The notes below the pieces were generated by a model. The model ran no database searches. It worked only from the letters and a program-made list of their open reading frames with translations, and was not told the origin of the DNA. A stretch of DNA of 64,000 nt, taken from IMG/VR virus record IMGVR_UViG_3300015608_002132, positions 49,039-113,038 of that record. One strand, 5' to 3'. The stretch is from a virus (Duplodnaviria > Caudoviricetes). A program made the position numbers and the translations under genes. Positions within the stretch are counted from its first letter, which is position 1. Every line of letters starts with the position of its first letter. Below are positions 1-64,000 of the stretch, piece by piece.

Positions 1-579
1 CGTGTGTCCAGCATTTCTACCCTGGCCATACACGAACTTGAACTGTACTGGTCGACCGGTCGTGGGCTTGCCGCGAAGAACGTACGTGTTGAACTTGCTT
101 GACGACGCGTCCTCAGCTCCGGGTGGAATAACCCGCACAACGCGCAGCCCCGCCGACCGGATAAAGGACAAGACCATGTCCGGCGCCGGTGGGTTCTTGG
201 CATCGACCGGCTGAATACGAAACGCTCCCTTGCGTTTCGTGTTGATGTTTTTGCTGCCAGACCTGAGTGTTCCCTCGGAGTTTTCAATGATTGTGCGCAC
301 ATAAGCGACAGCAATCTTGGAAAGCGCCCTGTGCTCAGTGAAGCTGGTAGAAGTATCAGTGACACCCATCACAATTCTCTCGGTATCCTCTGCGAGCGAC
401 GCTGCGGCTTCGGCATCCGTAACGTCATCACGGACTGATACCACGTCTCGCCGTTGAAAGTCAAACGGATAATCGTCCTGGTCGACCAGTGGCCTGTCTG
501 GTGGTGCTAGCGGTGGAAGGATTGACGGCAACTCGATCATCTCAGAAAAGATGATCGACGAAAGTTTCACGTGCGACAT
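1..579 (-). CDS. hypothetical protein, truncated at the window edge (possible virion internal protein)
   Basis: Manual translation from ATG 579 / GTG 570 gives (MSH)VKLSSIIFSEMIELPSILPPLAPPD, apparently open to position 1. It is absent from the ORF track because it has no stop in the window. Confidence 0.6.
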   Translation of the reverse strand, partial: MSHVKLSSIIFSEMIELPSILPPLAPPDRPLVDQDDYPFDFQRRDVVSVRDDVTDAEAAASLAEDTERIVMGVTDTSTSFTEHRALSKIAVAYVRTIIENSEGTLRSGSKNINTKRKGAFRIQPVDAKNPPAPDMVLSFIRSAGLRVVRVIPPGAEDASSSKFNTYVLRGKPTTGRPVQFKFVYGQGRNAGHT

Positions 580-582
580 ATA

Positions 583-1248
583 TCAAGGCGTAAATAGCCT
601 TTTGGATTGCCGCTGCATGAGCCAGAGACATCGCCTTACGTCCGCTTCGGCCCGATGTGATGGCAGCTCTGGCCCGCCCGTAGCGGCGTAGATCTCGTGC
701 AACGAGAATGATTTCAGCGGCTTGTCGGTGTGCACAAACTCATACGCACACAACGTACGCGTATCTACCCAGCGTTTATCCCACGCCGGGACGAGGTCAC
801 CGAACTCGCTTGGGTTGGAGTTCTTGATTGCGGCAAGTTCGCTCTCAACAAAGTCGCGATCAAACGAACCACCTTGCGCACACATGGTCCTGCCAGCGGT
901 CATTGCAACGATATCGCGCCATTGGTAAGCCGCGTTGTACCACGTGGTTGTGCGTGCGTTCTCCTGATCATAAGCCCTTGGCGTGTTGGCCCAATCAGGA
1001 TGCTTCTCGTGGTAACCATTAATCTTCAGCGCCTCAAGCTCGTAGTTTGAGTCATCAGGGCCATTACAGTACAGCTCTACCAACTGTCGAAAGACTCGCA
1101 CGTCACCCTCACAATGAAGGCCGGACGCGTTAAGTGTCGCCAACTGAATGGCCACCTCAACAACTCGGTGCTTTTGTGGATCTACCCCAGTCGTTTCGGT
1201 GTCGATGACTGCAAGGCGCAGCTCGTTTTTGTTGCCGTGACTTGTCAT
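583..1248 (-). CDS. DEDDh 3'-5' exonuclease (DnaQ/epsilon-like)
   Basis: ExoI motif IDTETTG, ExoII motif SFDRDF, ExoIII motif HRAEAD. Confidence 0.9.
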   Translation of the reverse strand: MTSHGNKNELRLAVIDTETTGVDPQKHRVVEVAIQLATLNASGLHCEGDVRVFRQLVELYCNGPDDSNYELEALKINGYHEKHPDWANTPRAYDQENARTTTWYNAAYQWRDIVAMTAGRTMCAQGGSFDRDFVESELAAIKNSNPSEFGDLVPAWDKRWVDTRTLCAYEFVHTDKPLKSFSLHEIYAATGGPELPSHRAEADVRRCLWLMQRQSKRLFTP

Positions 1249-1505
1249 ATGTGATGTTTATCTTTCTGTTCATACGCCCTATCGCAACACCCAATAAAAT
1301 GCATAATGTCGCGGCCCTCTGACGTATGACAGATACAGCTGCAACTAAGCGTTTTGTTGGTGTTGGCATAGCGCCCGCTGTATGGTGGCGCTTGCTCGAA
1401 CCCAAGACTACCACTAGCGGTACGCCAAGTGTCTGGTTGAATTTCGTAACATGTCACCGTCTCTTTGGTCGGCTGACGTGGTGACTTGTTATCTTGGTTG
1501 TTCAT
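1245..1505 (-). CDS. hypothetical protein
   Basis: Its stop overlaps the exonuclease start (ATGA). Cys/His-containing C-terminus. Confidence 0.5.
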   Translation of the reverse strand: MNNQDNKSPRQPTKETVTCYEIQPDTWRTASGSLGFEQAPPYSGRYANTNKTLSCSCICHTSEGRDIMHFIGCCDRAYEQKDKHHI

Positions 1506-1509
1506 ATCT

Positions 1510-1586
1510 TGGCGTCCTCGTCCGGGCTCGAACCGGAAACCTGCGACTTAGGAGGTCGCCGCTCTATCCAATTGAGCTACGAGAAC
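1510..1586 (-). tRNA. tRNA-Arg (anticodon CCT)
   Basis: Reverse complement folds as a cloverleaf: acceptor stem GTTCTCG/CGAGGAC, D arm AGCTCAATTGGATAGAGC, anticodon arm GCGAC-CTCCTAA-GTCGC, T loop GTTCGAG, encoded CCA. Confidence 0.95.
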
Positions 1587-1625
1587 AGCTGGCAGGCAAC
1601 GCCAGTTACACGACAACGTCGTGTC

Positions 1626-1928
1626 TCAGAACGTGATCAGGTCTTCGTCGATACGACGAACGATGTTGTTGTAAGCGGCCTTGAGCGGTACCGGGTCGTT
1701 GTCCTCGCGAAGACAAGACCAGCCATTAACAAGCCCAAGGTACTCGTGGAACGTGATGTTCGGACTGATCACTTCGCGAAGCAGGTAAGCCGCGTCAGTC
1801 TCGTTCTCGTGGCTGAGGACGTCTGCGGAGGTATGGTTGGCATGGATCACGAACTTGCCGAGCGCTTCCATGAGCCGGTTGTTCGTGTTGGCGTAACGGT
1901 CATAGGAGGATGCGTTGCTGTTTGCCAT
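1626..1928 (-). CDS. hypothetical protein
   Basis: ORF co-oriented with its neighbours, downstream of a sigma70-like promoter. Confidence 0.6.
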   Translation of the reverse strand: MANSNASSYDRYANTNNRLMEALGKFVIHANHTSADVLSHENETDAAYLLREVISPNITFHEYLGLVNGWSCLREDNDPVPLKAAYNNIVRRIDEDLITF

Positions 1929-2015
1929 AATGCTATGTGTTGTTCTTGTGCTAGGTGTTGATCGGTGGTTTTTGGTTTACGTGTTGTCGTGGTGCGTTGC
2001 CTGACCACGAAAGAC

Positions 2016-2044
2016 AAGGTACAGCGCTCGGCATACGTTGTCAA
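2016..2044 (-). promoter_or_regulatory. sigma70-like promoter
   Basis: Minus strand reads TTGACA-N17-TACCTT, upstream of the 1626..1928 gene and the tRNA. Confidence 0.55.
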
Positions 2045-2049
2045 GCACA

Positions 2050-5000
2050 TTAGCATACGACGTAGGATTCCCCGTCATTATCGACGACCGTGATGAACGC
2101 ATCGGCCGCTTCCTTCATGGCCGTAACGTGTGAAACGATCAAGATCGTACGAAAACGGTTTTTCAATGTTTGAAGAAGTTCAATTGCTTTATTACAATTG
2201 ATTTCATCAAGCATGTCCCAGCCTTCGTCAGCAATGAAAATGTCTGGCTTAGGCAAGCTGGATACGTTGATCAGTGCTACTCTGAGTGCAAGGCTTGCAA
2301 TCATCTTTTCCATGCCGGACGCCAACTCGATTACGCGTCTGGAGTTCCGGTCTTCGATATAGACCTCAAGACTGTTGGCGCCGACCTCCGTCTCAAGCAA
2401 GACACGGAATGGTACAATACCGGCCAAAATGTGGTCGAGCTCTGCATTGATCTGTGGCAGTCTTTCCTTGAGAACGTAAGCTGGTATACCAGTTTTGCAG
2501 AATGCCCTACAAACGGCGTCCAAACTCTTTTGTTCCTCGATGATTACTGCTGCCTCGGCAGCGTCCTTCGCCAGTTGTTCCAGCTTGTTCTCATCTGCTC
2601 CGAGCTGTTGGTACGACTGCTTGAGTGCTGCTTCTAGCGCTGTAATCTCCCTGGTGAGAGACGCATCCCTATCCGTGTTGGCTTTAATACTCTCCTGGTC
2701 GGTTGACGCGGACAGTGCTGCATTCACAGAGTCGAGCTCATCGATAAGCGACGCCAGCGTTGACCTGTTGCTGTTAATGTGCGAATTCAGCAGGCTAGCC
2801 TCCGCCGTTGCCGACTGGTTCTGAGCATGTAGCGCTGCAATCTTGTTTACCAACAGCTTACGTTCATCCAGCACCTTTTGCGCTTTCTGGCTTTGCAACT
2901 GCTCCAACTCTGTAGCGTACTTGTCATACGTTGACTTGAGTTCGGATACCAAACGCCTCTGTGACTCTAGCTCTGCCTTGTCATTGTGACTGTCCTTGAT
3001 ATAGTGGCACGTTGGAAACATATCGCCACACGGTACAAGGTCCAGTTTGCGAACTGACTTTGTTTGAGCGTCCAGTTTGTGTGTTGCGCCTTGCAACTTG
3101 AGATTAAGCTCTGTTACGTTTCGGTTTAGCGACTCAAGTTCCGCCTTTCGTGCAAGTAGTTCATCCTCCGATGGCAATGCCGCCAACCTCATGTCAAGCT
3201 CGGCTATATCCGGGGAGAATGACGTGAGCCTTGTGTTGGTTTGTTCAAGCATTTTAAGCCGTTTGGCAATCTCAGATTGCAACGTGTCGACTTGAGACGA
3301 CAGCTTGGCTTTCTTTGCCAACAGCTCGTTTGATTTTTCTGCACCGTTTGACCTGAGCCAGTCCCGTACCTTCTCTCGCTCTGACTTGAGTGTTTCTAGG
3401 TTGAGCTGGCACGTGTTGATCTTCTCTTCATTGCTGCGTACCGACAACTGTATGGCCTTCTTGGTTTCTGACCAGTTGACATTACGGAACCGCTGCCCCT
3501 TGATCGTCCACGCGCTCAAGTCGTCATTGGCCAGCTTGAAGATTTTCTCGAAAATATCAAGGTCAAGAAACCGGTTGAGAATGGCCTTGCGCTGCGTTGC
3601 CCCTTCCTCAATGAACCGGTTCATTCCACCCTGACTGGACAGGGCCGTCAGCAGAAAATCCTGCGATGTCCCAATCAGCTTCCGGATGACCTTGTCGGTA
3701 TCGGTGCGCGTCTCTAAATTCTCGTTGATGAGTTCCGTGCTGGTTCCGTCTTGCTCTACCTTGTAAAGCATGAGTGTAGTACCGGCCTTCTCGTCATCTA
3801 CCTTGCCGCCGCGGCGTGTTGCCTTGACGATGTCTCTCTGAATAACATAATCCGTTCCAGAGACGTTCAGAACGACCCGAGACATCCCGGCCGACTTGTT
3901 CCTGTTGACAATATGAGCGCTCTTTACTGGCCCTCTGTCTGTTGTGTTGAACAGACCAAACATCAGCGCGCCGATGATTGAGCTTTTACCAACGGCATTT
4001 CCGCCGAACAATCCGGTAATACCAGACATTTTCTCAAAGCTGAGACTGTTTCCTTCGCCGTAACGGTAAAGGTTGTCAAACTCCAAGCTGCGAATTGTCC
4101 ACACGACATCACGTGGAGAATCCGCGCCTTCTCGAACCCTGTCCATGTACTTTCCGATATGATCCTTGGCCTTGGCCTCTTGGTCGTCTGAGAGCTTGAG
4201 CGCACCCTTGTTGTTCTTGTCAAGGTGATCCAAGAACAAATGCAGAACGCTGGCCGTGTCGTTCCTCAGGCTCTTATGCTGACTGGCCTGCTTGTATGTC
4301 AGGCTGTTCTCTTGGCTGATAACTGATGGTTTTGACTTGAACACTACCTCGGATACGCGGTGTATGTCCTTGAACTCATCGTACAGCTCTTTCATCTGTA
4401 GGTGAAAGATTGTTTGAGTGCTTGACACCCGCACACGCTTTTGTGCGAGCTCGCCGTGACAAATCTCCGAAGCTGCAACGATCGTGCTGGCCACGTCGCC
4501 TTGCCATTCGACCGTGATAAACTGGCAGCTGTTGCGGATTGGCCTGAAAGCAACATCCCAATCGTCCGCCGAACAGACATCCCAGACAAGATAGCCCTTT
4601 ACAGTCTCTTCGCCGTAGTTCTGCTGGATAAAGCTGCCAGGATACGCAATCCATGGCTTGCTGACGCCATTCAAATCCGGCCTGTAGCTCAGGAACTGTG
4701 TTTTGTGAATGTCCCCAAGCATTGCAAAGTCGAACCGGTCGAAAATGCTAGCTTCTTCCTCACCACCAGACATAACCCAATCGTTGTCGACCTTGCAACC
4801 ACTAACAGACCCGTGGTACAACGCCACGTTGATCAAGTCTTCATCGGCAACCACCCGTCCCCAACCACGCTTGTCGAAACAAGAAAGGATACACAGGTTG
4901 ATTGTTGTGTTTGGAATGATATGGTTGCCGCTGTTCTTGAACAGAACGATGCGTGGGTCATTCATTGCGTCGATGATCGGACTAATGGTGTCTTGGCGGT

Positions 5001-5268
5001 CATCGTTGGTCAAGTTACCGTCGTGGTTGCCAAGGATCGCATAAACCGGTGCAATGGACGCAAGTTCGCGAAACATCCACGTTAGTTTCTCAATGGCTTC
5101 TGGCGTGATGCCTTGTGTTTTTGTGTGCCAGTAATCGCCGGTCGTAATGATGTAGTCGGGCTTTACTTCGCTGCGGAGTTCGGCAAACAGGCGCTCAAAG
5201 CAGCTCGTATATTCCTCGTGCCTGGAGATCCCGCGCCAATGAATGTCGGATAGTTGAACGATGCGCAT
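2050..5268 (-). CDS. fused SbcD/Mre11 (gp47-like) nuclease and SbcC/Rad50 (gp46-like) ABC ATPase
   Basis: Metallophosphoesterase motifs SDIH, GD, GNHD, GDIH and YPGS, followed by Walker A GGNAVGKSS, Q-loop SQG, a long coiled coil, signature LASGME, Walker B IFIADE and H-loop IVSH. Confidence 0.92.
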   Translation of the reverse strand: MRIVQLSDIHWRGISRHEEYTSCFERLFAELRSEVKPDYIITTGDYWHTKTQGITPEAIEKLTWMFRELASIAPVYAILGNHDGNLTNDDRQDTISPIIDAMNDPRIVLFKNSGNHIIPNTTINLCILSCFDKRGWGRVVADEDLINVALYHGSVSGCKVDNDWVMSGGEEEASIFDRFDFAMLGDIHKTQFLSYRPDLNGVSKPWIAYPGSFIQQNYGEETVKGYLVWDVCSADDWDVAFRPIRNSCQFITVEWQGDVASTIVAASEICHGELAQKRVRVSSTQTIFHLQMKELYDEFKDIHRVSEVVFKSKPSVISQENSLTYKQASQHKSLRNDTASVLHLFLDHLDKNNKGALKLSDDQEAKAKDHIGKYMDRVREGADSPRDVVWTIRSLEFDNLYRYGEGNSLSFEKMSGITGLFGGNAVGKSSIIGALMFGLFNTTDRGPVKSAHIVNRNKSAGMSRVVLNVSGTDYVIQRDIVKATRRGGKVDDEKAGTTLMLYKVEQDGTSTELINENLETRTDTDKVIRKLIGTSQDFLLTALSSQGGMNRFIEEGATQRKAILNRFLDLDIFEKIFKLANDDLSAWTIKGQRFRNVNWSETKKAIQLSVRSNEEKINTCQLNLETLKSEREKVRDWLRSNGAEKSNELLAKKAKLSSQVDTLQSEIAKRLKMLEQTNTRLTSFSPDIAELDMRLAALPSEDELLARKAELESLNRNVTELNLKLQGATHKLDAQTKSVRKLDLVPCGDMFPTCHYIKDSHNDKAELESQRRLVSELKSTYDKYATELEQLQSQKAQKVLDERKLLVNKIAALHAQNQSATAEASLLNSHINSNRSTLASLIDELDSVNAALSASTDQESIKANTDRDASLTREITALEAALKQSYQQLGADENKLEQLAKDAAEAAVIIEEQKSLDAVCRAFCKTGIPAYVLKERLPQINAELDHILAGIVPFRVLLETEVGANSLEVYIEDRNSRRVIELASGMEKMIASLALRVALINVSSLPKPDIFIADEGWDMLDEINCNKAIELLQTLKNRFRTILIVSHVTAMKEAADAFITVVDNDGESYVVC

Positions 5269-5286
5269 GTTATCGTAACATGCATC

Positions 5287-6309
5287 TTACACCGCGTCGA
5301 TAATGCTTTTCAAGTAGTATATGTCGTCGAACTCACGGCTGTTGGTTTTTGCAACCGTTGCAAACTGTTCCCTTGACATTTCACCGGGATCCTTATATGG
5401 CCGCGGCAGATTAACCATGCGGACGTCGACACCATAATCGTAGAGCAGCTTTGCCGCCTCTAGATTTTCCTTCGGGGCGTCAGAGTCCAAGCATATGACA
5501 ACAGGAGTGTTGTTAAGAACTATTTTCTCAAACAGCGCACATGAACTGGTGATTTGTTTCCCAAGCAAACATGTTGCATTATCATCGACTTTCATCAAAT
5601 CAAACACCCCTTCAACGATCGTCAATTCCTCCGACCAGTCAATGTTAAGCTCATTGAAGATCAGTTTTGTTCGATGAATTGTTGGATTCAGGTAGTGCGG
5701 CTTGATGTATTTGTTGTATGATCTGCCGACAAAGAAGTTCAACTTTCCATCGGCGTCGTGCGACGGAACAATGATGCGCCCTTTGTAGTCAGGATCGACA
5801 TTTGTGACGCCGATCTTGAAGTACCACAACTCCCTGGTACCTATTCCTCTGCCTTTAAGGTACCTGAGCGCATCAAGTATATGTCTGGGTTGTCGGGTCG
5901 AGTCCTCTTCGGCGATGGGCGCCAACAACTGGAACCCGACTGGTAATTCCGGACATGCCCCTGGATCGAATATAACGGCCCCTTCCGGGCTGTTCCCGAT
6001 GAGGGACGAGGTATTGAACGTCGTGACCCATTCGGGGGCTAGAATCGGCTTATAGGAGCTCAGCAGGTGATAAATTGATCTGGCCTTGTAGCCGCACCTC
6101 CAACAGTGCGTCAACCAGTTGTCCGTACGGATTGCCAGCTTGCGTTTGCCGCTGTTATCTGCATGTTTAGAAGCACAAACGGGGCATGCAACATTGGCAT
6201 TTAGGCCGCCGTTCGTCAACTTGGCAGGGCCAAAGCAAGCCTCAATAAAGGTGATCGCTTGGCCTAACGTGTGTTGGTGGTTGCTCGACATGGATGGTTG
6301 CGTACGCAT
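5287..6309 (-). CDS. DNA primase (DnaG/gp61-like)
   Basis: Zn-binding CPVC...HCWRC, GRIIVP, YLNP, and TOPRIM motifs IVEGVFD, CLDSD and KDPGE. Confidence 0.9.
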   Translation of the reverse strand: MRTQPSMSSNHQHTLGQAITFIEACFGPAKLTNGGLNANVACPVCASKHADNSGKRKLAIRTDNWLTHCWRCGYKARSIYHLLSSYKPILAPEWVTTFNTSSLIGNSPEGAVIFDPGACPELPVGFQLLAPIAEEDSTRQPRHILDALRYLKGRGIGTRELWYFKIGVTNVDPDYKGRIIVPSHDADGKLNFFVGRSYNKYIKPHYLNPTIHRTKLIFNELNIDWSEELTIVEGVFDLMKVDDNATCLLGKQITSSCALFEKIVLNNTPVVICLDSDAPKENLEAAKLLYDYGVDVRMVNLPRPYKDPGEMSREQFATVAKTNSREFDDIYYLKSIIDAV

Positions 6310-6312
6310 GCA

Positions 6313-6340
6313 ATTTTACTGCTACGCTCGCAACAGTCAA
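6313..6340 (-). promoter_or_regulatory. sigma70-like promoter upstream of the primase
   Basis: Minus strand reads TTGACT-N16-TAAAAT. Confidence 0.5.
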
Positions 6341-6344
6341 GCTG

Positions 6345-6614
6345 TTAGCTGATCTTCTTGCAGCCTTTGCCTTGCTGGACATGGAAACGCGCGCCGCCCG
6401 GTGGTACAGCCGCTTTGAAACCCGACACCTTTTCCGATTTCACTTCCATTGTAATCTTGTTTGTTCGTTGATCTACTGAAAATATCGGGTAGATATCAAC
6501 CGTGCCATTAAATCCATCACTGTAAATTTCATACAGCAATTCCTCGACAGCTTTCTGAAAGTTATGCTTTATCGTAAACGTAGCCTTTTCGTGCTCGGTG
6601 ACCGGTTTAAGCAT
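6345..6614 (-). CDS. hypothetical protein
   Basis: Co-oriented ORF with an ATG start. Confidence 0.55.
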   Translation of the reverse strand: MLKPVTEHEKATFTIKHNFQKAVEELLYEIYSDGFNGTVDIYPIFSVDQRTNKITMEVKSEKVSGFKAAVPPGGARFHVQQGKGCKKIS

Positions 6615-6640
6615 CTGATTTTACTTGCGTGTTCTGGATC

Positions 6641-6683
6641 TATGGTTGAGCTAGTGGAACATAACCAAGAAGAGGGGGAAGGG
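6641..6683. repeat. 43-bp dispersed repeat, copy 1
   Basis: TATGGTTGAGCTAGTGGAACATAACCAAGAAGAGGGGGAAGGG, identical to 48049..48091. Confidence 0.95.
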
Positions 6684-6706
6684 GGAGGAAAAGTAGACGC
6701 ACTTAT

Positions 6707-7057
6707 TCAAGTCAACTTACCATGAACAACGTGTACGTGGTCTTGAAGAACAAACGCCACGCGTTGGTAATACTCGAACTCCACCGGAAACAGCATCACA
6801 TAATCAGTGCCACCGTGGCTCCTCACGCCGTCTGCCTGTTGAACAAGGCTGCGATGTACCCGAATCGGATCACCGGCAACCTTGCCAACAGACCTACCCT
6901 TGACGCCACCGACCTGTTTCGGCCATGCACAGCCATTTTGGTCATAACGGATGTTGCCATGCTCGTCGCGTTCTAGATCATATACCGCTACCGTGGCGTC
7001 TGCAACTCCGTGTACGCCGTTTCCATATCCAACCTTTACAGTGTCTCCATGTGCCAT
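6707..7057 (-). CDS. hypothetical protein downstream of the chaperonin
   Basis: 116-aa, beta-rich-looking ORF with no clear GroES motif. Confidence 0.6.
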   Translation of the reverse strand: MAHGDTVKVGYGNGVHGVADATVAVYDLERDEHGNIRYDQNGCAWPKQVGGVKGRSVGKVAGDPIRVHRSLVQQADGVRSHGGTDYVMLFPVEFEYYQRVAFVLQDHVHVVHGKLT

Positions 7058-7108
7058 GATGTTGATGTCCCTTGGTGTGTAGTTGATGAAGTTTCAGTAA
7101 TATCGCAA

Positions 7109-8803
7109 TCAAGGCAACTGTCTTGCTTGTGTGTCTGCCGTAGAACACACGACACAGTTCGTTGTCAACAATAGCCCGATTACCGAGCTTGCGTGCAGAA
7201 CTGCTGCACGTTCCACCTTCAGCGGATCGATGATCCCAGCCTGGATCAGCTCACAGAAGACATGTTTGTTGGCATCGTAGCCGTACTGGAATGAAGCGCC
7301 GCGTTGAAACGCACTTGTGAGCTCGTGCATCACAACGTCTGCGCTCTTGCCGGTGTTTTCTACAATGACCCGAAGTGGCATTTTGCACGACTCAATTACA
7401 ACGCGTACGCCAGCTAGCTCGTCGTCGGATAGCTCGACGCCAAACTCCTTTGCTTGCACTGACTTTTCCAGCATGCTCGCGGCAGTAAACAGGGCGGTGC
7501 CACCTCCTGGCAAGATGCCCTCCTGCACTGCGGCAACGGTGGCATTTAGTGCGTCCTCGACTCGATCTTTCTTTTCAAAGATTTCGACTTCAGTTGAGCC
7601 ACCAACCTTGATTACGGCTACACCACCGGCCAATTTAGCCAGACGTTTGCGTGTGTTTTCGCGTTTAAGGTCGTCCGTCAAGATGCCGCTGTCCATCAGT
7701 GACTTGAGCTGCGCGGCACGTTCTTGTACGAGCTGCTTACGGCTGCCATCTTCACTTACGAGTGTTGTGGTACCGCGGCCAACAATCGCCTTCTTGCACG
7801 TGCCAAGGTCTGATAGCGTAACGTTTTCAAGGTGCTTGGCAGATCCACTGTCGATCACTGTGCCGCCAGTAACAAGTGCGATATCCGACAGCAAATCTGA
7901 ACGGTTTTCACCGTAACTCGGCGCCTTCACTGCGCATGAGTACAGGACTCCCTTCATCTTGTTAACGAGCAAGGTGTGCAGCGCCTCGCCTTCGATCTCG
8001 TCGGCGATCACTAGAAGAGGCTTGTTGGTGTTGGCTACCTGCTCCATCACCTTCAGGATCTCCTTGATGGATGTGATCTTCCGATCGGTGATTAGAACGT
8101 ATGGGTCATTGAGTTCGGCAACCAGCTTCTCTTGGTTTGTCACAAAGTAAGGCGACACGTAGCCAGATTCAAACTGCATGCCTTCAACGACATCAAGTGT
8201 TGTTTTTACACTCTTGGCTGGCTCAATCGTAATGATGCCATCGGGGCCTACTTTTGATATGGCTTCTGACAGTAGCTCGCCGATTGATCGATCACCATTT
8301 GCCGACACAGTGCCGACGTTAATGATGTCATCCGTATTGCTAACCGGTGTCGCATGATCCTTGACGAGACAGACGATCTGATTGGCAGCGACATCCATGC
8401 CGCGTTTGATGCCAATAGATGAACGTCCAGTGGCAATCATCTTGACACCCTGCGCCAGCATTGAGTGTCCAAGCACCACGGAAGTTGTTGTACCATCCCC
8501 AGCCAGTTCGTTCGTCTTGGCGGCAATTTCTTTCAACAGCTCTGCACCGATTGATGGCAGCCGATCCTTGAGATTAATTGCTTTCGCAACCGTGACGCCG
8601 TCCTTTGTGATCAGCGGTGCGGTCACGCCATTGTCGATGATGACGTTATGGCCAGATGGCCCCATTGTTGACTTTACAGCCTTGAAGAGTATCTCAGCAC
8701 CCCTCAGCAGGCCGCTGTGGGCTTCTTCGTCGAATACCACATCATCGTGCCTGTCTGTTGTTGCAGTGCTGGAAAGACCCTTACCATTATTGTTGTCTGA
8801 CAT
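7109..8803 (-). CDS. groEL: GroEL/Cpn60 chaperonin
   Basis: TMGPSG, ITKDGVTVA, AGDGTTT, EGMQFESGYVSPYF, LAGGVAVIKVG, KKDRVEDAL, GGG and IIDP. No C-terminal GGM tail. Confidence 0.96.
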   Translation of the reverse strand: MSDNNNGKGLSSTATTDRHDDVVFDEEAHSGLLRGAEILFKAVKSTMGPSGHNVIIDNGVTAPLITKDGVTVAKAINLKDRLPSIGAELLKEIAAKTNELAGDGTTTSVVLGHSMLAQGVKMIATGRSSIGIKRGMDVAANQIVCLVKDHATPVSNTDDIINVGTVSANGDRSIGELLSEAISKVGPDGIITIEPAKSVKTTLDVVEGMQFESGYVSPYFVTNQEKLVAELNDPYVLITDRKITSIKEILKVMEQVANTNKPLLVIADEIEGEALHTLLVNKMKGVLYSCAVKAPSYGENRSDLLSDIALVTGGTVIDSGSAKHLENVTLSDLGTCKKAIVGRGTTTLVSEDGSRKQLVQERAAQLKSLMDSGILTDDLKRENTRKRLAKLAGGVAVIKVGGSTEVEIFEKKDRVEDALNATVAAVQEGILPGGGTALFTAASMLEKSVQAKEFGVELSDDELAGVRVVIESCKMPLRVIVENTGKSADVVMHELTSAFQRGASFQYGYDANKHVFCELIQAGIIDPLKVERAAVLHASSVIGLLLTTNCVVCSTADTQARQLP

Positions 8804-8820
8804 GCCGCGGCCGTGCTTCC

Positions 8821-9357
8821 TTATTGTGGCTGACCTGTGAGATTGAATGTGACTTTTCTGATTGTTCCGTCCGGCATCACGACTTCATTGGAATTCGCGG
8901 CCTCTTGGAAGCGGCTTGGAGCGTTACCGGTACCGAGACCAGCGGCGTTTCCACTGTGCATGCCAACTTCACTGAGAAGCGCTCCTGGGTCAATTCTTTC
9001 AGTGTTTGGAGCGGTGCCTTGGCCGTTTAATGGCGTGTTTTGATCTCCGTACCACAAGTTGACACGCTGAGACGTTTCCTCAAGAAGATTGTCAAGGAAA
9101 CCTGTGAGCCTTGCGCTGATTACTTCACGTATTTCACCAAGGCTGCCATACACTTCACCATCGACCCTGGAGAGATCAACGATCTTTTGCCTACCGGCCG
9201 GGCCAATGGCAATCTTATAGGTGGTCATCTCACCGTTGAGGCTTTTGTGACGCGTCTCCTCCGTCACAATTCCAGGCAACACCGTAGTAGCGTTGCTGCT
9301 TAAAACGTAGATTATCTGGCCGATTGTATATTGCATGGCGAGATCACCGTGCGACAA
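8821..9357 (-). CDS. hypothetical protein
   Basis: Tightly packed minus-strand operon upstream of groEL. Confidence 0.65.
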   Translation of the reverse strand: MSHGDLAMQYTIGQIIYVLSSNATTVLPGIVTEETRHKSLNGEMTTYKIAIGPAGRQKIVDLSRVDGEVYGSLGEIREVISARLTGFLDNLLEETSQRVNLWYGDQNTPLNGQGTAPNTERIDPGALLSEVGMHSGNAAGLGTGNAPSRFQEAANSNEVVMPDGTIRKVTFNLTGQPQ

Positions 9358-9772
9358 ACGTCTTGATGGCGTTGTTTTGGTTGAGTGTCTTGGCGTAGTC
9401 TTCTGTCAGAACCAGAACAGTTTCGCTGCCATTGATCTTGCGTTGGTAAGGCGTAAAGTCCATGGTGTTCAAGCAATTACGCAGCTTGCCTTCGCTGTCA
9501 TAACCAGCGTACAAGTCGAAATAGTACATGAGCCGCTCAAAGGCAGACACATGCAATGACATCGGAATGATGTTGGATGTGGGCATATGTCTGGCGACGG
9601 CCTCAGCGATATATTGTTCGGCATCAACCAGGACCATGTCCTGGCGATCACCCACGTAGACCGCGTAACGCTTGGCCAGCAGCTTCTCACGAAGTTTACG
9701 TTCTGATGCGTGGCCACCAAAGTTGCGGCAGTCGCGAATGATCGCCTCAACGACAGACGGATGAAATCTCAC
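9344..9772 (-). CDS. hypothetical protein
   Basis: Overlapping start/stop packing with its neighbours. Confidence 0.6.
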   Translation of the reverse strand: MRFHPSVVEAIIRDCRNFGGHASERKLREKLLAKRYAVYVGDRQDMVLVDAEQYIAEAVARHMPTSNIIPMSLHVSAFERLMYYFDLYAGYDSEGKLRNCLNTMDFTPYQRKINGSETVLVLTEDYAKTLNQNNAIKTFVAR

Positions 9773-10281
9773 TGTACGTCGCCTTTCTTATCGGTGCCCT
9801 GTACGGCCCCCATCTTGACAAGTTGTTCGTAGATCTTTGCGCGTTCTTCTTGCGTTTTAAGGGCATCTGCCGCCATCTTGTTGGCATTTTCTACAACACG
9901 ATTCAGCATGTCCGTACCGTCCTTGCGCGCCTTGTCAATTGGTTTCAGCCCAAGCCCTTCACGGATCTTGTCAACCGCGACCTTCATGTCGAGCTCTGGG
10001 AATTGTTCGGCAAGTACCTCCTCGATGTACTTGAAGTCGACGTACATGTGAGGATGTGGACCATCCATTATCTCCTCTGGTCTACCACGGTCCCCGACCT
10101 CGTATTCCCCAGTCGACTTGTATTCCATCAAGAACAGACCAACTGGCATATCCTTGTCCTTTGGAATGTTGACGTATGGAATCGGAGACACACGTTCACC
10201 CGGATAGTTTGGTGACTCGTAAAGGATTTCAGGAATTGACGATAGCTTCCTGTTTGCTTTCACTTTTGCGTTGACTGTCAT
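9769..10281 (-). CDS. hypothetical protein
   Basis: Co-oriented ORF overlapping the next gene by 4 nt. Confidence 0.65.
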   Translation of the reverse strand: MTVNAKVKANRKLSSIPEILYESPNYPGERVSPIPYVNIPKDKDMPVGLFLMEYKSTGEYEVGDRGRPEEIMDGPHPHMYVDFKYIEEVLAEQFPELDMKVAVDKIREGLGLKPIDKARKDGTDMLNRVVENANKMAADALKTQEERAKIYEQLVKMGAVQGTDKKGDVQ

Positions 10282-10311
10282 GTTGTATCCTGCGTATCCT
10301 TCTTATCTTGT

Positions 10312-10527
10312 TTAGTCGTTGCCCAGGTTGATCACTGTGGATTTAATGCTTGTTGGAATACCGCGCACTGGGATAAACCATCGTCGTTCTACCACGTGCG
10401 GTGGCAAGGCTTGCTTGTCTGTTTCGGTAATACCAAGAGCCTGTCGCACGCTAGCGATATACTCGCCTACATCTTGCGTTGGGATGCCATCAACGTTGAC
10501 ATAAAACGTTGTTTGCAAGAGCCTCAC
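10312..10527 (-). CDS. hypothetical protein
   Basis: Start overlaps the stop of the upstream gene. Confidence 0.55.
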   Translation of the reverse strand: MRLLQTTFYVNVDGIPTQDVGEYIASVRQALGITETDKQALPPHVVERRWFIPVRGIPTSIKSTVINLGND

Positions 10528-10823
10528 ATGTCCTCGCTTACGTCACCTTCAAGGACGCGAAGAAACAGGTCGAAGTAGTGCTTGTGCTGGACTTTCTTTT
10601 TGAGATCGACCAGTTTAAGCGCCAGCTTCAGGGTCTTGGTGTCGAGCTTTTTTGAGTATTCGTCGACCAGCTCCTTCTTTTGCTCACGAAGCTCGGCCTC
10701 TTCGTTTTCGAGCTGCCTCATCCTGTCAACAAACTCAACCACGATTGGTTTAAGGTCGTTGATGTTCTCCGGCATTGCGTCGGCATCGTCGAGTTCCGCT
10801 TGCTTCTTGTTGTACCTTGCCAT
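10524..10823 (-). CDS. GapR/DUF2312 or T4 DsbA-like dsDNA-binding protein
   Basis: LKPIVVEFVDRMRQLENEEAELREQKKELVDEY..KLDTKTLKLAL resembles the helical GapR/DsbA pattern. Confidence 0.6.
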   Translation of the reverse strand: MARYNKKQAELDDADAMPENINDLKPIVVEFVDRMRQLENEEAELREQKKELVDEYSKKLDTKTLKLALKLVDLKKKVQHKHYFDLFLRVLEGDVSEDM

Positions 10824-10967
10824 GATGTGCTCCGTGTTGCTTTGTGCTGTTCCTCTCTTCGTAGTTGATCGAAGTGAGAAAACACAGCTAGCAGCATGGT
10901 CTGTGGGGCAACGGTATATTGTATAGCATCACACAGCCGAACGGCTGGTCGTGATTGTCGTTAAAGT

Positions 10968-12122
10968 CTACTGTAGCTTGGCAGCCGACGCTGTTGCCAC
11001 AGATGAAATCTTGGCTTGTGCGGTCTTGCTTGCCGAACTGGTCGCGAGCTTTTTGGTACGCATGATCTGGTTCATGCTCGCCGATGCCATCTTACCAGCG
11101 TTCGTCCTGTAAGCCGCCAACTCTTGTTGTGTAACTGGCAGTTTTCCAGTCTTAACACCGCTGGCAATGTCATTGTTGATGCGTGTAAAGATCGACGCCG
11201 CCGCTGGTAGTGACCTCTCCATAAAAGACTTTTCACCAGCAAGGCCGTCGTCGGATGAAGCGGCGCCAACCATGATCTCACGAGCAGCAGAGGCGAAGTC
11301 GTTGCCATACTTTTGCTGCAACCTGTCGATCAGTTCCTTGTCGAGCTTCGGAACGCCGCCGCCAAGGCCCTCCATAATCGATTTTGGGGCGGTGCTGCGA
11401 TAGATGGCAGAAAACCCAGGAACACCACCAACACGCCTTAGATAATCCTTATGGCGAACATAGTCACCAAGAGTGCCTGGGTCTCTTATGTCTGGTTCTT
11501 CAATCAGCCGGTTGATGACGTGTCCAACGACGCCGCCAGATATAACGTTGGCAATAGACAAGGCTGCATCAATTCCACGCCCGGCCGCAATTGAGTTTGT
11601 TAGCACACTATAAGGAGCCAAGAAGAACCCAAACCCCATCAGGTCTGGCTTGATCGCGTTCCACCCGGAATCAAACCCTGACAGCTCGGCTTCAAACTGT
11701 TGGTTGATAGCCTTCATCGCCGTCTGTTCCCAGTGCAACATCTTCTTGCCGATGTACTCGACGGCAACCGGGTTGTTAAACGGCAGCATGGCTGCGAACG
11801 TGCCACCAATCAGTGTGCCAACGGTGGATACCAGCTGGGTACCGAGCTTCGCTGCGCCGCGCTTTAAGATGTTCCAGATGTCCCGCATTGCGGTAAATCC
11901 CATTGCACCGAACAGGCCCTTGCGATCCCACATGCTGCCAGTCGGTCCAGTGTTATAGCCACCACCGCCTGACCCATAGTTCGGATCAACGCCGTAGCCA
12001 TCCTCATATCCAGGATCGCCACCAAACTGTTCAACCAACGCCATGTCAATCTCTTCCGAGATCAGTGCTTTGAGCACGTTGGCGCGGGCCTCTCTTAGCT
12101 TTTCGGCGTTACTTCTTGTCAT
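10968..12122 (-). CDS. hypothetical protein (possible virion internal protein)
   Basis: 384 aa with a KALISEE leader, a Gly-rich segment and hydrophobic stretches. Confidence 0.65.
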   Translation of the reverse strand: MTRSNAEKLREARANVLKALISEEIDMALVEQFGGDPGYEDGYGVDPNYGSGGGGYNTGPTGSMWDRKGLFGAMGFTAMRDIWNILKRGAAKLGTQLVSTVGTLIGGTFAAMLPFNNPVAVEYIGKKMLHWEQTAMKAINQQFEAELSGFDSGWNAIKPDLMGFGFFLAPYSVLTNSIAAGRGIDAALSIANVISGGVVGHVINRLIEEPDIRDPGTLGDYVRHKDYLRRVGGVPGFSAIYRSTAPKSIMEGLGGGVPKLDKELIDRLQQKYGNDFASAAREIMVGAASSDDGLAGEKSFMERSLPAAASIFTRINNDIASGVKTGKLPVTQQELAAYRTNAGKMASASMNQIMRTKKLATSSASKTAQAKISSVATASAAKLQ

Positions 12123-12475
12123 TTGGCAGCCATTGTCTTCTTTTGTGCTTCAAGCTCTTGCTGTACGCGCTGTTTACCGCCGTTGAGCCCCCAGCCACGT
12201 GGTCTGTGAACCCACTCCGGGTTGTGCAGTTTCTTCGGGTCAACGGTCAGCCGTACTCCAGTTATTGAGTACCAATAGTTCATCACCTCATTGTCAAACG
12301 CGTTGATTATGATTTTTAGTGTATGACTGTGTCGTCTGCCAAGGCCAACGTTGTTTTTGCCAACTGGTAGTGTACGAAGGATCTCCATCTTGACACGAAG
12401 CCAATCATTGGTGGCTGTACCAACATATTCAGCAACATAGTCTATGCGTTCCTTCATAAAATCAGGGATCGCCAT
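12119..12475 (-). CDS. hypothetical protein
   Basis: ORF preceded by a minus-strand TACTTA at 12482-12487. Confidence 0.6.
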   Translation of the reverse strand: MAIPDFMKERIDYVAEYVGTATNDWLRVKMEILRTLPVGKNNVGLGRRHSHTLKIIINAFDNEVMNYWYSITGVRLTVDPKKLHNPEWVHRPRGWGLNGGKQRVQQELEAQKKTMAAK

Positions 12476-12513
12476 GATTGCTAAGTATCCAAGAGAGAAG
12501 CGCTGACAGATAT

Positions 12514-15114
12514 ATGGCTGACCTACCGGACAATCGTGAACGTACGTTTTATCAGAGACTCAATCGACTGTTCAGGTCTGGCCCGGCAATTAGGCGAAAG
12601 ATCAAAGGGCAAGACTACAAGAACTTCTATGACAATCAGGTAGTCCAGAACAACCTTGGTTATTATGGGGCCTCCGCGTTCAAGCGCGAAGCGTCGCCAT
12701 TCTCCACGATGGGCGCGTATGGAATGCTCGATAGAATGAGCAGGTACGCAGAGTTTTCCGAGATGGACTCAAGCTGTGCTGAAGTCGCCTCAGCACTGAA
12801 CGTCTACGCTGACGAGAGCTGTGCGTCGGACGAGAACGGCAAAGTGTTTCATGTCTTCTCAGAGAACCCACAGGTCCAGAAGGCGCTTGAAGAACTGTTT
12901 TTTGATGTTCTGGACATCGAGTTCAATGGCAGGAGGATGATCCGGAACCTTGTCAAGAATGGTGATTATTTCTGTTACGTTGAGGTTGTTCCTGATTATG
13001 GAGTGATCAACGTTGAGCCTCTACCCGTCAATGAAGTTGAACGCGAGGAAGGGTTCGATAAACACGACCCTTACGCTGTGAGGTTCAGGCTCATGAGTCG
13101 CGGCGGCAAGTACCTTGAGAACTGGCAAATGATGCACATGCGGATCTTGGGCAACGACATGTTCCTACCGTATGGAATGTCGTTCCTTGAGTCTGCCAGG
13201 AGACCATGGAGACAACTATGTCATCTTTCTGGTACACGTGTGTTAATGGCAGATGGCAGCCATAAAAATATCGAAGATGTCGTAGCTGGAGATACCGTGT
13301 GGACCCACATACCGGATCTGGCTCATTCTATTACAACGACAGTAAAACGTGTGTTGCCAATGGGAGTTCAGCCGATCGTCGAGGTAAGAGCTGGCAGTCG
13401 CTCGATCAAGGTAACACCAAATCACGGCCTGCTTGTCAAGACACCGGAAGGCAAGTTCATATACAAACAGGCAAGCAAGATTGTTGTCGGTTCTGATTGT
13501 CTGGTAGCACCGATCATTGATATACCACGACCTTTTATCATGATTGATTGTATGCGCAACTGCGCCGAATACCCGGTGGTTGATTCTATCACAGAATCAG
13601 ATCGCGGTCAGACGTGGGATCTTGAGGTCGAACACACCGAACACAACTTTGTTGCGAATGGCATTGTGACACACAACACAATGCTCGAAGACTCCATGCT
13701 CGTTTATCGTCTTGTAAGGTCGCCGGAGCGTCGTGTGTTCTATGTTGACGTTTCAGCCGTGCACCCAAACGATATTCCATCTTATATGGAAGCCGTCAAG
13801 GAGTCGATGAGAGGCACATCGATTATCGAGCAACAAACAGGGCGGCAAGACTACCGGTATAACCCCATGGCCGTTCTCGATGACTACTTCATCCCGTCCA
13901 GGCCCAACGGTCAAACAAAGATCGAGTCACTGGCCGGTGGTCAAAACATAACAGCCACAGAAGATGTTGAGTATATTCTCCGGAAGTTGATTGCCGCCTT
14001 GATGGTACCCAAGGCTTACCTGACATACGACGAGGCCATCAGCTCAAAGTCTACGCTAGCCCAGGAAGACATCAGGTTCTCAAGAACAATTGCCACCGTG
14101 CAGAAGATTGTCGTGGCAGAGCTTAACAAGCTGGCCATGATTCACCTGTTTGCTTTGGGATTCTCAGGAGAAGACCTGATCAACTTCAACTTGTCGTTCT
14201 CAAACCCCTCGACCGTAGCGGTGCAGCAAAAACTGGCGCTGATCTCATCCAAGATTGAAATAGCTGGTAAGGCATGGGATCTGGGCAAGGAGACAGGAAT
14301 GGTTTCTATGCCTTACATCCAAAAGGAGATTCTTGGGTTCAGGCCAGAACAGATTGCTCAGATAAGAAGCGAAGCTCGACAAGACCAGATTGACATTGCA
14401 GAGCTGGCAGCCTTGGCCGAGAACCCGCCGTACGACAATTCACAAGACTCGGCCGTGGACATATTCGACAAGTCAAACTACCAAGTACCGACGTCTCCGT
14501 ATGCGCCTGATCCAAAGGGACTAGCCGACGTTGAAAGACAGAACCAGGACTCTGAACGTTCCATCATGGCCGCAAGAGCCAAAGAACGCGCTGAGCGCGA
14601 AGGTAGAACGAGCAAGTCACCGGCAACTTTGGGTGGTAGAACGACTCCTATCAAGTTCAACGCAACGCCATCACGTAATCGGTCCAAAGAGTTTACTGGG
14701 GCACGCGCTTTGGCTATGCCAGACTTCAAGGCAATGCTTGATCCTGCCAACAAGTACAACCGTGACGTGTTTGGTGGTGTCGGCGGCAAGATCCTTGAAG
14801 AGAAGGACATTGCAGCTGGGCTTGGTGTTGCTGTGAGTGATGGTGTTAGCAACGGTGTTATTCCGTATGGAATAAACAGGTCAATGCAGTCGACTTTCAA
14901 GAGAATGCACGAGTCTTTCCGCAGGCAGTCTGATGCGGCAAAAGTCACGGCACTGACCAGCGAGAAACAAAGGATGGTCCTTGAGCAGTTCGACGTGACC
15001 GAAGAAGAAGGTGCCGACAGCGTTGCCGGTGTTGATGTCGACTTGTCGAACGATGATGACTCATCGATCGTGTCTGTTGACTTGATCGCCGAATCTATCC
15101 TGGGCGATGACTGA
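12514..15114 (+). CDS. portal protein (T4 gp20-like) containing a mini-intein
   Basis: QL/TMLEDSMLVYRLVRSPERRVFYVDV, DDYFIP, IESLAGG, ALMVP and LAQEDIRF match gp20 motifs. ATG 12514 is preferred over TTG 12478. Confidence 0.93.
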   Translation: MADLPDNRERTFYQRLNRLFRSGPAIRRKIKGQDYKNFYDNQVVQNNLGYYGASAFKREASPFSTMGAYGMLDRMSRYAEFSEMDSSCAEVASALNVYADESCASDENGKVFHVFSENPQVQKALEELFFDVLDIEFNGRRMIRNLVKNGDYFCYVEVVPDYGVINVEPLPVNEVEREEGFDKHDPYAVRFRLMSRGGKYLENWQMMHMRILGNDMFLPYGMSFLESARRPWRQLCHLSGTRVLMADGSHKNIEDVVAGDTVWTHIPDLAHSITTTVKRVLPMGVQPIVEVRAGSRSIKVTPNHGLLVKTPEGKFIYKQASKIVVGSDCLVAPIIDIPRPFIMIDCMRNCAEYPVVDSITESDRGQTWDLEVEHTEHNFVANGIVTHNTMLEDSMLVYRLVRSPERRVFYVDVSAVHPNDIPSYMEAVKESMRGTSIIEQQTGRQDYRYNPMAVLDDYFIPSRPNGQTKIESLAGGQNITATEDVEYILRKLIAALMVPKAYLTYDEAISSKSTLAQEDIRFSRTIATVQKIVVAELNKLAMIHLFALGFSGEDLINFNLSFSNPSTVAVQQKLALISSKIEIAGKAWDLGKETGMVSMPYIQKEILGFRPEQIAQIRSEARQDQIDIAELAALAENPPYDNSQDSAVDIFDKSNYQVPTSPYAPDPKGLADVERQNQDSERSIMAARAKERAEREGRTSKSPATLGGRTTPIKFNATPSRNRSKEFTGARALAMPDFKAMLDPANKYNRDVFGGVGGKILEEKDIAAGLGVAVSDGVSNGVIPYGINRSMQSTFKRMHESFRRQSDAAKVTALTSEKQRMVLEQFDVTEEEGADSVAGVDVDLSNDDDSSIVSVDLIAESILGDD
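13219..13677 (+). mobile_element. mini-intein (153 aa) in the portal
   Basis: Block A CHLSGTRVLMADG, block B TPNH, block F TWDLEVE..HNFVANG, terminal HN followed by Thr+1. No endonuclease domain. Confidence 0.93.
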
Positions 15115-15197
15115 TACTTAAAAATCAGGCCGTGCGCAGGCAGATATCTTGAATATAGCTGTGATGCGGGTAGCAAAGTCAAAGTCAGTCAAACACC

Positions 15198-16181
15198 ATG
15201 CACCAGTACACGACTACAGTTCCGAAGCAACACCAGCTCAAACACAACAAGAAGAGGAACGTTGGGCTCTTATATGAGTTCTTTGCCAGATATATCGGCA
15301 AAGCCATATTGGACAGCAACGACTCTGATATCGTTAAAAGCAAGGCGTTGCTTCGCAAGCACTTCAACAAGAGCACTGACATCTACAAGGAATTGAGGTT
15401 GTTCAAGGCCCTGTCGGAAGCTCGTGTGTCAAGTCGCGACCAAGCCGTTCACTTGATTAATCGTGTCCGTGAGGCCGTTAAGACGCAAAGCCAAGCGCGT
15501 CTTGACATGGAAAAGACATCACTAATCAGAGAAGTGTCCGAGACGCTGAATGCCGAGCGGTTCTTCTCGGAAAACATCCAGGACTACAAGAGACTGGCCA
15601 CAATCCAGTGCCTGCTCAACACGTGGAGAGATGAGGCTTTAAAGGAGTCCGTCGCGGAAACGGTGTTTCTTGAAGAGAGACTGATTGAGTCGATGATGGT
15701 TGGCTCTGGTGCAAATATCGACGGCAAGCACTCAACGGCTCTGATGTCCTCTGACACGGCCATGTCAATGACCACAGAAGACGTAGACAGATTGGTGGTC
15801 AACATCATGACTGAGAAAGTGAACGAGCGCTATGCCGACCTATCTCGTGAACAAAAAGACCTGATACGCCTGTACGTGTTCAGTCAAAACAACGATAACA
15901 CAACCGGTAACTCCGAGCTGTCCAACAAGCTCCAAGAGATCAGGGACAGAGTCAACACGAACATCAAGAGACGGTCTTATGAGTTCAGCGAAGACAAGGC
16001 GCTGACAGGCAAACTGGACGAGGTCAAATCACTTATCTCATCGCCAGACGCAGAGTATTACGACACCTCTTCTGTTAACGACGAGAAGATTGGTTTCTAT
16101 CTTGGTCTGCTCAAGCTCAACGAGGAGATAACAGCACCGTCGCACAATGCTCATCAACGGAACAGCAACAGCAGGCAGTGA
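15198..16181 (+). CDS. head-cluster hypothetical protein
   Basis: Helical protein with a KHNKKRNVGLLYE N-terminus, located between the portal and the protease. Confidence 0.75.
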   Translation: MHQYTTTVPKQHQLKHNKKRNVGLLYEFFARYIGKAILDSNDSDIVKSKALLRKHFNKSTDIYKELRLFKALSEARVSSRDQAVHLINRVREAVKTQSQARLDMEKTSLIREVSETLNAERFFSENIQDYKRLATIQCLLNTWRDEALKESVAETVFLEERLIESMMVGSGANIDGKHSTALMSSDTAMSMTTEDVDRLVVNIMTEKVNERYADLSREQKDLIRLYVFSQNNDNTTGNSELSNKLQEIRDRVNTNIKRRSYEFSEDKALTGKLDEVKSLISSPDAEYYDTSSVNDEKIGFYLGLLKLNEEITAPSHNAHQRNSNSRQ

Positions 16182-16197
16182 GGCTAGCACAAACATT

Positions 16198-16842
16198 ATG
16201 TCAGACGATAACACCAACAACAAGAAGCTGCTCCTGCTTAAAGAGTTTGCCACGTTCGAGTACGACGAGGACGACGTAAAGAAGTTGGAGCCAGACAAGC
16301 CAATGATCCTCAAAGGGATCTTGCAGCGCGCCGACGCTCTCAATCAGAACGGCAGGGTATACCCAAAGCACATCCTTGAGAGAGAAGTTCGGAACTACGA
16401 GAAGTTGATCAGGGAACGCCGTGCGTTCGGAGAGCTTGACCATGCCAACGAGGCCATTGTAAACATGAAGAACGTGTGCCACATGGTCGAAGAGATATGG
16501 ATGGATGGCGACACGGTATACGGCAAAGTTCAGATTCTTGATACGCCATGTGGCAACATCATCAAAGCGATCATCAAGGCCGGTGGCAAGCCTGGGATTT
16601 CGTCACGGGCACTCGGGTCGCTCCGTGAGGAAAGGGGCGTAAAAGTAGTGCAAGACGACCTACAGATTGTCTGTTGGGATTTTGTCTCTGAGCCCTCAAC
16701 AAGCCTGGCTTTTATGCAATTAGAATCTAAACAGGTTAACGCAAGCCAGATCCGGTCGACAATGTCGAAAAGTGACCTTGTAGACAGGGCTACGAACGAT
16801 TTGCTTTGGCTCGTGAGACAAGCGCGAACCAGAGCTGCATAG
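16198..16842 (+). CDS. prohead protease (T4 gp21-like)
   Basis: NQNGRVYP, GELDH, GISSRALGS and WDFVSEPS. Confidence 0.93.
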   Translation: MSDDNTNNKKLLLLKEFATFEYDEDDVKKLEPDKPMILKGILQRADALNQNGRVYPKHILEREVRNYEKLIRERRAFGELDHANEAIVNMKNVCHMVEEIWMDGDTVYGKVQILDTPCGNIIKAIIKAGGKPGISSRALGSLREERGVKVVQDDLQIVCWDFVSEPSTSLAFMQLESKQVNASQIRSTMSKSDLVDRATNDLLWLVRQARTRAA

Positions 16843-16894
16843 TTACATCTGTACCAACTACCACCCCGCTACCACCCCTGGCGCACCCTGGCAG

Positions 16895-17827
16895 TTGATG
16901 CAGAAAGAACAAACGCGGCAATTCATGCAATTCTTCTATCAAGGCTTCTCAAACACGCCAGCAATCTACGAAATTCGCAACACAGTCACCAATCGTCGGT
17001 ACGTTGGCCAAGCCAAGCAACCGAAAAACAGATGGGTGCGTGGCCACAAGCAATCGCTCTTGAACGGCAGACACTACAATCGATATTTGCAGAACGACTT
17101 TAACAAGTGTTTCATTGAAGAAGGGCATACTGATTTCCTTGAGTTTCATATCATTGAGCCACTCCCTGGCGCCACAAGAGCATTGATGAATGAGAGGGAG
17201 TGTTACTGGATCAAGGAGAGAGCCAAGGAATTTGCTCTTTACAATGGAGTTGGCGGTGGATCGGCGCATGAAGTCGGCAGGGAGACCAGGGCAAAGATCA
17301 GTGAAGCCAAGAAGTCGTACTACAAAACATCCGAAGGCAAAGCCTTGATTGACAAGCTGGCAAGCGCCAAGGCCGGTAAAACCTACGAGCAACTATACGG
17401 CGATGACAAGGCCGCTGAGATCCGTCAGAAGATATCAGAGAACAAGCTCGTCGAGATGAACAGACCAGAGGTAAAAGCGAACCTCTCAAAGCTGCTCAAG
17501 GGAAAGACAGACGTTGAGCGGTTTGGTGCCGAGAAGGCTGCTATTGTTGCTGCGAAGAGGAGCCTGAAGCGGAAGGGCAAGTACACCGGTAAGGACAACT
17601 CCAGGTTTGTTGTGATCGAGAACGTGCGGCTCGTGTCACCTGACGGCACCGTATATACCAAGATCGAAGGTATCAAGGAGTTTGCACTGGAGCATGGGCT
17701 CAGACCGAACCACCTTTGCGAGCTGCTTCACCACAAGAGGAAAACCCACGCAGGATGGGCGGTGTGTACGTCGGAAAACGAACAGGAACAGCAACACACA
17801 AAGGACCCGGTCGCCGTCGCCTGCTGA
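16895..17827 (+). CDS. free-standing GIY-YIG homing endonuclease (Seg-like)
   Basis: AIYEIRNTVTNRRYVGQ, HYNRYLQNDFNK, E-C-Y-W-I and YN motifs, followed by basic NUMOD-like DNA-binding repeats. Confidence 0.85.
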   Translation: MMQKEQTRQFMQFFYQGFSNTPAIYEIRNTVTNRRYVGQAKQPKNRWVRGHKQSLLNGRHYNRYLQNDFNKCFIEEGHTDFLEFHIIEPLPGATRALMNERECYWIKERAKEFALYNGVGGGSAHEVGRETRAKISEAKKSYYKTSEGKALIDKLASAKAGKTYEQLYGDDKAAEIRQKISENKLVEMNRPEVKANLSKLLKGKTDVERFGAEKAAIVAAKRSLKRKGKYTGKDNSRFVVIENVRLVSPDGTVYTKIEGIKEFALEHGLRPNHLCELLHHKRKTHAGWAVCTSENEQEQQHTKDPVAVAC

Positions 17828-17932
17828 CCGCACTGCGTTGGTATATTATTTCGTGACTGATTTCAATCGCCGGGCGGCTTACCTATAATCATCGTTGTCC
17901 TCACACAAAGTCAGTAGTTGAAGAAAGCCATC

Positions 17933-18529
17933 ATGAAAGTTACCAAGTCTGACCTGAAAAACATCATCAAGGAATGCCTGACAGAGATGATCTCTGATGG
18001 CTCTTTGAACTCCGCAATCTCTGCCGTGATCACTGAACAGGTCGCCATGCAAAACCCAGTGATTCGTTCGGCTGCCATGGCCGCTGGCGGTGGTAACCCA
18101 CAACAGACGAGCATCATGGGTCAGATCTTCGCTGATACGGCGATGAATCATGGCAACGATGAAGCTGTTGCAATGTCACGCCTCTCAAACACCATGGCAA
18201 TTCAACAGCAGATGGCGTTCCCAGCCCAGCAGCAGGTAATGATGGGCATGCCACAACAGCAAATGCTAATGCAAGAAGGCATGCCCGGCTTTGGTCTGAG
18301 TATGCCGAGAAATCAACTGCCGCCAGCGGACCCAAACGCCATGGCACAGTTCCAAGCACAACAAAACATGGCGGTTCAACACCACCAGCAGCAGAGCCCG
18401 TTTGTTAGCAACTGGGCTAGACTGGCGTTCAACTCACCAATTTCCAATCGTCCCAAGTCTGGTGCCGCTGGCGGGTCTGGTGGGTTCTTGCCGGGACAAC
18501 GTACCGGTGGCCAGTTTGGCAATCTCTGA
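17933..18529 (+). CDS. Gln/Met-rich hypothetical protein (possible virion internal protein)
   Basis: MKVTKSDLKNIIKECL leader and a low-complexity Q/M/P region. Confidence 0.7.
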   Translation: MKVTKSDLKNIIKECLTEMISDGSLNSAISAVITEQVAMQNPVIRSAAMAAGGGNPQQTSIMGQIFADTAMNHGNDEAVAMSRLSNTMAIQQQMAFPAQQQVMMGMPQQQMLMQEGMPGFGLSMPRNQLPPADPNAMAQFQAQQNMAVQHHQQQSPFVSNWARLAFNSPISNRPKSGAAGGSGGFLPGQRTGGQFGNL

Positions 18530-18597
18530 ACCCGATACACACACGTTCTTCACGACATAATGGTGGCTTCTAGTTATACCGCAGAGGTATAGCTGAT

Positions 18598-19176
18598 ATG
18601 TCTTCCACTGTCACGTACGAGATTTTTTCAAACAACGGCGAGGCGTTTGGTGACCGCGCCTACTCAAGCAACCGAGAAGGTGGCATGGGGAGGGCAAACA
18701 CTCCAAGCCTTAACCGAGCTTATAGCACATCTCCTATCTACAGCGGCCAGTACACGATCGACGCGGCTCGTCGCGTGTTTGCTGCCTATAACGGTGAGAA
18801 CGTCCAGTACGGTATGCAGATGTATCGCAGGAACTTTATCCCGTCAGGTGACAGCAGACCGGAGTACCAGGACCCGCGCAACAAACTAGCTACACCAACC
18901 GGTGCCGGTGGTCTGCCCGCAACACCATACTCTCCTAACGTCGTATCTCCAGGTGAAGGCAACGGCAACGAGGCATCCCTTATCGCCACCGTCGATACCG
19001 GTACGCGTCCAGTAGGCGCCAGGACAAACGAACAGCTTAACCCCGCCTTGCCGCTTTACGAGAACCATGGTTCGGACGGCATAGGCAGTCAGGGTACTGG
19101 GGCGGTAACCGGCACAGTCCGGACGTTCAGGCTCGGTGTTGGGTCTGCATACCCACGTGACAACAGCAATCCCTGA
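18598..19176 (+). CDS. hypothetical protein (likely structural)
   Basis: Gly/Pro/Asn-rich ORF preceded by TAGTTA at 18571. Confidence 0.7.
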   Translation: MSSTVTYEIFSNNGEAFGDRAYSSNREGGMGRANTPSLNRAYSTSPIYSGQYTIDAARRVFAAYNGENVQYGMQMYRRNFIPSGDSRPEYQDPRNKLATPTGAGGLPATPYSPNVVSPGEGNGNEASLIATVDTGTRPVGARTNEQLNPALPLYENHGSDGIGSQGTGAVTGTVRTFRLGVGSAYPRDNSNP

Positions 19177-19223
19177 TTTTGGCGTCCTATATAAATTCAA
19201 CACAAGAAGAGACGCGGAGAAAC

Positions 19224-21290
19224 ATGTCCACACCCATTTACCAGGAAGCTCTGATTGAGGCCAAGAAGCTGCGTGAAGCAGCAACAGCAGAAGCAAAGAA
19301 CGCTGTCCTTGAGGCTGTGTCTCCAATCATCAAGCAAATGATCGACAGGGAGATTGCTAGCGTTGATGTGATCCTGGAGCAGCAAGAGCCCACAGCTGAT
19401 GGTGTTGATATGTCAGCACCCCCGACAGCGCCAGCGACTCCAAGCCCCGATGCGGGAACTGTTCCTCCGATCCAACCGGCACCAGCACCCGGAGCAGAGG
19501 TTGCGCCATCACAACAACCAGCCGCTCCTGCCGTTGCTGCCGCTTCACCGCCCATTGTTCCTGCCGGTGGCCAAGTGCTCGGGAAGATCGAGACGAGCCC
19601 AACAGGCGAACAGGAGTTGGTGGTCCCGATCGCATCACTGTTTCAGCCAGCATCGCCTGCGGTTGACACGGCGATTGCTGGGGATCCACTCCAGGCCCAG
19701 GGCGAGCCACCCGTTCCACCATCGGACGTTGCACCGCCTTCGGCCGCTCCTGGCACGCCCGACCTCACGCCTCCTCCTCCGGCCGAAGAGGAGCCAGCGC
19801 CTGCGCAACCGGCAGGTCTTGCTGAGGTTTACAGGCTTGTGAGCAAGTTGCTAGCCGAGCAGACTATTGTGCCCGGTTCAACGGACAGTGCAAACGTACC
19901 CGGTCCTGGTGAAGTGACCAAGTCCGTAGCGTCAATGGTGTCACCAGCCACCGTGGCCGAGTCTTACGGTGCGTTCAAGGCAGAGCTTGAACTGTGTGAG
20001 AACGCCGTCAGGTCGGCACGTGACAACCGGAAAGTCGATGCGCTACCAGCAAAAGACAAGGTGGTCGCGCTGTATGAAAACCTGCTCGATCTCAAGGCGA
20101 ACAAAGGTATCACCGACAGGCTCTTTACGCTCAACGAAAGCCGTTTGGAGCTGTTGCATGAAAATCTGGCCGCAGTGTATAGTTATCTCGGAAATTCAGC
20201 AGAAACAAGGGTTAAGGATATTCAAGTCATGAAGAAGCAGCGCAAGGATTCACTCAAGGAGTTTGCTCTCGCACTTTTCGAGGGTGCAGAGGGTTTCGAG
20301 AAGCAGGTTGGTAAAGTCGAACCTGCCGGTGATTCTAAGGGCATTAAAGATGAGCATGCCAAGAGCACGTCTGGTAATCCGAAGGGCGTAAAGGCAGAAG
20401 CCGAGAAGGCTCCTTTTGCAACCAAGAAGGAAGAGGGCGATCAGGGCAAGGCGCTTCTTGAGCAGCTTGAGGAAGAGATCAACGAGCTCATGTCTCAGGT
20501 GTCGGCTGATGAAGGTGACGACCTTGTGCTCGAACTCAGTGGTTCTGAAGATGAGTCATCTGAGTCGGACGAGAGCGAGGATGTCCTGGTTGATGACACG
20601 GACTCCGAAGACGTTGGTGCTTCCGATGGGGTTGGTGAGATTGATGACAATCTCACGCTCACCATCGATCTTGAGGGCGTGTCCGGTGACAGCGTCGAAA
20701 ATGTCAATGTGTCAATCGATGGCACGGACATGAGCGCTGGCGCGGCACCCGAAGAGGAGATGCCTGTTGATGACATGGTCGGCGCAGGCGGTGGCGAGGA
20801 CGATGCTGATGCGGCTCTCCAAGAGGTACGCAAGCTCGTTCGTGAGCAGCTTGAGCAGCTTGGCTTCAAGCCCAAGGCAGCTGTCGCCAACAAGCCACAA
20901 GCCAAAGCCACTCCAAAGGCACCAGCGCAGACAAAGCCTGCCGTGGTGGCCGAGAGCGTGCTTGTCAAGGAGAACCAGAACCTCGCGAAGCAGCTTGATG
21001 AAACACGGCTGCTCACAGCAAGGTCTCTGTACCTTAACAAGATCTTTGTATCCGAAGCGAAATTGTCAGAGGTCCAAAAGCGGAAAGTCGTTGAGTACCT
21101 GGACACAGCTAAGACTGTTTCTGAAGCCAAGGAGATCTTCAACCGAATCGTGCGTGTTCTGAACAACGCACAAAAGAAGGGTGTTGTCTCCGAATCAGCC
21201 AATCAGCCCGTAGTGATTGCGGAATCGGCTGAGCCGAGTTTTGACACCTCAAGATGGTCGAAGCTCGCTGGTATCAAGAAATCTGGCTGA
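19224..21290 (+). CDS. prohead scaffolding protein (gp22-like position and architecture)
   Basis: Directly upstream of the capsid gene, with acidic and Pro-rich regions, many xxE sites, coiled coil and a C-terminal RWSKLAGI motif. Confidence 0.75.
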   Translation: MSTPIYQEALIEAKKLREAATAEAKNAVLEAVSPIIKQMIDREIASVDVILEQQEPTADGVDMSAPPTAPATPSPDAGTVPPIQPAPAPGAEVAPSQQPAAPAVAAASPPIVPAGGQVLGKIETSPTGEQELVVPIASLFQPASPAVDTAIAGDPLQAQGEPPVPPSDVAPPSAAPGTPDLTPPPPAEEEPAPAQPAGLAEVYRLVSKLLAEQTIVPGSTDSANVPGPGEVTKSVASMVSPATVAESYGAFKAELELCENAVRSARDNRKVDALPAKDKVVALYENLLDLKANKGITDRLFTLNESRLELLHENLAAVYSYLGNSAETRVKDIQVMKKQRKDSLKEFALALFEGAEGFEKQVGKVEPAGDSKGIKDEHAKSTSGNPKGVKAEAEKAPFATKKEEGDQGKALLEQLEEEINELMSQVSADEGDDLVLELSGSEDESSESDESEDVLVDDTDSEDVGASDGVGEIDDNLTLTIDLEGVSGDSVENVNVSIDGTDMSAGAAPEEEMPVDDMVGAGGGEDDADAALQEVRKLVREQLEQLGFKPKAAVANKPQAKATPKAPAQTKPAVVAESVLVKENQNLAKQLDETRLLTARSLYLNKIFVSEAKLSEVQKRKVVEYLDTAKTVSEAKEIFNRIVRVLNNAQKKGVVSESANQPVVIAESAEPSFDTSRWSKLAGIKKSG

Positions 21291-21298
21291 TGCGAGAA

Positions 21299-21304
21299 TA
21301 GTTA
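21299..21304 (+). promoter_or_regulatory. candidate late promoter TA[G/C]TTA (representative copy, before the capsid gene)
   Basis: The same hexamer occurs upstream of about 20 structural or putative late genes. Confidence 0.65.
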
Positions 21305-21362
21305 ACGATCAATCAAGTCTGAAGAAACAACAAACATACAGGAATTCAGGAGACAAACGACA

Positions 21363-23336
21363 ATGTCCAGGACTCTAACACTCTCACAGCTCGCGGAAGG
21401 TATTCAGCGTACAACCGCTACCGCAGGCAACGACCGGCTCGTCAACAAGTGGACGAAGACCCAGCTGCTTGATGGGCTCTCTCCCCTTGGGAAAGAGAAG
21501 ATGGCTCGCCTTCTCGAAAACCAGGCCGTGGAAGTTCTCCGCGGTGGTACTTCGATGCTTAACGAGTCTCTCTCACTGTCGACAGGCGGTGCAGGGCTTG
21601 CATCTTCGGGTCAGGTTGCCGGGTTTACGAACGTCGCGTTTCCAATCGTGCGTCGGGTCTTTGCGGGCCTGATCGCGAACGAGATCGTCAGCGTTCAACC
21701 AATGAGCCTCCCATCGGGACTCTTGTTCTATCTCGATTACACGTACGGCTCGTACGTGGGTGGTGATGCGGGCACCGCTGCGAACAAGTTCGCGACCGGC
21801 ACAGACCCCGGCGCAGCGACCTACGGCCGTTCACAGTCTGTGTACACGAACCCACCAGGTTCGGCAATCCGTACATCGGGTTCTCTGATGGCCGGTGGTC
21901 AGTACAACCTGATCGGGTCTGGTTACTCGAAGGTGCACGTGCAGGGCCAGCTCGCTGCTGAGGCAGTGGTTGTTGGTGCTTGGACCGACGGTACAACTTG
22001 GCTTACTGGTTCTAGCGTCTCTGCCTCGGCAGGGTTCTCTGGCTATAACGCACGGTTCGTCGATTACAACCCAACACTCTCGACTGACGTTGAGACTGGC
22101 GTGATTGACTACTGCTTCCTCGTTGTGTCCGCTTCGGCACTGTCGACAGCGATCAACGGCGCAGACCTCAACTCACTTGACCAGATCGCGGTGACCGGCC
22201 TCGGCGTGTCCGGGTCGATCTTCACGTCGGTTCCTGCGACCTACCAGCAGGGCGAGGCAGTGCTGAACTTCCGTCAGTTCACCAAGCGTGGCAACTGGCT
22301 GGACTCCGGCACAAGCTCGACCTTCACGGTCAAGCCCTTTGACGGCACTCACCTGATGTTTGCGATGGCGCTCCCGAACGGCTCGTCCGGTCCAAGCACC
22401 GCGCAGCTTCCAGGCACCGGTATCGGCGCCGCTGTGTCAAGAGTGACCGCGTCTACCGTGATCGCAGACCAGCTCTCCGTGAACGCTGATGGTAGCGTTC
22501 TTACGATTCCATCGTTCGAGTCGAACTCCGACGTTGATTCGTCTCCGCGGATCCCAGACGTTGACATCAAGATCGACAGCGTTGCCGTGACAGCAACAAC
22601 CCGCAAGCTGCGCGCCCGGTGGTCACCTGAGATGGCTCAGGACCTTACGGCGTACTACTCGATGGACGTTGAGGCTGAGCTCACAAACATCCTGTCTGAG
22701 ATGATCACGCTCGATATCGACCGTGAGATCCTCAACGACCTGCTTACCCAGGCAGGCGCTGCGAACTACTTCTGGAGCCGTGCTCCAGGTAGGTTCGTGA
22801 ACAAGCTCACCGGTACCGAAGTGGCACGGACAAGCACCGCTTATCCTGGCCCCAACTTCACCGGGACTGTTCGGGAGTGGTACGAGACGCTCATTGAGAC
22901 GATCACTGATGCGGCAAACATCATCCACAAGAAGACCCTTCGTGGGTCCGGTAACTTCATCGTCTGCTCGCCAGAGGTGGGGACCATCCTTGAGGCCACT
23001 GTTGCGTACCGCGCAAATTACAAGGTTGACTCGGATGGTCAAGTCCGGGATAACATGAGCATCGGCGCTGAGGCTGTTGGCACTGTCAACGGTCGCTACT
23101 CGGTGTTCGTCGATCCCTACTTCCCTGGGAACAAGATCCTGATCGGGCTCAAGGGCTCGACCTTCCTTGAGAGCGGGTACATCTACGCGCCATACGTGCC
23201 GCTGATCCTCACTCCCGTCATCTACGGCCAGGAGGATTTCACTCCACGCAAGGGTATCATGACCCGGTACGGCAAGAAGCTCGTGAGAGCTGACTTCTAT
23301 GCCACGATCACAGTGCTCGACATGTCAATTATATAA
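21363..23336 (+). CDS. major capsid protein (T4 gp23-like)
   Basis: LLENQ, FPIVRRV, VSVQPMSLPSGLLF, TRKLRARWSPEMAQDL, GYIYAPYVPL and FTPRKGIMTRYG. Confidence 0.96.
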   Translation: MSRTLTLSQLAEGIQRTTATAGNDRLVNKWTKTQLLDGLSPLGKEKMARLLENQAVEVLRGGTSMLNESLSLSTGGAGLASSGQVAGFTNVAFPIVRRVFAGLIANEIVSVQPMSLPSGLLFYLDYTYGSYVGGDAGTAANKFATGTDPGAATYGRSQSVYTNPPGSAIRTSGSLMAGGQYNLIGSGYSKVHVQGQLAAEAVVVGAWTDGTTWLTGSSVSASAGFSGYNARFVDYNPTLSTDVETGVIDYCFLVVSASALSTAINGADLNSLDQIAVTGLGVSGSIFTSVPATYQQGEAVLNFRQFTKRGNWLDSGTSSTFTVKPFDGTHLMFAMALPNGSSGPSTAQLPGTGIGAAVSRVTASTVIADQLSVNADGSVLTIPSFESNSDVDSSPRIPDVDIKIDSVAVTATTRKLRARWSPEMAQDLTAYYSMDVEAELTNILSEMITLDIDREILNDLLTQAGAANYFWSRAPGRFVNKLTGTEVARTSTAYPGPNFTGTVREWYETLIETITDAANIIHKKTLRGSGNFIVCSPEVGTILEATVAYRANYKVDSDGQVRDNMSIGAEAVGTVNGRYSVFVDPYFPGNKILIGLKGSTFLESGYIYAPYVPLILTPVIYGQEDFTPRKGIMTRYGKKLVRADFYATITVLDMSII

Positions 23337-23413
23337 ATGACTAACTTCCACTAAAAAGGAAGTAATCATTTAACCAACAACAAAAGGAGGAACAGTGACT
23401 GTTCCTCCTTTTG
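23334..23413 (+). terminator. intrinsic terminator after the capsid gene (two hairpins)
   Basis: Perfect 15-bp inverted repeat CAAAAGGAGGAACAG-TGA-CTGTTCCTCCTTTTG (23381-23413), preceded by a TAAATGA..ACTTCC/GGAAGT..TCATTTA hairpin. Confidence 0.85.
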
Positions 23414-23513
23414 CTTTTGATGTGAAGCGCACCAAATAACCCGATCGGAACATTGGACAAATTTGTCTGTTGCATGAGATACTTTATGGTGGCCATCGTG
23501 ACGCCGCTTAAAA

Positions 23514-24467
23514 ATGAAAGGTATGTCAGCAATGGAAATGAATGTGCCGGGTCCGGGTGTTGGCAATTGCGGCGGTGTTTACCGCATATTGAATAAGCTA
23601 AACGGTCGCATTTACATTGGATCTACCAGCAGGTTCAAGGAGCGCGTAAGGCAACACACAAACGATCTCAAAGCCAACAGACATCAGAATGCGTTTATGC
23701 AGAACGACTTCAACAAGTGTGGCGAAGACTCTTTTGTGTTTGAGGTTGTCGAAGTTGTTGCTAGTGGTATTAAAGAAGATCGTTTGCTCTGCGAACAACA
23801 GTTGATTGATCAGTTCTACGACGGTCAGAAGAACTGCTACAATATCGCTCCCTGCGCCAACGACACTAGAGGCCCACGCAACCACAAGCTCATCAACCCT
23901 GAAACAGATCGCCGTTGCAGACCAAAATCAGAAGCACACAAACAAGCTATTGGCGAAGGTAGCAAAGCGGCCTGGGAAGACCCGACGTATCGTGCAACCG
24001 TTGTTGAAAAGATCAAGAGGTCATGGTCAGAGCGGTTGGAAGTTGTCGAGCGAGGCCCAGTCACTGTGACCAACATAAAGACCGGCGAGAGCGTAACCAT
24101 CGAAGGCAGTTTTAGGGGCTTCTGCACCGAGAGAAACTTGTCATATAAGGCGTTTCATCAGATGATCGGTGGAAAGATCAAAACGTCCGGTGGTTGGTAT
24201 GTCGGTACTGCCGACAACAGGCCGGAGTACGTCAGCCAAGTGGGCCAGAAGCGCAAGCCGTTGTCTGCTGAGCATCGAAACAAGATAGCCGGTGGCAAGT
24301 TTCGTGGTGTTGAGCTGCTGCACGAGCCAACGGGTGAAGTTTGCAAGCTCGGGGACAACGTAAAGGCGCGGGCGTTGTCAAAGGGGCTGCACTATACCAC
24401 AGTGATCAAGGTTCTTGGTGGCAAGTGTAAGTCATGTGGTGGATGGGTCAGACGAGCCGTTGGTTGA
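23514..24467 (+). CDS. free-standing GIY-YIG homing endonuclease
   Basis: GGVYRILNKLNGRIYIGST, HQNAFMQNDFNK, CYNI and NUMOD3-like SEAHKQAIG / SAEHRNKIA. Confidence 0.88.
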   Translation: MKGMSAMEMNVPGPGVGNCGGVYRILNKLNGRIYIGSTSRFKERVRQHTNDLKANRHQNAFMQNDFNKCGEDSFVFEVVEVVASGIKEDRLLCEQQLIDQFYDGQKNCYNIAPCANDTRGPRNHKLINPETDRRCRPKSEAHKQAIGEGSKAAWEDPTYRATVVEKIKRSWSERLEVVERGPVTVTNIKTGESVTIEGSFRGFCTERNLSYKAFHQMIGGKIKTSGGWYVGTADNRPEYVSQVGQKRKPLSAEHRNKIAGGKFRGVELLHEPTGEVCKLGDNVKARALSKGLHYTTVIKVLGGKCKSCGGWVRRAVG

Positions 24468-24493
24468 CAATAAAAGCAGTGGCCATGTAAGCT
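24464..24493 (+). promoter_or_regulatory. sigma70-like promoter
   Basis: TTGACA-N18-TAAGCT upstream of ATG 24508. Confidence 0.4.
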
Positions 24494-24507
24494 GTTCACA
24501 ACCAGTC

Positions 24508-26214
24508 ATGGTATCACCTACCAACCACAACATAAAAAAGTCAATCGTGTCAATCGACCCAAAAGTCACCGACAAAGCAGCGGTTGTCGTGACAGGAACG
24601 TGGCCGTCAAAGCAGACGGCAATCGAGGCAGGATATGTCGGTGTCAAGAGGTCGATCACAGACCTTCAAGAACGGTCCAGATTGACTTATACGGGCGGCA
24701 AACTGTTTGTTGAGACAGAGTGGCTTGCGAACAATTCGGATCGACTGCTCGGCATTCTGGGAGCTTCTGTGCCGTGTCTTGTGTGTGGTTTGAGGTTCGA
24801 CAACGACAAGCGCAAGCTCGCAGCACATATCCAGGTAAGTCATGCGATGACAAGCCAGGACTACACGGTCAGGTATGTACTTGGCGGCGTAAAGCCAGTG
24901 TGTGCGTTCGATGGATGTGACAATACTCCCAGGTACGCATCATTTGAGTTCAATCAGTATTGCAAAGAGCATGCAACCGTTGCAATGGCGAATGGCGGTT
25001 CTGTTGGAGGAAAAGCCGCCTCGTGGAACAAGGGCAAGACCAAAGCCACCGACGACAGGATTATGCGGCATGCCATGTCGGTGACGGGCATAGGTAACCC
25101 ATTCTATGGAAAGAAACACACGCCAAAGGTCGTAGAACAGCTCTCAGCCAAGAGAAGGCTAACCGAACAAGAGGTTAGATTTAGGTTGTCTGCTCGCGGT
25201 AATGACTTTACCTACCCAGGCTTTTCATATGAGGAGTACGCGTCTAGACAGTTCGACAAGGTCCTTGTTGAATGCGTTGTGTGTCATAACCAAGAGTTTA
25301 AGACTCTACAAGTGATCGAGAGAGGGTCGCTGTGTAAGGTATGTCATCCGTTCTTTGTATCACAAGATGAGATAAAGATTGGTGACTACATTCAGAACGA
25401 GCTAATGCTAACAGTGGTAAGGAATGACAGGTCTGTCATCTCTCCACTGGAACTAGACGTATATGTTCCAGACAAGGCGTTTGCTGTTGAGTTTAACGGC
25501 TTATACTGGCATTCACAAACCCAAACTGACAAGAACACACACAAGACCAAGACTGACAGGTGCAAGGCCAAAGGCATATCGCTGTTTCATGTGTTCTCTG
25601 ACGAGTGGGACAAGAACCAGTCGTTGATTAAATCGATGATTGCCGCCAAACTCGGCTTGACACCAAACCGGATTGGCGCCAGAGAGCTTGATGTTTCTGA
25701 TGTTGCTTTTCCTGTCAAGCTGCGAGAGTTTTTTGATGCGTCTCACATATCCGGCTATGTCAAGTCGACTCATGGGTTCGCTTTGACAGACCCAAACAAC
25801 AACAATGATGTGGTGTGCGCCTTGATGTTGCGCAAGCCCATCATTGGAAAGAAGTACAATGGGCTCGTTGAGATCTCAAGGTTTGCCACCAAGCCTTTCA
25901 CTCACGTATCCGGTGGGTTCGGAAAGCTGCTCAAGGCGGCAGAGCAGTGGTGCAAGCAGCAAGGGTTTGATGGGCTCTTGTCCTACTGCGACCTGAGGTT
26001 CGGTGGCGAAGGTTCCTTGTATGAGAAGACAGGGTTCGACAGGGAACGTGATACTGGCTTGAACTACTGGTACACGGACGGACGTGTCAGGTACGACCGC
26101 TTTAAGTTCCGTGCCAGAGATGGAAAGTCTGAGAACGAAGTTGCCACGGAAGCCGGTGTGCGCCGCGTATACGGGTGCGGCAATGCAGTGTATATCAAGA
26201 GGCTCGCCGTCTAG
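24508..26214 (+). CDS. Hef-like multidomain endonuclease (Zn fingers, NUMOD3, PD-(D/E)xK/Vsr-like nuclease, GNAT/Mom-like C-terminus)
   Basis: CLVC..H...H, NPFYGKKH, ELDVYVPDKAFAVEFNGLYWHS, EISRFA...GGFGKLL and SYCDLRF..G.LYEKTGF. Confidence 0.75.
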   Translation: MVSPTNHNIKKSIVSIDPKVTDKAAVVVTGTWPSKQTAIEAGYVGVKRSITDLQERSRLTYTGGKLFVETEWLANNSDRLLGILGASVPCLVCGLRFDNDKRKLAAHIQVSHAMTSQDYTVRYVLGGVKPVCAFDGCDNTPRYASFEFNQYCKEHATVAMANGGSVGGKAASWNKGKTKATDDRIMRHAMSVTGIGNPFYGKKHTPKVVEQLSAKRRLTEQEVRFRLSARGNDFTYPGFSYEEYASRQFDKVLVECVVCHNQEFKTLQVIERGSLCKVCHPFFVSQDEIKIGDYIQNELMLTVVRNDRSVISPLELDVYVPDKAFAVEFNGLYWHSQTQTDKNTHKTKTDRCKAKGISLFHVFSDEWDKNQSLIKSMIAAKLGLTPNRIGARELDVSDVAFPVKLREFFDASHISGYVKSTHGFALTDPNNNNDVVCALMLRKPIIGKKYNGLVEISRFATKPFTHVSGGFGKLLKAAEQWCKQQGFDGLLSYCDLRFGGEGSLYEKTGFDRERDTGLNYWYTDGRVRYDRFKFRARDGKSENEVATEAGVRRVYGCGNAVYIKRLAV

Positions 26215-26293
26215 CCTAGCAGCCCGTTTTAAGCCCGCAAATAAACCGGACGCACGATCCTACGTCCAAACCATTTACGGGCACAGGACGGCC

Positions 26294-26773
26294 TTATAGG
26301 AGCTCTATGAGCCTGTCCACGAACGCGCCTTGTGACGGGTTCAGCTTTTGCTTGGCAACGTCCGGGCTGCACCAAGCGATCCGATCAATTTCAGGGTATT
26401 GACGCACGATCCCTGAATTCGGCGGGTACTCAAGCTCGAACATGTTGCTTCTGAACACGTCCGTATCGATGTCACCCTCAGCAGCCCAGGCATGAATGGT
26501 CTTGCCAGACTTCAACACTACGGTCCCAAGCGGCAGCATGACGGAACAGTCGCCGGTATATCCGGTCTCTTCCCTAAGCTCCCTCACCGCAGCGTCAGCA
26601 GGCGCTTCGCCGTCGTTCAGTCCACCCTTCGGAATGGACCAGTGCCCGTTATCCTTGTTCGGCCCGTAGAATGGGCCTCCTGGATGAGCGACCAGGACTT
26701 CCACCTCACCATTGCACGTGCGACGGTACAGGAGAACCCCAGCAGACGTCTTGCCTTTGTTTCTGGATCCCAT
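26294..26773 (-). CDS. NUDIX hydrolase
   Basis: Nudix box GGLNDGEAPADAAVRELREETG. Confidence 0.93.
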   Translation of the reverse strand: MGSRNKGKTSAGVLLYRRTCNGEVEVLVAHPGGPFYGPNKDNGHWSIPKGGLNDGEAPADAAVRELREETGYTGDCSVMLPLGTVVLKSGKTIHAWAAEGDIDTDVFRSNMFELEYPPNSGIVRQYPEIDRIAWCSPDVAKQKLNPSQGAFVDRLIELL

Positions 26774-26795
26774 AAAACCCTAGTTACCACGTAAC

Positions 26796-29159
26796 ATGCG
26801 GATAGTCAAGGAACTAGCTCACCGGCCGTTCAACCATCGGCAACAAAGGGCACTGCTGACGGTTTTGCTGGAGGGTGGTCTGGCTGGTCACCTCCAGCAC
26901 CTGTACGAGAACACGTCCCTTACCTTTGGCGAGCTCAAGGCCGTCTTGTCCGACGCCGCGGCTGGGCGTTTGGAGCACGTGTCTGAGAAGCTCGACGGCC
27001 AGAACATCTTCTTTGGGTTTGACCCGACTGCAAAGGTCACCAAGTTCGCCAGAAACAAGGGAGATATCAAGCGTGGTGGAATGGCAAGGGATGAAGTGTC
27101 AAGAAAGTGGCTTGACAAACCGGCCGTTCAGAACGCGTTTCTTGGTGCTTATGACGTTATCCATCACGCAATCTCTTCACTGACCAATGAGCAACAGTCC
27201 GTTGTCTTTGGAGAGCAAGGAGATGTTTGGTATTCTGCCGAGATCATATCAACCGACAATCCGAACGTCATCAACTACGACCAGAACGTCATCAGCCCTC
27301 ACGCGTTTGGAGCTCATCGGTTTGATGCGGTGACTGGTAGCTCAGACGAGTCTTTTGACAGTGAGGCCGCGCTAGACAAACTAAAGCAAGTCGTCAACCA
27401 ACTACAAACCAAGGCGTCGGAGAAGGGCTGGAAGTTTATCGCACCACAGATCTATCCGCTGGTTCGCATGAACAAGCAGCTTCCGCTAAAGACTGCGCTT
27501 GGATCTATCGATGCCATCCTGGCGGAGTCCGGCTTAACTGATAGCAGCACCATCGGAGATTTCATCAAGGTCAAGCTCACGTCGTTCATGGACCGCTATG
27601 GCATTCCAAGCGGCGTAGCGGACTTGCTTGGTAAACGAATGCTGGATGCACCGGACAAGCCAGCACGGATCAGCTCTCTTCGTGCCTTGCTGCCAACAGA
27701 AGCTGACTATGTGAAGGTGGTGGCCCTTGATCGCAACAAGGCAAAGATCTTCAAATCGATTGTCAAGCCGATTGAGCTCCTTATCTCCGAGTTTGCCACC
27801 GAGCTCTTGGCCGAAGCACAGAGTCTTATTGCTGTTAACCCCGGCAAAGCAATCCAGTCCATGCGACGTGAGGTTCAAGCGGCGATCGACAAGATCAAGA
27901 CGAACCCAAGCAGCTTGGAGTTTTTGGAGTCTCAGCTGGAAAAGCTCAGAGGCGTTGACAAGATCACTTCCTCAATGGAAGGCATTGTGTTTCGGTTCAA
28001 GGGCCAAAGCTACAAGTTCACTGGCCAGTTTGCTCCGGTTAACCAGCTCATTGGGGCTTTGAGGTACGGTGGACGTGGGTTTGATGACGAGGAAGGATTT
28101 GTTCTAGGGGGCGGCAATGTACCGGAAGGCGATAGCAAGGTTGCTATCTTCCCTGGTGCATTTAAGCCGTACCACCGCGGACATGACCGGGTCATACGCT
28201 TAGCCGCCGCACAAGTTGAGAAGCTATACCTGTTGATCTCCACCGGTGACCGTATAAAGCCTGGGGAGGTGCCGCTGCTTGGTTCAACCATGCAAGAGGT
28301 CTGGCAGAGGTATATCCTCCAGACGCTGCCGAGCAACGTTGAGGCTTCGTTCGTAGAGAACCCGGTCACTGCTGCGTTTGTGAGGCTGCACGAGATCGAT
28401 GCGTCTGGTCAGAACGTCAACGTGTACATGATTGCCGGTGAAGAAGACGTTGGCAGGTTCAGCCAAGCTGGGCTGTCACAAGAAGCCCCGAGACTAACGG
28501 CGCAAGGAATGGTTACGGTTGCAACCGTGCCGCGGTTTGGAAACGTTTCTGGCACTGACATGAGATCGTTTATTGCAATAAACGACAAGGAACAGTTTCG
28601 AGGCGGCTTACCAAAAGAGCTTAACGCCGTGTCAGACCAAATCTTTGATATAATTTACAACAGCGGCATGAATGCAATTGCGTCTTCCACGCCTCAAAAG
28701 CCAAAGAAGATTAACAAGAAGCAAGAACAACTAAGTGAGACGGCGATGAAAACGAAAGAAACAACAGACAAATTCGCTATGTCGACCACCGGTCGCGACC
28801 TTTTGAGACAACTCATCAAAGAGGCCGTGGTTGATGCAATGATGGAGATGTTAAGCCCGGAGGAGGTGGAATGGCACCAGTCGATGAATGGGGATGCTGA
28901 CAAGCCTAAGGCTGCTAGAAGTGGATCCGCTGGTGTTGGCGCCAAACCACAGCAACCTCCAATGGGCTTGCCACTGGCAAAACAACTGGTTCAGCTAGCC
29001 GTTCAACGCCTCAGTAGACACCCTGCGCTTGGCAGACATGTCGGCATCCTGGCCAACCAGTTTAACGATGCCATCAAGTTGCCGCAGACCGAAGAGAACA
29101 CAAAGAGAGCGCTGGCACTGGCTTCGCAAATAATATCACTCTCAAGATCTGTCTGCTGA
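26796..29159 (+). CDS. ligase-like (KxDG) domain fused to an HxGH nucleotidyltransferase
   Basis: SEKLDGQN, EGIVF and YKFTG in the N-terminal part; FPGAFKPYHRGH and SGTDMR in the C-terminal part. Confidence 0.75.
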   Translation: MRIVKELAHRPFNHRQQRALLTVLLEGGLAGHLQHLYENTSLTFGELKAVLSDAAAGRLEHVSEKLDGQNIFFGFDPTAKVTKFARNKGDIKRGGMARDEVSRKWLDKPAVQNAFLGAYDVIHHAISSLTNEQQSVVFGEQGDVWYSAEIISTDNPNVINYDQNVISPHAFGAHRFDAVTGSSDESFDSEAALDKLKQVVNQLQTKASEKGWKFIAPQIYPLVRMNKQLPLKTALGSIDAILAESGLTDSSTIGDFIKVKLTSFMDRYGIPSGVADLLGKRMLDAPDKPARISSLRALLPTEADYVKVVALDRNKAKIFKSIVKPIELLISEFATELLAEAQSLIAVNPGKAIQSMRREVQAAIDKIKTNPSSLEFLESQLEKLRGVDKITSSMEGIVFRFKGQSYKFTGQFAPVNQLIGALRYGGRGFDDEEGFVLGGGNVPEGDSKVAIFPGAFKPYHRGHDRVIRLAAAQVEKLYLLISTGDRIKPGEVPLLGSTMQEVWQRYILQTLPSNVEASFVENPVTAAFVRLHEIDASGQNVNVYMIAGEEDVGRFSQAGLSQEAPRLTAQGMVTVATVPRFGNVSGTDMRSFIAINDKEQFRGGLPKELNAVSDQIFDIIYNSGMNAIASSTPQKPKKINKKQEQLSETAMKTKETTDKFAMSTTGRDLLRQLIKEAVVDAMMEMLSPEEVEWHQSMNGDADKPKAARSGSAGVGAKPQQPPMGLPLAKQLVQLAVQRLSRHPALGRHVGILANQFNDAIKLPQTEENTKRALALASQIISLSRSVC

Positions 29160-29234
29160 AGCAGTAGTTAATGTGACTGGCGCCATGACTGTTGGCACAA
29201 AACGCAACAAACAGAGAGAGAAGAAGCCCGACAA

Positions 29235-29447
29235 ATGAAGATTACAGTAAGAGAGCTCAAGCAACTGATTCGCGAGTCTGTAGAAGAGACGATGGCAGAG
29301 CTTGAAGGGGCGCCTGAAGTTGAGGTGCAAGCTGAAGAGAAGGCCATGGAGGAGCAGCTCCAAGAGGCGGTCGTGGCTGCTTACCGGGCTGGTATGAAGC
29401 GTGGATTGGCCAGGAATAAAGCCCAGCTGATTGGATGTGACCCATGA
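29235..29447 (+). CDS. small hypothetical protein (possible virion internal protein)
   Basis: MKITVRELKQLIRESV leader; shares its C-terminal motif with the next gene. Confidence 0.7.
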   Translation: MKITVRELKQLIRESVEETMAELEGAPEVEVQAEEKAMEEQLQEAVVAAYRAGMKRGLARNKAQLIGCDP

Positions 29448-30319
29448 AAATAACCATCACGCAACTCACACATCTCGTTTCCGAAGCGGTGCTCGATATT
29501 TTGGAGCAGGCACCACAGGCACCACAGGCAGCCAGCGCGCACACAACCACGCTGTCTGGCTTAACTGGTGGTACATATCGCGGCGACGGCGCCGGTGGCG
29601 GCGCGATAGACTCACCCATCAACAGATCGCTAAAGCCACTACAGGAGTACCTGAATTTACTGAACCAGCTGGCGCACGTAGCGGGCATTAGTGTTCGCGA
29701 ATATACCGGCATAGAAAACGCCCTCGCAGCGGCTGATTTAGCAGACGAAATGGACGATCCTGGCGCCGGGGCGATTGTGCATGCAGTCACCGAGCAGTAC
29801 AGGCGGTTACAGCCGTTTCAGAACGACTACCAAGTTCACCTAGACAGTATTACAACCAAGTCGCTGCAAGATATCATTAATAACCACAAGCAGATGATAG
29901 CTGCGGTGGAGACCAAGATACGGAGACTACAGCCATCAATCGATGAACAAGTAGCCAGGCTAAACACGCTAAAGACACACCATAATAAAAATGTGGCGCA
30001 AAAGGCTACCAAGCTATTATCCGCCCAGTTCAACGCCATGATCGGACAGTTGAAGAAATCGTTGCAGCAGATTACTGATCTTTTCAACACCGCAAAACCT
30101 AAGCTGGAATTGGCAATCAACAACTTTGTTGGCACACTACGCCAAGGCGCCACCAGCAAACAGACAACACTTAACGTGGTGCAGCCAAGTGGCGATATCA
30201 CAAATCGTGCATTGCGCGGAACGGTCGGAAGATTGCCAGAACAACTTCAGGAGACTATCGTAGCGGCTTACCGGGCTGGCATGAAGCGTGGACAAGAGCG
30301 CGCCAAGGCCAAGCGCTGA
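29444..30319 (+). CDS. coiled-coil hypothetical protein, paralog of 29235..29447
   Basis: MKITITQLTHLVSEAV at the start and QLQETIVAAYRAGMKRG at the end. Confidence 0.75.
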   Translation: MKITITQLTHLVSEAVLDILEQAPQAPQAASAHTTTLSGLTGGTYRGDGAGGGAIDSPINRSLKPLQEYLNLLNQLAHVAGISVREYTGIENALAAADLADEMDDPGAGAIVHAVTEQYRRLQPFQNDYQVHLDSITTKSLQDIINNHKQMIAAVETKIRRLQPSIDEQVARLNTLKTHHNKNVAQKATKLLSAQFNAMIGQLKKSLQQITDLFNTAKPKLELAINNFVGTLRQGATSKQTTLNVVQPSGDITNRALRGTVGRLPEQLQETIVAAYRAGMKRGQERAKAKR

Positions 30320-30325
30320 TCGCGA

Positions 30326-31087
30326 TCAGCCAGAGACGGCTGAACCAACACTGTCAAAGTGAACAGTATCCACCGCACCGTGCTTTCTAACCACATCTAA
30401 CATGAACGGCACCGGGTTCTTACCGCTTGGCCGGTCAAACCGTGCATAGACCAACTTCTCTGCCAACATGGGGCCTGCCGTGAGAATTTCCTTCTGGTAG
30501 TTTCTCGCGCCAACGTTCAGATATTTGGCGGCAGCATCCATGTTGAACACTATCGCATCTCTGTTGGGCTCTATATCACAGATGCAAACAACACAATATC
30601 CCAGCACACCATCGCCCTCAAAACGAGCCTGTTCAAACAATCTCTCTAGTGCCGCGATGTCATAAGTCCAACCGGTAAACGAGTCCTTTTGGAGAGGACG
30701 CACCTCAATGTTGCTGGCGATTCCTATCTTAGATGGTTTGGCTCCGATGAGGTTAGCCGCCGCTGACTCGTTCAGTCCTATGAGAATTCTGTATAGTTTG
30801 GTTGCTTCTGCCGGTGCTGCTGTGAACCGCTTGTACCAACCATTGCGACCAACCGTTATGAGGTCTGGTATTAGGTCGTTCATCTCTACTTTTCTGTTGA
30901 ACATCAAGTAGTTGGCCAGCGCCGCGTAGAGGTGCTTCTCCTCTTTGGTGTCCGGTTCGCGTGGGATTGGCTCACTAAACACGTCATGCCGTATCTCACC
31001 AAACAGGTAAGAGCCATACGGTGCGTCCGGTGGTGCTTCGACGGTTGTTGAATCCGACTCGTATAGCAGCTGAAAAATATCGATCAT
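30326..31087 (-). CDS. hypothetical protein
   Basis: 253-aa ORF with an MIDIFQLLYES leader. Confidence 0.65.
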   Translation of the reverse strand: MIDIFQLLYESDSTTVEAPPDAPYGSYLFGEIRHDVFSEPIPREPDTKEEKHLYAALANYLMFNRKVEMNDLIPDLITVGRNGWYKRFTAAPAEATKLYRILIGLNESAAANLIGAKPSKIGIASNIEVRPLQKDSFTGWTYDIAALERLFEQARFEGDGVLGYCVVCICDIEPNRDAIVFNMDAAAKYLNVGARNYQKEILTAGPMLAEKLVYARFDRPSGKNPVPFMLDVVRKHGAVDTVHFDSVGSAVSG

Positions 31088-31110
31088 GCCGAAAGATACC
31101 TATAGCAGAC

Positions 31111-32379
31111 ATGCCGACACCCTCAGCCACATTCAATACCACGCTAAGGCCAACACCGTTTGGTTTTTATGACCGATATACGCTGTTCCAGCAAGATGCT
31201 GACAACATGACGACATTCGTCCTTAGAATGCTCGGCGAAGACGTGCTTGGTGTCGAGTTAACGAAGCCCATGATCTGGTCTTGTTTTGAATCGGCCACCC
31301 GTGAGTTCAACGGGATGATGATCGAGTATCAAAACAAGTCAAACCTTGCTTCGCTACTGGGCATGCCAACCGGCAGCCTTGATGCAAACGGCAACAACAG
31401 CATCAACGTCACCAACATGTACGTGCAGCAGAACCTTGAGTTTCTCAGTGCGCTCGCCGCACCATATGCTGGTATTGTCGGTTATTCCCAAGCGGAGCAA
31501 ACGTATACTGGCTACATCTCACTAACCTCAGGCCAACAAGAGTACGACATCTACGACAGCCTCGTCGATGTTAGTGGCTCAAACCTGTTCGCCCAACAGC
31601 CTAGCGGCTCTGTGGGCGGGATGGAGGTTGTCGAGGTGTTTCACTCGGCCCCCGCACAATATCTCTTCAACAGCAACCTTGCTTCAAACTTTGTGGCCAC
31701 AGGGCTGCCTGTCGAGTCGTATATCCCTGATACGCGATTTTACGTTCTGCCGTTGTTTGAGGATGTTCTGCGTGGAGAGATGCTGAAGGAGGCGCAGAAG
31801 GTCAGGCGCTCACACTTCAGCTACAAGATCTCCGGTAGGAAGATACGGATCTACCCGACGCCGAACAACCTGAGGCCAGGGTACAACGACCGACTGTGGC
31901 TCAGGGTCAGGTTTGCTTCGTCACCGTTTCCTTCTATTGCCTCAACGATTGTCAATTCGGGATCGTCGTATAGCCCATCTGGGACAGGGTCTGGCGCGTC
32001 GTATCAGGAAGATAAGATATATGGCGCCAACAGCCCATTCAACACCCCATATGGGCCTCTGAACTACAATTCATTGAACATGTGGAGCCGTAACTGGATA
32101 GCTCAATACACACTGGCCCTAAGCACGGAATTGCTTGGCAAGGTGCGAAGCAAGTTTACCAACATTCCGATCCCGAATGCTGAGTTGCAGCTTGATGGTG
32201 ACAACCTGCGAACTCAAGGCCGAGAAGACAAGGAAAAGCTGATCACGGCGCTACGAGAAACACTGGAGGGTTTGACATATGACAAACTGGCCGAGATGGA
32301 GGCATCAAAAGCCGAGCAGATGGTCAAACAGCTGTCATACGTACCGATTCCGCCGAAATACAGTATTGGCATATTCTGA
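31111..32379 (+). CDS. neck / head-tail adaptor protein (gp13-like)
   Basis: LRMLG..VLGVELT, IRIYPTP, WIAQYTLALS.ELLGKVRSKF..IP and LDG, plus its position in the gene order. Confidence 0.8.
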   Translation: MPTPSATFNTTLRPTPFGFYDRYTLFQQDADNMTTFVLRMLGEDVLGVELTKPMIWSCFESATREFNGMMIEYQNKSNLASLLGMPTGSLDANGNNSINVTNMYVQQNLEFLSALAAPYAGIVGYSQAEQTYTGYISLTSGQQEYDIYDSLVDVSGSNLFAQQPSGSVGGMEVVEVFHSAPAQYLFNSNLASNFVATGLPVESYIPDTRFYVLPLFEDVLRGEMLKEAQKVRRSHFSYKISGRKIRIYPTPNNLRPGYNDRLWLRVRFASSPFPSIASTIVNSGSSYSPSGTGSGASYQEDKIYGANSPFNTPYGPLNYNSLNMWSRNWIAQYTLALSTELLGKVRSKFTNIPIPNAELQLDGDNLRTQGREDKEKLITALRETLEGLTYDKLAEMEASKAEQMVKQLSYVPIPPKYSIGIF

Positions 32380-32400
32380 TTGCCGAGATGAGGTAACCAA

Positions 32401-33123
32401 ATGGCTAGACTGTTCATAGGACGACGTGAAATTCAGTTCATCAACGACCTGACAAAAGAGTTTATCAAGGATGTTGTCGGGCAAGTGATTCATTATTTCC
32501 CTGTGTCCGTTATCAAAAGCAGGGTGCACGGGCTGTACAACGAGTCAACAGAGAAGGTGTTTGACAACCCAATCAAAGTGCCAGCTTTGGTAGGACAACC
32601 GGAATGGTCAAGCAAGACAACGTCATTTGGCCCAGACCTGGAATCCCGTCTTGAGGTTATGATTCAAGCAAGAGACCTTGCCGATAAAGGCATCAAGCTA
32701 TCGGAAGGCGACATGTTCACGTTCGACGATGTGCTGTATGAGATTTTGACGTACGTCAACATGAACAACATATTCGGCATGGCCGAGTACGACGTGTCAT
32801 GGAAGATAACGGCCAAGTCTGCACGCCTCGGTCAGATGGATCCAGCATCGATTCCACTACCCAGAAAAGCACCAGATGGCGAACAGGTCGTGTTCGAGCA
32901 ACAGAGAGGGTTGCCCATCACGAGTGATGGGGAAGCCACTGGCGATATCAGAGAAATGCGCCAACGTCTATCAAAAGACATGGCGCCCGTTGCTCTTGGT
33001 ACCGGCGCTAGAAGGGTTGAGCCAAACACCGGCGATGATGGTGACTTCATCCAGGGCTCTGATGCATCTTCATTTAACAATGACCCTCCTCCTCCAAAGA
33101 AGGGCATATATGACGACGAGTAG
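32401..33123 (+). CDS. neck protein (gp14-like)
   Basis: LYNES..KVF and EGDMF...YEI, between the gp13-like and gp15-like genes. Confidence 0.7.
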   Translation: MARLFIGRREIQFINDLTKEFIKDVVGQVIHYFPVSVIKSRVHGLYNESTEKVFDNPIKVPALVGQPEWSSKTTSFGPDLESRLEVMIQARDLADKGIKLSEGDMFTFDDVLYEILTYVNMNNIFGMAEYDVSWKITAKSARLGQMDPASIPLPRKAPDGEQVVFEQQRGLPITSDGEATGDIREMRQRLSKDMAPVALGTGARRVEPNTGDDGDFIQGSDASSFNNDPPPPKKGIYDDE

Positions 33124-33155
33124 TATGTTTGCTAGTTAACACATGACAAAACGCC

Positions 33156-34385
33156 ATGCCTGATAGCAACTCCAACAATTCTACGAGGCAAAGCGTACCA
33201 CTACAACCAGAAGGCGTCGAGCAGCTACCCACCGGATATGCCGTTGATGGCAACGACCCGTCAACGTTCTATATTCCTGCTTGTGGTTTAGAAGATGTCG
33301 ACACGGCAGTTCGTGACTTGTTCGACAAGGACATGAAGTTTCGTGATTACCAGTCAGTAGCTGGAGCCCAAAAACAGATCAACCTCAAAAAGCCACCGGT
33401 GATCTTCGCGGCCGGTGAGAGGTTTGCTCTTGCTAAGGCATTGAAGCCGTTCCGTGATAGAAACGGCGTGCTGACTCCACCGATAATCTCTATTCGACGC
33501 ACCGGGCTCGAACAGCAATCGTCTGACACCTTCCTTGGAGAACTTACTATCAAGAAGCGATTAGATGGCGGCGACAAGGATTACCAACAGCTGCTTAATC
33601 GTCTTCTATTGAAACACGGGCCTACTCCTGTGCCAAGCAGTCTAAGGACATCTGTGGGCGCCAGTGCCGGGTTACCATCAATTCGCGCCGGTATGCTTCT
33701 TGATGACACCGACCCACGACTCATGTCAGACCACGTTTACGAGGTCATCAAGATACCATTTCCTCAATTTTTTACAGCAACGTACGAGATAACCTATTGG
33801 ACCAGCTATACGTCGCACATGAACTATCTCGTGCAGACAACCCTGGCCAACCAGATGGCTCCTGGCAAGGGGTTCTATCTCAAATCTGATAAGGGATACT
33901 GGTTTACAGGCATTTTGGACGAGGCAATCAACTACAACGACAACTTTGATGATATGACCGACGAGGAGCGCATCATCAAAAACACGTTCACTATGAAGGT
34001 GCGAGGTTTCCTTTTGGCTTCTCAAGGGCCTGGGCAACGTGTGCCATTCAAACGATACCTTTCGGCCGTAAACATATCATTTGAGACTGTGTCATACGAT
34101 GGTGATGTGCAGGAGCTGGCCGATTCCGAACGGTATCAAGGTACCAAATCGGGCAAAACTAGCACAAGCGCGTTTGTCCTGTCAGATATTGAACAGGCAT
34201 CGACCAAACAGAAACCAACCGTGAAAGACAGGTTCTTGTTTCGTCGTGAGACGATCGACCGTACCACAGGTGCGCGCAGTACCCAATATGTTCGTCAGAC
34301 GGATTCAAACGAGAAACAGGGCGAGACCGTATACACGGCCTCCGATGAGATAGCTCTGGCCCAGTTCTTCCTCGATCGAAAATAG
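33156..34385 (+). CDS. tail terminator / sheath stabilizer (gp15-like)
   Basis: LEDVD.AV, GERF, PIISIRR, YEITYWT....MN and RIIKNTF, immediately upstream of the sheath genes. Confidence 0.7.
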   Translation: MPDSNSNNSTRQSVPLQPEGVEQLPTGYAVDGNDPSTFYIPACGLEDVDTAVRDLFDKDMKFRDYQSVAGAQKQINLKKPPVIFAAGERFALAKALKPFRDRNGVLTPPIISIRRTGLEQQSSDTFLGELTIKKRLDGGDKDYQQLLNRLLLKHGPTPVPSSLRTSVGASAGLPSIRAGMLLDDTDPRLMSDHVYEVIKIPFPQFFTATYEITYWTSYTSHMNYLVQTTLANQMAPGKGFYLKSDKGYWFTGILDEAINYNDNFDDMTDEERIIKNTFTMKVRGFLLASQGPGQRVPFKRYLSAVNISFETVSYDGDVQELADSERYQGTKSGKTSTSAFVLSDIEQASTKQKPTVKDRFLFRRETIDRTTGARSTQYVRQTDSNEKQGETVYTASDEIALAQFFLDRK

Positions 34386-34494
34386 ACCGGTCGAGTAAGT
34401 ATAGCGTCGCACAAATCCGACGACTTTGGATTACGGGTCCTTTCCTCTACTTAATCCGTAGACCTTTCTACGGCTATAAGCAAGGAAACCCATC

Positions 34495-37400
34495 ATGCCA
34501 GAAACAGTTCTGAAGGCCCCGAATTACTTTGACCGCGAGTTCGATCTGACAGAGAGGACCACGCCAGTTGGTGGAGTTCCAATTACCATCATTGGCGCTG
34601 CACAGAAGGGGCCTGCATTCGTTCCCGTGACTGTCGGCAGCTATTCTGACTTTGAGGACAAGTTCGGCCCAGTGGATCCTAAAATGGCCGGAACTTACGG
34701 CGTCCAAAAGTTCCTAGAGGCCAAAGGCCAGGAGATCGCGTCGGTCAACTATATTCGCGTACTCGGCTGTGGTGCGAACAGTAGCTCTGTCGAAATTTCC
34801 GATGCAAAGCAATATGGCATTGTCACAAATGCTGGTATGCTCGTTAACTGGCCGCGCACAGGAGCCACCACGTTCCTATCCGGTGCGCGTCAAGGTACGG
34901 TACAGTTCCTCGTTGCCAAACATGAGGTCGCGACAAACGAGGCGTTTGGTTACCCAGACTTCACAAACAACAACAGCTATCAAGTCGGCGGTGTGGCTTC
35001 TGATCAGGTCAACTTGGTTCGCGCTGTGCTGTTCACCACATCGGATGCCCGATTCATGGTGCTGAGTGGTGCGGTTGGTTCAATCTTCGATCGTGCCACA
35101 TTTGACGCAGGCACGGAGAACTATGAGTCGGCCAAGGTCGGTACGGAAGGCTTACTGGTAAACAAGTTCAAGCTGATCTTGTCGTCATCGGACGGTTCTA
35201 GCTTTGCGTCGGACGACGGTCTTGCTGGACTCAAGGTCTTCACGGCCAGCCTCGATCCAAGCTCCAACCAGTACATCAGCAAGATCCTGAACACAAACCC
35301 AGAGAACTTTGCCAGCAAGAAGCACCTCTTGTACTTGCATTACCCAGTTGACAATGAGGTGGCAGCGCTGAGTGCCAGCAACTCTACTCCTACTGTGGCC
35401 GTGCTGTCTGGTTCAGCCAACACGAACAGCCTGGACGTGACGTGGAGCGACGCGTTTGGCTGGTATAACACGAGGTATACCGCGGCCAAGAGCCCTTACT
35501 TTATTTCGCAGCCGTTTGGTAATGTAGAGTATGACCTGTTCTACGCGGAAGCACTTGATGATGGTGAGTATGCAAACTCTCGGTACAAGCTGAGCATCTC
35601 AAACCTGCTGGCGTCGACTAACCCGAACACAAAGTACGGCACGTTTAGCCTGCTTGTAAGGGCGTTCAACGACAGCGATACGGACCCGCAAGTCCTTGAA
35701 GTGTTCAACAACCTGAGCTTGGATCCGACCAGCGACAACTATGTCATCAAGGTGGTCGGCGACAAGAAGGCCGTGTTTAACTTCGACGCAACCGACAGCT
35801 CTGACCGCGGTATACGTGTCACTGGCCGGTACAACAACAGGTCCCGGTTCATTCGACTTGTGCCGAGCGCACAACTGGAATCTGGCGAAGTTCCAGAGAA
35901 GGCGTTGCCTTTCGGTTTCCGTGGGCCTCGCGTACCGCTGACCAACGTCGCGCTAACAGACAAGACCGGCAGCGTTGCCTTGACACTTTCGCGCATCACT
36001 GGTGTGTCGTCAAGCGCTGCTGGCGGCGGTGCTGCTATGTCTGGTGCAATTGTACCACCAGTTCCATTCCGATTCACCGTCACGCGCAACAGCTTGGCAA
36101 CGGCTGGTATGGCCGGTGCGCCAGGAACGCAAACCATCACAGATGGCAGGCTGTACTGGGGTGTTAAGTTTGAGCGCAATGACAATAGCGTTCTGAACGT
36201 TAACGCGAATGAGGAAATCAACCAGATCGTTGAGAACTTTGCTAAGTTCTCCGGAATTGAGTCCTTTGATGTGTTGGCTACCGGCTCTAACGCCGACTCA
36301 CTCAACAACAACAAGTTCTCACTCGGCAATGTTGCCTTGTCGGTGACTAGCTTGGCCAACATCACAGGCTCCGTTTCGCAGCATATGCGTGAGGCCGCAT
36401 ACCTTCGTAATGCCACACTCGATCCAACCTCATATGTTGCGACAAACTACAGCAACCGCATTACATTTGCTACGCTCCTGAACTCTGGCAGCGTTACGCA
36501 GTTCAATGGATTCTCACCATTTGCCAAGTTCACAACCTTCATGCAAGGCGGTTGGGATGGCACAAACATCTTCGACAAGAACGCGGCCAAGTTCACCGAC
36601 CGGTCAACTTCTACAGAGACCGGTGATTCTGGCTATGGCGTTGCCAACACAAGCTACTCATCTCCCGGTGCAGTAACCGGTACCAACTATACCGGCACAG
36701 GAGAGTCTAACAGCAACGTGGTTGCATATCGAACAGCAGTTGATATTGCCACGAACCCCTCCATCGCCAACTGCAACATCTTGGCAATTCCAGGTCAGCG
36801 CGATCCGCTGGTCACAGATTATGCCTTGGAAAAGAACCTTGAGTACGGCCTGTCTTTCTATCTGATGGACATTCAACAGTATACGTCAGACGGAACCGCA
36901 ACTGGTCGTATATTCGACGGCGACACGTCCCTAGTGCCATCGATCACACAGACCGCAAACGCGTTCACAAACCGTGCACTTGACAACAATGCCGCGGCGG
37001 CCTACTTCCCAAACTTCAGCATGGAAGATACAGTCAACACGCGTCGCGTAACGGTTCCAGCATCGATCGCGGCGATCTCGGCGTTGTCGTATAACGATCG
37101 CGTCAAGTTCCCTTCGTGGGCGCCTGCCGGGTTTGACCGTGGATCTCTTGGGTTTGTCGCCCAGACGGCCGTGAAGATCAACCAGACAGAGCGTAACGCC
37201 CTGTTTGACGCAAACATCAACCCGATCGTCAAGTTCCCAGGCGCCAGCTACGTGTTTATGTCGCAGAACACGCTACAGCAAGCCGAAACAGCGCTTGAGT
37301 CGATCAATGTGAAGCGCATGGTTCTCGATATCAAGCGGCAGATTGTTGAAATTGGTAACCGGTTGATGTTCGACCAGAACACACCGGCAGCCAGGAAGCG

Positions 37401-37611
37401 GTTTGTCGATGAGGCAAGCCTTGTGTTGGCAGCGGTTCAGACACAACAGGGTATTGAGAAGTTTGCGGTGATTTGCGATGAGCGCAACAACACTGCGAAC
37501 GATGTCAACAGCAACAGACTCAACGCACAGATACGCGTTCTGCCGACGCGTGCAATCGAATACGTGATCATGGACTTCGTGGTCCTACCTTCCGGTGTTC
37601 TCATTCCCTGA
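34495..37611 (+). CDS. contractile tail sheath protein 1 (gp18-like)
   Basis: KGPAFVPVTV, WAPAGFDRG, INPIVKFPG, INVKRM and PTRAIEYVIMDF. Confidence 0.92.
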   Translation: MPETVLKAPNYFDREFDLTERTTPVGGVPITIIGAAQKGPAFVPVTVGSYSDFEDKFGPVDPKMAGTYGVQKFLEAKGQEIASVNYIRVLGCGANSSSVEISDAKQYGIVTNAGMLVNWPRTGATTFLSGARQGTVQFLVAKHEVATNEAFGYPDFTNNNSYQVGGVASDQVNLVRAVLFTTSDARFMVLSGAVGSIFDRATFDAGTENYESAKVGTEGLLVNKFKLILSSSDGSSFASDDGLAGLKVFTASLDPSSNQYISKILNTNPENFASKKHLLYLHYPVDNEVAALSASNSTPTVAVLSGSANTNSLDVTWSDAFGWYNTRYTAAKSPYFISQPFGNVEYDLFYAEALDDGEYANSRYKLSISNLLASTNPNTKYGTFSLLVRAFNDSDTDPQVLEVFNNLSLDPTSDNYVIKVVGDKKAVFNFDATDSSDRGIRVTGRYNNRSRFIRLVPSAQLESGEVPEKALPFGFRGPRVPLTNVALTDKTGSVALTLSRITGVSSSAAGGGAAMSGAIVPPVPFRFTVTRNSLATAGMAGAPGTQTITDGRLYWGVKFERNDNSVLNVNANEEINQIVENFAKFSGIESFDVLATGSNADSLNNNKFSLGNVALSVTSLANITGSVSQHMREAAYLRNATLDPTSYVATNYSNRITFATLLNSGSVTQFNGFSPFAKFTTFMQGGWDGTNIFDKNAAKFTDRSTSTETGDSGYGVANTSYSSPGAVTGTNYTGTGESNSNVVAYRTAVDIATNPSIANCNILAIPGQRDPLVTDYALEKNLEYGLSFYLMDIQQYTSDGTATGRIFDGDTSLVPSITQTANAFTNRALDNNAAAAYFPNFSMEDTVNTRRVTVPASIAAISALSYNDRVKFPSWAPAGFDRGSLGFVAQTAVKINQTERNALFDANINPIVKFPGASYVFMSQNTLQQAETALESINVKRMVLDIKRQIVEIGNRLMFDQNTPAARKRFVDEASLVLAAVQTQQGIEKFAVICDERNNTANDVNSNRLNAQIRVLPTRAIEYVIMDFVVLPSGVLIP

Positions 37612-37693
37612 CCATATAGCAGTTTTCAGCTCCGGTTCTACTTAATGGTAATCTTGCGACCCCCGCTAGGTTAGCCGGAGCTAGAAAACACAA

Positions 37694-40600
37694 ATGCCTA
37701 TCTTCCAAAGCCCAGGCGTCAACGCCAGCGAAATCGATTCGAGTGCTCCAGCCGTAAGGACACCTTCTGGTGTGCCATCATGTGTTATTTCGCCAACAGC
37801 CAAAGGGCCTGCGTTTATCCCGACACAAGTCACAACACTGTCTGATTACGCGTCCGTGTTTGGTGGCATTAATAGCAACACACCACACGGATACCTTACG
37901 GCCAGGGAATGGTTCACCAACACGGCTGTACCTTTGGTTCAGGTAAGAGTGCTCGGCGCCGGTGATGGTAAGACGCGCAATGCCGATGGGACAGTAACAA
38001 ACGCTGGGTTTGTTGTTGGTTCGCAGCAGCCGGTCGAGAGCAGCGATGGCATTCTCGGCAACAACCAATACGCAAACTCTACCGGCGTAACCGGCAGCGT
38101 TTATTTCCTTGGCTGTTTCATGTCGCAATCTGCTGGGTCTACGGTGTTTTCTGACGCCGGTCTGCAAAGTTCAACTACCGCAGTACCGATCGTTCGTGGT
38201 GTTCTATTTGCCCCTTCTGGTGTTGTGATTCGCCTTTCGTCTGCGGCGCAGCTAAGCCATGCGCCAGATGCCGACTTCGTTGCAACAGAAACAGCGTTTT
38301 CTGGTGGTTTTACCGGCTCTGTAGACCTCGGCACCGGCAACCAGACGTTCGTGCTCATATTGAACGGTCACAAGGGAACTGATTCACGCTATCCAAACAC
38401 TGTCACAGCCAGCTTTGACCCACAAGCGGCCAACTACTTCAGCTCCGTGTTCAACACTGACCCGCTTAAGACTCAAGAGGCTGGTCACTTGCTCTATGGG
38501 CACTTTGACATCTTCTCGTCGTTCGCAGTGCCAACTGGCTCTGGCGTTGTTGTAGCTGCTTCCGGGTCCACGTACGGCAACAAACAAAACATTGCGTTCG
38601 TTGTTCCGGGATCCGGATCCGGTGGTGTTCACACGTCCAATACGGGTTCAACCATTACGCCGAACTACGAGGGCTTCCGTGATCGTTACGCCACGGCTGT
38701 TTCGCCCTGGGTGATATCGCAAGGGTTTGGTGGTTCGTACAGCAACCTGTTTAGGTTCCATCACCTGTCGGATGGTGAGTCTGGCAACATGGCCGTCAAG
38801 ATATCCATCCTGAACATTCAGCCGGGAACAGCAACTCAGCCATATGGCGTGTTTGATGTTCTCATTCGTGATGCGAATGACCGGGACGAGTCCGGCACAA
38901 TGAAGATCCTTGAGGCGTTCACGAACTGTTCGTTGAACCCATCAAACCCGAACTACATTGGCAAGAAGATCGGCACGACTCACAACCGATTTGAGTTTGA
39001 TGCATCCGAGGCCGAACAGAAGATTCAAACGACGGGTGATTATCCGAACCGTTCGCGGTATGTGCGCGTTGAGATAGCCGCCGATGTAGACGCAGCCGAG
39101 CTAGATTCGAGTGCGGTACCGTTCGGCTTCAGAGGTCCGCAGCACCTCGTCACCGCAGGCTCATCGTCACTATACAACATCAAGCATGGGGACTTGCTGA
39201 ACCCGTCATTCCCATACTTTGACACCGGTTTGGGCAACGTACCTCTGTACAAGGCCGTACAACCACCTGTGCCGATGAGACTGAACCTTAAGAAGTCCGC
39301 GGCGTCGTCTGGCGTAGACACGAACCTGTTTTGGGGCGTTCAGTTCCAGAACCAAGTCACGGTTTCAGACCCCAACGGCAGCTCGACCGCGAACGACAGC
39401 CTGAGTGGTTATACCAAGTTCTATCCTAACTTCGACCTGTCATCGAACGTGCAGTTTGCTGTTTTTGATAACACGGGGGTCGTTGACACCACAAGCTCCT
39501 GGGTTCTTGATAGTGATCGATTCAACAACAACCTGTTCTCGCTAGAGAAGGTAAAGGTTGTCACAGGCAGCAACGCACTCCCGTCCGTCACCAGCACGGC
39601 ACTGCTTAGCTGGTCTTACGTACGCAGCGGTAGCATCCCAAGTGACGAGGCCACGAAGACACGAGCGCTGGCTGTTTCAGACCTTGACGGCAACGCATCG
39701 GTCCAAGCACTTGCCAAGTTCTCGTTCTATCTGGAGCGTGGGTTTGATGGTGTCAACGTCTTTGATGCCAACACACGGTACATGAAGAATGCCGCGGCGG
39801 CACAAGAGATTGCGCAAGCAACTCGCGGCCTCACAGACGGCCCGACCGTGCAAGGGTACATGAAGTCGCTTGGCTTGATTGCAGATGTCAATGATGTCGA
39901 CGTGCAACTCCTCAGTGTGCCTGGGATTCGAGTGCCATATATCACGGACAACGCGATATCAACCGTTGAGCAATCACGGTTTGACTGCTTCTACGTCATG
40001 GACTCAGAGCAGTATGACACTCTTGGGAACAACATCACGGGTTCTTATAGTGATGTAAGCGTTACACAGACGGCACTGAACTTCGTTACTCGTGGTGTAA
40101 ACAGCAGCTTTGCCGCAACGTACTTTCCGGACGTCAACATCCGGATGGACAACGGCGTTGTATACGAGAAAATGCCGCCATCCGTGGCCGTGTTTGGGGC
40201 ATATGGGAGGAACGATGCGGTGGCCCAGCCGTTTAATGCGCCAGCCGGTTATACGCGTGGCAGACTTGGGAACGTTACGGACTTCGCCGTCAACCTCGAC
40301 AAGAGGGCAGCAGACACGCTCTACGTGGCACGAATCAACCCTCTGATGAGCAAAGCCGGGGTTGGTCCTGTCGTGTGGGGTCAAAAGACACTTCTCAACA
40401 AGGAGTCACTGCTCAACCGCGTCAACGTTCGTCGTCTCCTCATAGCAGTCCGTAGGGAAGTGAGGAAGGTTGGCAACAAGTTCATCTTCGAGCCTGCAAG
40501 GGAAGCGACGCTCAAGTCGTTCAATGCAGCCGTGCAGCCGATCCTACAACGTTATCAGGCTGCTGGTGGTGTCGAGAAATACAAGATTGCAATCGACACA

Positions 40601-40732
40601 TCAACAACATCCCAGGCAGACCTCGATAACAAGACGATCCGTGGGAAGATTTTCATCGTCCCAACGACAACGATCGAGTTCGTTGGTATCGACTTCGTCG
40701 TGACCAACCGCGATAACTTCGTAACAGGTTGA
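37694..40732 (+). CDS. contractile tail sheath protein 2 (gp18-like)
   Basis: SPGV, KGPAFIPT, NAPAGYTRG, WGQKTL, RVNVRRLL and PTTTIEFVGIDF. Confidence 0.93.
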   Translation: MPIFQSPGVNASEIDSSAPAVRTPSGVPSCVISPTAKGPAFIPTQVTTLSDYASVFGGINSNTPHGYLTAREWFTNTAVPLVQVRVLGAGDGKTRNADGTVTNAGFVVGSQQPVESSDGILGNNQYANSTGVTGSVYFLGCFMSQSAGSTVFSDAGLQSSTTAVPIVRGVLFAPSGVVIRLSSAAQLSHAPDADFVATETAFSGGFTGSVDLGTGNQTFVLILNGHKGTDSRYPNTVTASFDPQAANYFSSVFNTDPLKTQEAGHLLYGHFDIFSSFAVPTGSGVVVAASGSTYGNKQNIAFVVPGSGSGGVHTSNTGSTITPNYEGFRDRYATAVSPWVISQGFGGSYSNLFRFHHLSDGESGNMAVKISILNIQPGTATQPYGVFDVLIRDANDRDESGTMKILEAFTNCSLNPSNPNYIGKKIGTTHNRFEFDASEAEQKIQTTGDYPNRSRYVRVEIAADVDAAELDSSAVPFGFRGPQHLVTAGSSSLYNIKHGDLLNPSFPYFDTGLGNVPLYKAVQPPVPMRLNLKKSAASSGVDTNLFWGVQFQNQVTVSDPNGSSTANDSLSGYTKFYPNFDLSSNVQFAVFDNTGVVDTTSSWVLDSDRFNNNLFSLEKVKVVTGSNALPSVTSTALLSWSYVRSGSIPSDEATKTRALAVSDLDGNASVQALAKFSFYLERGFDGVNVFDANTRYMKNAAAAQEIAQATRGLTDGPTVQGYMKSLGLIADVNDVDVQLLSVPGIRVPYITDNAISTVEQSRFDCFYVMDSEQYDTLGNNITGSYSDVSVTQTALNFVTRGVNSSFAATYFPDVNIRMDNGVVYEKMPPSVAVFGAYGRNDAVAQPFNAPAGYTRGRLGNVTDFAVNLDKRAADTLYVARINPLMSKAGVGPVVWGQKTLLNKESLLNRVNVRRLLIAVRREVRKVGNKFIFEPAREATLKSFNAAVQPILQRYQAAGGVEKYKIAIDTSTTSQADLDNKTIRGKIFIVPTTTIEFVGIDFVVTNRDNFVTG

Positions 40733-40787
40733 TGACTTAACGGTTGTTCCTAGTTAATCAGCACAAGGAGACTAAGAAAGAAACGTC

Positions 40788-41279
40788 ATGGCCCAAACAC
40801 TAACAGTACCCGAAATGCTACCGGCCAACTTCATGCCGAACATGAAGAACCGGTTCATTTTTGCTATTGAAGGCATCGATGCCTTCATGATCAAAACCGC
40901 CGCACGGCCGGAGATTACGACTGAAGAGGTCGTGCTTAACTGGCTGAACTCGACCCGGTACGTGGCCGGAAAGACGACCTTCAACCCGATCTCTGTTACG
41001 CTCTACGACCCAATCTCACCATCTGGTGCGCAACAGGTCATGGAGTGGTCACGCCTCAAGTTCGAGCCAGTGTCTGGCAGGTCTGGTTACCCAGACTTCT
41101 ACAAACGGGACATCCAGCTAAAGATGGTCGACCCGGTGGGCACAGTGGTCCAGCTGTGGGATATCAAGGGTGCTTGGTGCACAAGCGAGAACTTTGGTGA
41201 CTTGTCCATGGACGATGGTGCCGCTGCCGCCGAGATCTCATTGACAATCAGGTTTGATATAGCTGTGCTACAGTATTGA
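40788..41279 (+). CDS. tail tube protein (gp19-like)
   Basis: NRF, RPEIT, YVAGK, TLYDPI, YKRDIQL..DPVG and WDIKGAW, directly after the sheaths. Confidence 0.9.
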   Translation: MAQTLTVPEMLPANFMPNMKNRFIFAIEGIDAFMIKTAARPEITTEEVVLNWLNSTRYVAGKTTFNPISVTLYDPISPSGAQQVMEWSRLKFEPVSGRSGYPDFYKRDIQLKMVDPVGTVVQLWDIKGAWCTSENFGDLSMDDGAAAAEISLTIRFDIAVLQY

Positions 41280-41307
41280 AGTATTTATTAAATAAAATCT
41301 TCTACTG

Positions 41308-41685
41308 TTGACTCTCCAAGGCCCATGTGCTAGCGACAGACACATGAGCAATCACAATCACCACCTCCATCCACAAGCCGTTACCATCGACCTGAACGAG
41401 TTTCAGTTTGAGTCCTTCTCCACGTACGAGATCGTCCTGGAAAAGATTGTCAGACTGGCACGCAAAGCCGCCTGCTTGGCTTTTAACTGCCACTCCTGGG
41501 CCTTGACGATAATTCCCCGCGACGAGTGGGGAGCGGGCTCAATTCGGGCGTATAGGAGCTTTTGTGCCAGGGAATTAACATGCAGCTGTTGTGGCGTTGT
41601 TTCGCACGTGTCAGATGCGCGCATGAGCCAACACGAGCTAGAACAGTACAACTGGTCGACGCTGGTGGCCTACGAGAACCAGTGA
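41308..41685 (+). CDS. hypothetical protein (Cys-containing)
   Basis: Short ORF with CHSW and CSCC; start uncertain (ATG 41344 is possible). Confidence 0.45.
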   Translation: MTLQGPCASDRHMSNHNHHLHPQAVTIDLNEFQFESFSTYEIVLEKIVRLARKAACLAFNCHSWALTIIPRDEWGAGSIRAYRSFCARELTCSCCGVVSHVSDARMSQHELEQYNWSTLVAYENQ

Positions 41686-41756
41686 AGCACGAAACGATCG
41701 ATGTGCGATAGTTATCCTCGCGCAAAACCATCAACAGGAGAGGATAACTTTCATCA

Positions 41757-42737
41757 ATGTCGACAACAAAACCTTCCAAGTCGAGTACCACAGCTGCTAG
41801 CGGCAACAAGGTAAGCCTTGCAGAGATCAGCCGTCGCAACGTCATCAAGCAGCTTAACGAGTCCCTCAGCGAACTTGAAGCTGTATCAAAGTCATTGAAT
41901 GAGTCAGCTAGTCCAATTGGCTCACATGTCAGGGCGTTGACCATTCTGGAACGTTGCAACGGCCTTCTAAACAGGCACACGGGGCATGTTGTGCTCCTGG
42001 AGTTTGTGTCGCGCGAAGACCAGACAAAGTTCAAGGCGTTTAGGAACGCGATCGGCGCGGTCTTGAGTGCTAACAAGGGCAACGAAATTGAACGCTGGAT
42101 GAAGGAAGATCTACAAATCGGTCTTGTTGCCTCTGCGATCGATCGGCTCCAGAAGCTGATGGTCGGTCAGACCGGTGCCAAGCAACAGCCCGGAGTTGCT
42201 CTTACAGGTGATGAACGGACGCGCCGAGCTGTAACAGGTGGTACGATGGCCAGCCGCTCCAGGGCTGGTGGGATGTTCCTTGAGGAACAACTCGGACATA
42301 TTGATAATACCGAGCAACTGATCAACGTTGTCTCGGACCGACTCGGTCAGGCCACTGCGTTCTTTCAGGCGTACCAAGAACTGTTCGGGAGTGAAGACAA
42401 GGTTGCAAGCCTCAAGTCCATGATTCAATCAAAGCCGGGGCTTCTTGGTAGGGCTTTTGGTAAAACAGCGCTGTCAACACTCGCTGCAAGACTTAAGAAG
42501 TTGTTCCGGCCCGTTCGCGGCTTTGACGCGGACGTGTTTGCCGCAGAGCTGACGCCGGAAGTGATCGCCGCAAACGAGCGGGTGCAGGCGAACGTGTTTA
42601 GCGCGCTCGGTGACGTACCAGAGATTGCACGCACCGCACAGAAAAACCTCAAGGCCAGCTTGGGCCAACGGCTTTCCGGCTTCTTTGCTGGCCAGAGCGC
42701 AGGCGGTGGACCGCTTGGCGCCCCACCTCGCGGCTGA
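41757..42737 (+). CDS. hypothetical protein
   Basis: Preceded by TAGTTA at 41709 and AGGAGAGG. Confidence 0.7.
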   Translation: MSTTKPSKSSTTAASGNKVSLAEISRRNVIKQLNESLSELEAVSKSLNESASPIGSHVRALTILERCNGLLNRHTGHVVLLEFVSREDQTKFKAFRNAIGAVLSANKGNEIERWMKEDLQIGLVASAIDRLQKLMVGQTGAKQQPGVALTGDERTRRAVTGGTMASRSRAGGMFLEEQLGHIDNTEQLINVVSDRLGQATAFFQAYQELFGSEDKVASLKSMIQSKPGLLGRAFGKTALSTLAARLKKLFRPVRGFDADVFAAELTPEVIAANERVQANVFSALGDVPEIARTAQKNLKASLGQRLSGFFAGQSAGGGPLGAPPRG

Positions 42738-42812
42738 GCGCGCCTTCGCATTAAATCACTTTACACTTCAAGTCTGACGTGTTATGGATCATTATAGCAA
42801 TGAGGTCGTAAC

Positions 42813-43688
42813 ATGCCATCTCCGCCATCAATAGCAAACAACACACCAAAGCTGCCGGTCTTTTACAACGACAACCAGACAGTACGAGACAACGTCTCAT
42901 TTTCTCAGAGTGCCAGGAAGCCAGAGCAGTTCGTAGCTCGTCACCGAGACAACTCCAAGGTGGAGATCATCAGTGACTGGCAACCGTTAACACCTGATGA
43001 ATTGGCGTCAGTGCATGACCCTGCGCACGTCAATGCCGTCTTGGCTGGCACGGCCAGGAATGGGTTTGGCAACACGCTGGCCTCGGTCGCCGCTAGTCTG
43101 CCTTGGACAAACGGCAGCTTCTACCGCGCAGCCCAGCATGCCTTCAAGCATCGCACAGTGGCCATGTCTCCAACGTCCGGCTTTCATCACGCCGGATATA
43201 GGACATCGGAGGGTTTCTGCACGTTCAACGGGCTCATGGTTGCCGCGGCACTGTTGCATAAGAACGAGGGCGTCAGACGCGTCGGTATCATCGATTTCGA
43301 TGCGCATTATGGCAATGGCACCGACGACATCATCGACACGCTCAAGATCGACTACATCGAACATGAGTCTTTTGGTGCGTATGCCGGGCCTAAGATGGTG
43401 TTTTATTTCTGGCTCGTCGAGCTGGAGAACCGACTGATGGACAAGTTTAAGAACTGCGACATCTTGTTCTATCAGGCTGGTGCCGACCCACACATCAACG
43501 ATATTCTTGGTGGGTTTCTGACCACCTTACAGATGGAACTCAGAGACCGGATCGTGTTTATGGTCGCCAAGCGGCTGAACCTCCCGATCGTCTGGAACTT
43601 GGCCGGTGGTTACCAGAGCCCGTTCGAGGATACCATGCGCCTGCATGATAACACGATGGACGCTTGCCTCATGACGTTCTATCGCTGA
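42813..43688 (+). CDS. Zn-dependent histone deacetylase-family amidohydrolase
   Basis: SGFHHA, GFCTFN, IIDFDAHYGNGT, YQAGADPH and LAGGY. Confidence 0.93.
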   Translation: MPSPPSIANNTPKLPVFYNDNQTVRDNVSFSQSARKPEQFVARHRDNSKVEIISDWQPLTPDELASVHDPAHVNAVLAGTARNGFGNTLASVAASLPWTNGSFYRAAQHAFKHRTVAMSPTSGFHHAGYRTSEGFCTFNGLMVAAALLHKNEGVRRVGIIDFDAHYGNGTDDIIDTLKIDYIEHESFGAYAGPKMVFYFWLVELENRLMDKFKNCDILFYQAGADPHINDILGGFLTTLQMELRDRIVFMVAKRLNLPIVWNLAGGYQSPFEDTMRLHDNTMDACLMTFYR

Positions 43689-43745
43689 TATTGTTCCGTA
43701 TCGACAAGGGCCTAGTTAATCCAAACACTGGATTGCACTAGAGCC

Positions 43746-44099
43746 ATGTCGATAACCAAAAATTCCAACAACAAGTCAAAGCCTATCACCAGAGCACGGC
43801 AGCTTGGTCAGGTCAAACAGGCAATTAAAGAGGCCGTTGACCTGAACGCTGTCATGCTAACCGCTGGTGACCGCGGCGAACTCAGTGAGTACAACAAGAA
43901 AATTGAGACCTTCCTGAATGAAACGTTCAAGCAGGCAGATGAGCTAGCCGAGGAGGGCGAAACACTTTTGCGGGAAAACTTCCTGCATAGCCCGGTAGCC
44001 GAGGAGCGCAAGCGCATCGTCACCGTGATGATCGGATACTTGCGCGAAACAAGGAACAGCATCGGCAATGTCCTGCGCCTCAGGTACCTGATTGGCTAA
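43746..44099 (+). CDS. hypothetical protein
   Basis: TAGTTA upstream at 43713; contains a KQAIKEA motif. Confidence 0.65.
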   Translation: MSITKNSNNKSKPITRARQLGQVKQAIKEAVDLNAVMLTAGDRGELSEYNKKIETFLNETFKQADELAEEGETLLRENFLHSPVAEERKRIVTVMIGYLRETRNSIGNVLRLRYLIG

Positions 44100-44109
44100 T
44101 TGTCACCGG

Positions 44110-44138
44110 TCGACAACTATTAACTGTTGTGCTATGTT
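44110..44138 (+). promoter_or_regulatory. sigma70-like promoter (extended -10)
   Basis: TCGACA-N17-TATGTT with TGn before the -10. Confidence 0.45.
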
Positions 44139-44149
44139 GTTGATGTATT

Positions 44150-44440
44150 ATGTCGGACGACCACAACATACAATTCGAGGACGACGACGTCGTCATACGA
44201 AGCTGTCTAGGAAAGCTGTATCAAAAATCGAACAGCCCTGTCTGGGGCGACAGCCCAGATGACCGCCTTTACATGTTCGTCGCATATGAACTCACCCGTG
44301 ATGCTTATCACTACCAACAGGATAAACCGGGGCGAATGTACATAACAACGAGCATATGCAGCGATGGTATGCTGTATCGGTGGGCTCTGTCAGCCAAATC
44401 ATTCATTAATGGCTATCTCGTAGAGGTCAGGCAGCCATGA
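44150..44440 (+). CDS. hypothetical protein
   Basis: ORF downstream of the putative promoter. Confidence 0.55.
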   Translation: MSDDHNIQFEDDDVVIRSCLGKLYQKSNSPVWGDSPDDRLYMFVAYELTRDAYHYQQDKPGRMYITTSICSDGMLYRWALSAKSFINGYLVEVRQP

Positions 44441-44532
44441 TTCATCCATCGCTTGTGATTGTGCCAGCACTCATGTCACTGGCGCTGTTAGTCGGTACGC
44501 TCTCAATTGGACGTGTGCGCAACAAACGCTAG
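44437..44532 (+). CDS. 31-aa single-TM microprotein
   Basis: ATGA overlap with the upstream stop; translates to MIHPSLVIVPALMSLALLVGTLSIGRVRNKR. Confidence 0.45.
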   Translation: MIHPSLVIVPALMSLALLVGTLSIGRVRNKR

Positions 44533-44546
44533 TTAACAGCAATCCT

Positions 44547-44858
44547 ATGTCCACAATGAATAAACGGTTCGCTAGCGGGTACGGCAACTCAAACGAAATG
44601 AGTGACGCGTCAGTGTCAGAGCTGCGTCAGATGTACGTGAAGAGATATCCGAACTTCTTCAAGCGCGATGACGTGCGCGATGACTTTGTGGCCATCCAGC
44701 GTGAGCTACGTTCGCTTGTACCGACAGCTCGTGTCATCAAGGAAGACCTGGATACTCTTGATGCGCGGGTGCAGTTTGACGTACCAAAGGTCGATGAGGT
44801 CTTGCTGGAGAAGGTACTGGCCAAACGCGGCTATGTTCCGATGATCCGTCGCCAATAA
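44547..44858 (+). CDS. hypothetical protein
   Basis: TAGTTA at 44530. Confidence 0.6.
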   Translation: MSTMNKRFASGYGNSNEMSDASVSELRQMYVKRYPNFFKRDDVRDDFVAIQRELRSLVPTARVIKEDLDTLDARVQFDVPKVDEVLLEKVLAKRGYVPMIRRQ

Positions 44859-44896
44859 GCACTAACGTAGTTACAATGTGGAGCAGTAGCATCCAC

Positions 44897-45886
44897 ATGT
44901 CAAATTTTCAATCAGACGACGGCAGCCAGCAGTTCTTTGATACGTTGCTAGAACAACGTATGCGCGTAGCCAAGGCTCACCAGCAACGGCGCAGCCCAGC
45001 GCCACAACAACACCAGCAACGCGGCAGGCCCGGTTATGACCCGTACCTAGACCGCCGCGTCACCACCCCGGCCCAGCACCAACAACAGACCATCTCGGAA
45101 GTACACGACCCTTACGCTAAGAGCGTGATCGAAAAGTACCAGTCGCAGCCGCATTACGGTCCGGCCCACGCTGGCCTGTCAACCAACAGGGAAGTGGCAT
45201 CGAATTACGAGGTCGAAGTTGACATGGCCGCGATGCAACGGCAAATACTTCAACGCCAAATGGAGATGCAACGATCAAACGGGAACGTCGGTATGTCGGT
45301 AGACGAGGAGCTCGCCAAGCTCCCAGCACATCTCCGCGCACAGTTCGCCTCGTTGGCTGGCGGTGAGATACCAGCGTTCATGCAACCACAACGGCAACAG
45401 CCACAGCAGCAGTTCCTACCAGGGCAGCAACAACAGCCTCAATACCAACAGCCACAGCAGCAAATGACGCAAGGCCACGTCACGTTGATGGAAGGCCACC
45501 CGGTCTATAGGGCGATCGAAGCGAATGGTTTTGGTGGGACGGTTATTTTGGCCAGGGAGATTGGCGTTGTCAACGCCAACATTGCGCAGGTGCCAATGGT
45601 CCTAGGATCGCAAGCCGCGGTTGGTGTCTATGTGATCCCGCAACATCAAACAACGGTTAATCTCCAGGAGATCCAAAGTAACCCGTCAATGCTTAAACGA
45701 TTGGTAATCGTCAAGCCACCTCCAATGGCTGGTATTGGTGCCAGCTTGCTTGTTATGCCAGAATCGATCAGGGCAAGCGGTGTCAATGGTGGTCGACAGG
45801 TAATAACTGATGCAAGACAGCGCATGGTTCCGCAACACTACAACAACCAAACACCACCCGGCGCGCGCACAATCCTCAGAGGATGA
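44897..45886 (+). CDS. Gln-rich hypothetical protein
   Basis: PolyQ/P tracts; TAGTTA at 44868. Confidence 0.7.
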   Translation: MSNFQSDDGSQQFFDTLLEQRMRVAKAHQQRRSPAPQQHQQRGRPGYDPYLDRRVTTPAQHQQQTISEVHDPYAKSVIEKYQSQPHYGPAHAGLSTNREVASNYEVEVDMAAMQRQILQRQMEMQRSNGNVGMSVDEELAKLPAHLRAQFASLAGGEIPAFMQPQRQQPQQQFLPGQQQQPQYQQPQQQMTQGHVTLMEGHPVYRAIEANGFGGTVILAREIGVVNANIAQVPMVLGSQAAVGVYVIPQHQTTVNLQEIQSNPSMLKRLVIVKPPPMAGIGASLLVMPESIRASGVNGGRQVITDARQRMVPQHYNNQTPPGARTILRG

Positions 45887-46386
45887 CCGCCGTAGTATTA
45901 AAAACTGACAGCTCGAACACGATCGATCTCGATAACAGCATATCGCTGTCGGCTGATATGACTGTGCGCGTGTTATTGTCAGATGAAGCTGGTTACGGTA
46001 CGTGTTTGCCAGCGGCCGTTGTCGGTGAACGGTCGATCTCGGTTATGTTACCGGACGCGCTAGCGCCGTTTGTACCAGACTTGCCGTACGTGTGTAGGGT
46101 CGAGGTTGTGAGTGATGACCAGCTCTCAGCCCAGGCCATACATGCATGCACAGTAACCGTTGTGCGCGATAGTGTCGTTGAGGAGCACAAGGCCCAGGAG
46201 TTAGCTCGGGAAGAAGACCCGGCAATTGCACTGATCGATCTGGTTATTATGAAGGAAGGCACTCAGTCGAGTGCCACCAGGAAGACTTCAACCGGGCCGA
46301 GTGTTGCTGTCACTCAGCCAACGGTGTCTATAGATGACTTGGTCAGGGAAATTGATAGCTTGTTTGCGACGGTCAGACGTCGTTGA
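45883..46386 (+). CDS. hypothetical protein
   Basis: ATGA overlap with the upstream gene. Confidence 0.6.
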   Translation: MTAVVLKTDSSNTIDLDNSISLSADMTVRVLLSDEAGYGTCLPAAVVGERSISVMLPDALAPFVPDLPYVCRVEVVSDDQLSAQAIHACTVTVVRDSVVEEHKAQELAREEDPAIALIDLVIMKEGTQSSATRKTSTGPSVAVTQPTVSIDDLVREIDSLFATVRRR

Positions 46387-47104
46387 CGATGTCAACCTCA
46401 CGCACTTGTTGAGCGTGAGCAGCTGCGTTGAACGTGAACGTTCGGGTTGGGTTGTCGATGTCAGTGAGCTCCATGATCAGCTTCTCGTTGTCAGTGAACC
46501 GGTACTCGTTCACAACCCAGTCTCCGTTCATGTGTGAGTTGGCCGAGAAAGCCTGAAGCCTGATGACAGTCGCTGAACCGGTCGCTAGCGGGCCTTTGAG
46601 GCTATCAGCCAGCTTCTCGGCCGGGGTGGCCAAGCCGCGTCGAGCCCTGTTTGCAGCGATTGTGCGCTTGCCTGGGTTTGTCGCAGACTTGCCGACAAGG
46701 GCGCGAACGGGCGCAAGCTCCGTGGCAAGGGATCGGATGGTGCTGCCCCTGGTAGCCTTTTGACCGGCCTTGGTGTCATCCGCTTCGCTGGCTGTGCGTT
46801 TGTTGTCGCGGCCTGCGATATCGGCGTACGTCACACTATCAATCTCGATCGAGTCGAAGTATTCGCTGACCGCTGTGCCAATCAGCTTGTCCTTCCCGTC
46901 CACGTAGAAGGAAGTGAGACGCAGGCCGCTGTCCGCGGCTTGAAGCTCAATCACGCGGCTACCACCTCGACCACGACCGGTCTTGGACTCATTGACAAGA
47001 TACTTGCCACTGTACGAAGCGAACGGCTCGCAAAACTTGATGTTTACGATCGAACCCTTGGCTACCTTGTCTTGAAGAAGTGAATGAAGAATGTACTTGT
47101 CCAT
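46373..47104 (-). CDS. hypothetical protein
   Basis: 243-aa ORF with GAGAGG upstream. Confidence 0.65.
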   Translation of the reverse strand: MDKYILHSLLQDKVAKGSIVNIKFCEPFASYSGKYLVNESKTGRGRGGSRVIELQAADSGLRLTSFYVDGKDKLIGTAVSEYFDSIEIDSVTYADIAGRDNKRTASEADDTKAGQKATRGSTIRSLATELAPVRALVGKSATNPGKRTIAANRARRGLATPAEKLADSLKGPLATGSATVIRLQAFSANSHMNGDWVVNEYRFTDNEKLIMELTDIDNPTRTFTFNAAAHAQQVREVDIVNDV

Positions 47105-47150
47105 GCTGTGTTGTTGTCCTCTCGTCGTTTAGCTTGCCTGTAGTACAGGC

Positions 47151-47495
47151 TCAACTCGCGGCGTATACCTTCTGGTAAGACCGCGATGTAAGTCGTGGAT
47201 GGCCGACATTGATGTTCGTTGCCATTGTGGCCTCATGGCTACTAACCCACACGGGGCTGCCAAGTACCTTGTAGTACGTCAGGCCGGTAGGCGAGAGCAT
47301 GACCTTTGAGACTGCAAGCTCGGTGCCAGCCGCAAACGCAACGTTGTGATAGTTGGACGTTACGTCCAGCTTGATCATGACCTTGCCGATCTCTTGGTCC
47401 GGCTCACGTGGGACCTGGAATCTCTTTGGGCGCTGGTATGCCATGTGCTTGTAGCTGCTCCTGCGCGGTGATGTCTTCGCCGCGATACAAAACAC
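47151..47495 (-). CDS. hypothetical protein
   Basis: Co-oriented ORF; start uncertain. Confidence 0.45.
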   Translation of the reverse strand: MFCIAAKTSPRRSSYKHMAYQRPKRFQVPREPDQEIGKVMIKLDVTSNYHNVAFAAGTELAVSKVMLSPTGLTYYKVLGSPVWVSSHEATMATNINVGHPRLTSRSYQKVYAAS

Positions 47496-47520
47496 AAGCT
47501 AACAGGCTGTCGTCGCGAAG

Positions 47521-47802
47521 TCAAGGAATTATGACGTAGTAGTCGTCGCTACCCGGAGGCATGACCGGTGTCAGTGTAACGCTGCCGGTAATTTCATCAA
47601 AAGTCAATTGGAAATTGAGATACCATACAGGATCTCCACTAATGTATTTCATATCTTCGACTATTGATTTGAGATGTGCCAGCATTGAATGTTCAAGGCA
47701 TTGAGTCATGTGTTCATAAACATATACTTCTGACAATTTATCGATAAGATATGTTGCTGCAATTGTAATATCATCTTCTTTAAGAAATACTTTTCTGCTC
47801 AT
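47521..47802 (-). CDS. AT-rich hypothetical protein
   Basis: 93-aa ORF with markedly lower GC than its flanks. Confidence 0.6.
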   Translation of the reverse strand: MSRKVFLKEDDITIAATYLIDKLSEVYVYEHMTQCLEHSMLAHLKSIVEDMKYISGDPVWYLNFQLTFDEITGSVTLTPVMPPGSDDYYVIIP

Positions 47803-47828
47803 TTGTCACTCTACTTTGCCATGGTGAA

Positions 47829-47857
47829 ATCTTAGACCGATCGGGTCGTCAAGTCAA
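47829..47857 (-). promoter_or_regulatory. sigma70-like promoter
   Basis: Minus strand reads TTGACT-N17-TAAGAT. Confidence 0.55.
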
Positions 47858-48048
47858 CGTCGGGCGCCGGTGGCTATTACAACCGTGCCCAGCAAGGCGC
47901 CTAGGAGTTTATCCTGTGCCACCAAACACGCCGGGTGCGTAATGACACGTTCGGGCAATTTGCTGCCCCGTATAAGGCGCCTATTGGATCGTCACATGAA
48001 GTGCTGGTAAACTGTTGACTCGACAATAACCTACCAGTCGGTATGTCA

Positions 48049-48091
48049 TATGGTTGAGCTAGTGGAACATAACCAAGAAGAGGGGGAAGGG
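48049..48091. repeat. 43-bp dispersed repeat, copy 2
   Basis: Identical to 6641..6683. Confidence 0.95.
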
Positions 48092-48130
48092 CAAGGATTA
48101 AAACCAAGCAGGTTACTTAATCTCCAACAC

Positions 48131-48847
48131 ATGCACACACATGCTTTAAGCGAAGGTATCTTCGATTCAATTGTGTCCAGACTTAGCACCAAGCAGGCCA
48201 TTACCATTCCACGTGGTAATCAGCAAGCAATAAAGACACCGATTCCCGGTAGCAGGCAAGACCGAGCCATGTCGATGCAGCGGATGGCAGGGAGCGTTGG
48301 TCAAGATACGACTGATTCGATTGCACACAGGCAGGCCATGAGCGGCGTTATCGCGGTCGTGTTGGAGCGCCCGGAGATCATAAAGCGAGTCTGGGGTATC
48401 TCGGACCCGGCACAGCAAAAACAGTTGTTCGTTGGTGCGTACGACCCAACTACAAGACAACAATCAATCGCGCGAATACTCAGAGGATTTAGGTCGCTGT
48501 TTTGTGGTGAAAGCAATCTACAGGCTAGCGAATGGATCAAAGTGTTAAACATTGCCGACCAGCTTTCCAGAGACGGTTTAATCAATAGCTCTGTTGTTGA
48601 TAGCCTATCAAAACTGTACAAGTTTCATATCAATGGCCAGAGCACACCAGAGATCCGGCAGTCTATTCAGCGATACTGTGTTTCAGAGGGGGCGATCACC
48701 ATTGAAGGCTTGTTGTATGGTTGGCCACTAAAAGAGTCCGGGCCTTCTGGCCAGGGCCTTGGGTCGTATGACGAGAGGATGGACGTACCAACTTCACTAG
48801 ACTCGCTAGATGATGGCAATACAACTGGCATCCCCGATCGCAGCTAA
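48131..48847 (+). CDS. hypothetical protein
   Basis: TACTTA at 48114 favours ATG 48131 over 48050. Confidence 0.65.
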   Translation: MHTHALSEGIFDSIVSRLSTKQAITIPRGNQQAIKTPIPGSRQDRAMSMQRMAGSVGQDTTDSIAHRQAMSGVIAVVLERPEIIKRVWGISDPAQQKQLFVGAYDPTTRQQSIARILRGFRSLFCGESNLQASEWIKVLNIADQLSRDGLINSSVVDSLSKLYKFHINGQSTPEIRQSIQRYCVSEGAITIEGLLYGWPLKESGPSGQGLGSYDERMDVPTSLDSLDDGNTTGIPDRS

Positions 48848-48862
48848 TTACCGTAGAACACC

Positions 48863-49732
48863 ATGGCTACACCTCATATAAACACAGACGGTTTCGAGAA
48901 ACTGATCAGAGAGTCTGTTTCTGCCGTTATTGGTCATAGGCAACCAAAGGCAAGCGATGCTAGCGGCGGCGCCAACAAAGGCGCTGCATCGACGGCGCTA
49001 TCCGCGGTGAAGAAGATCATCAACGAAGCCGTGGTGCTGATGCCAAAAGCGTTCACGTTCCGGTCCGAGGCCCAATCACCGACCACCAAAGAAAACCACG
49101 AAAACCTGTACAACAGGTACGTTGAGAGCTTCAACAAGATCAGCGCGAAGCTAGACACCGTGTCCAGGGATGAGGCTGATAATCCAAACAACTCCGAGTT
49201 CAGGCGTTTGAAGATTGACGAAAATCACAACATGAACGGCGTGAAGTTTCATGAGTTGTATTTCGCGAACTCCGGAGATACCAACTCGCAGATCCGCGCT
49301 GACAGTATTCCGTTCATGCGTCTCAACCGGGACTGGGGGACGTTTGACGCTTGGCAGCTGGATTTTCGTGCCTGTGCGATGAGCGCCACGGAAGGCTGGG
49401 CGGTTTGCTATTTTGACCCATTCAAACAGCGATACTTCAACTGCTTCGTCGAGAAGCACGACATGTACCTGCCGCTGCTTGGTATCCCCGTGGTTGTGTT
49501 GGACACATGGCATCACGCATGGTTCTATGATTTCCCGGAAGAAAAGATCAGTTACGTCAACCGGTCAATGGTTGAGTTAAACTGGTCCGTAATCGAAATG
49601 CGTATGCTTGCCGCAGAAATGGCCAAGCTGCATCAGATCTACTCCATCCAGCCAGTGCCGCAAGCAACGGACAACAACGGCGACCGGTCAAGCATGGTCC
49701 AGTCGTTGCCACCAGTAACCGCGGTGATGTGA
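48863..49732 (+). CDS. Fe/Mn superoxide dismutase-like protein with an N-terminal extension
   Basis: H..LY..YV..FN, NGVKFHELYF.N, WGTFDAW..DF, GWA and PVVVLDTWHHAW. Confidence 0.8.
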   Translation: MATPHINTDGFEKLIRESVSAVIGHRQPKASDASGGANKGAASTALSAVKKIINEAVVLMPKAFTFRSEAQSPTTKENHENLYNRYVESFNKISAKLDTVSRDEADNPNNSEFRRLKIDENHNMNGVKFHELYFANSGDTNSQIRADSIPFMRLNRDWGTFDAWQLDFRACAMSATEGWAVCYFDPFKQRYFNCFVEKHDMYLPLLGIPVVVLDTWHHAWFYDFPEEKISYVNRSMVELNWSVIEMRMLAAEMAKLHQIYSIQPVPQATDNNGDRSSMVQSLPPVTAVM

Positions 49733-50538
49733 TGAGACAAGGAATTGTGCCAATGCGAGCAGAACGATCGCCAAAGCTGACAGTCGTTGGACGACGCAGA
49801 GGGGTGGTTCCGGCAACGCGAAACGACTTTGTTCGGCTGCTGACAGAACAAGAAGGCGAGAGTGGCGAGTATACACCGCCACAACAGCGTACGCTTTCCA
49901 TACCAGATGCCGCTGGATCTGTCACCGAGCAAGACGCGTCCGTCGATCAGAAGATAGACGGGTATCTTTTGCAGTTTGAGCGCGAAGCTGTGAATGTCAA
50001 TGATCATGAGGCGGCAATCGAAGATGGCGCGTCCCCGGTCGTTGCTGAAGGGAAAAGCCTGTACCGTTGGCTGTTTGAGCAGGCGGCCGAACCGCCTGCT
50101 GGTGATGCTGGCGGACCGGAAGGCGCGGACCTAGCAGGTGATAGCGGTGACATGGGACTTGGTGACCTAGGTGGTGATCTGAGCGCCGATGGTGGTGGAG
50201 ATGATAGTGATGGTGCGCCTAAGGCAGCACAGGTCGCCCCAGTTCCAAAGATCAACATCCGTCGGTTCGCAGAGGGCGTAGCCAGACTGGTGATCAACTA
50301 CAGAGCTTTGATTGATCCAAGGTCAGTCATAATCAACCGCGCAATGTATTACATCTCCAGGAACTATTCGCCAAAGCTGGCAAAAGAGCTGGTTTCCATA
50401 TTGGAGCGTGACTTCAAGCTGTCCGCAAAGACAATCTCTCAAAAGGAGGCTGAGGTTCCTTCGGCGCCAACGGCGGCAAACGCTGGGCCAGAGAGCGGCG
50501 GTGTTCCTTCGGGTGGCGCGTCTTCTGTCCCGGTATAA
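49729..50538 (+). CDS. hypothetical protein (acidic/Gly-rich)
   Basis: Overlaps the stop of the SOD-like gene. Confidence 0.7.
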   Translation: MMRQGIVPMRAERSPKLTVVGRRRGVVPATRNDFVRLLTEQEGESGEYTPPQQRTLSIPDAAGSVTEQDASVDQKIDGYLLQFEREAVNVNDHEAAIEDGASPVVAEGKSLYRWLFEQAAEPPAGDAGGPEGADLAGDSGDMGLGDLGGDLSADGGGDDSDGAPKAAQVAPVPKINIRRFAEGVARLVINYRALIDPRSVIINRAMYYISRNYSPKLAKELVSILERDFKLSAKTISQKEAEVPSAPTAANAGPESGGVPSGGASSVPV

Positions 50539-50567
50539 TCAAAGGTTAGAGTCAAAGGCGGGTCAAC

Positions 50568-50867
50568 ATGTACAGGGAATCTATAGAGCGCACCGGTCTG
50601 ATGCTGTACTTCAGGCTGCCAAGAGCTGCATTTATCTCATGTAAGAAAACCTTGTTTGAGCATGCGATAAGCATGCAAGAGTTGTTCTCTCAGATACTTG
50701 ACCTGCTCGACAAGCGCGACCCTAGGGTTATGTCGATCCTTGAGCACGCGAAGTCGAACCCGATCGCCAACAATCGCAAGCCGCTTGTGTTTACCAACCC
50801 GAATGCGATATACTCAGCCCTTAAGCGGCTCAGTCCACTGAAGAATAAAGCGGATGACACCAACTGA
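50568..50867 (+). CDS. hypothetical protein, possibly a ribbon-helix-helix DNA-binding protein
   Basis: LYFRLPRAAF..CKK......SMQELF suggests a strand-helix-helix pattern. Confidence 0.45.
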   Translation: MYRESIERTGLMLYFRLPRAAFISCKKTLFEHAISMQELFSQILDLLDKRDPRVMSILEHAKSNPIANNRKPLVFTNPNAIYSALKRLSPLKNKADDTN

Positions 50868-50913
50868 GCGGCGGATGACACAACAGTCGGATACAAAGGA
50901 GAGCTAGCTGCAC

Positions 50914-51372
50914 ATGTCAGAAGACGATATCGCGGTCACGGCCAAAAACAAGTCACGTCGATCGGGCAACGCCAATAAACAGCGCTCAGCGCTGTTTGTA
51001 GCGAAGGGCAAGTTTGACGCGGCCGAGCTTGCCAACGTTCTGGCACAGTTTGAGAATAAACTTCTGCTTGACAGAATAAAAAACCTCGACCAGAAAGTTA
51101 ACGCGCTATCACGTGACATAGCAGTTTTGACGCGATGCTTTATGGAACAGATGCATGCTGTGGCATGTCTCAGCCTGTCAATTGATGAGCTCGTCAACAC
51201 ATTGTCATCTGCCACATCCGATATGGCACACGCCGAGGATAGCAACGATGAGGTCTCGTTGTCGTTTGACGACAGCAACACACAGTCAGACAATGAAGGC
51301 AATACCACGAATGAAGGACCGGCAACACCGGCCATCAATGTGTTTGTCAACATCCCGAAAGATTGGAACTGA
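50914..51372 (+). CDS. hypothetical protein (coiled coil with acidic tail)
   Basis: GGAG upstream. Confidence 0.6.
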   Translation: MSEDDIAVTAKNKSRRSGNANKQRSALFVAKGKFDAAELANVLAQFENKLLLDRIKNLDQKVNALSRDIAVLTRCFMEQMHAVACLSLSIDELVNTLSSATSDMAHAEDSNDEVSLSFDDSNTQSDNEGNTTNEGPATPAINVFVNIPKDWN

Positions 51373-51380
51373 GGCAATTC

Positions 51381-51839
51381 ATGTCGGCCAACACCAGCGG
51401 AAGCATGTGGTTTGTGCGCGCAAAAGCGTGGGCGCTTAAGGCTTATGAGATATGCAAGAACTATGCGGCATTGGCGCTGATGTTTGTCCTTCTTGCGTTT
51501 GCAATCTTGGCTGCGAAGAACAAGCAAAAGACAATCGAGCTGCTAGCCACTGAAAGACAAAGGCTCGCGGAGACCCATAGGCAGCAGCTGGAAAGCATTC
51601 AAGCCACGGTCGATCGCGAGCAGGCACGCCGAAGGCAAATCGAGCAGCAGTATAATGATCTGATGGCCAAAATTGAGCGCGAACACGACGAAGGCGTACG
51701 AAGGATTGCGGCCCAACATCGTTCGGAGTTGCGCGCCGCAATTACCAGAAACCAAGACGACCCGGACAAGATGGCCGTTGCTATAAACGGTATATTCGGA
51801 CTACCGGTCGTAGAGATCAAACCTGTGAGCGCGCCATGA
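51381..51839 (+). CDS. membrane-anchored coiled-coil protein (i-spanin-like)
   Basis: N-terminal TM segment YAALALMFVLLAFAILA followed by a long coiled coil. Confidence 0.55.
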   Translation: MSANTSGSMWFVRAKAWALKAYEICKNYAALALMFVLLAFAILAAKNKQKTIELLATERQRLAETHRQQLESIQATVDREQARRRQIEQQYNDLMAKIEREHDEGVRRIAAQHRSELRAAITRNQDDPDKMAVAINGIFGLPVVEIKPVSAP

Positions 51840-52465
51840 CACTACCACGAAAACAACGTGGCTGTCTGCTACTCGGCGTTGCTTTGGCTACTGCAATGAG
51901 TTGTGCTACGACCACAAGCACAGCCCCAAGAGCAGAGTCGACTACACCATCGGCAGCCGAGGAGGCCAGCAGCATTGATGTTCGACGGTACGAAACTCCT
52001 CCTATGCCTGACATTACCGGCCCAGTAGAAATCAATGTACGTAATGTGTTGGCTGATGCTGGTGTCGGTACAGACGCAGCGGTTGTTGTACTGCGGCAAG
52101 GCAATCGATATGAGTTGCCTTTCAACGCAGTATGCCTAAATGGACCTGCGGAAGCTGCGATGGAGACGGCGTTTACCGAACAGGCTCGTACTTGCAGAAA
52201 CGATATGCGTAGGGCCGTAGCCGAAGTCAATGCGCAAGCTCTTAGAGATATTGGGCTTTTGCAGTCCGACGCCCGCACCACCAGGGAGTTGCTGACAGCC
52301 AGGGTTGCGGAGCGAACCTCAGCATTGCAGTCGGCCGAGCGAGTTATTGCATCATTGCAATCAAGCGCCAGAGGATCGGTTTGGGTTAACGTTGCATTGG
52401 CAACGGCTGGAATTGTTCTCGGTGCTGGCCTTAGTGCACTGTACTTACTGTTGACAACGAGGTAA
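51836..52465 (+). CDS. putative lipoprotein with a C-terminal TM segment (spanin-like)
   Basis: Signal peptide ending AMS-C, coiled coil, and C-terminal VALATAGIVLGAGLSALYLLL. Confidence 0.55.
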   Translation: MTLPRKQRGCLLLGVALATAMSCATTTSTAPRAESTTPSAAEEASSIDVRRYETPPMPDITGPVEINVRNVLADAGVGTDAAVVVLRQGNRYELPFNAVCLNGPAEAAMETAFTEQARTCRNDMRRAVAEVNAQALRDIGLLQSDARTTRELLTARVAERTSALQSAERVIASLQSSARGSVWVNVALATAGIVLGAGLSALYLLLTTR

Positions 52466-52470
52466 CAGTA

Positions 52471-52716
52471 ATGAGGTTGATGCTAAAGAACAGTACTGGC
52501 AAAGTCAGTGTATCGTACACCATGATGGTGTATACATTTGCCGTCAGTCTATTGTGGTACGCCGTTTCGATTATCAACGTCCCACATATCAGGCCATTTG
52601 ACGCGGCTACTGCAACCGGGTTTCTATCGCCTCTCCTGGCGCTGTACTTCTCAAGGAAGTGGTCTGATGGGAAAACGGCAGCCGGTGCGGTGAGCACCAC
52701 TCCGACGGATCAATAA
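52471..52716 (+). CDS. small 2-TM membrane protein (holin-like)
   Basis: Two hydrophobic helices in 81 aa, with a Met-Arg-Leu-Met start. Confidence 0.5.
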   Translation: MRLMLKNSTGKVSVSYTMMVYTFAVSLLWYAVSIINVPHIRPFDAATATGFLSPLLALYFSRKWSDGKTAAGAVSTTPTDQ

Positions 52717-53441
52717 GACTGAAACCGCAGCGGCTCATCATGCAGCATCATGCACAAGTCCGGATGAGAGAACACGCTTTCTATCTTTGTCTTCTGACCA
52801 TCCAGCTCAACATCCGCACTAACACATCTGATTCCATGTGAATAATCGACATACTGGACCGAGTGACTTTTTGGGTTGAAGCCCTGAACAGGCTTACCGT
52901 CGCTGCCAAACCATCCATATATCGCCACATTTCCACGATATTCTCTTGTTAGCGCGTTTGACAAGACAACGTCTTTCTTGTGTCCGGATACGAAGTCGCC
53001 TGGTTTGGCGCCCGCTGCACCATATGCGGTTTGCAACCTGTGTGAGTGATCGATAAAGCAGCGCATTGAGTCGCGATTGAACTTCTGTGGCTTGCGATCA
53101 TAAAGCCCGTTCCATGTGATCACCGGCAACCTTGTCGTAGCTGCCGCGTGGATCTGATCAACCATGGTCTTAGTTGGCAGGCAAAATCCGCGCGATGCCA
53201 TCCACTCCTTACATGCCAGTGGTGTCATTGGCATATGCAGCCAGTCGTCGTCTGCACCAAGACAAAGATAATCCGGCGACACCTTGTACGTTAGCACATG
53301 TTCGCCACGCCTTACCGTAACGGTGTGCATCCGTTCCAGGAACAATGGCGTCTTGCCGTTCATCAAGTATCCGGCTATCAGGTCATTCCTAGACCTCCCA
53401 CCGGTGTTGCTCAACGCGTCGATGATTTTAGCCAAGCACAT
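52710..53441 (-). CDS. hypothetical enzyme-like protein
   Basis: Catalytic-looking motifs PDYL, MPMTP, LPT..MVD.I, GHKKDVV, IYGW and YVDYSHG. Confidence 0.7.
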   Translation of the reverse strand: MCLAKIIDALSNTGGRSRNDLIAGYLMNGKTPLFLERMHTVTVRRGEHVLTYKVSPDYLCLGADDDWLHMPMTPLACKEWMASRGFCLPTKTMVDQIHAAATTRLPVITWNGLYDRKPQKFNRDSMRCFIDHSHRLQTAYGAAGAKPGDFVSGHKKDVVLSNALTREYRGNVAIYGWFGSDGKPVQGFNPKSHSVQYVDYSHGIRCVSADVELDGQKTKIESVFSHPDLCMMLHDEPLRFQSY

Positions 53442-53513
53442 ACTTCCATATTCTCCCTGGTTTGTCGTAGTTATTGTGGACCATTAGGTGGTCAGAAAGC
53501 CAAGTCCATCATC

Positions 53514-53963
53514 ATGTCAATTCGTACCATTATCAACTCGGTCTTTGGACTGTATGCCGTTCCAAGCGGCAGCGGCGTGCAGATCGTCAATGACGTTAAC
53601 AACGAAGGCTTCGGGCCATTCAAGGTCAACAAGGTCGGTGCTCTGACGTCAGCTACTACACTCGTCCCAGGCGACGCCGGTGTTAACACGATCTCCGGGT
53701 CTGGCGCTCTTACCATGGTAATGCCTCTCGCTGCTTCATGTGCGGGCGCTTCGTTCATCTTCCGTTCGCTGTCAGCACACGGGCATGCCGTCACTGCTTC
53801 TCAAGAGACTGCCGGGACTACGCCGTTTATTGCTCAGAACGGCGCGGTTGGTTCTAAGGCCACTATGGCTGCGTCCGTCGGGGCATCGATGATGCTCGTT
53901 TCAGACGGCAAGAACTTTATCATCTGCGGCCCATCCGCATCTGTTGCCGTCAGCGGTACCTGA
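53514..53963 (+). CDS. putative structural protein (Ser/Gly/Ala-rich)
   Basis: TAGTTA at 53468; beta-rich composition. Confidence 0.6.
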   Translation: MSIRTIINSVFGLYAVPSGSGVQIVNDVNNEGFGPFKVNKVGALTSATTLVPGDAGVNTISGSGALTMVMPLAASCAGASFIFRSLSAHGHAVTASQETAGTTPFIAQNGAVGSKATMAASVGASMMLVSDGKNFIICGPSASVAVSGT

Positions 53964-54027
53964 TACAACCTAAACCTAAACAGTCGTTCGTCGATGCCTC
54001 CATAGTTGTATGTGGAGGTATTCGTAC

Positions 54028-54831
54028 ATGTCTCTTATTATCAATGAATCAAAAGTCACTGTCCCAGGTGTTGCTACAACATCGTGGCACGATAGCAATC
54101 AGCTTAAGCAGGTAACAGACAAGAACGCCCGATCAGCATGGATTCGAGGCATTGTTTGCCATTCCGTGCATGGGAAACTAGGCCGACTGTTGCCTGGAAC
54201 GGGGCAGGCAGGGCTTGCTAAGCGTTATGCGAACTATCAGACCAACACAGACCGCTATGTCTCCTGGGACTACACGTGCGATCTCGACGGATCGTGGCTT
54301 GTTCAGAATGACCCGCTAAAGTATTACACGTGGCATGCGACGGCTGTAAATCCAATCACCGTTGGATTCGAGTTGGCTCAGCTTGATAACGGTGACATGT
54401 ACGATGAACAGATAAAGAAGGCTGTACTGTTTGTCGACGCGCTTACGGCACTGCTTGGAGTACAGAGACAAATCCCATGGGACTTCAAGAACGACAAGCC
54501 GTGGCTTGGGCAGGTCAACAGGATAGCTGGCAGTCAGGCCGGTAGGGACGTTGTTGGTATCTACGCGCACGTCAATCAGACAAACAACCGCGGTCCAGGC
54601 GACCCCGGCCCATGGTTGTTTTACGCCCTCCGCGATGCTGGGTATAAGTTGTTTGACTATGACAAAGGCGAGGACAAACTGTTCTGGGAAGAACAACAGC
54701 GAAAACTTGGGTTTGTAGATTGCGATGGCGTTGCCGGACCACGAACCGTAAGCGCCTTAAAGGCAAGTGGGTATGCACATGGTATGATTGTGCATAGACC
54801 CATCGACGATCAACTAGTTGTTGGCGGGTAG
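54028..54831 (+). CDS. N-acetylmuramoyl-L-alanine amidase (endolysin) with a peptidoglycan-binding domain
   Basis: IVCH, TWHA, VGFE, YAH and GDPG, plus a C-terminal DGVAGPRT..AL. Confidence 0.85.
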   Translation: MSLIINESKVTVPGVATTSWHDSNQLKQVTDKNARSAWIRGIVCHSVHGKLGRLLPGTGQAGLAKRYANYQTNTDRYVSWDYTCDLDGSWLVQNDPLKYYTWHATAVNPITVGFELAQLDNGDMYDEQIKKAVLFVDALTALLGVQRQIPWDFKNDKPWLGQVNRIAGSQAGRDVVGIYAHVNQTNNRGPGDPGPWLFYALRDAGYKLFDYDKGEDKLFWEEQQRKLGFVDCDGVAGPRTVSALKASGYAHGMIVHRPIDDQLVVGG

Positions 54832-55087
54832 AACTGACGGAGATGTTATGATATGGGTATCCATTGAAAAGGTGTATGTTAAACGCAAGGACGGCTATTA
54901 CCAGGAGATCATCAATCACTTGGTTCATATCCGGGATGCTGCCGGTAACGTGCAGACCAAGCTAGACAGATCGGTCGTCGGTGACGTGTATACGGAGAAC
55001 ACCACTCATAACAGTTTTGGTGGTGTTGTGGTGATTCAAGACGAAAACGGAAACGATAAGAGGCTGGTCGCCACTAGGCTAGGGTGA
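54818..55087 (+). CDS. hypothetical protein
   Basis: Short ORF after the amidase. Confidence 0.5.
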   Translation: MLAGRTDGDVMIWVSIEKVYVKRKDGYYQEIINHLVHIRDAAGNVQTKLDRSVVGDVYTENTTHNSFGGVVVIQDENGNDKRLVATRLG

Positions 55088-55090
55088 CTG

Positions 55091-55432
55091 TCAGCCGTTA
55101 CCAATCAACAGCTTTTTTGCACCGTTCATGGTTCCTTCGGTCACGATGACCTTGGTTTGCTGAGTGTTAACCACAGTGCTAGCCTCTCCCACCGCTTTGG
55201 CTACTCCAATCATTGCTTCTCTGTTTTCCAGCTCAAGCGCCAGAAGATAGATCAGGTATAGTTTTTGGCGTTGACTCACACCAAACTCGTTGATCGTTTT
55301 CACGATCCCGCGGCATTCATTGCGTTTGTCTTTTGACAGCTGTGTCTCGATATAGTTTGGCTTGACATACGACTCGCCCTCAACAGGCTCGTCTGTTAGC
55401 ATGCCATTATCGCTGCTATTGGTGTCACTCAT
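55091..55432 (-). CDS. hypothetical protein
   Basis: Part of a minus-strand cluster; GGAG upstream. Confidence 0.65.
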   Translation of the reverse strand: MSDTNSSDNGMLTDEPVEGESYVKPNYIETQLSKDKRNECRGIVKTINEFGVSQRQKLYLIYLLALELENREAMIGVAKAVGEASTVVNTQQTKVIVTEGTMNGAKKLLIGNG

Positions 55433-55446
55433 TTTCCATTACTCCA

Positions 55447-55905
55447 TCACAAGTCCCTTGAAGACATAGTCGTTAGCTTCCACAGTGTCTTTCCATACAA
55501 CACCAAAGCCTTGACGTGCACATCATCACCATCGGTTTCTTTTTCTAGTATGATTGCCTGACCCCACTGGTCATTGTCATACAGGAACCGCACCTCTTGC
55601 CACGTTACGAGGTCTGGATTGTATGGCATCAATGCTTCAACCAGCCTGTTCGGCAGCTGGCTCTTGACTTCGTCGACCGTTTCAAGCAGCGCTGTCGATT
55701 CCTTCTTTAGCTTTTGCGAAACGCCTACCTCGGTGATGCTGTGCAGGCCGCGACAGTTGTTGCAGCTTGCCACGGACGGCTTCACAACACCATCGTCGTC
55801 TATTACGGAAAACACCACAAACTTGTGAAACACCGGTGGATATCGATCCAGGAACTGAGGCAGGATGCAGTTACATTCGATCAGGTGCTTAGCGTACGTA
55901 GGCAT
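55447..55905 (-). CDS. putative Zn-binding protein
   Basis: CNC and CNNC...H. Confidence 0.65.
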   Translation of the reverse strand: MPTYAKHLIECNCILPQFLDRYPPVFHKFVVFSVIDDDGVVKPSVASCNNCRGLHSITEVGVSQKLKKESTALLETVDEVKSQLPNRLVEALMPYNPDLVTWQEVRFLYDNDQWGQAIILEKETDGDDVHVKALVLYGKTLWKLTTMSSRDL

Positions 55906-55983
55906 ATGAGATACTCGCTATTGCTAGTAAAGCTGCGAACAGCATCGCGGCTGTTTTGACGCCTTTGCCCGTAACGGTTGTTG

Positions 55984-56331
55984 TCAGGCGACCGTAACCG
56001 CTACGGCTTTTGGGCGACGAGCTGTCTGCGCCATACTGGATCCTGGATCGCCACCGACCCGGACCTGCTCTGTAGGGTTTTCCTCACCTACATACGCATC
56101 GAGCTCTGACTTGATGTTGGCGTGAAATGCGTCAATGTTGTTCATCTCAATCTCTGAGATGATCACTTGCATGGTCTTTAGGAGTTGATCGAGCACGTGC
56201 GGCTCTACCGGGAGCTGCTGTTTACGTGCGATCAGCTGCAACCGGTCATACGTCTTCTCTGAGATTGAGTTGACGAGGCGGTGGACTTCCATTTCGATCT
56301 TTGTGTCAAGTTTTACGCGATTGTTGCTCAT
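55984..56331 (-). CDS. hypothetical protein
   Basis: AGGA upstream. Confidence 0.6.
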   Translation of the reverse strand: MSNNRVKLDTKIEMEVHRLVNSISEKTYDRLQLIARKQQLPVEPHVLDQLLKTMQVIISEIEMNNIDAFHANIKSELDAYVGEENPTEQVRVGGDPGSSMAQTARRPKAVAVTVA

Positions 56332-56587
56332 GGTTTCCTGGTTGGTGATACGTGTCGATCTTCGATCATCTCGTCATCACTTCGCAACTTACATTATGCC
56401 ATTACGCTGACTTTGTGTTTGGTGCTGCGCTCAGCCATGGCCGATATTAAATCATCACCAAGCCACCAGGAGTCGATTCTAGGCGCTGAAATGGTTTGGA
56501 CGATGATTCCCGCCACAGCGCATTTGGCGCCACGCAATGGCTTGTTTTATTCGACTGTGGCCATGAATAGTTAGACACACAACAGCC

Positions 56588-57217
56588 ATGTCAACACCGA
56601 GACAGACAGTCGCCACCAAGCACAACAACCACAAGTCGTCACTCATCAGAGCGACGCAGGCTTTGATGGAGCATGGCATATATCCGATCGAAGCACTCAC
56701 GATTGACAACAGGCTCGCAGTGAGGATTGCGTCCGATCTGGTCAAGCTGGAAGAGGCATTGGCGCCTTATGCAGACACATGTAATACGCTAACAACGTTT
56801 GCACGGCTGAACAGCGATCGGCTGATCAATGAAAGTATTGCTAGCAAAGAAGTCAATGCCAACAAGATCAACCTCTCAATGATCAACTGTGTGATCTTGT
56901 CGGAGGGTATTGGTAAGTTCATATACCCTGCCGTAAGCAAGATTGTTGCGGCTTCCAAGAACGCGGCCTCAGAAACTATCGAATGCCGCTATGGGGCCGA
57001 CGGAGTAAAGCTGTTGGAGTTTTGTCTGTGGCAAAGCCCAGCGATCAAGCTGCTTAACGAGTCCGAAGACATGAAGGTCGTGTTCAGGTCGATCGCTGAG
57101 GAGTTGAGCCGCCTGCCCATCAGCAAGTTGCAATCGTTGGCAGAGTCTGTGCCGGATATCGACCTGTTTGTGAGTTCGGAACTTCACCGCAGGCTTGCTA
57201 ATTCACTGCGCGCATAA
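56588..57217 (+). CDS. hypothetical protein
   Basis: TAGTTA at 56568. Confidence 0.65.
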   Translation: MSTPRQTVATKHNNHKSSLIRATQALMEHGIYPIEALTIDNRLAVRIASDLVKLEEALAPYADTCNTLTTFARLNSDRLINESIASKEVNANKINLSMINCVILSEGIGKFIYPAVSKIVAASKNAASETIECRYGADGVKLLEFCLWQSPAIKLLNESEDMKVVFRSIAEELSRLPISKLQSLAESVPDIDLFVSSELHRRLANSLRA

Positions 57218-57220
57218 CAG

Positions 57221-58651
57221 CTACGCGGCCACCACAGAACCACCGGCAGTAAAGTAAATGGCAGCTAGTTTGGCTGCGTGTGCCGCTGCAATAGGCAGCA
57301 TCTGCGATGGTACATAAGCCAGGGCCGTGAGGTCATCGGTCATTGATCGATGCATTGACTGCCAAAGCGCAGACAACCCATGAATCTGCCGGTGATCGCA
57401 GGCAAACTCCGACGACAGAAGACCATAGGTCAACACTGATCGGTAGCTGCGAATACCATTATCCAGTTCAGCACTGACCGCCTTCATCATACCGTGTGGT
57501 ATCCCAACCCTGACCGTGTGACTCAGGAGGTTCTGAATGCGTTTTGTCGTCAGGTCAGCGATATCTGAGATGCAAGCATCACTTGCCTGCTCTCTGCGTC
57601 GCTCATTCAAGTAAGCCAGGTGAGTCATGACTGATTTTCGTGTCCTGTCATTCCTGACCGTCATGACATTCTTGGTGATGCTCAGCTGTTCAACCAGCGG
57701 AAACGCATCAAAGTCTGCGTATATGAGGAGATCACCTTTGAGTGTGTTTATCACATCACCACCACACACGACAGCAATATCGTTAAGCATGTTTAGAGAT
57801 TCTAGTGACTGCTCAAGCCTCAGAGGCATGATGTCAAAGCTGTTGCGTGAGTTGTTTGCGTGTATGGTGCCAATGACCTCCTCGGAGAATCCCTGTGCAA
57901 TCAGCACGAGCGGGATTTTAGTATCGAAAGCCCTTCGCAGAACACGGTCAAGCTCTGACACCTTCTCAATCATGCCATCCACCAACATAACTTTGCTGTT
58001 CGTCCTAGACCAGCTGCTTGTTCCTGTGATGCCGCTTCCAACTAGACCTTTGAATGGGTTAACCTTGAAGTTATAGCCAAATCCCAGCTCAACACTCATG
58101 ACCTGCGAATGCTGCTCCTCCTCAAGTCTTATCACACCATCTAGTCCAGCCAGATAAACCGCTTCCTTTACGGCGGTACGTACAAGTGGAGATGTTTCTG
58201 GCGGTATGAACAGGTCGCCCTTGGCCAGTTCATCGCTTGTCGCTGGTCGCGCGTAGTTCATTAGCAGGTTGTTATACCTCCGCTCCTCTTCTTGGTTATG
58301 TTCCACAAGCTCACCATATCCCATGTTGTGCTTGCTCTTGAGCAACTCACTGGCGTAGCCATGGAATCCTCGAATAAAACAGTAACCGGCACCATGGCAC
58401 TGGATCTCCAGCTTGTAACTCGTCTGAATAAGCTCATCAAAGAGCATTTTCATATGTCTGTCCGACTTGTCGCCGTCTGATACGGCTCGCACCATGTTGG
58501 TTAGTAGTTGATAGGAGCCGCGACACAGGTACGACCCGTTTTCGTTTATCGCAGATTCGACCGCTTCAAGCGATTGATTTAGTAGCTTTATTGCCGTGTA
58601 TAGCCGCTTCCGAGTCGAATCTTCGTCCACAAATATAGTGATCATCGTCAT
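57221..58651 (-). CDS. divergent GroEL-like chaperonin paralog lacking the ATP-binding motif
   Basis: VMLVDGMIEKVSEL..VL......PLVLIA.GFSEEV and LNDIAVVCGGDVI resemble the GroEL apical domain; EAVYLAGLDGVI and KRIQNL also align; no GDGTTT. Confidence 0.65.
   Translation of the reverse strand: MTMITIFVDEDSTRKRLYTAIKLLNQSLEAVESAINENGSYLCRGSYQLLTNMVRAVSDGDKSDRHMKMLFDELIQTSYKLEIQCHGAGYCFIRGFHGYASELLKSKHNMGYGELVEHNQEEERRYNNLLMNYARPATSDELAKGDLFIPPETSPLVRTAVKEAVYLAGLDGVIRLEEEQHSQVMSVELGFGYNFKVNPFKGLVGSGITGTSSWSRTNSKVMLVDGMIEKVSELDRVLRRAFDTKIPLVLIAQGFSEEVIGTIHANNSRNSFDIMPLRLEQSLESLNMLNDIAVVCGGDVINTLKGDLLIYADFDAFPLVEQLSITKNVMTVRNDRTRKSVMTHLAYLNERRREQASDACISDIADLTTKRIQNLLSHTVRVGIPHGMMKAVSAELDNGIRSYRSVLTYGLLSSEFACDHRQIHGLSALWQSMHRSMTDDLTALAYVPSQMLPIAAAHAAKLAAIYFTAGGSVVAA
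58285..58318 (-). repeat. imperfect third copy of the 43-bp repeat inside a CDS
   Basis: Minus strand reads TATGG-TGAGCTTGTGGAACATAACCAAGAAGAGG (1 indel, 1 mismatch, 22-bp exact core). Confidence 0.85.
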
Positions 58652-58707
58652 CCCACTGAACCAAATGTAATACTTACGGACAGCGATGTTGTTGCTGAGG
58701 TTGAACG

Positions 58708-59169
58708 ATGGCTACGGTTGGTGATCGCGAACTGCTGGAACTGATTGCAAAGAAACTAAGTGACCTCGGATCGTTCCATGGCGGGTTCGAGAAGATGTTG
58801 ATCATGATCGAGCACATCGGTCAGGACCAGAAAGAAACCAAGGAGACGATGAAAAAAGTCTCCGATGCCATGTACGACCCAGACAGTGGTTTGTTTATGC
58901 GAGTTAGGGGCATCGAACAAAAGCTGGAGATCGATACCAATATCGCAGATCTCGAAAAAGAGATTCAGAAGTCCGCTGCGAAAGTCGAGCTCAATGAGCT
59001 TCGCAACTTTAAGGCTTCAATTGAAAAAATCTGTGGCGGTGAGACACTTGATGAGTTGACACAGCTCATCAAGCTCAGGCGCAACCTTTCCAAGATCTAT
59101 TGGAGTGTCTTGCTTACCCTTGTTGTGTCTGTTGGAAAGTTGCTGTTTGACCTATCAAAACACACCTAA
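58708..59169 (+). CDS. coiled-coil protein with a C-terminal TM segment
   Basis: IYWSVLLTLVVSVG TM segment; TACTTA at 58671. Confidence 0.7.
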   Translation: MATVGDRELLELIAKKLSDLGSFHGGFEKMLIMIEHIGQDQKETKETMKKVSDAMYDPDSGLFMRVRGIEQKLEIDTNIADLEKEIQKSAAKVELNELRNFKASIEKICGGETLDELTQLIKLRRNLSKIYWSVLLTLVVSVGKLLFDLSKHT

Positions 59170-59269
59170 GCATCATACAAGACGCGTTTTGTACGTGAAT
59201 ATTGTTGCTTAGTTGGTGATGATATGTCACCGGCCACAACACCAGCACCTGGAGAAACGATAACACAAC

Positions 59270-59563
59270 ATGAGCACTGAAGCAGAAATGGCCGCAGCGA
59301 TTGAGATTGCCACCGCACCCGACGTACTTTCCGTTTGGGAGCAATTTCGGATTGAGGTCGAAGCTCTTGAGGAGGACGTCGCCAAGAACACCGGCAAAGG
59401 CAACATGACCGCTGGCGTACGGGTTCGCAAGACCGTTCGTCGGCTTCGGAAGCTCGGCGCAGATCTGATCAAGGCTACTGAGGCCGCCGACAAGGTGCGC
59501 AAGGAGCAGCGCAAGGCTGCCAAGGCAGCGAAGAAGGCTGCGGCGTCTACGCCAGCAGAGTGA
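59270..59563 (+). CDS. histone H1-like protein (Hc1 family)
   Basis: DVAK...KGNMTAGVRVRK motif and a KAAKAAKKAAA tail. Confidence 0.75.
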   Translation: MSTEAEMAAAIEIATAPDVLSVWEQFRIEVEALEEDVAKNTGKGNMTAGVRVRKTVRRLRKLGADLIKATEAADKVRKEQRKAAKAAKKAAASTPAE

Positions 59564-59619
59564 AAGAAACAATGTCCCGTCGTCACCGATCGAGGAGTGA
59601 CCACTGACACGACTTGTTG

Positions 59620-59650
59620 AAAAGGGCAGTTGTAAACCAGCTGCCCTTTT
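59620..59650. terminator. bidirectional intrinsic terminator
   Basis: AAAAGGGCAGTTG-TAAAC-CAGCTGCCCTTTT. Confidence 0.8.
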
Positions 59651-59696
59651 CAGTTTCCACGGCAGTCAAACGGCCGTCAAGAAGGAACAACCGCAA

Positions 59697-61118
59697 ATGA
59701 CCACGAAAAAGACATACATTCTGGATACGAACGTTCTCTTGTCTGACTCAAACTCACTGTTTGGATTTGCGGAACATGATTTGGTCATACCACTGATCGT
59801 TCTTGAGGAACTTGACCGCCACAAAGATAGACAAGACGAGGTCGGCAGAAATGCACGTGACTTCGTGCGCAAGCTCCATGCGCTTACCAAGGACGTTAAA
59901 GACTTCAAGGTTGGCTTTTCGCGCGGTCCTAGACTTGGCACGCTGAAGATTTTGTCCGTTGAAGACGTGTGCTTTGCATCAAGTCGACACCTTGTCCCGC
60001 TCGAACTACGAGAGAAGAAGTCCGGCGACAACACGATCGTCGAGTTCTGCAAAAACTATGCCGCCACATATGACGAGGAAAAGGTCGTCCTTGTAACCAG
60101 AGACACGATCCTACGCCTCAAGGCACATGCCATCGGAATTGACTGCGAAGACTACAAAAAGTTTAACGTTGCGACATCCGCCAATGCGCTATACTCTGGC
60201 GTGCTGACACTCGACGCGCACCCGGACATTTCCATTGCAGAGTTCTACGCAAACTCTGGATATGTCCTGCCGCCGACCGTCGAAGCCGACCTGTTCCCAA
60301 ACCAGTTTGTTGTTATCAAGGAAGGCCAACAGTCTGCCATGGCTCGGTTCATTGCGCCTGGGAAGCCGCTCAAGAGACTGTCTGAGCTGCCAAAGAGCAA
60401 GATCAAGCCAAGGAACAAAGAACAGGAGCTGGCCATGGAGCTCCTGTATGACGACAACGTGAAGCTCGTGACCATGACTGGCAAGGCAGGCACTGGGAAG
60501 AACGTTGTGTCACTTGATGCTGGGCTTGAACAGGTTCTGAACTCGAAGGACCGCAAATATCACTCGCTGGTTATCTGCCGCCCGATCATGCCAGTTGGTA
60601 AGGACCTGGGCTTTCTTCCGGGTGACTTGAATGAAAAGTTGGAGCCATGGCTGGCTCCGATCAAGGATAACCTGCGGTTTCTGCTGGCCGACAAGCACAG
60701 CAACAACAACTCAGAAAGTAGCCAGAAAGGCTCAAAAAAGGCAAGCCAAGCTGGTAACAGCCATGGGTTCCTTCACAGCGAACAGGTGCTCCAAAGTTAC
60801 TTCGACAACGGAGTTATCGAGGTTCAGCCACTCACCTACATTCGCGGTAGGTCGATCGCAAACGCTTTCGTGATTGTTGATGAGGCCCAGAACACAAACC
60901 TGCACGAAATCAAGACGATCCTAACACGCGTTGGCGAGAACACCAAGATTGTGCTAATTGGTGACGTTGAGCAAATGGACAGGTTTGACCTTGATAGCAC
61001 AAACAACGGTCTGGCTATCATTGTTGAGCGGTTCAAGCAGCAAAGCATTGCTGGGCACGTGTCTCTTATCAAGGGCGAACGCTCAGAGCTCGCCACCGTA
61101 GCTTCAAACCTCCTGTAA
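59697..61118 (+). CDS. phoH: PhoH2-like protein (PIN plus PhoH ATPase)
   Basis: YILDTNVLL, VLEELD, GKAGTGK, GFLPG, YIRGRS, DEAQN and TRVGE. Confidence 0.92.
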   Translation: MTTKKTYILDTNVLLSDSNSLFGFAEHDLVIPLIVLEELDRHKDRQDEVGRNARDFVRKLHALTKDVKDFKVGFSRGPRLGTLKILSVEDVCFASSRHLVPLELREKKSGDNTIVEFCKNYAATYDEEKVVLVTRDTILRLKAHAIGIDCEDYKKFNVATSANALYSGVLTLDAHPDISIAEFYANSGYVLPPTVEADLFPNQFVVIKEGQQSAMARFIAPGKPLKRLSELPKSKIKPRNKEQELAMELLYDDNVKLVTMTGKAGTGKNVVSLDAGLEQVLNSKDRKYHSLVICRPIMPVGKDLGFLPGDLNEKLEPWLAPIKDNLRFLLADKHSNNNSESSQKGSKKASQAGNSHGFLHSEQVLQSYFDNGVIEVQPLTYIRGRSIANAFVIVDEAQNTNLHEIKTILTRVGENTKIVLIGDVEQMDRFDLDSTNNGLAIIVERFKQQSIAGHVSLIKGERSELATVASNLL

Positions 61119-61171
61119 ACAACGGCCGCGCCCTATACAGGCCAATCCCGTACTTATCGGTCGTTACCAAT

Positions 61172-61885
61172 ATGGCCGGTATTGCCAATCGAAACCAACG
61201 CAAAAAGGTCTATCAGGTTGGCAGGTCACAAACCGCTAGACCTTTTCAGGTACGGTTCGACAACCACGTTGAATACTTTGATAGAACTCTAGTCATTTAC
61301 GACCAGTCACCATTTACTGTACTATCGCCGTTCTCATATGACCCGGCAACAATCATATACGGCGAGTACGGCGAGTACGACGAGGATACTGTAGAGTTCT
61401 CGACGTTCACTTCTATTGGCACGAAAACATTCAACAGGGTCTTTACCTCTACGCCCACGGTGGTATTGAGTGTTGTTGATGCCAACACAGGCTTTGAAAA
61501 CATCAATGTGTTTCTTGGAACCGTGACATCGACCTCAATAGAGGTCCATACGTCCGCTCCGTTCTCTGGCCAAATCACATATCGTGCCATCTACGCGTCG
61601 TCATATCCAATTTTCGTATCGCGCTCTGTCGCGTCAACGTCTTACTTTTACACGGCCTCGGCCGGATATGTTGATGTCGTAAACAACAACTCTGTTAACG
61701 TTGATTACGCGATGCTAGCAACCGGCAGTCTGCCAACTATGTTGTTTTTTACAACGCAGGACATCAGTAGTAGTGGCGACGCGAACGTTGGCGTGGCAGA
61801 GACCGGTTCATATGGTTTGTCTGGTTCGACCGTTGAGCTCACGGCTCCAATAACAAACCGCCTTCATTACTTAGCAGTAAGGTAA
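61172..61885 (+). CDS. putative structural (tail/baseplate/fibre) protein
   Basis: Beta-rich S/T composition; TACTTA at 61151. Confidence 0.6.
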   Translation: MAGIANRNQRKKVYQVGRSQTARPFQVRFDNHVEYFDRTLVIYDQSPFTVLSPFSYDPATIIYGEYGEYDEDTVEFSTFTSIGTKTFNRVFTSTPTVVLSVVDANTGFENINVFLGTVTSTSIEVHTSAPFSGQITYRAIYASSYPIFVSRSVASTSYFYTASAGYVDVVNNNSVNVDYAMLATGSLPTMLFFTTQDISSSGDANVGVAETGSYGLSGSTVELTAPITNRLHYLAVR

Positions 61886-61893
61886 AATCTGCT

Positions 61894-62913
61894 GTGAGTT
61901 ACGATTATAGGGCCGATCAAGTTCGTACCGGCAGAGTGATCTCGTCCGGGTCAGAGCCGTTGCTGGTATACCCGTCAAGCTCTGCCGCAAACCTACAGGG
62001 AGGAATCAGCTTCAGCACGGCCAGTATCGGTGCTGATGTCTTTGTGTTTATCTCTGGGGCGTTGGGTTCACGAGACTCCAGCACCAGAGGCGTAGCACTG
62101 TTTGGCGGCGATGTTGTTGTATCAGGCAACATCAAGCTGTTTGGTGAGTCGGTGTTCGGCGTAGTCAGCGCCACTCAGCTAACGTCATCGAATGGTATTG
62201 TCACAACCGAGATCAGCGCGTCGCAGCTTGTTACTGCAAATGGTGGTATAACTGCAACGTTTGTTACTACCAGCATCGGTATCAGTTCCAGCGGCCAAGT
62301 GCAAGCACAACAAGTCACGGCTGGAACTGTTAGCGCTACGGGTCTGATATCTGGCTCGGCCGGTGTTTCAACTACGGCCGTTAGCGCGTCGGCCGGTGTT
62401 TACTCGGCCGAACCATTCCAAGGCAGACATTTCGTAACAGAGACCGGTCAGCCGTTTTTCCAGGCAGGACCAGGGATTACGATCAGCTCCGGGTCAAACG
62501 TCGTAGTTGCGATCTCCAACTCATTTTCAAAGGTTGCATCATTTGGACTGTGTGATTATGCAACAACCGCTGACTATGCGTTTTCTGGAGTTGGCATGAT
62601 TATGTTTGATCCTACCGACTATTCCGGATCATCTGTCAACATGCGGTTTGCCATGGCGTCAAGCACCGGATCATTGTCGGCATCCGTTAAGTTATGGAGT
62701 CACACTGCCAATGATTACGTGCTGATTAATGGCGTGTCAAGCATACTATCAACATCAAACACGACAATGACGTTTTTCGAGACGGGCGACCTTAGGTCGG
62801 CCACCAACTTCACAACGGCCAGCCTCGGAATATACGAGCTACAGCTAGCAGCACAGTCAAGCAGTATTGCAACTGTCGGCGGCGCCGTGTTTCGTGTGAC
62901 GATGTCAGCGTAG
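61894..62913 (+). CDS. putative tail fibre-like protein
   Basis: S/G/T-rich short beta repeats such as FGGDVVVSG and ISASQ. Confidence 0.6.
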   Translation: MSYDYRADQVRTGRVISSGSEPLLVYPSSSAANLQGGISFSTASIGADVFVFISGALGSRDSSTRGVALFGGDVVVSGNIKLFGESVFGVVSATQLTSSNGIVTTEISASQLVTANGGITATFVTTSIGISSSGQVQAQQVTAGTVSATGLISGSAGVSTTAVSASAGVYSAEPFQGRHFVTETGQPFFQAGPGITISSGSNVVVAISNSFSKVASFGLCDYATTADYAFSGVGMIMFDPTDYSGSSVNMRFAMASSTGSLSASVKLWSHTANDYVLINGVSSILSTSNTTMTFFETGDLRSATNFTTASLGIYELQLAAQSSSIATVGGAVFRVTMSA

Positions 62914-62947
62914 CCCCTAGTTACAGCACAGTAGTAGAACCGACAAC

Positions 62948-63907
62948 ATGGCCGTACAGACAGACGTTTCTAGCCCGGCAAACGGATCAGCAGCCGTCTT
63001 CTCGTTGATCACGAGACTGTGCGCCGCTGGGTGGCTGGTGAAAAGGTGGAGTGACGCGACAACGCTTACGGATAGTGCGAGCTTGTCAACGAACCCCTAC
63101 GCCGGAAGCGGATCCGGCGCCGGTAACTTAGGCAACAACTCAGCGTGGTTCTGTATTGCCGCGGCAGACGGCTCCAGGGAGTGGCTGTTTCAACGTGGAA
63201 CCGGGGATGCTACGTGGACAGTTAGCCGATCGAAAGCCGGGTTTACTGGTGGATCACCAACAGCCACCACTGTTTCAACGGCAACGGACGCCACGGCGCT
63301 CTTCACCGCGGCGACGCTCTTCAGCGCGACGCCGGGGCGCATGTTCATCAGCACCGACGACTCAGCGCCCTACGGCTTCTGGATGTCGTGCATCACGCTC
63401 GGCGGCGGGAACGTGCTCACGTTCCTCTGCGACGAGCCGCTCCTCGCGAACTCCTACGACCCGGCGGACACGGACCCCTACCTCTGGTGGGGCTACTACC
63501 ACGCGACGGGGCTCGCGGCGGCGGACAGCTCGATCGCCTACGTCTCCGCGACGCTGCTCTACAAGAGGTTCACCGGCGCCGGGTCGAATCAGGTCTGCTC
63601 GATGTGCCGCATGACCACGTGGGGGCAGGTTGGCACGATCTTCGCCGCAGCCCCTCCGACGGATGCGACCGGGCAGGCCGGCATGACGCCGTTGTCACTC
63701 ACCGAAGTGCCACTGCGCATCCCGGTGGTGCGCGTCGGCGCCTCATCGTCGACGACGGGATGGGTGGGGCTCACGTCTCGGCTGCGATGGGCAACGGCCC
63801 ACGGCCGCCTCAACGGCCAGACCCTCGCGCATGGGGCGTCGGCCTACTGGATCTTCATGGCGGGCGTGTGGGTCCCGTGGGACTCGTCCACTCCGGCGCT
63901 GGGCTGA
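62948..63907 (+). CDS. putative virion/receptor-binding protein with a high-GC 3' portion
   Basis: TAGTTA at 62918; composition shifts near 63280. Confidence 0.6.
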   Translation: MAVQTDVSSPANGSAAVFSLITRLCAAGWLVKRWSDATTLTDSASLSTNPYAGSGSGAGNLGNNSAWFCIAAADGSREWLFQRGTGDATWTVSRSKAGFTGGSPTATTVSTATDATALFTAATLFSATPGRMFISTDDSAPYGFWMSCITLGGGNVLTFLCDEPLLANSYDPADTDPYLWWGYYHATGLAAADSSIAYVSATLLYKRFTGAGSNQVCSMCRMTTWGQVGTIFAAAPPTDATGQAGMTPLSLTEVPLRIPVVRVGASSSTTGWVGLTSRLRWATAHGRLNGQTLAHGASAYWIFMAGVWVPWDSSTPALG

Positions 63908-63914
63908 GGTCGCG

Positions 63915-64000
63915 ATGGCCGACTACGCCGCCATGCTAGCCGATGATGACACCGTGATCGCAGCGCGCCCGCGCACCCTCGCCATGCTGGGTGGCGACGG
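63915..64000 (+). CDS. hypothetical protein, truncated at the window edge
   Basis: GAGG then ATG 63915, translating MADYAAMLADDD. Confidence 0.45.
   Translation, partial: MADYAAMLADDDTVIAARPRTLAMLGGD

Follow-up and report, generated by a model that had tools for sequence, protein, structure and literature searches.

A dispersed 43-nt repeat as one copy of a putative cis-element common to uncultured jumbo phages

Our comparative sequence analysis indicates that a 43-nt repeat of this virus record is one copy of a putative cis-element common to a group of uncultured jumbo phages. The element is made up of an asymmetric 15-nt box, GTGGAACATAACCAA, which reads GTGGAAsAyAACCAA in this lineage, followed by a polypurine tail of 15-25 nt, and it recurs 10-15 times per genome in related IMG/VR jumbo-phage contigs (35-54% GC), the copies often occupying orthologous positions. 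The box is a clean clade marker, and the defined motif of 15-45 nt could be used to find its reader.

Copies of the repeat and the genes around them

The 43-mer occurs identically on the plus strand at 6641-6683 and 48049-48091 of the window (the whole 64,000-nt stretch analysed), i.e. two exact occurrences against 0 expected over 100 shuffles, which bears out the exact pair 41 kb apart described in the original prediction. The two copies are in fact alike over 49 nt, with 47/49 positions matching. Copy 1 (6641-6689, +) comprises a box at 6654-6668 and a polypurine tail at 6669-6689 and is antisense to its flanking minus-strand genes, whereas copy 2 (48049-48097, +), with its box at 48062-48076 and purine tail at 48077-48097, occupies the divergent spacer that separates 47521-47802(-) from a plus-strand gene run. 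Both had been thought likely to be intergenic, and this is correct, copy 1 falling between 6345-6614(-) and 6707-7057(-). Positional orthologues of copy 1 are present in G003, G004 and L037-L048, and orthologous copies of copy 2 in G003 (222568, +) and G002 (31968, -). The third copy (58271-58318, -; box at 58292-58306) runs in the sense direction inside the open reading frame 57221-58651(-), where the box region is read as ELVEHNQEE. Its inverted arm at 58285-58313 is 97% complementary, and reading 58285-58318 by hand recovered the inverted near-copy as first described, with a 22-nt exact core, 1 mismatch and 1 indel; this segment is in frame and encodes YGELVEHNQEE. The 476-aa product of the host reading frame had been called a GroEL paralog and is indeed a GroEL homologue, but a diverged one, matching PHROG 5725 (E=1.9e-14), the GroEL of the window by BLASTP (7e-07) and PDB GroEL chains (1e-08). 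The virus record contains a fourth copy beyond the window (C1:17804-17831), giving at least four in the 113-kb fragment of this virus. The possibility of an assembly artefact is ruled out because the same box recurs in independent assemblies from other samples.

Copy 1 is separated from the canonical phage groEL (7109-8803, -) by a conserved 116-aa gene (6707-7057, -) downstream of groEL. A plus-strand reading frame at 6722-6976 was rejected as a target of copy 1, since the 116-aa gene on the opposite strand is the conserved one and the overlapping frame is therefore spurious. The conserved 89-aa gene (6345-6614, -), followed by primase and SbcCD, starts with an ATG 39 nt from the box, on its reverse side, the corresponding distance being 3-28 nt in relatives. 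The 89-aa protein was also rejected as a DNA-binding reader, its confident structural model (pLDDT 88.8) giving no informative fold match (Foldseek best E 0.14, VIA best Z 4.3). At copy 2, the gene 47521-47802(-) has its own sigma-70-like promoter, TTGACT-17-TAAGAT, at 47829-47857(-), so the repeat is not needed as its promoter. In the other direction, 37 nt beyond the copy-2 box, 48114-48119(+) carries a TACTTA box, which belongs to the TA[G/C]TTA upstream motif, a separate single-box motif in this phage. Because this box lies 11 nt before an ATG at 48131, the sequence suggests that the downstream gene starts there, with a probable true extent of 48131-48847(+), and not at 48050, where a longer reading frame begins within the repeat.

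No -35/-10 hexamer pair overlapped the repeats in promoter scans of the copy-1 and copy-2 surroundings, neither copy has a terminator-like site, and the folding of six orthologous copy-1 regions gave no common hairpin. A small RNA beginning at copy 1 was rejected for want of a conserved hairpin or terminator, and identity with a tRNA or Rfam element was likewise rejected, since no tRNA was found and no Rfam family reached the gathering threshold in the whole window.

The original prediction had also raised RNA-level cross-regulation between the two chaperonin genes, copy 1 lying downstream of groEL within the same minus-strand gene run. This geometry is real, and it might suggest a groEL-operon read-through carrying copy 1 as a dedicated antisense regulator of the GroEL-paralog mRNA, the more so as at least 10 relatives keep copy 1 in its antisense position downstream of groEL and at least seven keep the paralog copy. 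Such a role is nevertheless extremely improbable, given that at least 10 other loci per genome carry the box next to unrelated neighbours and that not one of the 12 copies in G005 is downstream of groEL or in a GroEL paralog; nothing sets this pair of copies apart. The proposed chaperonin link is unsupported as stated because the box is genome- and clade-wide, adjoining also DnaE, the 89-aa gene ahead of primase and SbcCD, and a PurZ-like synthetase, and occurring inside PolA and a baseplate-adjacent gene.

Conservation of the box across lineages

Further IMG/VR and JGI contigs, with 37-54% GC, contain exact 21-22-mers of the repeat, which are absent from 185,579 prokaryote genomes; on this ground a host-derived sequence or CRISPR target was rejected. 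A literature search for the sequence gave no match. Megablast against a phage collection was also without a match, with GroEL matches below 60% identity and none for the GroEL paralog, so that this collection offers no cultured relative with transcript data.

The box is far more frequent than expected by chance, the copy number being 12 in G003 (260 kb), 15 in G004 and again 12 in G005 (complete, 305 kb). Copies are positional orthologues between the GC-rich G000 and G001 and the AT-rich G002, G003 and G004, and box positions are kept across phages with 35-65% protein identity and a GC difference of about 15 points. The box variant is specific to the lineage and recurs at all sites of that lineage, in-gene sites included. 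Three such variants are found, GTGGAACAT..AA, GTGGAGGAT..AG and GTGGAACCT..AT, and nearly all sites carry GTGGArGATwACCAG in G004 and [G/A]TGGAACCTwACCAT in G005. In a logo of 25 copies (45 nt), information is present only in the box and the purine tail. The conserved unit, 30-45 nt with its tail even inside PolA, exceeds a simple operator, and the box lacks real dyad symmetry (only TGG/CCA) and any fixed distance to TA[G/C]TTA or TTGAC hexamers (TTGACw), features that speak against a transcription-factor site.

Beyond the conserved unit, copies of one genome have flanks in common that are absent from their positional orthologues. For example, the flank TATGGT(T)GAGCT of copies 1 and 2 is also found at the GroEL-paralog copy, and CTACGGACsAGCTA accompanies the G001 copies, the one in PolA included. 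Such lineage-specific common flanks point to concerted evolution or gene conversion, and gene conversion among copies may account both for the 43 nt in which copies 1 and 2 are identical and for the flank common with the paralog copy. These flanks and the 43-nt identity would also be expected of a selfish or near-neutral short repeat that is spread and homogenised by gene conversion and tolerated, without function, in spacers and variable protein loops, and the in-gene copies do fall in variable linkers. However, this explanation is very unlikely, because orthologous positions persist between deeply diverged genomes that differ by 15 points in GC and whose flanking spacers cannot be aligned, synonymous sites are frozen in seven orthologues, terminal repeats, target duplications and a transposase are lacking, and gene-order breaks are not clearly in excess at the copies. 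Between G003 and G004, 3/5 motif-bearing junctions are non-adjacent against a background of 179/246, and with five motif-bearing junctions a link to gene-order breakpoints was not significant. The earlier suggestion of a tiny mobile element is thus in agreement with the lineage-specific flanks within a genome but not with the ancient orthologous positions or the absence of transposon hallmarks.

Selection inside genes and placement of the copies

The original prediction had called for a check of synonymous-site conservation at 58285-58318, and the outcome is positive among seven orthologues of the GroEL paralog. In these, the box ranks first by number of invariant bases among windows of 15, 18 and 21 nt, with 14/15 bases invariant against 11/15 in the next-best window; 9/140 columns are invariant with a single codon, and four of these nine are the V, E, N and Q of VEHNQ. 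The paralog of G004 reads VEDNQK, matching the G004 box variant. In PolA, four genomes have the box at one and the same site, which G001 reads in phase 0 (VEHNQ) and G003, G004 and G005 read in phase 1 (SGTQP, CGGLP and SGTLP, respectively). In the baseplate-adjacent gene the box is on the antisense strand in G001, G003 and G004, and the G005 orthologue has other residues at that position. Because lineage variants appear at all sites, the box in PolA is read in two frames, and the box is the most conserved stretch of the paralog, selection acts, on the evidence of these alignments, on DNA or RNA rather than on the peptide. A coding repeat or leader peptide (MVELVEHNQEE...) was rejected in view of the two PolA frames and the lack of an ATG at other copies. 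The box would represent a regulatory or DNA-handling signal that overrides coding constraint in a clade of uncultured jumbo phages, the same letters being kept in different frames and on either strand and all box sites of a genome changing together, and hence a natural case of a cis-signal and a protein sequence sharing the same DNA.

Spacers hold 26/52 copies though they make up 24% of the sequence (P=5e-5), and divergent spacers hold 7 copies against 0 in convergent ones (P=0.006), both P values overstating independence because orthologous copies were counted in several genomes. Co-directional spacers contain 9 sense and 10 antisense copies, and reading frames 16 sense and 10 antisense. About half of the copies are therefore inside reading frames, which is many for an operator and counts against a transcription-factor site. 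The distance from box to start codon is 3-76 nt; copies 3-15 nt from a start codon fit a promoter, leader or repressor site, not an upstream activator.

Candidate readers and roles

With a probability somewhat short of even, we favour the box as the recognition site of a phage-encoded sequence-specific factor controlling transcription. Such a factor would bind the box DNA and act at transcription initiation, the box serving as an operator, an activator site or a class-specific promoter signal, of a class distinct from host-type TTGACT early promoters and from TA[G/C]TTA boxes, and would mark a dispersed gene set including DnaE, the primase operon, PolA and the GroEL paralog, among others. The reader would then presumably be a protein and the process transcription. 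A protein-binding site, one of the options named in the original prediction, is the best-supported candidate class because of nucleotide-level selection, co-variation within genomes, orientation independence and enrichment in promoter-bearing spacers, although no reader protein was identified. Should the reader be a transcription factor, the box would define a third gene class beside those of TTGACT (host-type) and TA[G/C]TTA. RNA polymerase beta was found in none of five genomes, and T7-type RNA polymerase (PF00940) had no match in G000-G005, the complete G005 included, the control also being without a match anywhere. G000, G003, G004 and G005, but not the G001 fragment, each have a gene above the sigma-70 region-2 cut-off; together with the lack of a detected polymerase, this points to transcription by a modified host enzyme.

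Among known signals, the T4 MotA box marks middle promoters, T4 late promoters carry TATAAATA, and T7-type promoters span 23 nt; in phage class-specific signals, orientation and distance from the transcription start are fixed, and replication genes are typical middle-class genes. The box resembles such signals as a genome-wide motif that would mark a gene class and co-evolve with its reader, and T7-type promoters as a contiguous motif of similar size (about 20 nt). In contrast to them, it points either way, lies at variable distances from start codons and also lies deep in reading frames, with sense and antisense copies in spacers and reading frames alike, and this phage has its separate TA[G/C]TTA motif. 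Unlike in a two-hexamer promoter of the sigma-70 family, as the phage sigma factor might read it, no second conserved element is found 16-18 nt away at constant spacing. The promoter-early stem-loop (PeSL) cassettes known from T4-type phages combine a sigma-70-type -35/-10 promoter with a G/C stem-loop terminator and occur only in hyperplastic regions, oriented upstream of ORFans (PMC2839356, PMC4122927). They are comparable with the present element in being short regulatory-looking cassettes, many per large phage genome, mostly in spacers by gene starts, homogenised within a genome and able to serve as homology patches, but the box unit has neither -35/-10 hexamers nor a conserved hairpin, its orientation is mixed, half of its copies are in conserved reading frames, and gene-order breaks are not clearly in excess.

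In many copies, among them G003 150812 and 222568, G001 12215 and most of those in G005, the purine tail is positioned as a Shine-Dalgarno sequence, with an ATG 13-40 nt further on, and under the transcription-factor reading it would double as such wherever a gene follows in the forward direction. The same placement would be expected if box and Shine-Dalgarno-like tail, in the forward form, made up a 5' leader or operator bound by a translational regulator; alternatively, forward and reverse copies might pair between mRNAs, a perfect duplex of 21-43 bp coupling their fates, of which groEL read-through with the paralog mRNA would be one case. Sense-forward and sense-reverse copies do exist in every genome, and the 30-45 nt common to copies of one genome would extend any duplex. 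An RNA element is unlikely, however, since antisense transcripts would be required by the conserved copies that oppose both neighbouring genes (set B, at least 10 genomes) and by the antisense copy inside a structural gene, there is no start codon for the PolA and paralog copies to control, no conserved secondary structure or Rfam match was found, and pairing alone leaves the fixation of the box across lineages unexplained.

A site of DNA transactions apart from promoters, providing evenly spaced entry points for replication or recombination, is fairly unlikely; initiator boxes or multiple origins, R-loop or polypurine primers, T5-type strand-specific nicks and genome-organisation anchors would all come under this heading. 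It is in agreement with a copy spacing more even than random in three genomes (CV 0.55, 0.55 and 0.45; P=0.04, 0.016 and 0.008), a box orientation independent of gene direction, a strict strand asymmetry with a purine-only tail retained even in reading frames, and the proximity of copies to DnaE, primase and PolA, including three tandem copies upstream of the operon ending in DnaE in the complete G005, where their orientation relative to DnaE is opposite to that in G000 and G003. Origins, parS and Ter sites within coding regions are normal, and the in-gene copies fit this placement. Arguing against it, the bias for divergent over convergent spacers points to gene 5' regions, most sites lack an AT-rich unwinding element or iteron array, and reverse transcriptase (PF00078) was found in none of five genomes, the control having matched; as for retroelements and diversity-generating repeats, the repeat is too short and present at many loci. 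Furthermore, the strand order is mixed in G003 (- + + + - - + + + - + -) and equally so in G005, and orientation is therefore not polarised along the genome as for Ter or Chi. Even spacing would also suit a structural or replication role and to that extent counts against a transcription-factor site.

One form of this idea, that box and polypurine tract are evenly spaced strand-specific nicks or persistent R-loops and not a promoter or operator, priming replication and/or loading the sliding clamp in a genome of at least 300 kb, is quite unlikely. In a phage combining a single-box promoter of T4 style (TA[G/C]TTA) with a split sigma factor, whose region 4.2 is a separate protein, such sites could act as hard-wired 'mobile enhancer' loading points for late transcription. 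Nicks, R-loops or origins at these sites would represent a novel kind of organisation for a very large phage genome. With DnaA boxes and iterons the element has in common its asymmetry, its use in both orientations, its association with replication genes and its occurrence as one triple cluster (G005, near DnaE) and as single sites near or in genes, an initiator being also a transcription factor; it differs in comprising 15 nt plus a purine tail rather than a 9-mer or an array of 19-22-bp iterons and in being mostly single, and no origin, initiator gene or unwinding element was found. The reverse strand of the box, TTAT-GTT-CCAC, resembles TTATCCACA, a resemblance broken by three extra bases. 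Tus-Ter sites and T5 nicks are similar in being asymmetric, about 20 nt long, dispersed at about 10 per genome and sometimes in genes, but Ter sites are grouped into two blocks of opposite orientation and T5 nicks are confined to one strand, whereas the strands of the box alternate without pattern. In a comparison by eye only, sigma-54, ECF, IHF, CtrA, DnaA-box, boxA, AR9-type and E. coli Chi sequences were rejected, none fitting across lineages; GCTAGTGG is Chi-like in G000 and G001 only.

The dispersed repeat and its core

The original prediction had described an exact 43-bp repeat with a third, inverted near-copy inside a chaperonin gene, and both parts were confirmed. The 43-mer is identical at 6641-6683(+) (copy 1) and 48049-48091(+) (copy 2), with none expected in shuffles and a likeness that extends to 49 nt; the near-copy at 58285-58318(-) (copy 3) has an exact core of 22 nt, one mismatch, and one indel, and lies in frame within an ORF (57221-58651, -) encoding a diverged GroEL homologue (the paralog), the canonical GroEL being encoded at 7109-8803(-). 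A fourth copy occurs beyond the window in the same virus record (C1:17804-17831 in that record's coordinates). This 113-kb IMG/VR record, of which the window covers bases 49039-113038, has an estimated completeness of 33%, and its source is therefore a jumbo phage of ~340 kb.

Exact core 18-22-mers were found in other viral and metagenome contigs with GC contents from 37 to 54%, and five related records were compared, namely G001 (163 kb, GC 54%, a 44%-complete fragment), G002 (34 kb, GC 39%), G003 (260 kb, GC ~39%), G004 (241 kb, GC 46%), and G005 (305 kb, GC 43%, complete with terminal repeats). The shared part is a 15-nt box, GTGGAAsAyAACCAA, usually with TA on its 5' side and always with 15-25 nt of purines on its 3' side, which occurs 12, 15, and 12 times in G003, G004, and G005, respectively, and ranks among the most over-represented dispersed 11-12-mers of each genome. 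A partial match in the structural module (CATAACCAAGA, 25281-25295), without the GTGGAA half, is probably due to chance. The box had no occurrence in 185,579 prokaryote genomes and no match in the searchable literature, and no cultured relative was found in the phage collection. Table-11 gene calls cover 67-73% of G005 compared with 76-87% in other records (stricter score cut-off), which could reflect many small genes, an alternative genetic code, or shortcomings of the gene caller.

Conservation of position and of nucleotides

Copies were paired across genomes by gene-order comparison. Orthologues of copy 1 are present in G003 (180612), G004 (219953), and at least 8 further GroEL-bearing contigs. 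In each of them, the site lies downstream of groEL by a few hundred bases, on the other strand, and a conserved gene for an 88-89-aa protein (6345-6614, - in the window) has its ATG 3-39 nt from the site; primase and then SbcCD come after this gene. Copy 2 corresponds to G003 222568 and to a diverged copy at G002 31968, upstream of a SOD-like gene; copy 3 to sites in the paralog genes of G002, G003, G004, and three other contigs; and the out-of-window copy to G003 150812, beside the start of a DnaE-type DNA polymerase. Proteins flanking paired sites share only 35-65% identity and the spacers are unalignable; by these comparisons, the sites of the box are ancient and have kept their positions.

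When seven paralog orthologues (GC3 0.30-0.55) are aligned by codon, no other 15-, 18-, or 21-nt window has as many invariant bases as the box (14/15 versus 11/15 at best elsewhere), a positive outcome for the test of synonymous-site conservation at 58285-58318 that the original prediction had suggested. Amino acids with degenerate codons are invariant in 140 columns; only 9 of these use a single codon, and the V, E, N, and Q of VEHNQ make up 4 of the 9. PolA contains the box in four genomes at one shared position, flanked by the K-S-L-E-P and D-I-Y blocks; it is read in phase 0 in G001 (VEHNQ) and in phase 1 in G003 (SGTQP), G004 (CGGLP), and G005 (SGTLP). A baseplate-adjacent 527-aa gene carries it on the antisense strand, read as LGYVPL with identical codons in G001, G003, G004, and three metagenome contigs; in the G005 orthologue, the residues at this position are unrelated. 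The in-gene copies occupy variable linker regions that separate conserved blocks of the protein, and selection at these sites is on the nucleotides, not on the peptide.

Co-variation, placement, and candidate roles of the box

Each genome has its own form of the box, and its sites vary together. For example, G004 carries GTGGArGATwACCAG followed by AAGAGGGATCCAAG and G005 [G/A]TGGAACCTwACCAT followed by AGAAGAGAGAAGAAGG, both variants being seen again in several independent contigs, and in-gene sites match the variant of their own genome (the G004 paralog codes VEDNQK). Same-genome copies also have common flanks missing from positional orthologues: copies 1 and 2 match each other exactly over 43 nt, a likeness not shared with their orthologues, the flank TATGGTTGAGCTA of these two copies matches TATGGTGAGCTT of the paralog, and a CTACGGACsAGCTA flank is common to the G001 copies; the PolA copy of G001 has it too, and there it shifted the reading frame. 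Genome-wide co-variation and shared flanks therefore indicate one reader per genome (a putative trans-acting factor recognising the box), gene conversion among copies, or both; that the box is a selfish repeat driven by conversion is improbable.

The 52 copies in six genomes were classified against simple codon-score gene calls, which are crude and may miss small genes. Spacers hold 26/52 copies versus 24% of the sequence (P=5e-5), with 7 copies in divergent spacers (1.9% of the sequence) and 0 in convergent ones (2.1%; P=0.006, inflated by orthologues counted in several genomes), and 9 with and 10 against the genes in co-directional spacers; of the copies within ORFs, 16 have the sense and 10 the antisense orientation. 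Start codons lie on the reverse side of the box (at 3-75 nt) about as often as on the forward side (at 13-76 nt), and where a forward-direction gene follows, the purine tail occupies the Shine-Dalgarno position. Relative to DnaE, the box has the same direction in G003 and in the window's own record (G000) and the opposite one in G005, where three tandem copies stand at the head of the DnaE operon. Spacing is more even than random in the three large genomes (CV 0.45-0.55; P=0.04, 0.016, and 0.008).

Nucleotide-level conservation, genome-wide co-variation, orientation independence, and the preference for gene-5' spacers argue for a trans-acting reader that would recognise the box. The box could then be an operator, an activator site, or a signal that marks a non-late class of genes, and such transcription control is the role that we tentatively favour from sequence because copies prefer divergent over convergent spacers and replication genes are in the neighbourhood. 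Other readings are kept alive, the selfish repeat included, because the 30-45-nt unit has a strictly purine tail, many copies lie in genes, spacing is even, and G005 has a triple cluster: a replication, nick, R-loop, or architectural site is unlikely, and an RNA leader or sense-antisense pairing network somewhat more so; the box sites match no Rfam family or tRNA and show no conserved RNA fold. RNA cross-regulation between the two chaperonin genes, as first proposed, would be a special case of such pairing and is very improbable, since no feature singles out the groEL-paralog pair and the box is clade-wide, with 12-15 copies in each of G003-G005.

The gene for the 89-aa protein always adjoins copy 1, and the protein was tested as a candidate box reader; it matches no known DNA-binding fold. 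Its confident AlphaFold model (pLDDT 88.8) packs one long helix against a sheet of four strands and has no convincing PDB structural match.

Other signals and neighbouring genes

TA[G/C]TTA is a genuine upstream box. Across the 113-kb record, 23 of its 35 occurrences precede called starts by no more than 70 nt versus ~1 expected, and many are 8-30 nt from the ATG; examples within 12400-63000 of the window are 48114-48119, 56568-56573, and 58671-58676. No second conserved element accompanies it, and it resembles a single-box promoter class of the T4 style. Host-type TTGACT-N17-TAAGGT promoters are also present, and the 15-nt box keeps no fixed distance to either signal. RNAP beta was not detected in five genomes searched, nor reverse transcriptase in five, nor T7-type RNAP in six, the last in a search without positive control. 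One gene exceeds the sigma-70 region-2 cut-off in each of G000, G003, G004, and G005, with a second, weaker match in G004 and none in the 44%-complete G001 fragment.

A conserved 116-117-aa gene (6707-7057, -) directly follows phage groEL in every relative examined; its product, with no Pfam or PHROG match, may be a chaperonin partner. An adenylosuccinate-synthetase gene with a PHROG match to '2-aminooxy adenylosuccinate synthetase' (PurZ-like) adjoins the copy-2 orthologue in relatives (G003 221388-222494, -, or L138:1388-2494; G002 32018-33160; G004 185398-186567), a hint that some relatives may modify adenine in DNA; the window's genome has no PurZ-like gene at this place. Near contig ends, 15-nt tandem-repeat arrays (GGGAGCGAACC... 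or GAGGTTTGCAC...) occur in G000 (C1:~5180-5420, beyond the window), G001 (162980-163480), and G002 (33800-34145) and may be coding repeats or genome-end structures. In the window, a single 1072-aa ORF (2050-5268, -) joins an SbcD-like phosphoesterase to an SbcC-like SMC ATPase, a 97-aa protein (59270-59563, +) has a histone-H1-like Hc1 match (E=8.6e-06), and a PIN-PhoH fusion protein (59697-61118, +) adjoins the divergent neighbour of the paralog.
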